NCBI GenBank assembly: GCA_045047115.1
Contig: JASFYR010000034.1
Location: 1-39,625 of the forward strand
Reading direction: 5' to 3'
Source of the DNA: Sulfurospirillum sp.
Lineage (GTDB): Bacteria > Campylobacterota > Campylobacteria > Campylobacterales > Sulfurospirillaceae
DNA: 39,625 nt
In this document: piece after piece, positions 1 to 39,625 of the stretch
Layout of the letters: each line of letters begins with the position of its first letter
Position numbering within the stretch: position 1 is the stretch's first letter
Position numbers and translations under genes: made by a program
The notes under the pieces: model-generated
Seen by the model: the letters and a program-made list of their open reading frames with translations, nothing else
What the model was told of the DNA's origin: nothing
Databases searched by the model: none

Positions 1-41
1 ACTGCAGCTTACTGTTGTGGAAATGTAGGTCGCTGCCGGAT
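1..41 (+). rRNA. rrf: 5S rRNA, 3' end (partial, truncated by window start)
   Basis: ACTGCAGCTTACTGTTGTGGAAATGTAGGTCGCTGCCGGA matches the typical 5S 3' half (...GATACT...GG-AA-GTAGGTCGCTGCC); followed by AT-rich non-coding DNA. Exact 3' end approximate. Confidence 0.8.
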
Positions 42-142
42 TCTTGGAATTTAATACTTCAAATATACTTTTAATAATTATTTATCAACTTTTTATTTTA
101 TTTATTAATTCTTTTTACAAAGGCATACTTTAGTAGTTTGTT

Positions 143-718
143 TTATTTCTTTTTTGGTTTTAGATAAAAAAGATGGGGTTTGTTGTCTCCATACTCTACT
201 TGAGAATACTCTCTTTCGTTTAGTATTTTGCTTATTTCGCTGTCTTTATCGTCTAAATCACCAAAAATTCTTACTTTTGCAGGGCAAGTTATCTGGCAGG
301 CTGTTGTGGTTTCTCCTCTTGCAAGTCTTGTGTCAGAACAGAAGATGCACTTATCGGCAAATTTTCTTTTAGTATCTACATATCTAGCTTCATATGGACA
401 AACATCTATGCACTTCATACATAATATACATGTGGAGGCATCGGTTAAAACAAGACCATTTTTACTTTTTGTGATTGCATTTGTCGGACAGACAGGCAGA
501 CAAAAAGGATTTGTGCACTCTTGGCACTGCTGGACTGGTTTAAATGAACCCTTGTCTCTCTTCAGTGAAAAATAATCCCCTTCTAAATCTTCAGATTTTA
601 TCCAGAGCCTATGTTTGTCTGCACCTAATTCTATGCCGTTTTCCTCTTTGCATGCTACTACACAGGCTTTGCAGTTTATACAGAGTTCATAGTCAAATGC
701 CATAGCATACTGCATCAT
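143..718 (-). CDS. Four-cluster 4Fe-4S electron-transfer subunit (PsrB/PhsB/DmsB family)
   Basis: Four Cys groups: CINCKACVVAC, CQECTNPFCLPVCP, CILCMKCIDVCP, KCIFC...ACQITCP, then the RIFGDLDD motif; ATGA overlap with the upstream molybdoenzyme. Confidence 0.92.
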   Translation of the reverse strand: MMQYAMAFDYELCINCKACVVACKEENGIELGADKHRLWIKSEDLEGDYFSLKRDKGSFKPVQQCQECTNPFCLPVCPTNAITKSKNGLVLTDASTCILCMKCIDVCPYEARYVDTKRKFADKCIFCSDTRLARGETTTACQITCPAKVRIFGDLDDKDSEISKILNEREYSQVEYGDNKPHLFYLKPKKK

Positions 719-3057
719 ATTTTCCTTATCTCTACATTTGTTTCATTCATTACGGCATCGCCATAGACTGGTTCCATTTTATCTTCTATTATCTCATTGT
801 CGCTTACACCATTTCCGTAGGCATTTGTAAGTTCTTTGGAACTTTCTCCAAAGCCGTGAGCAAAAAAGAGTATATCAGGAGCTATTTTATTTGTTGGATA
901 TGCTTTTATATGTATAGAAGATATTGAGCTTTTAACCTCTACCAAATCACCTAGCGTAATATTAAGTTTTTTTGCAACTTTATTGTTTATCCACAAGTGA
1001 TTTGTCGACATCACATCTCTTAGCATTTCATTGTTGGATGTTGCACTTTGTGTGAAGTAGATATATCGTCCTGTTATCAGCCTATATTTGCCTTTGGGTA
1101 CAAAATAGTCATATTCATCTCTCCATAAAGGGAAAGGATCAAGATTGTATCTTGACATTTTTACTAGTTTGCAGTTGACTTTATAGTCAATATCGATACT
1201 ATAAAACCTTTTATTTGGAGGATAGTATTCATAGGTGTTATTAAAGAGTTTTTGATGGTACTTCTCCATATTTGGATACCAAACTCCCTTGTTTTTTAAG
1301 CTTTTATAGGCTTCAATTCCATATATTTTCACTATCATCTCTTTGTTTCTCTGTGTAACTGTTTTTTTATAGAGTTCAGTCATATCATATCCTCCCTCTT
1401 CAAAAGCTTTTCTTTCACCTAAATCAGCTATAGATTCTATAAGTGCTTTATCAAACCGTTTACTTATCTCAAACAGAGGCTTATTTAATTTTCTGCCTAA
1501 TCTTTTTAGGATTGTATGTAGAGGCTTACTTTCATATAGTGGTTCTACAACCTGATTCCTTAGAGCAATGGAAGGTTCAAGTGCATTAAAATTTACTGCC
1601 AAATCTTCTCTTTCAAGGTAAGTACATTCTGGCAGTATGATATCTGCCATCACAGCAGTATCGCTTGGCATAGTATCTATTACAACTATAAGATCCAGTT
1701 TTTGCAAGAGTTTTTTTGTTTTATTTATATCTGGAATGCCTTGCATTATATTATGTTTTCTAACAAAGAGAGCTCTTACATCATATGGTGCTTTTTCATT
1801 TAAAACCATATCTCTGAAGTTTAACCAACTTCCAGCTTTTGCAGATCCATAAGTGATACCGTTAAGATCAAATCTATCTTTTGAGTTTGAGTATAGGGGC
1901 TCGTTGACCTCAATCTCCGGAAGTTTGAGAGGTTTTCCATATATGATACCGCCTTTTTTGTTTAAATTTCCCGCAAGAGCATTTAAAAGAACCATAGCTC
2001 TTCTAAACTGAAAATCATTACTGCTTCCCACACTTCTTCTGCCAGGGTGAAAAAGCGGTCTTTTTGCACCGAAAAACTCTCTTGTAATTTGTTCAATCAA
2101 AGAAGCTTTGATACCGCATTTCTGCTCTGCCCATTGTGGGGTATATTTGCTTTTCAAGATTAGATTTTTATACTCCCTAAAATCTTTAAAGTGCTTCTTG
2201 ACGATATCTTTTTGGTATAGTTCATTTTTAAATGCCACATAAGTCATAGCAAGACAAAATGCCAAGTCAGTCCCCGGTTTTATAGGTAGCCAAATATCAG
2301 CTTTTATAGCGCTCACAGTGCATCTTGGGTCTATAACGATAATTTTCCCGTCTCTCTTTTTTGCAAGTTCTATACTGTCTGGAGTGACTAATGATTCAAG
2401 TCTGTTGGAGCCTGCAAATATAGTATAATCACTTCCTGCCACGTCAGGCTCACCTACTGTGCCAATAGTTAAAAGATAGGCTCCTAAGCGGGTATTTAGG
2501 CAGATCGATCCTTCATCTAAAAAATTAGAGCTTCCTAGTTTGCCTCCAAAAAATTTTATCATTTCCTCTTTTTCAAATCCTTCACCATTGCAGTATGCTA
2601 TGGTTGAGCGGTTATCTTTCTCCTCTTCTAGTATTTTTACCAAAGAGTCTTTTATATACTCAAGTGCTTCATCCCATGTTGCTCTTTTATATTTTCCATC
2701 ACCTCTTTTACCTATTCTTATAAGTGGGTATTTTAATCTATCCGGGTCGTAAAGAGCCTGTATACCGGAATTTCCTTTGGGGCAGAGCATATTTCTACTC
2801 TTTGGAAAGTATGGATTTGGATTTAGTTTGGTAACTATGCCGTCTTCTATCCGGGCAAATCCTGCACATTTGTTTCTGCACATATTACAAAGATAAGGGA
2901 TATTTTTGGCAATTGAATCAGAAGTTTTTGTGGTGATTGGAATGTTTGAAATATTAATTTTTGGTTTTTCTTCTCCAAAAAGATTGACACTGCTTCCGTA
3001 TATGGAAAGTGCAATACTCTGTTTTAGAAATTTTCTTCTTGATGTCTCTATGAGCAT
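715..3057 (-). CDS. Tat-exported Mo/W-bisPGD oxidoreductase catalytic subunit, polysulfide/thiosulfate reductase (PsrA/PhsA)-like
   Basis: Twin-arginine signal SRRKFLK; FS0 cluster CNMCRNKC...LCPKG; YDPDRLKYPL; probable Cys metal ligand in SICLNTR; SDTAVMADIILPECTYLER motif. Substrate not determinable from sequence. Confidence 0.85.
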   Translation of the reverse strand: MLIETSRRKFLKQSIALSIYGSSVNLFGEEKPKINISNIPITTKTSDSIAKNIPYLCNMCRNKCAGFARIEDGIVTKLNPNPYFPKSRNMLCPKGNSGIQALYDPDRLKYPLIRIGKRGDGKYKRATWDEALEYIKDSLVKILEEEKDNRSTIAYCNGEGFEKEEMIKFFGGKLGSSNFLDEGSICLNTRLGAYLLTIGTVGEPDVAGSDYTIFAGSNRLESLVTPDSIELAKKRDGKIIVIDPRCTVSAIKADIWLPIKPGTDLAFCLAMTYVAFKNELYQKDIVKKHFKDFREYKNLILKSKYTPQWAEQKCGIKASLIEQITREFFGAKRPLFHPGRRSVGSSNDFQFRRAMVLLNALAGNLNKKGGIIYGKPLKLPEIEVNEPLYSNSKDRFDLNGITYGSAKAGSWLNFRDMVLNEKAPYDVRALFVRKHNIMQGIPDINKTKKLLQKLDLIVVIDTMPSDTAVMADIILPECTYLEREDLAVNFNALEPSIALRNQVVEPLYESKPLHTILKRLGRKLNKPLFEISKRFDKALIESIADLGERKAFEEGGYDMTELYKKTVTQRNKEMIVKIYGIEAYKSLKNKGVWYPNMEKYHQKLFNNTYEYYPPNKRFYSIDIDYKVNCKLVKMSRYNLDPFPLWRDEYDYFVPKGKYRLITGRYIYFTQSATSNNEMLRDVMSTNHLWINNKVAKKLNITLGDLVEVKSSISSIHIKAYPTNKIAPDILFFAHGFGESSKELTNAYGNGVSDNEIIEDKMEPVYGDAVMNETNVEIRKI

Positions 3058-3226
3058 TTTATACCTTAAGAACTGACCTTACTTTGTAAGGCGAGTTAAA
3101 AAATTTTGTTTATTATACACTACAATTTTAAATGCAATATATCCATTTTAATAAAATTAAGGAAAATTAATGTAGAATATAAGGACAATTAAAACATAAA
3201 ATATATTAAAGTAAAATAAATTTTAC

Positions 3227-3262
3227 ATAAAGATAAAAATTTAAATTAAATTTTATCTTTAT
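3227..3262. promoter_or_regulatory. 12-bp perfect inverted repeat in divergent promoter region (candidate operator)
   Basis: ATAAAGATAAAA-N12-TTTTATCTTTAT; AT-rich context lowers significance. Confidence 0.35.
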
Positions 3263-3358
3263 TTGGATACCATTTCAGTATGTAAAAGTTTTATTACTTT
3301 TGTAAGAAGTTTTCAATTGTATTTTCAATTGTTTCGTTAATAAATTCGGAGGTTTAAA

Positions 3359-4876
3359 ATGAAAAGGTTAATTGCCCCAATATTGATTGGTGCTGTGTTT
3401 GGTTCTTTTGCTATGGCAAAAGATATGGATATGAAGGCTGAGATAGAGGCTTTAAAAACTCAGATGAAAGAGCTTAAAGCTGCTCAAAAGAAGATCAATA
3501 TAGCATCTTTTAAAAAACAGTTTTATGAGGTAAAGGCCCATGATGCACATGATAATATAAAATTTAGTGCAGATTTAAGAACAGCTTATGATATTGTTGA
3601 TTATAAGATTAATGGTGCTCCAAGTAAAAGTAATGGTATTTGGACAAATAAATTTACGCTCAAGATGGCGGCTCAACCAAGAGATGACTTAGTTTTCCAC
3701 GGAGCTTTAGGAATTTATAAAGCATTTGGAGTTAATAATGGAGCTGCTTACAATGGGTTCCAAAACTTTGACTGGTATGCAAATGAGACACCGAGTGGTG
3801 ATGCTGTGTTTAGACTCAAAGAGGCATACTTTATCTACTTTGGAAAAGCTGGAAATGTACCATATACTGTAAGTTTTGGTAGAAGACCGGCTACTGATGG
3901 ATTTTTGACAAATTACAGGGACTACAAGGATAGACCAGCCTCTCCTATAGGACACAATATAAATATGGAATTTGATGGTGCAAGTTTTATGGCAAAACTT
4001 GAAGATGTGACCGGAATTCCTGGATTTAGCGCTAAACTTTGTATAGGCAGAGGAAATTCAAATGCAGATGGCAAATATCCTGCATTTACAGGTTATCCTG
4101 TCATGACAAGTGTTTATCCTAGTCTAACCCAAACACCTTATGTCCAAAGCAAGTGGGATTCAGCAAATATGGATTTGGCAGGCATTATAATGGATTTGTA
4201 TAATGATGGTCAATATACTGTTATGTTTAACTACTTTAAGGCTTGGAATATGATGGGAGCTAACTTCGCTTATGCCAATGGATCCAATGGAGCAAATGGA
4301 TATGCAGTAAATTTAACAGATGTTGGTGATATGACCGGTGGTGCATTGTCTTTTCAGACCTCAGGTATAGGCGATGGTATAAATGATTTTCTTGACGATA
4401 CAAATTTCTTTGCATCATTTGCGTGGAATAAAACAGATCCAAAAGGACAACATGGCGTCATAGTAGATCAGTTTGGTACGGTTCAATCCATTAAAGAGAT
4501 GCTTGGTTCCCCGAACAGTAAAACTGGTACATCTTACTATGTTGGTGTAAATTTCCCTTGTGTTTTGGTTGATGGTGCTAGATGGGGACTTGAGTACAAT
4601 CATGGTAGTAAATACTGGAGAAGTTTTGACTACGGAGAAGATACTCTTATCGGTTCGAAATTATCAACCAGAGGAGATGCTTATGAAGTATTTTATAACT
4701 TGCCAATCCTTGGTAAATACTTGACAGCTCAAGTTAGGTATACATATATAGATTATGCTTATACAGGAAGCGATATGTTCTTTGGTTCAACTGGAACACC
4801 TATGGATGTTGATACAACACCAGGTGCAGTTAAGAGCGCATCTGATTTAAGACTTTTTGTCAGATATAGATACTAG
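3359..4876 (+). CDS. DUF3373-type outer-membrane beta-barrel (porin-like) protein
   Basis: Signal peptide (AFA/AMA cleavage), N-terminal coiled coil (EIEALKTQMKELK), EAYFIY and SFGRRPATDG motifs, aromatic C-terminus LFVRYRY; strong SD GGAGG. Confidence 0.75.
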   Translation: MKRLIAPILIGAVFGSFAMAKDMDMKAEIEALKTQMKELKAAQKKINIASFKKQFYEVKAHDAHDNIKFSADLRTAYDIVDYKINGAPSKSNGIWTNKFTLKMAAQPRDDLVFHGALGIYKAFGVNNGAAYNGFQNFDWYANETPSGDAVFRLKEAYFIYFGKAGNVPYTVSFGRRPATDGFLTNYRDYKDRPASPIGHNINMEFDGASFMAKLEDVTGIPGFSAKLCIGRGNSNADGKYPAFTGYPVMTSVYPSLTQTPYVQSKWDSANMDLAGIIMDLYNDGQYTVMFNYFKAWNMMGANFAYANGSNGANGYAVNLTDVGDMTGGALSFQTSGIGDGINDFLDDTNFFASFAWNKTDPKGQHGVIVDQFGTVQSIKEMLGSPNSKTGTSYYVGVNFPCVLVDGARWGLEYNHGSKYWRSFDYGEDTLIGSKLSTRGDAYEVFYNLPILGKYLTAQVRYTYIDYAYTGSDMFFGSTGTPMDVDTTPGAVKSASDLRLFVRYRY

Positions 4877-4883
4877 ATATCAT

Positions 4884-4930
4884 AAAAAAGTGCAGGGAGA
4901 GGCTTTGAGCCTTTCCCCTAATTTTTCTTT
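4884..4930. terminator. Probable bidirectional intrinsic terminator
   Basis: Stem GGGAGAGGCT-ttg-AGCCTTTCCC (4895-4917) with an A-run before and a T-rich run after, between convergent genes. Confidence 0.7.
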
Positions 4931-6123
4931 ATTGTACTTTCAAGCATATTTTTTGCAACTTCCCAAGCCCTAAGCCCTAATTTTTTTGCTTCATTTGTTG
5001 CTTTTTTTGTAGTTTCACTCTGCTTTATGTTCTCTAGTGTTTCGTTTGCTTTTTTTCCAAGCTCGCTCATATCTTTTTTGAGGGTTTCGAGTTTTACTTC
5101 AGCTTTCTCTTTTAGATCATCGATAGATACTTCTGGTTTTAGTCCATCCAGTCTCCATGAAATTGCCTCTTTCGCTTCATTTGCTGCTCTTTTTATCTTC
5201 TCTACCGAACTGTCATATCTTTCAATTTTTTCATTCAGAGTTTTTTGTACCTTTCCGTCATATTTATTTGAGAACTCTTTTAGTATTGAGATGTATTCAT
5301 CTTCAATCTTTGTCAGATCTTTTTTTACCAAATCAAAGTCCTGATTAAATATCTCACCATCATCAAGTGGAGTAAACTTTATATCGTTTTTAAACTTTTC
5401 AATAGCTTTAAGTATGCCCTCTTGGGTACCCTCGCAGGCTCCGCTAACAAGCTCTTTCGAAAAGGCCATATTTGTATCTGCAAGCTCTAGGGCTACATCT
5501 ATGATGGTCTTTGTGATATTTAGAAATCTTCTTTTTACAAATTCGCCATCTTTAATGGCTTGATAGGTTAGATTTTTTGTAATTTGAAAAGTAGTGTCTT
5601 CTATGTCACTTCCTTTTTCAAGGGTGGTTAAAAGTGCTTCCTGGGTTGTTTCTCTTAAGATCCCAAGCATTTCAAGTGCATTTAGTTTTGTATCATTTAA
5701 AGCTCTTAACGCTGTCTCTTTTAAATCCTCTGGCAAGGAATCAATATGTCTTTCCAGAATATTATAGGTATAGGCGATACTATTTTGTATCTCTTTTTTT
5801 TGTTTTTGTGCAGATTTTTCAAGCTGTTCTATCTCATAAATAGTTTTATACAAGAACTCTTCTTTGTCATAATTTACAGCTTTTAAGAGGCCGTCAATCA
5901 CGGCTGATATATTTGTGGAGTTTTTTAAGTTCTCGTTTTGCAGTATCTTACAATATTGCTCAAAAAGCTCTGCAATCCTGTTTTGTATCTTTTTGTCATC
6001 TTTAAGACGCTGAATCTTTTTTTTGGAGAGTTCAAAGCTAAGATCACCCAGTATCTTTGTAAATTGCTGATTATCTCTGTTTGCTTTTATCATGTTTGAA
6101 AAAATTGTTTGGATTGACTCCAT
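4918..6123 (-). CDS. Hypothetical alpha-helical/coiled-coil protein
   Basis: 401-aa K/E-rich ORF with SD (GGAGG) 12 nt downstream of the YbeD-like gene; no catalytic motif recognised. Confidence 0.75.
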   Translation of the reverse strand: MESIQTIFSNMIKANRDNQQFTKILGDLSFELSKKKIQRLKDDKKIQNRIAELFEQYCKILQNENLKNSTNISAVIDGLLKAVNYDKEEFLYKTIYEIEQLEKSAQKQKKEIQNSIAYTYNILERHIDSLPEDLKETALRALNDTKLNALEMLGILRETTQEALLTTLEKGSDIEDTTFQITKNLTYQAIKDGEFVKRRFLNITKTIIDVALELADTNMAFSKELVSGACEGTQEGILKAIEKFKNDIKFTPLDDGEIFNQDFDLVKKDLTKIEDEYISILKEFSNKYDGKVQKTLNEKIERYDSSVEKIKRAANEAKEAISWRLDGLKPEVSIDDLKEKAEVKLETLKKDMSELGKKANETLENIKQSETTKKATNEAKKLGLRAWEVAKNMLESTIKKN

Positions 6124-6134
6124 TTTATACCTCC

Positions 6135-6401
6135 TTAGAGTACAAATTTGATTTTATTGTGCTGTTTTAGCTCATCAAAAAGAGCAATTCTGTCATCATT
6201 GTTGTGAACCAAAACTTCCAAAGAGTGGCTTGAGTATTTGCCTTTTGAGCTGTTGTTTGATTTTTTTACACTGTGGTCTCTATTTTTTAATACATCTTTA
6301 GCTATCTTTTTGGCGTCGTCATCTTTGTTTATAATCATCTTGTACTGCCAATTACAAGGATAGTCCAGTTTAAGCTCTTTCGTATTTTCCACTTTTTCCA
6401 C
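6135..6401 (-). CDS. YbeD/DUF493 (HP0495-like) protein
   Basis: [10 protein letters not shown]...[11 protein letters not shown]...IKFVL pattern typical of DUF493. Confidence 0.85.
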
Positions 6402-6843
6402 CGTCCTTTTTCTCTAGTAAAACATCGCTTATAACCATAGACCTATCTATCGCTTTTGCCATATCATATATAGTTAAAAGTCCAATACTAACACCTGTCA
6501 ATGCTTCCATCTCTACTCCTGTTTGACCTCTTAGTTTTGCAGTAACATAGAGTTTAAATCCTGGTAATTCAGGTAGCTCATCAACATCACAATTTACAGA
6601 AGTAAGCATCAAAGGATGACACATGGGTATAAGGTCGCTTGTCCTTTTTGTGCCTAAAATTGCAGCTATGACAGCAGTTTGTATAACCGGACCTTTCTTT
6701 GCTTTTTCTTTAACTATCTTTTCATAAGCTTCTTGGCTCATAGTGATGGTCCCACTAGCTTTAGCGACTCTAAATGTGTCTGCTTTTTCTGAGACATCTA
6801 CCATTTTTGGTCTGTCTTTTTCGTCCAAATGTGTCAATTTCAT
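6370..6843 (-). CDS. moaC: Cyclic pyranopterin monophosphate synthase MoaC
   Basis: [42 protein letters not shown] motifs. Confidence 0.97.
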
Positions 6844-6855
6844 TTCATTTCTCCT

Positions 6856-7452
6856 TTAAAATCCTAATTTTTCGTCAACTATGATTATATGGGTTCTGCC
6901 TTTTACATCGCCATTTATATATGCAAATTTATTTGCGATGTTATCTAAATTATATTTTGGTTCTTTGCCCATGCTTTTTGCTTTTAAGTTCATCCTCTCT
7001 ATATTTTTTACAGCAGCTATTTGCATGATACGATCAAACCCGTCTTTTAGAGTAGGAACAATTTTATTTTTACCTACTATTAACAGAACTTTTTTTGGAC
7101 CAAATATCTGAGCTGCCACGCGATTTCCACTACCGTCAGCATTTACAAGTTCACCGTTTTGCGTGATAGCATTGCACCCGGTAACATAAAGATCTGATAA
7201 AAGACCATGCCTTCTCCTGCTAAGATTTTCTTCCATGCTTATGCCGCTTTCATATTGGTTATAAACTTTTAATTTCTTTTGCCCCAGTATGTAGTCTTGT
7301 AAGCCGATTTGTACAACACTGGTTGAACCGCCAAAGCCGACGCTGGAGATATCTTTCAAAAAGGTTTTTGCGATATTTAATGCTTTTTCTTTATTATTTG
7401 CAAAATAAACACTAAAACCGTTTTTTTCTAATTTTTGTTGCAATTGATTCAT
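6856..7452 (-). CDS. LUD domain (lactate utilization LutC/YkgG-like) protein
   Basis: GFGGSTS, TGCNAITQNGELVNADGSGNRVAA, FGPKKV..VGKNKIV; start moved to ATG at 7452, which has SD AAGGA. Confidence 0.8.
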   Translation of the reverse strand: MNQLQQKLEKNGFSVYFANNKEKALNIAKTFLKDISSVGFGGSTSVVQIGLQDYILGQKKLKVYNQYESGISMEENLSRRRHGLLSDLYVTGCNAITQNGELVNADGSGNRVAAQIFGPKKVLLIVGKNKIVPTLKDGFDRIMQIAAVKNIERMNLKAKSMGKEPKYNLDNIANKFAYINGDVKGRTHIIIVDEKLGF

Positions 7453-7518
7453 GATCTTCCTTTTGTCATATTTTATCAAAATTTAGTTATCATTTTAGTA
7501 AATTTTTAAAGGATTTTT

Positions 7519-8643
7519 ATGCGTTGCTCAAAGATGAGTTCATTTATAGTTATGGATATAGTAAGAGATGCCCTAAAATACGAAGATGCTGTACATTTTG
7601 AAGTGGGGCAACCGGATTTAGCACCATCTCCAAAGGTTAAAAAAGCACTTCATGACGCTATAGATGAGGATAGATTTTCTTATACTGAAAGTCTAGGACT
7701 GTTAGAATTGCGAGAAAAGATAGCCAAGCAATATAAAAAAACTTATAATTTAGACATAGACCCAAAGAGGATATTTTTGACTCCCGGAACGAGTGGGGCA
7801 TTTTTGATAGCATACTCTTTGACACTAAAAAACTCTGCAAAACTAGGGCTTAGTGATCCATCATATCCTTGTTATAAAAATTTTGCTTATATGATGGATA
7901 TAAAGCCTATTTTTATGCCTATTAGCAAGAGAGATGATTTTGAGCTACATGTAGAGGACTTAGTGGAGAATAAGCTAGATGCTTTACAAATCTCATCTCC
8001 GTCAAATCCGACAGGAAACATATATAAAAGAGAAAATTTAAAGGATTTGGTTAAATATTGCGATAAAAATGATATAGCTTTTATATCGGATGAACTATAC
8101 CATGGTCTGACATATGAGGGTGAAGCAAGTTGTGCTTTAGAGTTTAGTGACAAGGCTTATGTGGTAAATGGTTTTTCAAAATACTACTGTGTTCCCGGAA
8201 ATAGGCTAGGCTGGATAATAGTCCCGGAAAATAAACTAAAAGAGGCAGAAATCTTAAGTCAAAATCTTTTTATATCCGCCCCGACACTCAGTCAATACGG
8301 TGCGTTGGCTGCATTTGATGATGAGTATCAAGCTATTGTAAAAGAGGAGTTTAAAAAAAGAAGAGACTATCTTTATGGCGAGTTATCACAAATATTTGAG
8401 ATTGATGCTGCTCCACAGGGTGCTTTTTATCTTTGGGCAAATATCTCAAAATATAGTGATGATAGCTTTGCCTTTGCAAAAGAACTTTTGGAAGAAATCC
8501 ATGTTGCCGCAACACCAGGTATAGACTTTGGTAAAAACGGCACAAATAAATATATACGATTCGCATACACTAGAAACATAGAGCATATGAGCGAGGGAGT
8601 GCGAAGGATAAGAAAGCACCTATCTTGTTATCGCAAATCCTAA
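7519..8643 (+). CDS. PLP-dependent aminotransferase class I/II
   Basis: GQPD, SPSNPTG, SDELY, NGFSKYY..PG.RLGW (PLP lysine), IRFAY. Confidence 0.93.
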   Translation: MRCSKMSSFIVMDIVRDALKYEDAVHFEVGQPDLAPSPKVKKALHDAIDEDRFSYTESLGLLELREKIAKQYKKTYNLDIDPKRIFLTPGTSGAFLIAYSLTLKNSAKLGLSDPSYPCYKNFAYMMDIKPIFMPISKRDDFELHVEDLVENKLDALQISSPSNPTGNIYKRENLKDLVKYCDKNDIAFISDELYHGLTYEGEASCALEFSDKAYVVNGFSKYYCVPGNRLGWIIVPENKLKEAEILSQNLFISAPTLSQYGALAAFDDEYQAIVKEEFKKRRDYLYGELSQIFEIDAAPQGAFYLWANISKYSDDSFAFAKELLEEIHVAATPGIDFGKNGTNKYIRFAYTRNIEHMSEGVRRIRKHLSCYRKS

Positions 8644-9612
8644 CCCTATTTTGTCATTTCTTTTATTGTAGTCTATGAGGCTTTCGCCGTAGCCACTAAA
8701 TAGTTGAAGATAGCCAAACACACCGTTGTTTAGGATGGGAAATGTCCAGTCAAATTGCACAGAGCCTCTGTTTGGCGAATCAAGGTTGTTTCTTAGCGTT
8801 AATGAGAAGAGATTTTTTTTGTACGGATATGAGATACTTAAGTCACCATATCCCATGTATTTGTAAATATCTGGATTATCGTCTCCACTTGCGTCAGTCG
8901 GACTTGTCTTTTGTTTTTCTGGAATTCTGTACCAAATACGAGGAGTTATAAAGGCTCCTAAAAATTGAAAATATCCTTGAAGATAGATTCGATTCCAAGA
9001 GCGGGACAGAGTGCCTCCTTGCCCGTTTGACTGATGTAATAGGCCTACTCTGTAAGCTTTTAGATAAGAGCTTGTTTTATAAGGAAGCATCAAAAAAAGT
9101 TCAGGTTCATAATTACTCTCTCTAAATGGAGATGATGAAGCTGCAGTTTGCCAGAAGGAGGTTTGGGTATATGCCAAATAGAGTGAATTTTCAACTCCGA
9201 AAAGGTTTGAAAAGATTCTTTTTTTAAAGCTGACTTGAAATTTTGTTTCAAATCTTTTTCTTCCTTTGTGTTTTGCGAAGTCGTAGGTAGCCGGCAATAG
9301 ATAGTTTATCCTGTATGGCTCGACCCCAAATTTGTCATTTATAATCTGAGCTATCGTATCTCTTGTCTCTTTGTTTGTATATGATTTGAGAATACTCTTT
9401 TTTATATCTGTCAACTCCTCGTTTGGCACATTTTTTTTTGTTATTTTGTGCTTAATAGTAAGGTTTGCAGCTTCTTTGTACAAGAGCATGGCTTTTTTAA
9501 ATTCCCCTCTTTTTTCCGAAAGTTGTGCCTGTTTGTAAAGAGTTGATGCATCACTTGCAAAAAGTGATAAGGTAAAACATGTTATTATTGCGAGGGTTGT
9601 TTTTGTATTCAA
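8620..9612 (-). CDS. pldA: Outer-membrane phospholipase A
   Basis: ETKFQVSFK, SSPFRESNYEPE, catalytic HQSNG, SRSWNRIY, GYGESLIDYN. Confidence 0.95.
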   Translation of the reverse strand: MNTKTTLAIITCFTLSLFASDASTLYKQAQLSEKRGEFKKAMLLYKEAANLTIKHKITKKNVPNEELTDIKKSILKSYTNKETRDTIAQIINDKFGVEPYRINYLLPATYDFAKHKGRKRFETKFQVSFKKRIFSNLFGVENSLYLAYTQTSFWQTAASSSPFRESNYEPELFLMLPYKTSSYLKAYRVGLLHQSNGQGGTLSRSWNRIYLQGYFQFLGAFITPRIWYRIPEKQKTSPTDASGDDNPDIYKYMGYGDLSISYPYKKNLFSLTLRNNLDSPNRGSVQFDWTFPILNNGVFGYLQLFSGYGESLIDYNKRNDKIGLGFAITR

Positions 9613-9658
9613 GAGTAATCCTTAAGTTTTTGAAAATTTTAGCACATTTAGGAGAGTT

Positions 9659-10567
9659 ATGCAACATATTTTAAGAGGAAATCTTTTTGGCTTGTCAGCT
9701 ATACTGCTTTGGTCCGCTTTGGCCAGTGTGACTGTGTTGGTTGGAAATATTCCGCCTTTTGAGTTGGTTAGCATCTCTTTTAGCGTGGCTTTTTTGATTG
9801 GATTGATTTTATGGAAAAATGAGGGTAAAGGTGTTTGGATACATTTTAAATTACCGCTTAAAAATTGGCTGATTGGTGTAGGGGGTTTGTTTGGATATCA
9901 TTTTTTCTACTTTTTAGCACTTCAAAATGCCCCGGCAGTTGAGGCAAATCTTATAAACTATCTATGGCCTCTTTTTATAGTTCTTTTTAGTGCTTTTTTG
10001 CCAGGAGTTAGGCTTAGATGGTTTCATATTCTGGGAGTTTTTTTGGGTTTTGCAGGGGTGTTTGTGCTGGTTGGTAAAGACGGAGGTTTGAATTTTGATT
10101 TTGAGTATGCAAGGGGTTATTTTTATGCCTTTTTATGTGCTTTGATTTGGTCCATATACTCTGTGCTTTCTAAGTATTTTGGAAAAGTTTCGGTTAGCTC
10201 TGTAGGGGCTTTTTGTGCTGCGACTGCAGTCTTGGCGGCTATTTTTCATTTTGCTTTTGAACCTACAGTTATACCGGATTTTAAGAGCTTTTTAGCAATT
10301 TTGGTTTTAGGCTTGGGACCGGTAGGTGGTGCATTTTTTCTTTGGGATTATGGTGTCAAAAATGGAGATATACAGATGATAGGAACCCTTTCATATATAA
10401 CACCACTTCTTTCTACTGTTTTTTTGGTTATATTTGGACTCTCAAAGCCAAATCCAAATATATGGATAGCTGCATCTTTTATCGCGCTTGGCTCAGTTGT
10501 TGCCTCTTTGCCACTATTTAAAAAATTCATAGTCAACTACTTTACTGATGACTCCATCAGATTTTAG
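9659..10567 (+). CDS. DMT/EamA-family transporter (YddG-like)
   Basis: About 10 hydrophobic segments; AILLWS, ANLINYLWP, FFLWDYG, LSYITPLLST. Confidence 0.9.
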   Translation: MQHILRGNLFGLSAILLWSALASVTVLVGNIPPFELVSISFSVAFLIGLILWKNEGKGVWIHFKLPLKNWLIGVGGLFGYHFFYFLALQNAPAVEANLINYLWPLFIVLFSAFLPGVRLRWFHILGVFLGFAGVFVLVGKDGGLNFDFEYARGYFYAFLCALIWSIYSVLSKYFGKVSVSSVGAFCAATAVLAAIFHFAFEPTVIPDFKSFLAILVLGLGPVGGAFFLWDYGVKNGDIQMIGTLSYITPLLSTVFLVIFGLSKPNPNIWIAASFIALGSVVASLPLFKKFIVNYFTDDSIRF

Positions 10568-10807
10568 CTCCTCTATCAGTTTGAGATGAATCGGGTGTGT
10601 GGCATAGGTATTTAAATCCTTTTTGGAGTTAAACGCAACACTAAGGGCTATATCGTAAGCCCTTTGCTCAAGGCTAAAATTTATACCAGCTTCTATCTCC
10701 CTTATGACTTCAATATCATTTTTAAGAGAGAGTATAGTGTTTTTGATTTGCTCTTTGTTGAGGTTGCTGTCTTCTCTAAATTTTAAAAATACTATATGTT
10801 TTACCAA
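10514..10807 (-). CDS. Dabb (stress-responsive A/B barrel) family protein
   Basis: MVKHIVFLKF...YATHPIH...VDYE pattern. Confidence 0.88.
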   Translation of the reverse strand: MVKHIVFLKFREDSNLNKEQIKNTILSLKNDIEVIREIEAGINFSLEQRAYDIALSVAFNSKKDLNTYATHPIHLKLIEELKSDGVISKVVDYEFFK

Positions 10808-11967
10808 TTTTTATCCTTTTGTATAGGTTTTCCAAAGAAAAATCCTTGAAAATAGTCAAATCCCATTTTTTTAGACTCTTCAAAAGAGGCATTTGAATTT
10901 ATACGGGTTGCTATGCTTTTGCACTCTAGCCTATCGCATTCTTTTAGTATATTTTTACAGCTCTCCCGTGCTTCTTTGCTGATACTTAACAATCTTATTA
11001 TATCGCCGTCAACTTTTACAAAATCTATGCTTTTGTTTTGAAAAACACTTAGTATATCGGGTGATTTTACATTATCCAGGCATACTCTTATGTTAGCAGA
11101 TTTTAATTTTTCCAACTTTTTCTCCAAATGCTCTGTTTTGGTTTTTTCATTACTGTGCAATTCAAAGATGGTATTTGTATCTTTGTATCTTTGTATCAAA
11201 TACTCAAACAGTCCCTTTTCTTCTATATCTTCAAAAGAAAAATTGACCGCATTTACGCCAGAAGTATCTAAAATCTTTTTGCTTAACAGTTTTACTATAG
11301 TTATGTAAAAACCTCTCTTTTTGGCGATTTCCAGAAAAAATTTAGGTGGCTGGATAGAATTTTTTAGCGTTAGACGGATTAGAACCTCATTGTAAATCTC
11401 ATCCCCTCTTAGGTTGATTACTCTTTGAAAATATGGTGTTATAAAGTCATTTTTTATGGATGTTTCTACTTTTTGCCCAATATCGCTGTTTTTTTCTTCC
11501 AAAAGTTTTCTAGCAAACTTCGAATACGATATAAAAGGCTGATTCTCTTTTTGTGCAAGAGAGAGCGCGAGGGTAGCTTTTTTAAGGGAATTGTTTAAAT
11601 CAAAAGATATGCCTATATTTGTTTCCATTTTTATTGTTGTTTTTTTCAAGTCATATGTCTGCTGTGATATGAAATTAACCAGATCAGATATATTTTTCTC
11701 TACAATATCAAGATCAAAAGATGTGTCTTTTAAAAGGGCAAATTCGTCATCTTTGACTCTAAAAGCTAAAATTCCTTGCTCTTTTGCAAAATTTGAAAGT
11801 GATTTTGCAAAATAACGAAGTAGCAGATCGCCGGTTTCGTCACCATATGTTATGTTTATAGATTTAAAACCTTTTATGTCTATTAGGAAAAGTATGGGAA
11901 ATTTTGCATTTTTTAAACTCTCGGTTAAACTCAGTTTTGAAGGTATATTTGTTAGAGCATCAATCAT
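10801..11967 (-). CDS. Degenerate GGDEF-EAL domain protein
   Basis: IDIKGFKSINITYGDETGD...FRVKDDEF (GGDEF replaced), PYFQ..NEVLIRL, CLDNV instead of DDFG, VKVDG, YFQGFFFGKP. Confidence 0.85.
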   Translation of the reverse strand: MIDALTNIPSKLSLTESLKNAKFPILFLIDIKGFKSINITYGDETGDLLLRYFAKSLSNFAKEQGILAFRVKDDEFALLKDTSFDLDIVEKNISDLVNFISQQTYDLKKTTIKMETNIGISFDLNNSLKKATLALSLAQKENQPFISYSKFARKLLEEKNSDIGQKVETSIKNDFITPYFQRVINLRGDEIYNEVLIRLTLKNSIQPPKFFLEIAKKRGFYITIVKLLSKKILDTSGVNAVNFSFEDIEEKGLFEYLIQRYKDTNTIFELHSNEKTKTEHLEKKLEKLKSANIRVCLDNVKSPDILSVFQNKSIDFVKVDGDIIRLLSISKEARESCKNILKECDRLECKSIATRINSNASFEESKKMGFDYFQGFFFGKPIQKDKNW

Positions 11968-12533
11968 ATCAGAAGCTTTGCTTTTTCATATTCGGAGATT
12001 TTGTTTAGATTCATAAAGGGTTTATCATCACTAAACTCAACATATCTTGTTTTAATCTTTTTTAAAAGTTCTCTTATTTTGTGGTTGTTATCTGAAATTT
12101 GCCCTTTGAGAGTAGGCAAGATGGAGGGTTTGTAAATTGCGCACATTTGATGTGAGCCAAAGGGAGATTTTGCGATGATTGCATCAAAACTGTTAGAGTT
12201 TTTATAGAGTTCTTCAAAAATAGCTTTGCTGACGAAAGGGGTGTCTACGCTTAAAATTACTAGGGGTGTTTGCAGTTTTTTCAGCGCGCTGTAGAGTGCT
12301 ATTAGCGGAGAAAACTCATCAAACTCTTTTGTGTCTTCTATAAAGGAGGCTGCAAAATCAAATTTGCTTTTATCTTTGCAACTTACATACACATTTTTAA
12401 ACCAACTCTTGATTCTTTTGAGCTGATATTGTGTCAGAGTTTTATCTTCTCCAAAAGAAAGCAGTGCTTTGTCCTGCCCCATCCGGGAGCTTTTGCCCCC
12501 GGCAACTATGATGCAAGGCAGAGGTAAGATTAT
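11964..12533 (-). CDS. mobA: Molybdenum cofactor guanylyltransferase MobA (start uncertain, probably non-canonical)
   Basis: The frame upstream of ATG 12482 encodes IILPLPCIIVAGGKSSR, completing the AGGKSSRMGQDKALL motif; SVDTPF and FMNLN motifs downstream. Confidence 0.88.
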   Translation of the reverse strand: MILPLPCIIVAGGKSSRMGQDKALLSFGEDKTLTQYQLKRIKSWFKNVYVSCKDKSKFDFAASFIEDTKEFDEFSPLIALYSALKKLQTPLVILSVDTPFVSKAIFEELYKNSNSFDAIIAKSPFGSHQMCAIYKPSILPTLKGQISDNNHKIRELLKKIKTRYVEFSDDKPFMNLNKISEYEKAKLLI

Positions 12534-13795
12534 ATACTCCTGGGATCTGCTATCTTGCCGGCGATTGCACTTGCGGCCGCTACAGCTGAATTGGCAAGAT
12601 ATATCTCGCTGCTTCTATCGCCCATACGCCCTACAAAGTTTCTGTTGGTAGTAGATACGCATTTTTCATTGTTTCCAAGAATCCCCATGTATCCTCCGAG
12701 GCAGGCTCCACATGTAGGATTTGAAAAGACAGCACCTGCTTCTATAAATATCTCCACCAAACCCTCTTTTGAAGCTTGAAGTGAAATTTTTTGGGTGGCT
12801 GGTGTGATGATGAGTCTTGTTTTTCTTGCTACTTTTTTACCTTTTAAAATTTTTGCTGCAATTCTTAGATCCTCTAGCCTACCGTTTGTGCAGCTTCCTA
12901 TAAAAACCTGATCTATCTCTATATCATCACTTACGGCTTTGCTTAGAGGTTTGCCATTTGAAGGCAGATGAGGGTATGCTATAATAGGCTCCAGCCTTGT
13001 AACATCTATGTGAATAATTTGCACATAAGAGGCATCACTATCAGAATAGAACTCTTTTGGCTCTCTTGCTAGATTTTTATCGCTTAAAAATGCTTCAGTT
13101 ATTTCATCGACCGCTATGATACCGTTCTTTGCTCCCGCTTCTATCGCCATATTGCACAAACTAAATCTGTCATCCATGCTTAGGTGTTTTATCGTATCAC
13201 CTGTAAATTCCAAGGTTTTATATAGTGCCCCATCTACTCCTATTTGTCTTATGACTTCGAGAATCAAATCTTTTCCATATATCATCTCATTCGGTTTTCC
13301 GCTAAAAACAACTTTTATAGCTTCGGGTACTTTAAACCAATTTCCGCCCGTGATGAGTGCAAAAGATATGTCAGTAGAGCCCATGCCTGTTGAAAATGCT
13401 CCCAAAGCACCGTGAGTGCAAGTATGAGAGTCAGCTCCTATGATGACATCCCCTGGGACTACAAGTCCTTTTTCAGGTAAAAGTGCATGTTCTATACCCA
13501 TATCTTTTTCATCAAAAAAATGTCTTAAATTGTGTTTGTATGCAAAATCACGGCTTATCTTTGCCTGGTTTGCACTTGCTATATCTTTTGCAGGGATAAA
13601 ATGATCCATCACTATGGCAAAACCATCAGGATTTGCCAGACTCTCTTTACCACTCTCTTCAAAAGCTTTTATGGATATAGGAGTAGTAATGTCATTTCCT
13701 ATGACCATATCTATATTTGAGCGGATGATCTCTCCTGCATATACTTTACGACCTACATGGTCACTAAAAATCTTCTCTGTTATTGTTTGAGGCAT
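12530..13795 (-). CDS. leuC: 3-isopropylmalate dehydratase large subunit (short, homoaconitase-like type)
   Basis: TITEKI, DHFIP, GADSHTCTHGA, GSCTNGR, CGACLG, STTNRNFVGRMG; no leuD in the window. Confidence 0.93.
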   Translation of the reverse strand: MPQTITEKIFSDHVGRKVYAGEIIRSNIDMVIGNDITTPISIKAFEESGKESLANPDGFAIVMDHFIPAKDIASANQAKISRDFAYKHNLRHFFDEKDMGIEHALLPEKGLVVPGDVIIGADSHTCTHGALGAFSTGMGSTDISFALITGGNWFKVPEAIKVVFSGKPNEMIYGKDLILEVIRQIGVDGALYKTLEFTGDTIKHLSMDDRFSLCNMAIEAGAKNGIIAVDEITEAFLSDKNLAREPKEFYSDSDASYVQIIHIDVTRLEPIIAYPHLPSNGKPLSKAVSDDIEIDQVFIGSCTNGRLEDLRIAAKILKGKKVARKTRLIITPATQKISLQASKEGLVEIFIEAGAVFSNPTCGACLGGYMGILGNNEKCVSTTNRNFVGRMGDRSSEIYLANSAVAAASAIAGKIADPRSI

Positions 13796-13835
13796 AAAAA
13801 TCCTTTTTCTTCAGTTTGTAGTTTAGCTATCTGCA

Positions 13836-13910
13836 ATTTTTGTCAACTCATTTCAAAAGGAGCAAATCCGTTCTTTGGTCTGACTCCCTTTAAAATGAGT
13901 TGACAAAAAT
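13836..13910. repeat. Long inverted repeat (27-bp arms) with conserved 21-nt core in the leuC leader
   Basis: Arms 13836-13862 and 13884-13910 (2 mismatches); core CAAATCCGTTCTTTGGTCTGA at 13863-13883. Confidence 0.9.
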
Positions 13911-13984
13911 CTACTGCTTGACCTTTGTTGAAAAAATATCACTAAATGTCAAGATTATACTTTCTCATTTTATCAAAAAACTAT

Positions 13985-14575
13985 TTAAGGTATCTTTGGA
14001 GCAAGGATTTTCTCTCCTATGAAGCCATAATTTGCACCTACTCTTGCCAATGGATTAAAATCTATGCGTAGTTTTTTGCTGTCAGTTATAGCACTGTCAT
14101 CAACAAACAGTTTTTTTATCTCCAGGATTATCGGTATGGTTTCACTGCCTTTGAGATCTATTTCTTCATAAAATTCACAAAAGTATGCCACAGGTGAGCC
14201 CTCGACCATAGGTGGAAAACCAACTTCAGCCTCTTTTAGTTTTACATCAAATTCTTTGGCTTCGCTGATGTTTGCATCTAGCTCTTTTGAGCTGAAGTGC
14301 AGTTTCTCAAGTTGCGTCTCACCAGCTATGCAAATGGTGCATTTTTTGGTATTTCTTATGTTTCTTAGTGTATCTTTTGGCTCACCACTGCTCTTGTGTC
14401 CTATGGAGACTATGAGAGTCGGAGGGTTTGAACTAAGAGGAGTAAAGTAACTAAATGGTGCTATGTTTATGCTTTTGTCCTTGGTGATTATCCATGCGAT
14501 TGGTCTGGGTATGGCTGTTTGGGCTGTAAGTTTATATCTGTCGCTAGGTTCTGTTTTGTCAAAATCAAATATCAT
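13985..14575 (-). CDS. Flavin reductase-like (FMN-binding split barrel) protein
   Basis: PRPIAWI, NIAPFSYF, KDTLRNI, PLARVGANY; ATG 14575 fits SD GAGGAG better than GTG 14581. Confidence 0.9.
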   Translation of the reverse strand: MIFDFDKTEPSDRYKLTAQTAIPRPIAWIITKDKSINIAPFSYFTPLSSNPPTLIVSIGHKSSGEPKDTLRNIRNTKKCTICIAGETQLEKLHFSSKELDANISEAKEFDVKLKEAEVGFPPMVEGSPVAYFCEFYEEIDLKGSETIPIILEIKKLFVDDSAITDSKKLRIDFNPLARVGANYGFIGEKILAPKIP

Positions 14576-14629
14576 TATCACTCCTCGTTATAAATAAATG
14601 GTATAATCATACCATAGAAAAGGAAAAAA

Positions 14630-15961
14630 ATGAGAAGATTTGAGCTGTTGAGAGTTGTGGACTATTTAAAAATTTTTAAAAAAATCAGTGCTATACAAAG
14701 AGTTGGCGATAATATTATAAGAATTGTTTTTGATAGACAAAAAGCCCTCTTTTTTGATTTAAGGCGCGGAGATTCGCATATATTTTTGAAAGATGATTTT
14801 AAAAAAGCCAAAATATACAAAGCTCCTTTTGATGTTGTTTTATCTAAAAAGTTTACCAATTCAAATATCTTAAATATGGAAGTGCTCAAAGATGACAGGA
14901 TTTTAAAGATAGATGTTTTGTCCAATTCAAAGTATAAATCCGATGAGGTTACTTTGCAGTTGGAATTTACAGGTAAAAATACAAATGCGATTATTTTGGA
15001 TAAAAACGGGATTGTTTTGGAGGCTTTGAGGCATATAGACTCTTTGTCTTCGTATAGAGAGGTGCAAACAGGGGTTATTTTAAAAGCTCTGCATGTGGAG
15101 CATAAATTTAGTCCGAAGCCAGGCGACAAGATAGAGGATATAGAGAAATTTTTAGCCAATGAGTACGAAAAAAGAGCAAAAAACTCCCTTGCTTCTTTGA
15201 AAAAGCAGAAAATTGCAAATATAGAAAAGAAAATAAAAAAACTTCAAAAACTTTTGAACAGTTTGCAAAACGAAGAGGAGTTGCTCACCAAAAGTGAAAC
15301 TTACGCCTTGTGGGGAACTCTGATTTTTAGTAACATTGACAAGATAAAGGGTTATGAAAAAAATATAGAATTGGTTGATTTTGAGGGGGAGTCTATAGTG
15401 ATCTCTCTGCCGAAAGAGGCAAGAAGCGGTGTGGAAGCCGGCAATATACTCTTTGATGCTTCTAAAAAGCTAAAAAGAAAAGCAAAATCTTTATATATCG
15501 AAAGAGAGAATTTGGGTAGCAAGATAGAGTTTTTCAAAAAGCTGCAAAATGCCATAAATCAAGCAAGTGATGAGGTAGAGACAAATATACTCTATCCTAA
15601 GCAAAAACACCAAAAAAGAGCACAGGGCAGACAGGTGCCATATGAGAGTTTTTACATAGAGGGCTTCAAAATGATGCTTGGAAAAAATGAAAAAGGTAAC
15701 ATCGAGTTACTAAAAGAGGCAAAAAAAAGAGATATTTGGTTGCATCTAAAGGATATGCCATCATCTCATGTTATAATAAGAACAGATAAGCAAAATATAC
15801 CAAAAACCGTTTTGGAGTTTGCTGCAAAACTCTGCGTTGAGTTCAGTGTCTCTCAAAAAGGTTCTTATTTGGTCGATTATACTCAAAGAAGGAATGTGAA
15901 GATAGATGTTGGCGCACATGTAAACTATGTGGATTACAAAACTATAAGTACAACTATTTAA
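14630..15961 (+). CDS. NFACT/RqcH (FbpA-like) ribosome quality control protein
   Basis: DDRIL..LQLEFTGKNTNAII, central coiled coil, GKNEKGN..L, DIWLHLKDMPSSHVII, VDYTQRRNVK. Confidence 0.88.
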   Translation: MRRFELLRVVDYLKIFKKISAIQRVGDNIIRIVFDRQKALFFDLRRGDSHIFLKDDFKKAKIYKAPFDVVLSKKFTNSNILNMEVLKDDRILKIDVLSNSKYKSDEVTLQLEFTGKNTNAIILDKNGIVLEALRHIDSLSSYREVQTGVILKALHVEHKFSPKPGDKIEDIEKFLANEYEKRAKNSLASLKKQKIANIEKKIKKLQKLLNSLQNEEELLTKSETYALWGTLIFSNIDKIKGYEKNIELVDFEGESIVISLPKEARSGVEAGNILFDASKKLKRKAKSLYIERENLGSKIEFFKKLQNAINQASDEVETNILYPKQKHQKRAQGRQVPYESFYIEGFKMMLGKNEKGNIELLKEAKKRDIWLHLKDMPSSHVIIRTDKQNIPKTVLEFAAKLCVEFSVSQKGSYLVDYTQRRNVKIDVGAHVNYVDYKTISTTI

Positions 15962-15972
15962 AGGAAAATATT

Positions 15973-16296
15973 ATGGCAATAGGTCCTGTTGGTGCGGTTG
16001 CATATGCAAATCAGGCGATGCCGGCACAAACCAAAATGCAGTCAAACTTTCAAAACAGACTAGATGCGCAAGCCGGAGCAGCTACGGCTATACAAGATGC
16101 CGATAAGCAAGAGATAGAAGATGTTAGACCGGCAGAAGAGACCTATAAAATTGACCCTGAGCACGAACATGAAAAGAAAAAAAACGATGAAGAGCAGCAG
16201 GGAAATAAAGAAAAACCAAAAAAAGACGATACGGAACAACAGGAAAAAGAAACTGCAGAAATTTTCACCACTAGACACCTAGATATAAAAGTCTAA
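15973..16296 (+). CDS. Hypothetical protein (acidic, C-terminal HLDIKV)
   Basis: SD AAGGA; sits between the NFACT gene and cdsA, an arrangement I recall from Campylobacter. Confidence 0.8.
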   Translation: MAIGPVGAVAYANQAMPAQTKMQSNFQNRLDAQAGAATAIQDADKQEIEDVRPAEETYKIDPEHEHEKKKNDEEQQGNKEKPKKDDTEQQEKETAEIFTTRHLDIKV

Positions 16297-16349
16297 GGAT
16301 AAACTCACACGATATAGGATAAAATACTATAAAAATAGGTGGAAAAATA

Positions 16350-17114
16350 ATGAATATCAAAGAAATTTACACTTCCCACAAAGAGAGGATACTGACCTCA
16401 ATTGTATTAGTTGGAGTTGCGTTAATTGTTGCTCTTGTTGACAAGACTCTTCTTACATGGGTGATGATGGGTGCTATATATTTGGTCTCTTTTTATGAAG
16501 CTATGAGCCTGTTTGGTTTGAGCGATAAAAGATATATGGTTTATGCGGTTGCACTCTGGCTGGCGGTTTTGATATATCCTAATCCTGATGATCTTTTTTA
16601 TCTTATCATTATCGTGGCTGTATCTGTAATGGTACACAAAAAAGATGTTAATTTAAGGCTTTTGAGCCCGTTTGTTTATCCGACACTCTCTATGTTGTTT
16701 TTGTTTGCTCTGTATAAAGATTTTGGTATGAGTACACTTATATGGCTTGTAGTTATCGTAGCATCTACTGATACAGGTGCTTATGTGACAGGAAAAAGCA
16801 TAGGCAAAACTCCTTTTTCAAAAACCTCTCCAAATAAGACTTGGGAAGGTGTGATAGGAGGAATTCTTATAGCTACTGTTTTGGGCTCTATAATTGGTCT
16901 TGGCAGTGTTGATTTGAGTATATCGGTAATTGTCTCATTTTTTGCTGCTCTCTCATCTGTTTGGGGTGATCTTTTTGAGAGTTATTTGAAAAGAGTTGCC
17001 GGAGTGAAAGACAGCGGAACTATTTTCCCAGGACACGGTGGTATGCTCGATAGATTAGATGGCTATCTGTTTGCTTCAATCGTTATGGTTGTGCTACTTA
17101 GAGGATTGCTATAG
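16350..17114 (+). CDS. cdsA: Phosphatidate cytidylyltransferase
   Basis: DTGAY..G, SPNKTWEG, GDLFESYLKR..GVKDSG..FPGHGGMLDRLD. Confidence 0.97.
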   Translation: MNIKEIYTSHKERILTSIVLVGVALIVALVDKTLLTWVMMGAIYLVSFYEAMSLFGLSDKRYMVYAVALWLAVLIYPNPDDLFYLIIIVAVSVMVHKKDVNLRLLSPFVYPTLSMLFLFALYKDFGMSTLIWLVVIVASTDTGAYVTGKSIGKTPFSKTSPNKTWEGVIGGILIATVLGSIIGLGSVDLSISVIVSFFAALSSVWGDLFESYLKRVAGVKDSGTIFPGHGGMLDRLDGYLFASIVMVVLLRGLL

Positions 17115-18188
17115 ATGATTTTGCTGGGATCTACCGGTTCTATAGGCGTAAATACTCTGCAACTTGCAAAAAAATTTGCTCTACATGTAGAAGTCTTAGC
17201 AGCAGGAAAAAATATAAACCTGTTAAATAGACAGATAGAGGAATTTCATCCAAAGTATGTTTGCATTGCCAATAAGGCTGATATCCAAAGAGTGAAGCAC
17301 AACAGAGTATTTTATGGAAGTGAAGGGATACTTGAAGTTATAAATTTAGCCAAAAGTGATTTGGTTGTAAATGCTCTTGTTGGTTTTGCCGGTCTTGCAC
17401 CCTCAGTTGAGACTCAAAAGTTAGGCAAGAGACTGGCTTTGGCAAACAAAGAGTCTTTAGTGGTTGCGGGAAATCTGCTTGATACCTCAAAAATTATTCC
17501 GATAGACAGTGAGCATTTTGGGTTAAAGTACCTATTGAGCGATAAATTGGTAAAATCTATGATTATAACAGCGAGTGGCGGATCATTTAGGGACACACCG
17601 CTTGAAAAACTTTCATCCATGAGTTCAGCCGAAGCACTGAAGCATCCAAACTGGAAGATGGGCAAAAAGATCACAATAGACAGTGCGACTATGACAAATA
17701 AAATCTTTGAGCTCTTGGAGGCAAAGTGGCTATATGGTTGCGAAAATTTAGATGCTATCATAGAGACAAAATCCATTATTCATGCTTTTATCAATTTTGT
17801 AGATGGAAGCACAACTGCTCATATCGCAAATGCCGACATGAAACTTCCTATCTCTTTTGCACTTAAAGGAGAGATAAAGGAGGAGATTTTGCCGCATGTA
17901 GATTTGAAGGAAGTTGGAAATTTAGAGTTTAGAGAGATAAAAGAGAGCAGATATCCGATGTGGGAGATAAGAGAAGATATACTTAAAAATTCTAAACTTG
18001 GAGTCGTTTTAAATGCTGCAAATGAAGTGAGTGTCGAGAGTTTTTTGAATAATGAGATAAATATACTCGATATCGCAAAGATAAACAAAAGAGCATATAG
18101 GTATTTTAGCGATATAAAACCAAAAAATTTAGATGATATTTTTGAGATAGATAAAGAGGTAAGAAAATTTTCTAAAGGAGATTTATGA
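17115..18188 (+). CDS. dxr: 1-deoxy-D-xylulose-5-phosphate reductoisomerase
   Basis: LGSTGSIG, LANKESLV, PIDSEH, TASGG, HPNWKMGKKITIDSATM. Confidence 0.97.
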   Translation: MILLGSTGSIGVNTLQLAKKFALHVEVLAAGKNINLLNRQIEEFHPKYVCIANKADIQRVKHNRVFYGSEGILEVINLAKSDLVVNALVGFAGLAPSVETQKLGKRLALANKESLVVAGNLLDTSKIIPIDSEHFGLKYLLSDKLVKSMIITASGGSFRDTPLEKLSSMSSAEALKHPNWKMGKKITIDSATMTNKIFELLEAKWLYGCENLDAIIETKSIIHAFINFVDGSTTAHIANADMKLPISFALKGEIKEEILPHVDLKEVGNLEFREIKESRYPMWEIREDILKNSKLGVVLNAANEVSVESFLNNEINILDIAKINKRAYRYFSDIKPKNLDDIFEIDKEVRKFSKGDL

Positions 18189-19432
18189 GTAAGACAGACT
18201 ATAACTTACGCTTGAAAGACAGCATAGTTGGTTTGCAGTTTTTGTTTGTGGCATTTGGCGCCCTGGTTCTTGTTCCGATTTTGACAGGACTTGATCCAAA
18301 TGTTGCTCTTTTTACAGCCGGTCTTGGAACACTTCTGTTTCAGCTTATCAATAGACAAGCGGTTCCGCCTATATTTTTGGCTTCATCTTTTGCTTTTATA
18401 GCACCAATCATATATGGAGTTAAAACCTGGGGAATTGCAGGAACCATGTCCGGTCTCGCAGCAGCCGGTCTCTTATATGTAGTTCTTAGTTTTGCAATCA
18501 GACTGTATGGTTCCAAGTTTATACATAAGATTTTACCGGCAGTCGTAGTAGGACCGGTGATTATGACCATCGGCTTGATACTTTCTCCTGTGGCAGTTCA
18601 TATGGCGATGGGAAAAACGGGTGATGGAGCTATAACTTTGGTCCCTTTTGACAAGGCGATTGTTATATCTATGATATCGCTTGCAACAACCATGCTCGTC
18701 TCCTTGCTCGGAAAAGGAGTATTTAGACTGTTGCCTATCCTTTCAGGTGTTTTTATGGGATATATAATCTCTTTGATGTATGGAATAGTAAGTTTTGATG
18801 CTGTTCATAAAGCTGCCTGGTTTGCTATGCCAAAATTTGTGGCACCTGAACTCAACTGGCAGGCGATTTTGTATATAGTTCCTATAGCAATTGCTCCGGC
18901 AGTTGAGCATATAGGAGATATATTGGCTATCAGTCGTGTAACCAAGAGGGATTATCTAAAGAAACCCGGACTTAAAAATACGCTTTTAGGCGATGGCCTG
19001 GCTACAAGTTTGGCTGCTTGTTTTGGCGGTCCCCCAAACACTACATACTCTGAAGTAACAGGGGCTGTTACTATCACAAAAGCTTATAATCCGGCCATCA
19101 TGACCTGGGCTGCGATATTTGCTATAATTTTGGCATTTGTTGGAAAGCTTGGTGGCCTTTTGGCTACTATTCCGGTGCCTGTTATGGGTGGAATTATGCT
19201 TCTGCTTTTTGGAATAATCACTTCTATCGGTATGGGAACACTGATAAAGGAGAAAGCTGATTTGGAAGATCCGAGAAATATGATCATAGTCTCTATGATT
19301 TTGGTTTTTGCCATAGGGGGTTTTACTTTTGACTTTGGTGGAGTCGCTTTTAGCGGTATCGGATTAGGAGCAGTTGTGGGGATATTCTTAAATTTAGTAT
19401 TGCCAAAAACAAAACATTTAGAGGGTTATTAA
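18185..19432 (+). CDS. uraA: Uracil/xanthine permease (NCS2 family)
   Basis: QFLFVAFGALVLVP, LASSFAFI, EHIGD, GPPNTTYSEVTG signature. Confidence 0.9.
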   Translation: MSKTDYNLRLKDSIVGLQFLFVAFGALVLVPILTGLDPNVALFTAGLGTLLFQLINRQAVPPIFLASSFAFIAPIIYGVKTWGIAGTMSGLAAAGLLYVVLSFAIRLYGSKFIHKILPAVVVGPVIMTIGLILSPVAVHMAMGKTGDGAITLVPFDKAIVISMISLATTMLVSLLGKGVFRLLPILSGVFMGYIISLMYGIVSFDAVHKAAWFAMPKFVAPELNWQAILYIVPIAIAPAVEHIGDILAISRVTKRDYLKKPGLKNTLLGDGLATSLAACFGGPPNTTYSEVTGAVTITKAYNPAIMTWAAIFAIILAFVGKLGGLLATIPVPVMGGIMLLLFGIITSIGMGTLIKEKADLEDPRNMIIVSMILVFAIGGFTFDFGGVAFSGIGLGAVVGIFLNLVLPKTKHLEGY

Positions 19433-19450
19433 ACTAAAAGAGGCAGAGAG

Positions 19451-22204
19451 ATGAGATTTAACAACAGTAAACAACTATTAAGACTTATGATTCTTATAGC
19501 CGTACTTAGTTTTATTTTAATTTCTGCCTCTTTTATATATGTTTTTACAACAAACTCACTGGAAAATTACAATAATTCTTTGCGTAATATAAATAAAATA
19601 TATAGCAACAGAGCCAAAATGGAAGCCCAAGACAAGATTCAAAAGTTGGTTGATTTCATTGATATATACAAAGGCACACTTGAGGAAAAAGCAAAGGAAT
19701 CGGTAAAGGAAAATGTTGATGCCGGTCTAGAAGTCATCAAAAGTATCTATAGGCAATTTAGCACTCTTCCAAAAAATATAATTCTTCAAAAAATTAGAGA
19801 CAGTCTAAGAAACAAGAGATATACGATACGAAGAGCCATAAATTTAGTAAAAACAAAAAATGAGAGTTATTCAACTTGGTGGTGGTATAAAATCGGTGAA
19901 AAAAAGATGAAAAAAAAGATTGGTTTTGTTGAGATTTTTAAGCCGCTTGGTATATTTATAGGGGCAGGAAGATATGAAGAAGATATCTTAAAACAGATCA
20001 AAAAATATCTCAAAAAATATCTCTCAACTTTGCAAAAAGACCAATTTGGCTACATTTTTGCTTATGATGTTTTGGACAATACTGTCATGGGTAATGGGGA
20101 TTTTAAAAATATCAACAGATGGAATGATGTAGTCCATGGAAGGCATATTGTAAGAGATGCCATAAGAGGTGCATATGCAAATCCTGATGGATTTTTTATG
20201 GATTATCTCTCGAGAGACGGAAAGAAAAGGATTTCTTATGTAAAATTAATTCCTGGTTTGAACTGGGTTATTGGTACACAAGTTCAAGATTACCATAAAC
20301 TGTATATAAAACAAAAAAAGATCATAAAAGAGGGTTTAAAACAAACTATATATAAAAGCGTGCTGATCTCCTTTTTGATTTTATCAGTTATGCTGACTCT
20401 GTTTTTGTTATTGTCAATAAAAATTAAAAAACTTTTTAAGAAACTAGAGCATACTGTTGAAAACAGAACTGTGGAGCTGATAGAGCAAAAAAATATATTT
20501 AAAAAACTTTTTGATACGGCATCTGATGGTATAGCACTCTCAAAAAACAGGAAAATATATGAATGCAACAGTTCGACCTTGAGAATATTTGAAGCGATAG
20601 ATAAAGATAGATTTTTACAATTAAAAACCAAAGATTACTTTCCTGATAAGCAAGGCAATGGTGAAAATTCTATGGAGTTGATAGAGAAAAAATTAGATAT
20701 CGCCAGAAAGGAAGGCAGAGTCGAATTTGAAATAATGGCAAAGACTCTCAATGGCAGAGACATATGGCTAAATATCGCAGCTACGCAGATTGTTTTACAA
20801 AATACACTGGCCGGTTATTTTGTTTTTAGAGACATAACCCAAAGGAAAAGAGTAGAAAAAAATTTGCAGATTCAACAGAAAAAGTTAATTTTTCAGGCAA
20901 AACATGATCCTTTGACTTCTTTGCCAAACAGAATGTTTTTGATGGATAGACTCTCGCAAGGCATAAAAAGAGCAAAAAGGGGAGGAAGGTGTCTTGCTGT
21001 TGCATTTATGGATATTGACAATTTTAAAATTGTCAATGATGCATTTGGGCACGATATGGGTGATTTGTTGCTTATCGAGATAGCAAGTGTTTTAAGAAGT
21101 ATGCTAAGAGTCACAGATACGGTTTCAAGAGTGAGTGGTGATGAGTTTGTCCTGATTATTGATGATTTAAGCTCTATTGATGACAATACAAGTATCATCC
21201 AAAAAATTGTAGATAGGTTTCAAGAGCCATTTTATATAAAAAACAACCCTTTTAGTATAACTTTTAGTATAGGTATCTCTATATATCCAAATGATGCGCA
21301 AGATGAGCAAGATTTATTAAAATATGCTGATATGGCGATGTATAGAGCTAAAAATAGCGGCAAGAACAGATATATTTATTATGATGAGAGCATGAATTCC
21401 AATGTTTTGGAACACATAAAGATAGAACAAGAGATAAGAGACGGTATGAAAAACGACGAGTTTATACTTCATTATCAACCTCAACTTGAAGTAAAAACAG
21501 GAAAAATAGTTGGATTTGAGGCTTTGGTTAGATGGCAACATCCCAGACTCGGGCTTAAATATCCGGATTATTTTATACAACTAGCCGAAAACAGCAGTCT
21601 TATGATACCTTTGGGTGAAGCTATATCTAAAAAAGCTATGCATCAAACAGCTTTGTGGTACGCCAAAGGATTGAATCCGGGCATCATGTCTATCAATTTT
21701 ACATCAAAGCAACTTGAAAGTAGTAACTTTTTTGAGAAATTGGAAGATTTACTTAAAGAGACGGGGTGTAGACCTGAGTGGATCGAAGCAGAATTAGTAG
21801 AGAGATATGTGATGAGAGATACCAAAAAAACTACTGATTTGCTCAGGTGTTTCAGAGATATAGGGATAAAAGTGGCGATAGATGATTTTGGGACGGGTTA
21901 CTCGTCACTTAGTTATCTAAAGTACCTTGAAATTTCAAAACTAAAAATTGATAAAGCATTTATAGACGAACTAGAAAATGATAAAAAAGACCAAGCTATC
22001 ACAAAGAGTATAATAGATCTCTCTATTGGTTTGGATTTGGAAGTTTTAGCAGAAGGCGTTGAGACTGAAAAACAGTATGAAATCTTAAAAGATTTAGGAT
22101 GCCAGATAATCCAGGGATACTACTTCTCTAGACCGATTAGCGGCGATGAAGCACAGAAATTACTGGCAGGAAAATCACAAGAAAAACAGCAGATACCAAG
22201 ATGA
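19451..22204 (+). CDS. Membrane-bound Cache-PAS-GGDEF-EAL protein (diguanylate cyclase/phosphodiesterase)
   Basis: Two TM helices flanking Cache-like domains, PAS ending RDITQRK, HDPLTSLPNR, SGDEF, EALVRW, DDFGTGYSSL, KID, AEGVE, QGYYF. Confidence 0.93.
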   Translation: MRFNNSKQLLRLMILIAVLSFILISASFIYVFTTNSLENYNNSLRNINKIYSNRAKMEAQDKIQKLVDFIDIYKGTLEEKAKESVKENVDAGLEVIKSIYRQFSTLPKNIILQKIRDSLRNKRYTIRRAINLVKTKNESYSTWWWYKIGEKKMKKKIGFVEIFKPLGIFIGAGRYEEDILKQIKKYLKKYLSTLQKDQFGYIFAYDVLDNTVMGNGDFKNINRWNDVVHGRHIVRDAIRGAYANPDGFFMDYLSRDGKKRISYVKLIPGLNWVIGTQVQDYHKLYIKQKKIIKEGLKQTIYKSVLISFLILSVMLTLFLLLSIKIKKLFKKLEHTVENRTVELIEQKNIFKKLFDTASDGIALSKNRKIYECNSSTLRIFEAIDKDRFLQLKTKDYFPDKQGNGENSMELIEKKLDIARKEGRVEFEIMAKTLNGRDIWLNIAATQIVLQNTLAGYFVFRDITQRKRVEKNLQIQQKKLIFQAKHDPLTSLPNRMFLMDRLSQGIKRAKRGGRCLAVAFMDIDNFKIVNDAFGHDMGDLLLIEIASVLRSMLRVTDTVSRVSGDEFVLIIDDLSSIDDNTSIIQKIVDRFQEPFYIKNNPFSITFSIGISIYPNDAQDEQDLLKYADMAMYRAKNSGKNRYIYYDESMNSNVLEHIKIEQEIRDGMKNDEFILHYQPQLEVKTGKIVGFEALVRWQHPRLGLKYPDYFIQLAENSSLMIPLGEAISKKAMHQTALWYAKGLNPGIMSINFTSKQLESSNFFEKLEDLLKETGCRPEWIEAELVERYVMRDTKKTTDLLRCFRDIGIKVAIDDFGTGYSSLSYLKYLEISKLKIDKAFIDELENDKKDQAITKSIIDLSIGLDLEVLAEGVETEKQYEILKDLGCQIIQGYYFSRPISGDEAQKLLAGKSQEKQQIPR

Positions 22205-22946
22205 TGCTTGCACCCGATGTTAAATCATATACATATGAAAAATAGAGCCCTGTTAGAGTAAATGCAAGTGAAAAGGCAGCAGATAGACTCATCATAGATG
22301 CCAGAGACGAGGAGAGTTTTTCTGCGATATATACAGGTATGGTCAGGAGTGCAATGACCAAGATGAGCCCCACTATCTTTATCGCAACAACTACGGTTAG
22401 AGCCGAGAGAATTAAAATAAGAGTATAAAAAAATCTTACATTTACACCTCGCAGAGCTGCATATTCACTATCATAAGAGACTGCCAAAATATCCCTGTAC
22501 CATACAATTACTACGGTTAAAATCACAAACAGCAGTATGGATATAAAGTAGAGATCATTTTTACCGACTGCCAGAATTGAGCCAAAAAGGTAGCTCATCA
22601 AATCCACATTGTATCCTGGAGTCAGATCAACAAAGATGACGCCAATCGCCATACCAACCGCCCAGATAAGTCCTATGAAAGTATCCATTCTGTTTCTTTG
22701 TTTCATGCTGATGAAAGCCAAAAGCAAAGCAGCACCTACTGCAAATAAAGAGGCGCCTAAAAATATAGGAATTCCAAAGTATATAGCCATGCCAATTCCG
22801 CCATATGAGGTATGTGCGATGCCCCCGGCTAAAAAAACCATACGGTTTACCACTATCAATGAGCCGATGATCCCAGCACAAATGCTAAGCAATACGCCAG
22901 CTATAAGAGCATTTTGGATGAAGTCATATGAGAGTGCATCTAGCAT
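22137..22946 (-). CDS. znuB: Metal (Zn/Mn) ABC transporter permease
   Basis: AGGIAHTSYGG, DLMSYLFGSIL, VGLILVIALLTIP; ATG 22946 overlaps the znuC stop region. Confidence 0.88.
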   Translation of the reverse strand: MLDALSYDFIQNALIAGVLLSICAGIIGSLIVVNRMVFLAGGIAHTSYGGIGMAIYFGIPIFLGASLFAVGAALLLAFISMKQRNRMDTFIGLIWAVGMAIGVIFVDLTPGYNVDLMSYLFGSILAVGKNDLYFISILLFVILTVVIVWYRDILAVSYDSEYAALRGVNVRFFYTLILILSALTVVVAIKIVGLILVIALLTIPVYIAEKLSSSLASMMSLSAAFSLAFTLTGLYFSYVYDLTSGASIILVSAVFLVIFLPVISVLHRR

Positions 22947-23695
22947 AGACAACTCTTTTGTGTTTTGTTGCCTAGCATATTTAAGAGTTCAACTTCGCAA
23001 AAATGTGACTTTTGGGTATCAAATTTTTTATTTTTGATATCTATATCATGCAGCACCAAAGTTCGATTGATATATGCTACTTTTGAGGCGTATTCAAGTA
23101 TGATAGATATATCGTGACTTACTACGACGACTGTTATGCTTTTATTGAGATTTTGAAGGAGTTTGTAGATATCTTTTTGTCCTTTTACATCTATGCTTGA
23201 GGTTGGTTCGTCAAACAGCAGTATTTTTGGATTTGCAAACAGAGCACGAGCAATCATCACTCTTTGTCTCTGCCCGCCTGAGAGTGAGCCTATTTTCTTG
23301 TTTAAAAATTCCAACATACCTACTTTTTCCAGGGCATTTTTTGCTTTAGTAAGTTCTTCTTTGTGATATCCTAAGAAAAATCTCTCTTTTGTGGTGTGCC
23401 CCATTAGTACGACCTCTATGGCTTTTATAGGAAAATCCGTATTTATGTTTGTATTTTGAGGAACATATCCGATTCTTTCCAGACACTCTTTAGAATCTAC
23501 ACCATCGATTTTAATACTCCCTTTCTGAATCTTGTTTATGCCTAGGATTAGCTTCAAAAGAGTTGATTTTCCACCACCGTTTGGACCGATTATAGCCAAA
23601 AAATCTTTTGGATAAATGTTCAGGTTTATATCTTTGAGTACGATCTGTTTTTCGTAGGCAAAAGAGAGATTTTCTATCTCAAGTGTCGGTTTCAT
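22940..23695 (-). CDS. znuC: Metal ABC transporter ATP-binding protein
   Basis: Walker A GPNGGGKST, LSGGQRQR, FDEPT, VSHD, C-terminal HFCEVE; start at ATG 23695 overlapping the znuA stop (ATGA). Confidence 0.9.
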   Translation of the reverse strand: MKPTLEIENLSFAYEKQIVLKDINLNIYPKDFLAIIGPNGGGKSTLLKLILGINKIQKGSIKIDGVDSKECLERIGYVPQNTNINTDFPIKAIEVVLMGHTTKERFFLGYHKEELTKAKNALEKVGMLEFLNKKIGSLSGGQRQRVMIARALFANPKILLFDEPTSSIDVKGQKDIYKLLQNLNKSITVVVVSHDISIILEYASKVAYINRTLVLHDIDIKNKKFDTQKSHFCEVELLNMLGNKTQKSCLC

Positions 23696-24528
23696 TTGGC
23701 TATTGCTTTGGCAAAGCTTATAAGATTCTCTTCCCATTTTGGATTTAAAGGGGTCGCTTTTATGACTTTGACGTGAAGTTCACGTGCTATTTGAGTAGCT
23801 ATTTTTGGTGAAAATTCAGGCTGGGTAAATATGGCTCTTACTTTTTGTTTTTTTGCAATTTTTATGATTTTTATCAAGCTTTTGGGTTTTGGAATTTTCC
23901 CCTCTATCTCTATAGGAAGTTGGATTAGATGGTACTCTTTTGCAAAGTATCCCCAGGCGGGGTGAAAAACCATAAATCTACTGTTTCTTGGAGTGTTTTT
24001 CAGTATATTTTTTATCTTTTTATCAACCATTTCTATGTGTAGGATAAAGTTCTGATAGTTTTTTGTATATATAGATCTGTTTTTGCTGTCTGTTTTTATT
24101 AGGGCTTTGTAGATATTTTTTGCTATTATTTTAATGTTTTCTGGACTGGTCCAAACATGAGGATCTTTTCCTCCGTCGTGTTGATTTTTTCCCTCAAATG
24201 TCGGCATTGCCTCTTTTTTTATCCCACTTGAGAGGTTTATAATGAGCATTTTTGAGTTTTGGTTGGCAAATCTTTTAAGCCAGGCATTTTCAAATTCTAC
24301 TCCTATGCTAAAGTAGATATCAGCTTTAGAGATTTCTCTCATTTGTGATGGCTTTGGCTCATATGTGTGAGGAGAATCTCCGGGTTTAACCATGGCCGTG
24401 ACATTTACCAGATTTTTACCGATAGCTTTGACAAAAGAAACTTCAGGCAACACACTGACTACTATATTCAGTTTTGCATATAAAAAAGTATTTAAAATGA
24501 GCAGAGAAAATATTATAGTTTTTAACAT
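23692..24528 (-). CDS. znuA: Metal ABC transporter substrate-binding protein (cluster A-I)
   Basis: SPHTYEP, DPHVW, FHPAWGYF metal ligands; signal peptide. Confidence 0.88.
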   Translation of the reverse strand: MLKTIIFSLLILNTFLYAKLNIVVSVLPEVSFVKAIGKNLVNVTAMVKPGDSPHTYEPKPSQMREISKADIYFSIGVEFENAWLKRFANQNSKMLIINLSSGIKKEAMPTFEGKNQHDGGKDPHVWTSPENIKIIAKNIYKALIKTDSKNRSIYTKNYQNFILHIEMVDKKIKNILKNTPRNSRFMVFHPAWGYFAKEYHLIQLPIEIEGKIPKPKSLIKIIKIAKKQKVRAIFTQPEFSPKIATQIARELHVKVIKATPLNPKWEENLISFAKAIAK

Positions 24529-24556
24529 AGTTGAATTATAATTTATATATACTTAA

Positions 24557-24573
24557 ATGCGACTTAGTCGCAT
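24557..24573. promoter_or_regulatory. Perfect 8-1-8 palindrome, candidate Zur/Fur-family operator
   Basis: ATGCGACT-T-AGTCGCAT, GC-rich within AT-rich DNA, over the predicted -35 region of znuA. Confidence 0.65.
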
Positions 24574-24628
24574 CATAAATAATGCTATAATTAGTCTTGA
24601 ACAAGTTCTATAATACAAGTAGGTACTT

Positions 24629-26014
24629 ATGGGTAAAACAATCTTTGATTTGTATAAAATTGGCATAGGACCTTCCAGTTCTCATACTATGGGACCTATG
24701 AAGATAGCCAAAGAATTTGTCGAAGAGGCATTAAAAAAGAATTTAATGCATTTGTGTTATAGTTTAAAGATTGAGCTTTTCGGCTCTTTGGGCGCTACAG
24801 GAAAAGGGCATGGGAGTGATTTTGCGATAGTGCAAGGTTTAATGGGAGAAGATCCCAAAACTATAGATATAGAAAAATCAAAATCAAAATTTATAAATGT
24901 TTTAAAAAAGAAAAAAATCAATCTCTTGGAGAGAAAAAAGATAGATTTTGATTTTAAAAAAGATTTGATATTGTATAAAAACAGAACACTCAGATACCAT
25001 CCAAATGCCATAAAGCTCTACATGTATGATGAAAAATCAACACTGCTGCTGGCCAAAACATACTATTCTGTTGGAGGCGGAGATATTTTGGATGAAGACA
25101 AGATAGGCAAAACAAGAAAAAAAGATAAAATCAAATTGCCTTTTGAGTTTTATTCTGCTGCTCAGCTTTTAGAAAAATGTAAAAAAAATTCATTTAAGAT
25201 AAGTGACTTGATGTTGGAAAATGAAAAGAGTATGAGGAGTGAAGATGAGGTAAAAAATTCCCTTGTTAACATATGGAAAGTTATGGAAAATTCCATCGAG
25301 GCTGGATGTCAGAAAAGTGGAATTTTGCCAATTACCGGTATAGAACGAAGAGCAAATAATATATATACCAGACTAAAAAATAAAGAGGGCTTTTCTATGA
25401 TAGACCCCCTGGAGGTGATGGATTGGGTAGATTTGTGGGCATTGGCTGTAAATGAAGAGAACGCTTGCGGAAATAGAATAGTAACTGCTCCAACAAACGG
25501 TGCAGCAGGGATAATACCCGCGGTAATCCAATATATGAATAAATTTTTAGGCTCGTCTTTGAAAGATTTTCACAGGCATAAAGTTGTAAATTTTTTGCTT
25601 ACTGCCGGGGCTATTGGTTTACTGTACCAAAGAAATGCCTCTATAAGCGGAGCAGATGTCGGATGTCAAGGCGAAGTGGGAGTTGCCTGCTCTATGGCAG
25701 CAGCCGGACTTGCAGAATCTATGGGAGGAACGATAGAGCAGGTTGAAAATGCTGCAGAAATAGGGATGGAACACAATTTAGGACTCACTTGTGACCCGGT
25801 AGGTGGGTTAGTGCAAATTCCTTGTATCGAGAGAAACGCGATGGCGGCAATGAAAGCTATAAATGCAGCAAGAATGGCACTAAACGGAGATGGAAAACAT
25901 TTCGTCTCTTTAGATAGTGTTATCAAAACTATGCTCGAAACCGGCAAAGACATGATGAGCAAATATAAAGAGACTTCGCTTGGCGGATTGGCTGTAAATA
26001 TAGTCGAATGTTGA
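24629..26014 (+). CDS. sdaA: L-serine ammonia-lyase (Fe-S, single chain)
   Basis: IGIGPSSSHTMGPM, GSLGATGKGH, VTAPTNGAAG, GCQGEVG, LGLTCDP, PCIERN, YKETS. Confidence 0.96.
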   Translation: MGKTIFDLYKIGIGPSSSHTMGPMKIAKEFVEEALKKNLMHLCYSLKIELFGSLGATGKGHGSDFAIVQGLMGEDPKTIDIEKSKSKFINVLKKKKINLLERKKIDFDFKKDLILYKNRTLRYHPNAIKLYMYDEKSTLLLAKTYYSVGGGDILDEDKIGKTRKKDKIKLPFEFYSAAQLLEKCKKNSFKISDLMLENEKSMRSEDEVKNSLVNIWKVMENSIEAGCQKSGILPITGIERRANNIYTRLKNKEGFSMIDPLEVMDWVDLWALAVNEENACGNRIVTAPTNGAAGIIPAVIQYMNKFLGSSLKDFHRHKVVNFLLTAGAIGLLYQRNASISGADVGCQGEVGVACSMAAAGLAESMGGTIEQVENAAEIGMEHNLGLTCDPVGGLVQIPCIERNAMAAMKAINAARMALNGDGKHFVSLDSVIKTMLETGKDMMSKYKETSLGGLAVNIVEC

Positions 26015-26041
26015 TTTTGGGTATAATTAGCCAATTTGTAA

Positions 26042-27055
26042 ATGGAGAAAGATTTGATTTTAAGTATAGAGAGTAGCTGCGACGACAGCTCTATAGCGAT
26101 AACGAGAATAGAGGACAAAAAGCTACTATTCCATAAAAAGATTTCACAAGAGCTTATGCATTCAAAATACGGGGGAGTGGTACCGGAACTCGCAGCAAGG
26201 CTTCATGCAACAGCACTTCCTAAGATACTTGAAGAGGCAAAAGAGTGGTTTGGCGATCTTAAAGCAATAGCCGTGACAAATGAGCCGGGTCTTAGCGTAA
26301 CGCTGGTTGAGGGTGTTGTGATGGCTAAGGCATTGGCCGTCTCTTTGAAACTTCCGGTATTGCCCATCAACCATCTCAGAGGGCATATATACTCTCTTTT
26401 TATAGAGAAAGATACTCTGTTTCCTATGGATATTTTGTTGGTTTCGGGAGGGCATACGCAAATCTTACATGTAGAGGGATATGAAGATGTGGAGATACTG
26501 GCAACCACACTTGATGATAGTTTTGGAGAGAGTTTTGATAAGGTTTCAAAGATGCTGGGATTTGGCTACCCAGGTGGTCCGATCATAGAAAAATATGCAA
26601 AACAAGGGAATGAGGGCAGGTATGCCTTTACTATTCCTTTGCAGAATTCTCCTAAAATTGCCTTTAGTTATTCAGGTTTGAAAAATCAGGTTAGGTTGGC
26701 TGTAGAAAATACTCAAGAGTTAAATGAGCAGGCAAAAGCTGATATAAGCTGCTCTTTTCAGAGGGTTGCGGTTAAGCACTTGATGCAAAAACTCAAAAAG
26801 ATATATAAAAAGAGAGATATCAAGCATTTTGGAGTGGTCGGGGGTGCAAGTGCAAATTTATATCTTCGTTCATGTCTAGAGGATTTTTGTCAGACAAAAT
26901 CGGCAACTTTGCATGTAGCACCTTTGGAATATTGCTCTGACAATGCAGCAATGATAGGAAGATGCGCAGTCGATGCCTATAAACTAAAAAAATTCAAAAA
27001 TTTTGATGAGATTAAAATATCCCCAAGAAGCCAATATACTGATAAAAAAGTTTAA
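26042..27055 (+). CDS. tsaD: tRNA N6-adenosine threonylcarbamoyltransferase TsaD
   Basis: [49 protein letters not shown]. Confidence 0.97.
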
Positions 27056-27062
27056 TTTAGGT

Positions 27063-27155
27063 CCCTGACCCCTTTTTTAAACTTTTTTAAACTCTTTTTT
27101 AAACTCTGACCCCTTTTTTAAACTCTGACCCCTTTTTTAAACTCTTTTTTAAACT
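27063..27155. repeat. Tandem array of six units ending TTTTTAAACT; full unit CTGACCCCTTTTTTAAACT
   Basis: Unit lengths 19,10,12,19,19,12 ending at 27083, 27093, 27105, 27124, 27143, 27155. Confidence 0.9.
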
Positions 27156-27294
27156 ATGTATAAATTATGTTAAGAAAACTTTAAGTAATATAAAAAATAT
27201 TGTATACTGCTTCAGTATAAGAGCATTTGTAACTATTTTGAATTATAATTACATTAAGTTTTATAATTACATCAATTAGTAACTTTGCTATATA

Positions 27295-27350
27295 GGGGTA
27301 GGGCACTTGGGGAGACTTATTAGGTTTAGTGCCCTAAAACTTCTTTTTTC
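27295..27350 (+). ncRNA. Candidate small RNA or orphan terminator hairpin
   Basis: TAGGGCACT(27299-27307)...AGTGCCCTA(27328-27336) stem followed by AAACTTCTTTTTT; TATAAT boxes upstream at 27244 and 27262. Confidence 0.35.
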
Positions 27351-27380
27351 GTTGGGAATGGTTCTTCTAAAATTATTCTA

Positions 27381-28157
27381 CTAGTATTTTGGGAGTATCT
27401 CTATCTCTGTTTCGAGTAGTATGCCAAATTTCTCATAAACTCTTTTTTTAGCCAACTCTATAAGGGTTACAGCTTCATTAAATGTTCCACCACCTAGATT
27501 TATCAAAAAATTTGCGTGCTTATCGCTAAAAGAGATGTTTCCGATTCTTTTCCCTTTTAGTCCTGACTCATCGAGAAGTTTTCCTGCAAAACTGTTTGGA
27601 GGGTTTTTAAAGCAACTGCCTGCACTCGGAAGTCGTGGCTGATTGTCTCTTAGTTCTTTAAACATCTCTAAAAGTTCAGAGTCAAATCCAGATTTTATCT
27701 CAAAAATAGCTTCAAATATAGTTCCTTTGATATTTGCATATCTGTATCCAAACTCTATATCTTTTTTGTCTATCCACCCAAACTCGGTTTTTACAGCCAA
27801 AAGATGGTTAAAAATCTCCCACTCTTTTAATCCGGCATTCATCTTTACCATTCCGCCCAGAGTTCCGGGAAGCTTTTGCATAAGCTCAAAGTTTGCCAAA
27901 TTGTGTTTTTTAGCATAAGAGAGGATTTTTCCACTTTTAGTTGCTCCTCCTATGTGTAAAATTTCATCTTTTTGTTTCATAAATTCAAACTCTTTTCCTA
28001 ATATTGCCAGCTTTGGAGGATTTGGAGGCATTAGGAGATTATTTGCTCCTCCTATGATGAAAAAACCACTGCAGCTTTGTATGGTTTTTATGATCTTTAC
28101 ATCAATTTTTGGTCCTATTTTTATGCTGGAGTATGTTTGAAAATCTATCGTTTTCAA
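27381..28157 (-). CDS. murB: UDP-N-acetylenolpyruvoylglucosamine reductase
   Basis: IGGANNLL, LPGTLGGMVKMNAG, QPRLPSAGSCFKNP, KHANFLIN, LETEI; start TTG 28157 overlaps the fliQ stop (TTGA). Confidence 0.95.
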   Translation of the reverse strand: MKTIDFQTYSSIKIGPKIDVKIIKTIQSCSGFFIIGGANNLLMPPNPPKLAILGKEFEFMKQKDEILHIGGATKSGKILSYAKKHNLANFELMQKLPGTLGGMVKMNAGLKEWEIFNHLLAVKTEFGWIDKKDIEFGYRYANIKGTIFEAIFEIKSGFDSELLEMFKELRDNQPRLPSAGSCFKNPPNSFAGKLLDESGLKGKRIGNISFSDKHANFLINLGGGTFNEAVTLIELAKKRVYEKFGILLETEIEILPKY

Positions 28158-28420
28158 AATATAAAAGAGGGTATCATTGTGATGATTTTTGTGGTAAATT
28201 CTATCATCATATTCATCATCCAAGGCATTGTAAAGATGGCCACCACGATAACAAGTAGAATTTTCGGCACAAAACTAAGAGTCATCTCATTTATTTGTGT
28301 AGTCGCCTGAAAGATGCTTATAGCAAGTCCTGCAAAAAGTCCTGCCATAAGCATAGGCATAGATAGATACAGAGCCATTTTAAAGGTTTCGACTCCTAGT
28401 CCTATTAATTTTGCTTCCAT
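28154..28420 (-). CDS. fliQ: Flagellar export apparatus protein FliQ
   Basis: GLAISIFQATTQINEMTLSFVPKI...PWM. Confidence 0.97.
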   Translation of the reverse strand: MEAKLIGLGVETFKMALYLSMPMLMAGLFAGLAISIFQATTQINEMTLSFVPKILLVIVVAIFTMPWMMNMMIEFTTKIITMIPSFIF

Positions 28421-28428
28421 TTTTTTGT

Positions 28429-28540
28429 CCCCTTTTTTAGGGGCGAAGCCCCCAAAAAATTCCTCGCGACTGAAGCTTCACCGTTGGCGAGAAGTACTAT
28501 TTTATATACTGAAGCTTTGGCTGTCGCCAAGAAAATTTTT
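28429..28540 (-). promoter_or_regulatory. Structured fliQ leader: long imperfect hairpin plus competing anti-SD helices
   Basis: Arms about 28455-28480 and 28510-28540; GGGGC-N3-GCCCC at 28440-28452; CCCCU can alternatively pair with SD AGGGG. Confidence 0.55.
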
Positions 28541-28603
28541 CTCTTATATCGGAAGTGAATTCCGTAAAATTTTTTATACTTATACTTTAGATGCCGCTAA
28601 AAT

Positions 28604-29467
28604 CTAGCTCTCTCTTAATTCTTTATATTCTGTTGGGATTAGATAGTCCTCTACCTCCAATTTTGCATCATAAAAGCCATGTTTATATCCCAGTTCAAAA
28701 AGTTTATCTATCGCTTTATACTGTTTGTTATCCATCGTGATTGATTTGTCATTTGCATATAGATTTAGATATTTTTCCAGTGTTTTGCCATCCACCCTTA
28801 TAAGATCTCTCTCCAAGAGCATCTTTGAGAGTAGTTTTTGGTGGGTGTGCGCTACTTCTACAGCCTTTGTCAGTATATCTTCATACTCTATGGCTTGATT
28901 TAGAGGGATAGAGCGACGGATTGCCATGCCACCTAGCGGCAGTGGCAGGTCATCTTTGCAAAGCTCTCTCCATATGTCCCAAAGTTCTCTCTGGACTTCG
29001 AGTTTTTCACTAAAATCCAATATGCTCTCGTGTATCAAAACTCCTGCATCTACTTCACCGTTTAAGACAGAGTTCTCAATTTCTAAAAAATTTTTATATA
29101 CAATCCTTGCATCTGGATATGCTATTTTGAAAAGCAGTGCATTTGTTGTGTTTTCACCACTAAGGGCAACTTTAAAATTTCTTTTTAATTTTTTGCCCTT
29201 AATTTTTATAACTTTTGGACCATAGCCTTCGCCAAAACTAACAGCAGTGCGAAGTAGTGCATATTCATCTCTTATCTTTGGATAGAGACCAAAGCTTATA
29301 GCTGTTATATCATAGATATTTTGCAAAGCTTTTTGGTTTAGAGTCTCTATGTCGAGTGCGATATTTTCAAATTTCAGATTTTTTATGGTGGTCCAGCCAA
29401 ATTTAATGGCAAAATACATAAAGATATCGTCAGCATCGGGAGAGTGAGCTACAGTAATATTTCTCAA
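28604..29467 (-). CDS. mqnD: Futalosine-pathway menaquinone biosynthesis protein, MqnD-type
   Basis: AHSPDADD, DIETLN, SFGEGYGP, GVLIHE, LPLPLGG; TTG start; adjacent to fliQ-murB. Confidence 0.8.
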   Translation of the reverse strand: MRNITVAHSPDADDIFMYFAIKFGWTTIKNLKFENIALDIETLNQKALQNIYDITAISFGLYPKIRDEYALLRTAVSFGEGYGPKVIKIKGKKLKRNFKVALSGENTTNALLFKIAYPDARIVYKNFLEIENSVLNGEVDAGVLIHESILDFSEKLEVQRELWDIWRELCKDDLPLPLGGMAIRRSIPLNQAIEYEDILTKAVEVAHTHQKLLSKMLLERDLIRVDGKTLEKYLNLYANDKSITMDNKQYKAIDKLFELGYKHGFYDAKLEVEDYLIPTEYKELRES

Positions 29468-29564
29468 GTGTAATCCTAGTGTATTGATATGCTAAAATTA
29501 TACTCGCTTTTTTATAAAAAGCTTCTTTTAGGTATAATAAGATGCTAAAAAGCAAGGAAAATAT

Positions 29565-29666
29565 ATGTCATATGTGATTATGGGGATAATAGTTGTTTTT
29601 GTCATCTCTCTACTGGTTATTGGTTTTATTATGGATGGAGAAAATGAGGAGGATAAAGAGGAGTAG
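29565..29666 (+). CDS. 33-aa small single-pass membrane protein (not in ORF track)
   Basis: MSYVIMGIIVVFVISLLVIGFIMDGENEEDKEE*; TATAAT at 29533-29538 and SD AAGGA upstream. Confidence 0.65.
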   Translation: MSYVIMGIIVVFVISLLVIGFIMDGENEEDKEE

Positions 29667-29714
29667 TATAAAGGGATTTTCAAGCACAAAATGATAAAAT
29701 AAATAAAAATTATA

Positions 29715-29833
29715 TAGACTTTTTTCAATACTTGTATTTGAGAGGCTCTGTAACCGATAGGTCGAAATCTTTGATTTTGGAGATACCCGTCGCGTGAAGC
29801 TTGAGTGATAATACGAGTATTGAAAAAAGTCTA
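29715..29833 (+). repeat. Long inverted repeat (24-bp arms) enclosing a 71-nt structured core in the recA leader
   Basis: TAGACTTTTTTCAATACTTGTATT (29715-29738) pairs with AATACGAGTATTGAAAAAAGTCTA (29810-29833), one G-U pair on the + strand. Confidence 0.88.
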
Positions 29834-29849
29834 ACAAACAAGGAAATTT

Positions 29850-32140
<2,291 letters not shown>

Positions 32141-32145
32141 AGTAG

Positions 32146-32412
32146 ATGAGTAAGATTTTAAGTGAGTTTGAAAATGGAGGCAGTAAAAAAAGCGAAAGCG
32201 TTTTTTATGTCAAAATTTTCTTTCTTGCTTTAGTGGTTGTCTTTTTTGGCATTTATGTAGGTGATATTTTGTTTGGCAAAAGCTCTTTAGAGGTCCTTTT
32301 GGATTTGCAACAGAGCAGAGATAATCTAAAACAAAATGTTAAGATTATAAAAGAAAAAAATGCTCTTTTGCAAAAAGAGTATTTTGAACTTAAACAGTTG
32401 GAGCCGAATTAA
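32146..32412 (+). CDS. Septum-formation initiator (FtsB/DivIC-like) membrane protein
   Basis: One TM helix followed by FGKSSL and a short leucine-zipper coiled coil; directly after eno. Confidence 0.7.
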   Translation: MSKILSEFENGGSKKSESVFYVKIFFLALVVVFFGIYVGDILFGKSSLEVLLDLQQSRDNLKQNVKIIKEKNALLQKEYFELKQLEPN

Positions 32413-32420
32413 GGAGATTG

Positions 32421-33074
32421 ATGAAAATTTTACAACTTTTTTTACTGTTGGGTGTTTTGTGTTTTGCGAGAGACAATCCTTTTGCTCCTGTAGAAAATAT
32501 TGCCAAATTTACACAACTGCCCAAACAGGATAAGCATTTTAAAAAAGCAGATTTTTCCTTGCCCGACAGCGCTAGAGTTTTGAAGAAAGTCGATGTTTAC
32601 TATCAAAATTTAGACGGCTCAATTTCACGCCGTGTTGTTCAAATAGATAAAAAGATTGATTGGCATGATGAATTTATGCTGACCTATAAAAAAGATTTAC
32701 AAAATCAAAAAAAGGCAAAGAGAACAACTCTTCTTACTGCTGAAAAAACACAACAAAATCAATCTGAAAATGAGATAAAAAGTTTTAAATACAAAGGCTT
32801 TATATCCTTTAAGGTTGGCAAAAAGCGGTTGGAGATTTTTACAAAGGACAGAAAAATACGAGATTTTATGGTGGATAAACCATATAAGATAGTGATAGAC
32901 TTCAAAAGGGATACAAATTTTCTAACTAAAAGCTTCAAAGTGGATATGCCACCTTTTGTATCCATAGTTTTAGGAAATCACGATAAATACTACAGGGTTG
33001 CGATAGAGCTCGATGGACAATATGTGTATAGCTTAAAAAAAGCCAAGGGTGATTATATAGTCACCCTTAAGTAG
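32421..33074 (+). CDS. Periplasmic AMIN-domain protein
   Basis: Signal peptide (CFA-RDNPF), C-terminal PYKIVIDF...GNHDKYYRVAIELD; SD AAGGAG. Confidence 0.8.
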   Translation: MKILQLFLLLGVLCFARDNPFAPVENIAKFTQLPKQDKHFKKADFSLPDSARVLKKVDVYYQNLDGSISRRVVQIDKKIDWHDEFMLTYKKDLQNQKKAKRTTLLTAEKTQQNQSENEIKSFKYKGFISFKVGKKRLEIFTKDRKIRDFMVDKPYKIVIDFKRDTNFLTKSFKVDMPPFVSIVLGNHDKYYRVAIELDGQYVYSLKKAKGDYIVTLK

Positions 33075-33076
33075 TA

Positions 33077-34357
33077 TTATTCTGCCGGTGTTCGTTCATT
33101 TGGTCCAAGATATAGTTGTCTAGGACGAGCTATTTTCATGTCTGCCTGTTCTTTTAGTTCAATCCATTGAGCAATCCACCCCGGAGCTCTTCCCATTACA
33201 AATATGACTGCAAACATCTCTTTTGGAATTTTTAGGGCATTTAATATAAGACCGGAATAAAAGTCAATATTTGGATAGAGTTTTCTTTTTACAAAATACT
33301 CATCACTTAGTGCTATTTTTTCTATCTTATTTGCGATTTCGAGTAAGCGGGAATCTATATTTAATTCATTTACAAGTTTATCTCTTAATTCCTTTAATAT
33401 GGTTGCTCTTGGATCAAAATTTTTATAGACTCTATGCCCAAATCCCATCAATCTAAACGGGTCATTTTTATCTTTTGCTTTTGCTATATATTTATCAACA
33501 TTTTCTACACTGCCTATGAGTTCCAATTGACGAATTACAGATTCGTTTGCTCCGCCATGTGCTCTTCCCCAAAGTGCACTGACTCCGGTTGATATAGCAG
33601 CGTAAGGGTGCGCCTGGGTTGAAGCGACAACCCTAACAGCAGTGGTTGAAGCATTTTGTTCGTGGTCTGCATGCAGAGTAAATATGGTGTCAAGCGCCTC
33701 TACTTCGATAGGTTTTAATTCTATATAATTATGTGGATATGCTCTTAACATAAATAAAAAATTTTCAGTAAATCCCTTCGTCAAATCAGGATATATAACC
33801 GGATGACCCTGTGAGTATCTATATGAAAAAGCAGCAATTGTGGGAATCTTGGCGATAATTCTATGTGCCATCTCTATAACTTCTTCAGGAGTATCCATAT
33901 CCAGAGAATCAGAGTAGAATGCAGAGAGCGATGCAATTGCAGAAGAAAGAATTGCCATTGGGTGGGCATTGTCCGGAAAAGCATCAAATAGTTTTTTCAT
34001 ACTTTCATTGATATAAGATCTCTTTTTCAACTCAAATTGAAATGCTTTTAGCTTTTCCTCTGAAGGTAAATCTTTGTGCAGTAATAGATAGACGACATCC
34101 AAAAAAGTTTTTTTTGTAGCAAGATAAGATATATCATATCCTCGGTACATTAATTTGCCTTTGCCACCATCTATATAAGTAATCTTGGATCTGCAGCTTG
34201 CTGTTGAAGTGAAACCTCTATCATATGTGAACATTCCTGTGTCTTTGTAAAATGTAGAGATATCTACGACACTAGGTCCCATTGTCGGGTTAAGAATGGG
34301 AAATTCATATTTTTCCCCTGTTCGATTATCTATGACACTGATACTATCTTTGCTCAT
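33077..34357 (-). CDS. gltA: Citrate synthase
   Basis: ITYIDG..G.LMYRGY, LHADHEQNAST, HGGANE, LMGFGHRVYK, YPNIDFYSG. Confidence 0.98.
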   Translation of the reverse strand: MSKDSISVIDNRTGEKYEFPILNPTMGPSVVDISTFYKDTGMFTYDRGFTSTASCRSKITYIDGGKGKLMYRGYDISYLATKKTFLDVVYLLLHKDLPSEEKLKAFQFELKKRSYINESMKKLFDAFPDNAHPMAILSSAIASLSAFYSDSLDMDTPEEVIEMAHRIIAKIPTIAAFSYRYSQGHPVIYPDLTKGFTENFLFMLRAYPHNYIELKPIEVEALDTIFTLHADHEQNASTTAVRVVASTQAHPYAAISTGVSALWGRAHGGANESVIRQLELIGSVENVDKYIAKAKDKNDPFRLMGFGHRVYKNFDPRATILKELRDKLVNELNIDSRLLEIANKIEKIALSDEYFVKRKLYPNIDFYSGLILNALKIPKEMFAVIFVMGRAPGWIAQWIELKEQADMKIARPRQLYLGPNERTPAE

Positions 34358-34445
34358 TTTTCTCTCCTTTGAACTGTTTTCTACTATATTACAAGATAAT
34401 TTATTAGAGAAAGCAAATTCTATCAGGTTATATATTTTTTTTATG

Positions 34446-35597
34446 TTATTTGTTATTTTTGTAATTTTGTGAGGTTATTTTTATGAAAATCATGACAAAT
34501 ATAACTTCAAATATACTAGCCAAAACAAAAGATAGATAGGTAAAATAATCTATGCTACTTGAGTTGTATGCTATCGTGGCAACTGCTATAAGCAGTGTCA
34601 ATGGCATGGAGTGTGACAGGGCAAAAAGAAAAATCTCTTTTTTATTTAGTATATTTATAAATACAAAAGATGCCATAACTCTTGAGCCTATCATAAGGGA
34701 TGTTATCAACAGGGCATTTAGCACCAAGCCTTCTGAAACTAAAGATTTAAGCTCAAAAGTTGAGCCTATATATATAAAAAAGATGGGAACTAAAAATCCA
34801 AATCCAAATGATGAGAGTTTTTCCGGTAGTTCTCTTTTGTGCTCAAAAAATGTGTTTATAAAAATTCCTGCTACAAAGGCACCAAAAGCAACCTCCAAAT
34901 GCAGATATAACATAACTGCTATAAGAGCAAAAAATATCGCCATAGACAGTCTGATATCTTTTTCTTCTTTGTCTGCATGAGGCATCAAAAAAGTTTTCAG
35001 TTCCGGATACCACCAAAAAAGAATTTTTAGAAGTTTAAATAACACAACCATTGAAGCAAGAAATACAATAAGATATATAATGGTTTCATAAAGTTTTACA
35101 CCAACACCAAACTCCAAAGCTGCGCCAGCCAAAGTAAGAAGTATAATGGAAGTAAGTTCGCCCATAGTGCCAACTACCATAGAGAGATTGAGCCATTTTG
35201 TATCTTTGCCATACTCTTTATAGAGGGTTAAAATCAGGCCGACAGAGAGCATGGGTAAAAGGATTATGAGGATTTTATTTAAATTAAAATAGTATATACC
35301 GACAAAAGAGATGATGTATAAAAAGATCAAGTATAAAAAACCCTCTTTGATGACTGAGCTTTTTTTGTTGGTAAAAATCCTCAGATCAACCTCCATTCCC
35401 GCCATAAACATAAGATAAAAAAACCCTACATCTGCCAGGAGTTTAAAAAGATAGTGATCGCTTAAGAAACCAAAAAATGCTGCTATCGAGCCAAATATGA
35501 TTTCGATAGCAGGGGAGGGTATATGAAAATATCTGGAAAAAAATGGAGAAGTCGAGAGAATCACCGAAATGGTGATAATGATACCTATCTCATGCAT
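34446..35597 (-). CDS. Cation:proton antiporter (CPA2-like)
   Basis: About 12 TM segments; MFMAGMEVD, GAFVAG, GFGFLVPIFFIYIG. Confidence 0.85.
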   Translation of the reverse strand: MHEIGIIITISVILSTSPFFSRYFHIPSPAIEIIFGSIAAFFGFLSDHYLFKLLADVGFFYLMFMAGMEVDLRIFTNKKSSVIKEGFLYLIFLYIISFVGIYYFNLNKILIILLPMLSVGLILTLYKEYGKDTKWLNLSMVVGTMGELTSIILLTLAGAALEFGVGVKLYETIIYLIVFLASMVVLFKLLKILFWWYPELKTFLMPHADKEEKDIRLSMAIFFALIAVMLYLHLEVAFGAFVAGIFINTFFEHKRELPEKLSSFGFGFLVPIFFIYIGSTFELKSLVSEGLVLNALLITSLMIGSRVMASFVFINILNKKEIFLFALSHSMPLTLLIAVATIAYNSSSIDYFTYLSFVLASIFEVIFVMIFIKITSQNYKNNK

Positions 35598-36435
35598 CGC
35601 AGTACGAGGCTATCTTGTATCCGGCATTTTTTATCATCTCTATATCTTTGTTTGGCTCATTTCCTTTTGTTGTAAGATAGTTGCCTATGACTATAGAGTT
35701 TGCACCGGCATCGAAGATTTTGCTCTGTTTTGTTTTAAATGTAATCTCTCTACCGCCTGCTATCATCACTCTGGTGTCTGGAAGTTCATTTCGGACATAA
35801 TTGATGATTTTAAGTGCTTCGTCTTCATTCATGGGCTCTTTTTGTATAGGAAGTGCAGGATTTGGATGAAAAAAATTCATAGGAAAAGTAAACGGATCCA
35901 GCTCTTTTATGCTTTGGACAAATGCCACTCTATCGTCTTTGCTTTCCCCAAGCCCAAATATACCACCACTTACAAGCTTTAGTCCCGCTTCCTTTACATG
36001 TAGGCAAGTTTGGTATCTCTCTTCCCAGGAGTGTGTAGTGCATAAAGTTTTGTAAAACTCTTCAGAGCTCTCTAGATTATGGTTATAAAGATCGACTCCG
36101 GCACTTTTTAGGATTTTTAATTGGTTGAGATTTGCAAGTCCGTTGCAAGCTATGATATTTAACTCTTTAACCTCTTTTTTTACAGCCTCACAAGTCCTGC
36201 AAACAAAGTCAAGTTTTTTATCGTCCAATCCCCTGCCTGAAGTTACTAAGCAAAAGCCGAGCGCACCTGTTTTTTTTGCATTTTTAGCTTCTGTGATTAT
36301 TTCGGATATATCTTTGTACTTGTATCTTTGTATATTTGCATGATGTTTTGAACTTTGAGTGCAAAATCCGCAATCTTCATTGCAACTCCCGCTTGAGATG
36401 TTGCTGATGGCGCATAAAAAAACCTCTTTTTTCAT
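35590..36435 (-). CDS. bioB: Biotin synthase
   Basis: Radical SAM CNEDCGFC, CLVTSGR, YNHNLE, GGIFGLGE, AGGRE, GANSIVIGNYLTT. Confidence 0.96.
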   Translation of the reverse strand: MKKEVFLCAISNISSGSCNEDCGFCTQSSKHHANIQRYKYKDISEIITEAKNAKKTGALGFCLVTSGRGLDDKKLDFVCRTCEAVKKEVKELNIIACNGLANLNQLKILKSAGVDLYNHNLESSEEFYKTLCTTHSWEERYQTCLHVKEAGLKLVSGGIFGLGESKDDRVAFVQSIKELDPFTFPMNFFHPNPALPIQKEPMNEDEALKIINYVRNELPDTRVMIAGGREITFKTKQSKIFDAGANSIVIGNYLTTKGNEPNKDIEMIKNAGYKIASYCDA

Positions 36436-38501
36436 TACGCATCCTCTTTATATTTGCATTTTGGGCACTCAAAAATCTGTTTTTTTCTTAGCTCTCTGGT
36501 TATCATCATTTCATCACACTCGGGACATTTTTTATTTGTTGGTTGGTATGTAGAGACAAATTTACACTTTGGATAGTTTGTGCAACCGTAAAACTTTCCT
36601 CTACGGGAAAATCTCTCTACTATATCGCCTCCACAAAGAGGACACTTGACCCCCTCAACTATGACTTTTGCTTTTTTTTCTGTTTTACCTAGATTTTTAG
36701 TATATTTGCATTTTGGGAAGGCACTACAAGAGATAAACTCTCCAAATCGACCTTTTCTTTTGACCAGTTCTTCGCCACACTCGGGACATTTTTCACCGAT
36801 GGGAATCACAACTTTGAGGCTTTTTATATTTTTTTTGCCTTTTTCTATATTTTCCATAAAAGGTGTATAAAAATCACCAAGTGTCTTTTGCCAGTCCGCC
36901 TTGTCTTCTGCGATGAGGTCAAGTGTCTCTTCCATGTCCGAGGTAAAAGAGCTGTCAACTACTCTTGGAAAATTCTTCTCCAAAAGATCTATAACAGTGA
37001 AGGCTATCTCTGTTGGAATTATCTGTTTTTTCTCTATGGTTATGTAGCTCCTTGCTACAAGCGTGGAGACAGTCGGGGCATAGGTTGAAGGACGACCTAT
37101 GCCTAAAGATTCCAGCTTTTTGATAAGACTTGCTTCGCTATATCTTGAAGGTGGCTCGGTAAAGTGTTGGTTTGCTTCTAGTTTGCTCAATTCTACCTCT
37201 TCGTAAGTTTTTAAGTCTGGCAAAAGTTTGTCTTTGTCACTAGCACCATAAACCCTGTAAAATCCATCAAAGAGAAGTTTTCTGCCACTTGCTTTAAACT
37301 TGCCACTTTGAGATTCAAAGATGAGTGTTTGAGACTCAAAAAGTGCACTATTCATCTGCGAAGCTAAAAATCTGTTGTATATCAAAGAGTAGAGTTTGAG
37401 TTCATCCGGTTTTAGATACTCTCTTGCTATTTGCGGTGTAAACTCTATGAGAGTTGGCCTTATGGCCTCGTGTGCTTCTTGCGCGCCTTTACTTTTTGAT
37501 TTGTAGTATTTTGGCTTGGCAGGCAGATATTTTTGTCCATAGGTATCTAGTATGTGCTCTCTTGCCTCTTCAATAGCCTCTTTTGCAACATTTAGAGAGT
37601 CTGTTCTCATATATGTAATGACTCCTTGAGTACCCTTATGAGTTTTAACACCCTCGTAGAGAGTTTGGGCCAGCATCATAGTCTTTTTAGGTGAAAAGCC
37701 AAGTACACTTGAGGCATTTTGCTGAAGTGTTGAAGTCATAAAAGAGGGACCAGGAGAGCTTTTTCTCTCTTTTTTATCAATTTTAGAGACTTTGAAATTT
37801 TCACTCTTTAGTCTGTTTTTTATCTCATTTGCTCTGTCTTTGTTTGTGATAGTCATCTTGTCTATCTTTTTTCCGTCAAACTCTACAAGCAGGGACTCGA
37901 TATTTTTATTGAAAAGGGCATCTATGCTCCAAAACTCTTGGGGATTAAAAGCTCTTATCTCTTTTTCTCGATCAACTACGATTTTTAGCGTAGAGCTTTG
38001 AACACGCCCTGCACTTAAGCCTTTTTGAACTTTTGATGCTAAAAGTGGTGAGAGTTTGTAGCCCACTATCCTATCGAGTAGCCTTCTTGTTTGCTGTGCA
38101 TTTATACTCGAAAAGTCTAGTTTGCGGGGATTGTCAAGTGCATTTTGTATGGCTGTTTTTGTTATCTCATGGAAAACGATGCGGGGAAGCTCTTCGGGTT
38201 TTTTGCCAATGGCGGTGGCTATGTGAAAACCTATGGCTTCACCCTCTCTATCCTCATCCGTCGCGATATAGACAGTATCTGCTTTTTTTGCAAGATCCTT
38301 TATCTCTTTGACTATTTTCGAGTGATCTCGTGGTGTTCTATACTCGGGAGTAAACTTTCCATCCTCTATCTTGATGCCAAAACTACTCTTTGGAAGATCT
38401 CTTACATGCCCTTTTGAGGCTATGACGGAGTAATTTCTACCTAGAAAATTTTTGATAGTTTTTGCTTTTGTCGGTGATTCGACTATGATTAAATTTTTCA
38501 T
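36435..38501 (-). CDS. topA: DNA topoisomerase I
   Basis: IVESPTK, ATDEDREGEAI, SAGRVQS, catalytic ITYMRTDS, AQEAHEAIRPT, GIGRPSTY, C-terminal Zn ribbons. Confidence 0.98.
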   Translation of the reverse strand: MKNLIIVESPTKAKTIKNFLGRNYSVIASKGHVRDLPKSSFGIKIEDGKFTPEYRTPRDHSKIVKEIKDLAKKADTVYIATDEDREGEAIGFHIATAIGKKPEELPRIVFHEITKTAIQNALDNPRKLDFSSINAQQTRRLLDRIVGYKLSPLLASKVQKGLSAGRVQSSTLKIVVDREKEIRAFNPQEFWSIDALFNKNIESLLVEFDGKKIDKMTITNKDRANEIKNRLKSENFKVSKIDKKERKSSPGPSFMTSTLQQNASSVLGFSPKKTMMLAQTLYEGVKTHKGTQGVITYMRTDSLNVAKEAIEEAREHILDTYGQKYLPAKPKYYKSKSKGAQEAHEAIRPTLIEFTPQIAREYLKPDELKLYSLIYNRFLASQMNSALFESQTLIFESQSGKFKASGRKLLFDGFYRVYGASDKDKLLPDLKTYEEVELSKLEANQHFTEPPSRYSEASLIKKLESLGIGRPSTYAPTVSTLVARSYITIEKKQIIPTEIAFTVIDLLEKNFPRVVDSSFTSDMEETLDLIAEDKADWQKTLGDFYTPFMENIEKGKKNIKSLKVVIPIGEKCPECGEELVKRKGRFGEFISCSAFPKCKYTKNLGKTEKKAKVIVEGVKCPLCGGDIVERFSRRGKFYGCTNYPKCKFVSTYQPTNKKCPECDEMMITRELRKKQIFECPKCKYKEDA

Positions 38502-38514
38502 TTTTTACCTATTT

Positions 38515-38603
38515 ATATATCAAGTTTTCTCAGACTTAAGCTTAGAAACAAATCCTCCCTTTGGTCTGAGCCTCACACTTAAGTTTGAGAAAACTTGATG
38601 TAT
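38515..38603. repeat. Long inverted repeat (26-bp arms) with conserved 21-nt core in the topA leader
   Basis: Arms 38515-38540 and 38578-38603 (2 mismatches); core CAAATCCTCCCTTTGGTCTGA at 38549-38569. Confidence 0.9.
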
Positions 38604-38722
38604 TTATAAAACTTTTTGTGAATTGTAGCGAAAACAGATAAATTTAGCTAATTTTTATCTTCCGAAAAGTTTAAAGTTTAACCCTGACCCCTTTTTGAGT
38701 ATCAAAATTATACTATGAGCAC

Positions 38723-38749
38723 TAAATTTTTTTTTTGGGTGTCCGATTT
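38723..38749 (+). promoter_or_regulatory. Sigma28 (FliA) promoter of flagellin
   Basis: TAAA(38723-38726)-N15-TCCGATTT(38742-38749), matching TAAA-N15-GCCGATAA geometry. Confidence 0.8.
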
Positions 38750-38761
38750 AGTTTGTATCAA

Positions 38762-38803
38762 TGGCAAGGATGTCACTGAAATTTACAGATAAAAGGATTT
38801 ATC
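38762..38803 (+). promoter_or_regulatory. Two AGGA-loop hairpins (CsrA-type binding sites) in the flagellin 5' UTR
   Basis: TGGCA-AGGA-TGTCA (38762-38775) and GATAAA-AGGA-TTTATC (38788-38803, contains the SD). Confidence 0.75.
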
Positions 38804-39625
38804 ATGGGTTTTAGGATAAACACAAATGTTTCGGCTATGAATGCACATATGTATTCATTAAACAACAACAAGAGGTTGAATAACACTTTGGCTCAGCTAA
38901 GCTCAGGCTTGAGAATCAACAAAGCGGCAGATGATGCTTCTGGTTTGGCGATAGCAGACAGTTTAAGATCTCAGGCAAATGGTCTAGGCCAAGCTATCAG
39001 AAATGCAAATGACGGTATAAATTTAGCTCAAACAGCTGATGGTGCTTTGGATGAGTATTCCAAAATCATCAGTACTGTGAGAACTAAAGCAATCCAAGCT
39101 GCATCTGATGGTCAGAATGTTGACTCTAGAAAGGCGATTCAGCAAGATATCAATAAACTGTTACAAGAAGCGCAAAATATTGCAAAAACGACTTCATTTA
39201 ATGGTCAAAATCTTCTTGATGGTACTTTTACAAACAAATCTTTCCATATTGGTGCTTATAAAGATGAAACTGTTGGTATTAGTATTAGTAATGTGCAGAC
39301 AAACACAATTGGTCAGCATGTGAATAAAGCAGGTGGCGATGTTAACTCTAATGCTAACAATTCCGCTGCTGCTGCTGCTTTTACAACTTCAACTACAATT
39401 AACGGTATTGCTGTAGCAGCAAGTGCAGCTGATACAACATCAGGTGCAAATACTACTGCACACTCTGCAGGTTCTGCATGGGCAAAGGCTATTTCTATCA
39501 ACTCTATAGAAAATACAACAGGTGTACATGCAACAGCAGAAACAACAGTTACTGGTTCTGCAGTTACTGGTGGTACACTGGCAGCTGGTGATTTAAAAAT
39601 CAATGGTATTGATATCGGTGCTGTT
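38804..39625 (+). CDS. flaA: Flagellin (partial, runs off window end; missing from ORF track)
   Basis: MGFRINTNV...[26 protein letters not shown]...NANDGI..QTADGAL...[10 protein letters not shown]; frame open to 39625. flaA rather than flaB inferred from the sigma28 promoter. Confidence 0.95.

Follow-up and report, generated by a model that had tools for sequence, protein, structure and literature searches.

The window, a stretch of Sulfurospirillum sp. DNA analysed over its full 39,625 nucleotides, carries two long hairpins on the minus strand, one in the leader of leuC and one in that of topA, which an initial annotation had located between a -10-like box and the Shine-Dalgarno sequence (SD) of each gene. 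Both proved real and lie as described, with arms of 27 nt in the leuC copy (93% complementary) and 26 nt in the topA copy. They have a core pattern in common, CAAATCC-N3-CTTTGGTCTGA, which matched twice in the window against 0.04 matches expected (two or more in 0 of 100 shuffles), and their folding z-scores were -6 to -10. The features of these leaders, and of the recA leader, are as follows.

12530-13795, minus strand: leuC, 3-isopropylmalate dehydratase large subunit (TIGR02083, above cut-off)
13836-13910: predicted MITE copy in the leuC leader, arms 13836-13862 and 13884-13910 (CM match 13834-13913)
13863-13883, minus strand: conserved 21-nt core of the leuC copy, UCAGACC strand in the mRNA
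13911-13935: extension past the leuC arm
13967-13974, minus strand: -10-like box of the predicted leuC promoter (function inferred from consensus)
29715-29833: predicted sibling MITE in the recA leader, 119 bp with a 71-nt core, arms near the same IS terminal repeat
29850-30875, plus strand: recA (profile match)
36435-38501, minus strand: topA, type I DNA topoisomerase (TIGR01051)
38515-38603: predicted MITE copy in the topA leader, arms 38515-38540 and 38578-38603, 37-nt core 38541-38577
38549-38569, minus strand: conserved 21-nt core of the topA copy (core pattern match)
38622-38629, minus strand: -10-like box of the predicted topA promoter (function inferred)

A pattern search of the genome and its relatives found the core at more than these two sites: there are 11 copies in the source genome (G000), up to 43 in relatives and hundreds across Campylobacterales. 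We counted 273 distinct copies in all. Presence is patchy (14 of 41 genomes). The element is 79-82 bp long, non-coding and without a transposase gene, and its arms (18-36 bp) form a stem of near-fixed length, ~26 bp. Paralogous arms are ~50% identical, yet 91-97% self-complementary, and cores are 90-100% identical. The 21-nt core first described is present in both window hairpins, but most copies share a longer one of ~35-37 nt. The leuC copy belongs to a subfamily whose inner stem is paired throughout; its terminal repeat ends are decayed and its core is the most diverged of the 11 in the genome (score 34 vs 50-64 for the other ten). Since the extension past its arm is common to longer, partly tandem copies in G004, G003 and others (the G004 matches span window positions 13836-13935), this subfamily may, as the extension suggests, have moved as a longer unit. 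The recA and fliQ leader hairpins had been credited with other cores; that of recA is a sibling element with a longer core, dispersed in the genus with at least 14 further distinct copies, and that of fliQ belongs to a different repeat family.

Searches for known relatives of the family were largely negative. An Rfam scan of the window gave no match at the gathering score, and a scan of copies gave generic hairpin matches below threshold only, at four loci. The original description of a dispersed, apparently undescribed family with constant core and variable complementary arms was right, and the family has no Rfam entry. We found no description of the family in the full-text literature searched, a collection to which most subscription journals do not belong. 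Viral contigs had no match to the core, plasmids matched the element by pieces of 22-31 nt at most, with no Rickettsia match, and no recurrent mobile gene was found next to the copies, the neighbour clusters being housekeeping orthologues.

Arms that had been called unrelated turned out to be diverged homologues of one insertion sequence (IS) terminal repeat. The least-diverged arm corresponds to the terminal inverted repeat of a 910-918-bp IS5-family element in related genomes; its 17-nt motif bounds 918-bp elements in G015 (seven copies) and one 910-bp element in G012. This IS encodes HTH_Tnp_4 (PF13613) and DDE_Tnp_4 (PF13359) in two overlapping ORFs, for which the best NCBIfam model was NF033581, IS5 family, each half scoring below the whole-protein cut-off. 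Its terminal repeats are perfect and 19-20 bp long, two flanking bases counted in, and its plasmid relatives are annotated as IS5-like ISMae4 and ISCysp19. The size (~0.9 kb) and short duplication of this partner IS are those of the IS5 family, to which we assign it from its sequence; its subgroup is presumably ISL2. MITEs of 44 to 273 bp that differ in their interiors are delimited by these IS ends too. Among the core-bearing copies, the arm of the C38 copy matched the IS end at 17 of 17 positions and that of the leuC copy at 11 of 17 (shuffle p ~0.005); the topA arm matched at 9 of 17 (p ~0.25), which is not significant alone. Ends intact at 15-17 of 17 positions relative to the 910/918-bp IS were seen in 12 of 139 copies and a match of at least 13 of 17 in only 24, and while 52 beat their own shuffles, 87, the topA copy among them, did not. 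In Sulfurimonas- and Sulfurospirillum-labelled records it is the shared core and stem length, not the ends, that would link the copies to this IS by descent. The transposase occurs in only 3 of the 41 genomes (G012, G015 and G032), one of which, G012, also has the most copies (43). A DDE_Tnp_4 search of the source genome (100% complete by markers) found none and a transposase query gave no match in G039, so mobility in these two genomes would be past or borrowed.

Supporting transposition, a 3-bp direct repeat flanks eight of nine IS copies (cross-copy control 32%), 13 of 27 intact core copies (control 21%) and 15 of 27 of the other MITEs (31%), and the duplicated target A(A/T)T is common to the IS and the intact 80-bp copies. 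We rejected a 2-bp TA duplication, found in 0 of 9 IS copies at 2 bp vs 8 of 9 at 3 bp, a pair that the frame test does not separate. Over all 139 copies target duplication gave no signal, and the leuC and topA window copies have none; the duplication is lost in old copies. A few intact copies adjoin a -10-like hexamer ending in the AAT target.

Sites filled in one genome were often empty in another. Leaders of leuC read in 13 other genomes of the genus comprised eight empty sites, three independent-looking copies, one other repeat and one short hairpin, and the -10-like box is kept in the empty leaders. The topA leader has an orthologous copy in G001, G002, G003, G008 and G011, none in G005, G007, G009, G012 or G013, and its -10-like box is kept in filled and empty leaders. 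The recA leader is empty in G003 and most others and has a short-core element in G012, and many sites filled elsewhere are empty in the source genome. Five close-relative searches yielded one clean empty site, for a 270-bp sibling, showing a 4-bp duplication; close-relative sites of the 80-bp family were one rearranged, one collapsed remnant and two unassembled.

The arms themselves change in pairs. In 29 G012 copies compared with the master arm, 162 base pairs had both bases changed and 21 only one; the 87 two-sided cells were reached by 0 of 500 shuffles. Pairing extends at least 3 nt into the host flanks in 18 of 42 G012 copies (control 2.6%; p=4e-18). The proposal of a tiny mobile unit whose insertion makes an inverted duplication of neighbouring DNA was right in kind as to the mobile unit and, in a weaker form, as to neighbouring DNA, since pairing spreads into the flanks after insertion, but the arms did not arise by inverted duplication of the target. 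Core changes were nearly absent even where the arms had changed most (3 of 414 vs 3 of 324 positions). A constant interior within variable ends, presented initially as the reverse of the MITE pattern, applies only to old copies, the young ones being ordinary MITEs. Wobble-type mismatches favour one element strand 149:44, counted by locus, most strongly near the core (inner 105:20, outer 44:24), and the bias tracks the element strand rather than the mRNA, standing at 31:7 for copies in which the favoured strand is antisense.

Both core orientations occur at 10 of 39 multi-copy loci, five of them with arms at least 80% alike (10 of the 273 copies, which share a locus, were dropped from this comparison), and both are seen between sister genomes. 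In L423/L427, 120 of 120 flank and arm bases are identical and the core is reversed; L433/L438 have identical flanks and arms and cores differing at 4 of 37 positions; and L445/L449 match at 116 of 120 flank and arm bases with cores differing at 6 of 38. At one locus a single multi-base core allele is combined with two different sets of arms (L575/L576, L573/L581), and it recurs in three other genomes. Almost all of the genomes were assembled from metagenomes, so misassembly could account for some inversions. Orientation relative to genes is likewise mixed: the single orientation noted for leuC and topA applies to those two copies, but the UCAGACC strand is on the mRNA in 5 of 11 source-genome copies and opposite in 6 (the nearer start codon being taken in divergent gaps), with 42:26 in co-directional gaps of a 117-copy set. 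Without fixed orientation or shared gene function, a cis-regulatory 5'-leader RNA motif was rejected; flips at orthologous sites also speak against the proposed mRNA-sense motif, while the wobble bias leaves room for a strand-specific single-stranded one.

From these sequence comparisons we regard the family as a MITE, unusual in that its arms drift yet stay complementary around a near-constant middle found in both orientations; termini shared with the IS, the 3-bp duplication, filled and empty sites, paired arm changes, flank pairing and both core orientations all bear on this reading. Our explanation, which we consider probable, is that an IS5-family transposase acting in trans would spread a 79-80-bp MITE whose arms derive from the terminal repeats of its IS, with A(A/T)T duplicated on insertion into AT-rich intergenic DNA. 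Once inserted, the copy would be a near-perfect palindrome prone to template switching or recombination between its arms; such arm-to-arm copying would put each change on the partner arm and erode the transposase ends, and the same process would pull in a few flanking bases and invert the core. More tentatively, exchange between copies (non-allelic gene conversion, probably at extruded-hairpin repair) may keep the core uniform genome-wide, the arms staying locus-specific while cores are exchanged. A copy in a leader would form a long RNA stem, maybe cut by RNase III or dampening translation, as a side effect.

Similar systems are known in other bacteria. MITEs sharing IS terminal repeats include Nezha with ISNpu3 in cyanobacteria and RUP with IS630-Spn1 (PMC3184786, PMC2229807). 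Like them, our elements are short and non-coding, have ends in common with an autonomous IS that may be in other species, form a long stem-loop, and show duplication and filled and empty sites; unlike them, they have an IS5-family (DDE_Tnp_4) partner with a 3-bp A(A/T)T duplication, and most copies lack IS ends while arm complementarity and core are kept. Correia/nemis elements of Neisseria have paired ends of ~24-27 bp, often lie just upstream of genes and are reported to invert (PMC10969869, PMC3184786, PMC2229807). Our family shares these three properties, and the Correia transcript stem is an RNase III substrate; however, Correia elements keep their terminal repeat sequence, TA ends, and promoters or an IHF site, whereas here the arms drift and the interior is constant. 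Likewise mobile and MITE-like, bcr1 of the Bacillus cereus group undergoes compensatory base-pair changes that preserve its fold; it differs in its length of ~155 bp, its cruciform shape and its 5-bp direct repeats, and the part of PMC3184786 available mentions no inverting core. Caulobacter CIR and Rickettsia RPE are intergenic palindromic repeats, as summarised in PMC2229807. CIR also has a conserved loop-exposed motif, but its two arms are separate and it carries a GANTC site; the terminal stems of RPE are similarly long, but RPE often fuses into reading frames. The ends of our arms may resemble those of RPE-1. Complementary arms of variable sequence also characterise the intergenic hairpins of REP/REPIN systems, but REPINs have constant ends and variable interiors. 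A REP/REPIN-RAYT link was rejected, as no core occurs in 30 Y1 loci, G039 copies are found without PF01797, and the local RAYT is accompanied by GGGGTCAG-type repeats of its own.

Simple DDE transposition does not predict the wobble bias, the fixed stem or the rarity of core changes, which are equally compatible with selection. An alternative, which we think unlikely, is a MITE since domesticated, its core a host-protein site or RNA loop under purifying selection at each locus; a flip would then switch the loop between an SD-like GGA-rich tract and its anti-SD-like complement, tuning translation. Cores in G012 argue for it (36 perfect, six with one change, none with two, and just one further, decayed core from a structure-based search), as do orthologous copies with flanks ~77% identical, in which 99% of core positions are kept and arms fall to 56%, a figure biased by the finding of most copies through the exact core pattern. 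Covariation is also seen in the 4-bp helix that closes the core, start codons mostly lie 45-75 nt from the copies, and Correia elements combine a position upstream of genes with inversion and RNase III cleavage (PMC10969869). Against this reading, in the genus of G039 the element is in 11 of 68 mog leaders and absent from 57, topA-site cores are decayed in G002, G003 and G008, downstream genes have no common function, cores of sister species differ more than their flanks, and the wobble bias ignores the mRNA. In the 117-copy set, 8 copies lie in convergent and 40 in divergent gaps, vs 12% and 25% of intergenic bases in the source genome, which points at most weakly to a true leader preference, and a search for an element-borne promoter on the UCAGACC strand gave no clear excess. 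Also unlikely would be a transposon remnant turned into a 35-bp invertible, exchangeable cassette, in which a core recognised as a single strand on a ruler-length stem is flipped and swapped between dozens of leaders without transposase ends, each flip acting as an SD/anti-SD loop switch.

We judge it improbable that the core, displayed on a fixed-length single-stranded hairpin whose arms need only pair, serves a second enzyme (HUH/Y1-type or a host nuclease) as the real mobility signal, which would let copies go on moving or swapping cores after their IS ends had eroded. The strand-specific G-T/G-U bias near the core and the sharp stem length would fit, as would three of the frequent loop triplets, which read as GNA loops on the wobble-favoured strand (GNA DNA loops are stable), and one subfamily that recurs across several loci, with tandem copies and with non-palindromic flanks conserved alongside the derived arms. 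However, the suggested co-occurrence with HUH/Y1 transposases failed, the 15 copies of G039 coexisting with no Y1_Tnp match (PF01797) and the 30 Y1 loci holding no core-like sequence; only 1 of 861 G012 arm pairs is identical over 20 nt, so there was no burst of derived-arm copies, and deamination or biased hairpin repair could also explain the bias. Insertion of a 21-36-nt unit that duplicates its target in inverted form, or uses its arms as guides, would account for locus-specific arms with pairing into host DNA but is scarcely credible, because the empty leuC, topA and recA leaders, where a single arm had been expected, hold none, the arms converge on one master, the IS end, and the best matches of the 11 arms elsewhere in the source genome (16-18 of 20) equal those of shuffled arms.

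With the transposase-spread MITE as the preferred reading, a constant middle between variable ends becomes the ageing path of a MITE, which resolves the apparent paradox. The family offers an unusually clean natural data set on short-palindrome evolution, with paired arm changes, flank creep, micro-inversion and concerted loop evolution, and such elements give strong false covariation signals in RNA-motif searches. Should orientation affect leuC, topA or recA expression, the family would be a dispersed and very small phase-variation switch, and if the invertible cassette were real, vent Campylobacterales would have a genome-wide, recombinase-free phase-variation device.

Both hairpins of the initial annotation, upstream of leuC and topA, were confirmed in place together with their common core, and both folded much more strongly than shuffled sequence. 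The core extended beyond these sites: mismatch and weight-matrix scans of the whole genome found 11 copies in G000 (the genome holding the window), every one with arms, scoring these at 34–64 and all else at 13 or below, and a covariance model (150 candidates scored per genome) recovered the identical 11. All were intergenic or at a gene edge, close to a start codon. The same orientation to the mRNA, claimed for the two hairpins, held for that pair but not genome-wide, where by ORF calls the UCAGACC strand, used to orient the core, was the mRNA strand in five copies and the opposite strand in six. The initial annotation had allowed for an existing Rfam entry; a search of Rfam gave no match. 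At G000 C38:3142-4287, the copy whose IS ends are perfect runs into the end of a gene resembling an arginase, and a gene ~240 nt downstream of this copy looks integrase-like by eye alone. Across 14 species of the genus (L061-L074) the ~30-nt leuC leader carried four different-looking element copies and one other repeat, which makes this leader a possible hot spot for insertion.

Of 41 related genomes, 14 contained a 31-nt core pattern that gave zero control matches, and the covariance model counted 43 copies in G012, 15 in G039, 3 in G010 and 0 in G013. Exact-core scans found at least 121 stretches in species genomes, at least 121 in metagenomes and none in viral contigs. Among the matches listed, named records were almost all Campylobacterales (labelled Sulfurimonas, Sulfurospirillum, Sulfurovum, Campylobacteraceae or Arcobacteraceae); two records outside the order, with a core lacking arms, were set aside as chance-like. 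The 117 copies with sufficient flank lay in co-directional gaps (42 and 26 in the two orientations), divergent gaps (40), apparently convergent gaps (8) and within a gene (1), and the adjoining genes had no common function and included no recurrent mobile gene. When mog leaders were sampled without bias, 11 of the 68 contained the element (seven with at most one core change, two with a recurrent allele, one decayed, and one reversed with three changes), and at the topA site the core was decayed in three of six carriers.

The master arm, near-identical in several copies from different genomes, matched on its own in 20 of the 41 genomes (0 control matches) and bounded 918-bp elements (seven copies in G015) and one 910-bp element (G012), whose two overlapping frames encode HTH_Tnp_4 and DDE_Tnp_4. 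The best model for the transposase was NF033581 (IS5 family), the C-terminal halves of the two transposases were 60% identical, and plasmid relatives were annotated as IS5-like ISMae4 and ISCysp19; we take the subgroup to be ISL2. The transposase was found in three of the 41 genomes and was not found in G000. One IS copy interrupts a sensor-kinase-like ORF (L307:1501-2418, in G015), its transposase being split between two frames at an A-run, as a programmed frameshift would predict. MITEs with the same ends measured 44, 53, 80, 117–122, 163, 168, 225 and 270–273 bp. The recA-leader hairpin is one of them, with at least 14 further distinct copies in the genus and close relatives; of the two leader hairpins described as having other cores, recA is a sibling with the same IS ends and fliQ a different dispersed repeat. 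When the element was taken to start 1 bp within the apparent TA, direct repeats of 3 bp, nearly always AAT or ATT, flanked 8 of 9 IS copies (cross-copy control 32%), 13 of 27 intact core copies (control 21%) and 15 of 27 other MITEs (control 31%). Of the junctions checked in close relatives, one was a clean empty site, for a 270-bp sibling with a 4-bp duplication, another was rearranged, a third had collapsed to a remnant that retains just the two ends, and two were not assembled.

The initial annotation had proposed that the arms might be duplicated neighbouring DNA, which we reject because the empty leuC, topA and recA leaders (~30 nt) hold no arm; many sites filled in congeners are also empty in G000. 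The arms therefore come with the element. Watson-Crick pairing was 86–96% at 7–25 nt from the core and ~55% by 27–28 nt (150 of 159 copies, those with a single pairing register), indicating a stem of fixed length and low sequence information. Within genomes (groups of 10–17 copies), identity between copies was 90–100% at fixed core positions and 44–53% in the arms, and pairing inside a single copy was 91–97%. In G012, 36 cores were perfect, six carried a single change, no core carried two, and one stood at background level; a structure-based search added only one copy in G012 and four in G039, so core uniformity goes beyond search bias. The majority arm of the G012 copies is close to the IS end; individual arms differed from it by 0–14 per 20 nt, arm pairs were altered on both sides in 162 cases and on one side in 21 (29 copies), and core changes were equally rare whether arm changes were few or many. 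In 18 of 42 copies pairing ran at least 3 nt into the host flanks (2.6% in controls), which must have arisen after insertion. Because congeners are ~60% identical at third codon positions, hypermutation is unnecessary for arm divergence; some orthologous arms were nearly unchanged between species.

Several variants were also seen. In Sulfurimonas-labelled copies (e.g., L015, L110, L154, L184, L192) the two sides of the stem base often read CCG and CTA, and the IS end does not account for this conserved asymmetry. Two loci in two genomes (L092:2605-2710, L211:225-350) have a longer core with a ~40-nt insert and different arms, and in L137, L160, L170 and L242 a subfamily akin to the window leuC copy is repeated in tandem (period ~96–98 nt), with conserved, non-palindromic flanks.

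Both core orientations occurred at 10 of the 39 loci seen in at least two genomes, with arms at least 80% alike at five, and in the two closest species pairs four of seven shared sites were flipped. One of these seven, L423/L427, lies near the end of a contig and for that reason is not counted among the 39 loci; there the core was flipped between sequences identical at all 120 flank and arm bases. Cores differed at 4 of 37 positions in an orthologous pair with identical flanks and arms and at 6 of 38 in a pair with a flank-and-arm score of 116/120, and one multi-base core allele recurred with different arms, and in several genomes. Exchange among copies would fit these few pairs and the recurring allele better than locus-by-locus selection.

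A strand bias was also observed. Mismatches reading as G-U or G-T favoured the UCAGACC strand over the other by 90:27 (147 copies) and, per locus, by 149:44 (181 loci), most strongly close to the core; the bias persisted where the UCAGACC strand was antisense to the mRNA (31:7), so the fold tracks the strand of the element itself. Such a bias could come equally from selection acting on a single-stranded form, from exposed-strand deamination or from biased hairpin repair.

Other repeats in the window were as follows.

Window 28421-28560, minus strand: two-hairpin dispersed repeat of the fliQ leader, ending directly before the start codon; 45 BLAST matches in G000.
Window 27060-27140 and 38677-38700: REP-like repeats of the GGGGTCAG type, some of them in tandem.
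Window 3208-3300: nested, AT-rich inverted repeats that separate a molybdopterin oxidoreductase gene from a DUF3373 gene and may form an operator region.

Copies of the GGGGTCAG-type repeat also flank a Y1_Tnp (RAYT-like) gene (G000:C7:19806-20141). Further nested-palindrome families in G000 (C14:111446-111578, C11:62899-62993, C21:43094-43230, C10:52998-53096, C11:6562-6660) have in common a CCC-N3-GGG mini-hairpin, found also inside the 270-bp sibling MITEs, with loop triplets resembling those of the element core.

The analysis showed ends derived from an IS, duplication of the target, polymorphic insertion sites, arm changes in pairs, capture of flanking bases and the core in either orientation. 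The element would be mobilised in trans, its arms would be rewritten by inter-arm template switching or recombination, cores may be converted between copies, and leader RNA may be affected as a side effect. We consider a MITE origin very probable and this neutral account in full likely. The element behaves like Nezha, RUP and Correia elements; the last also lie upstream of genes, invert and are cut by RNase III (PMC10969869). Compensatory pair changes are described for bcr1 (PMC3184786), and CIR and RPE (PMC2229807) are further comparison families. A full-text literature search found no description of the family; previously undescribed in the literature searched, it is a variant on known MITE-type systems.
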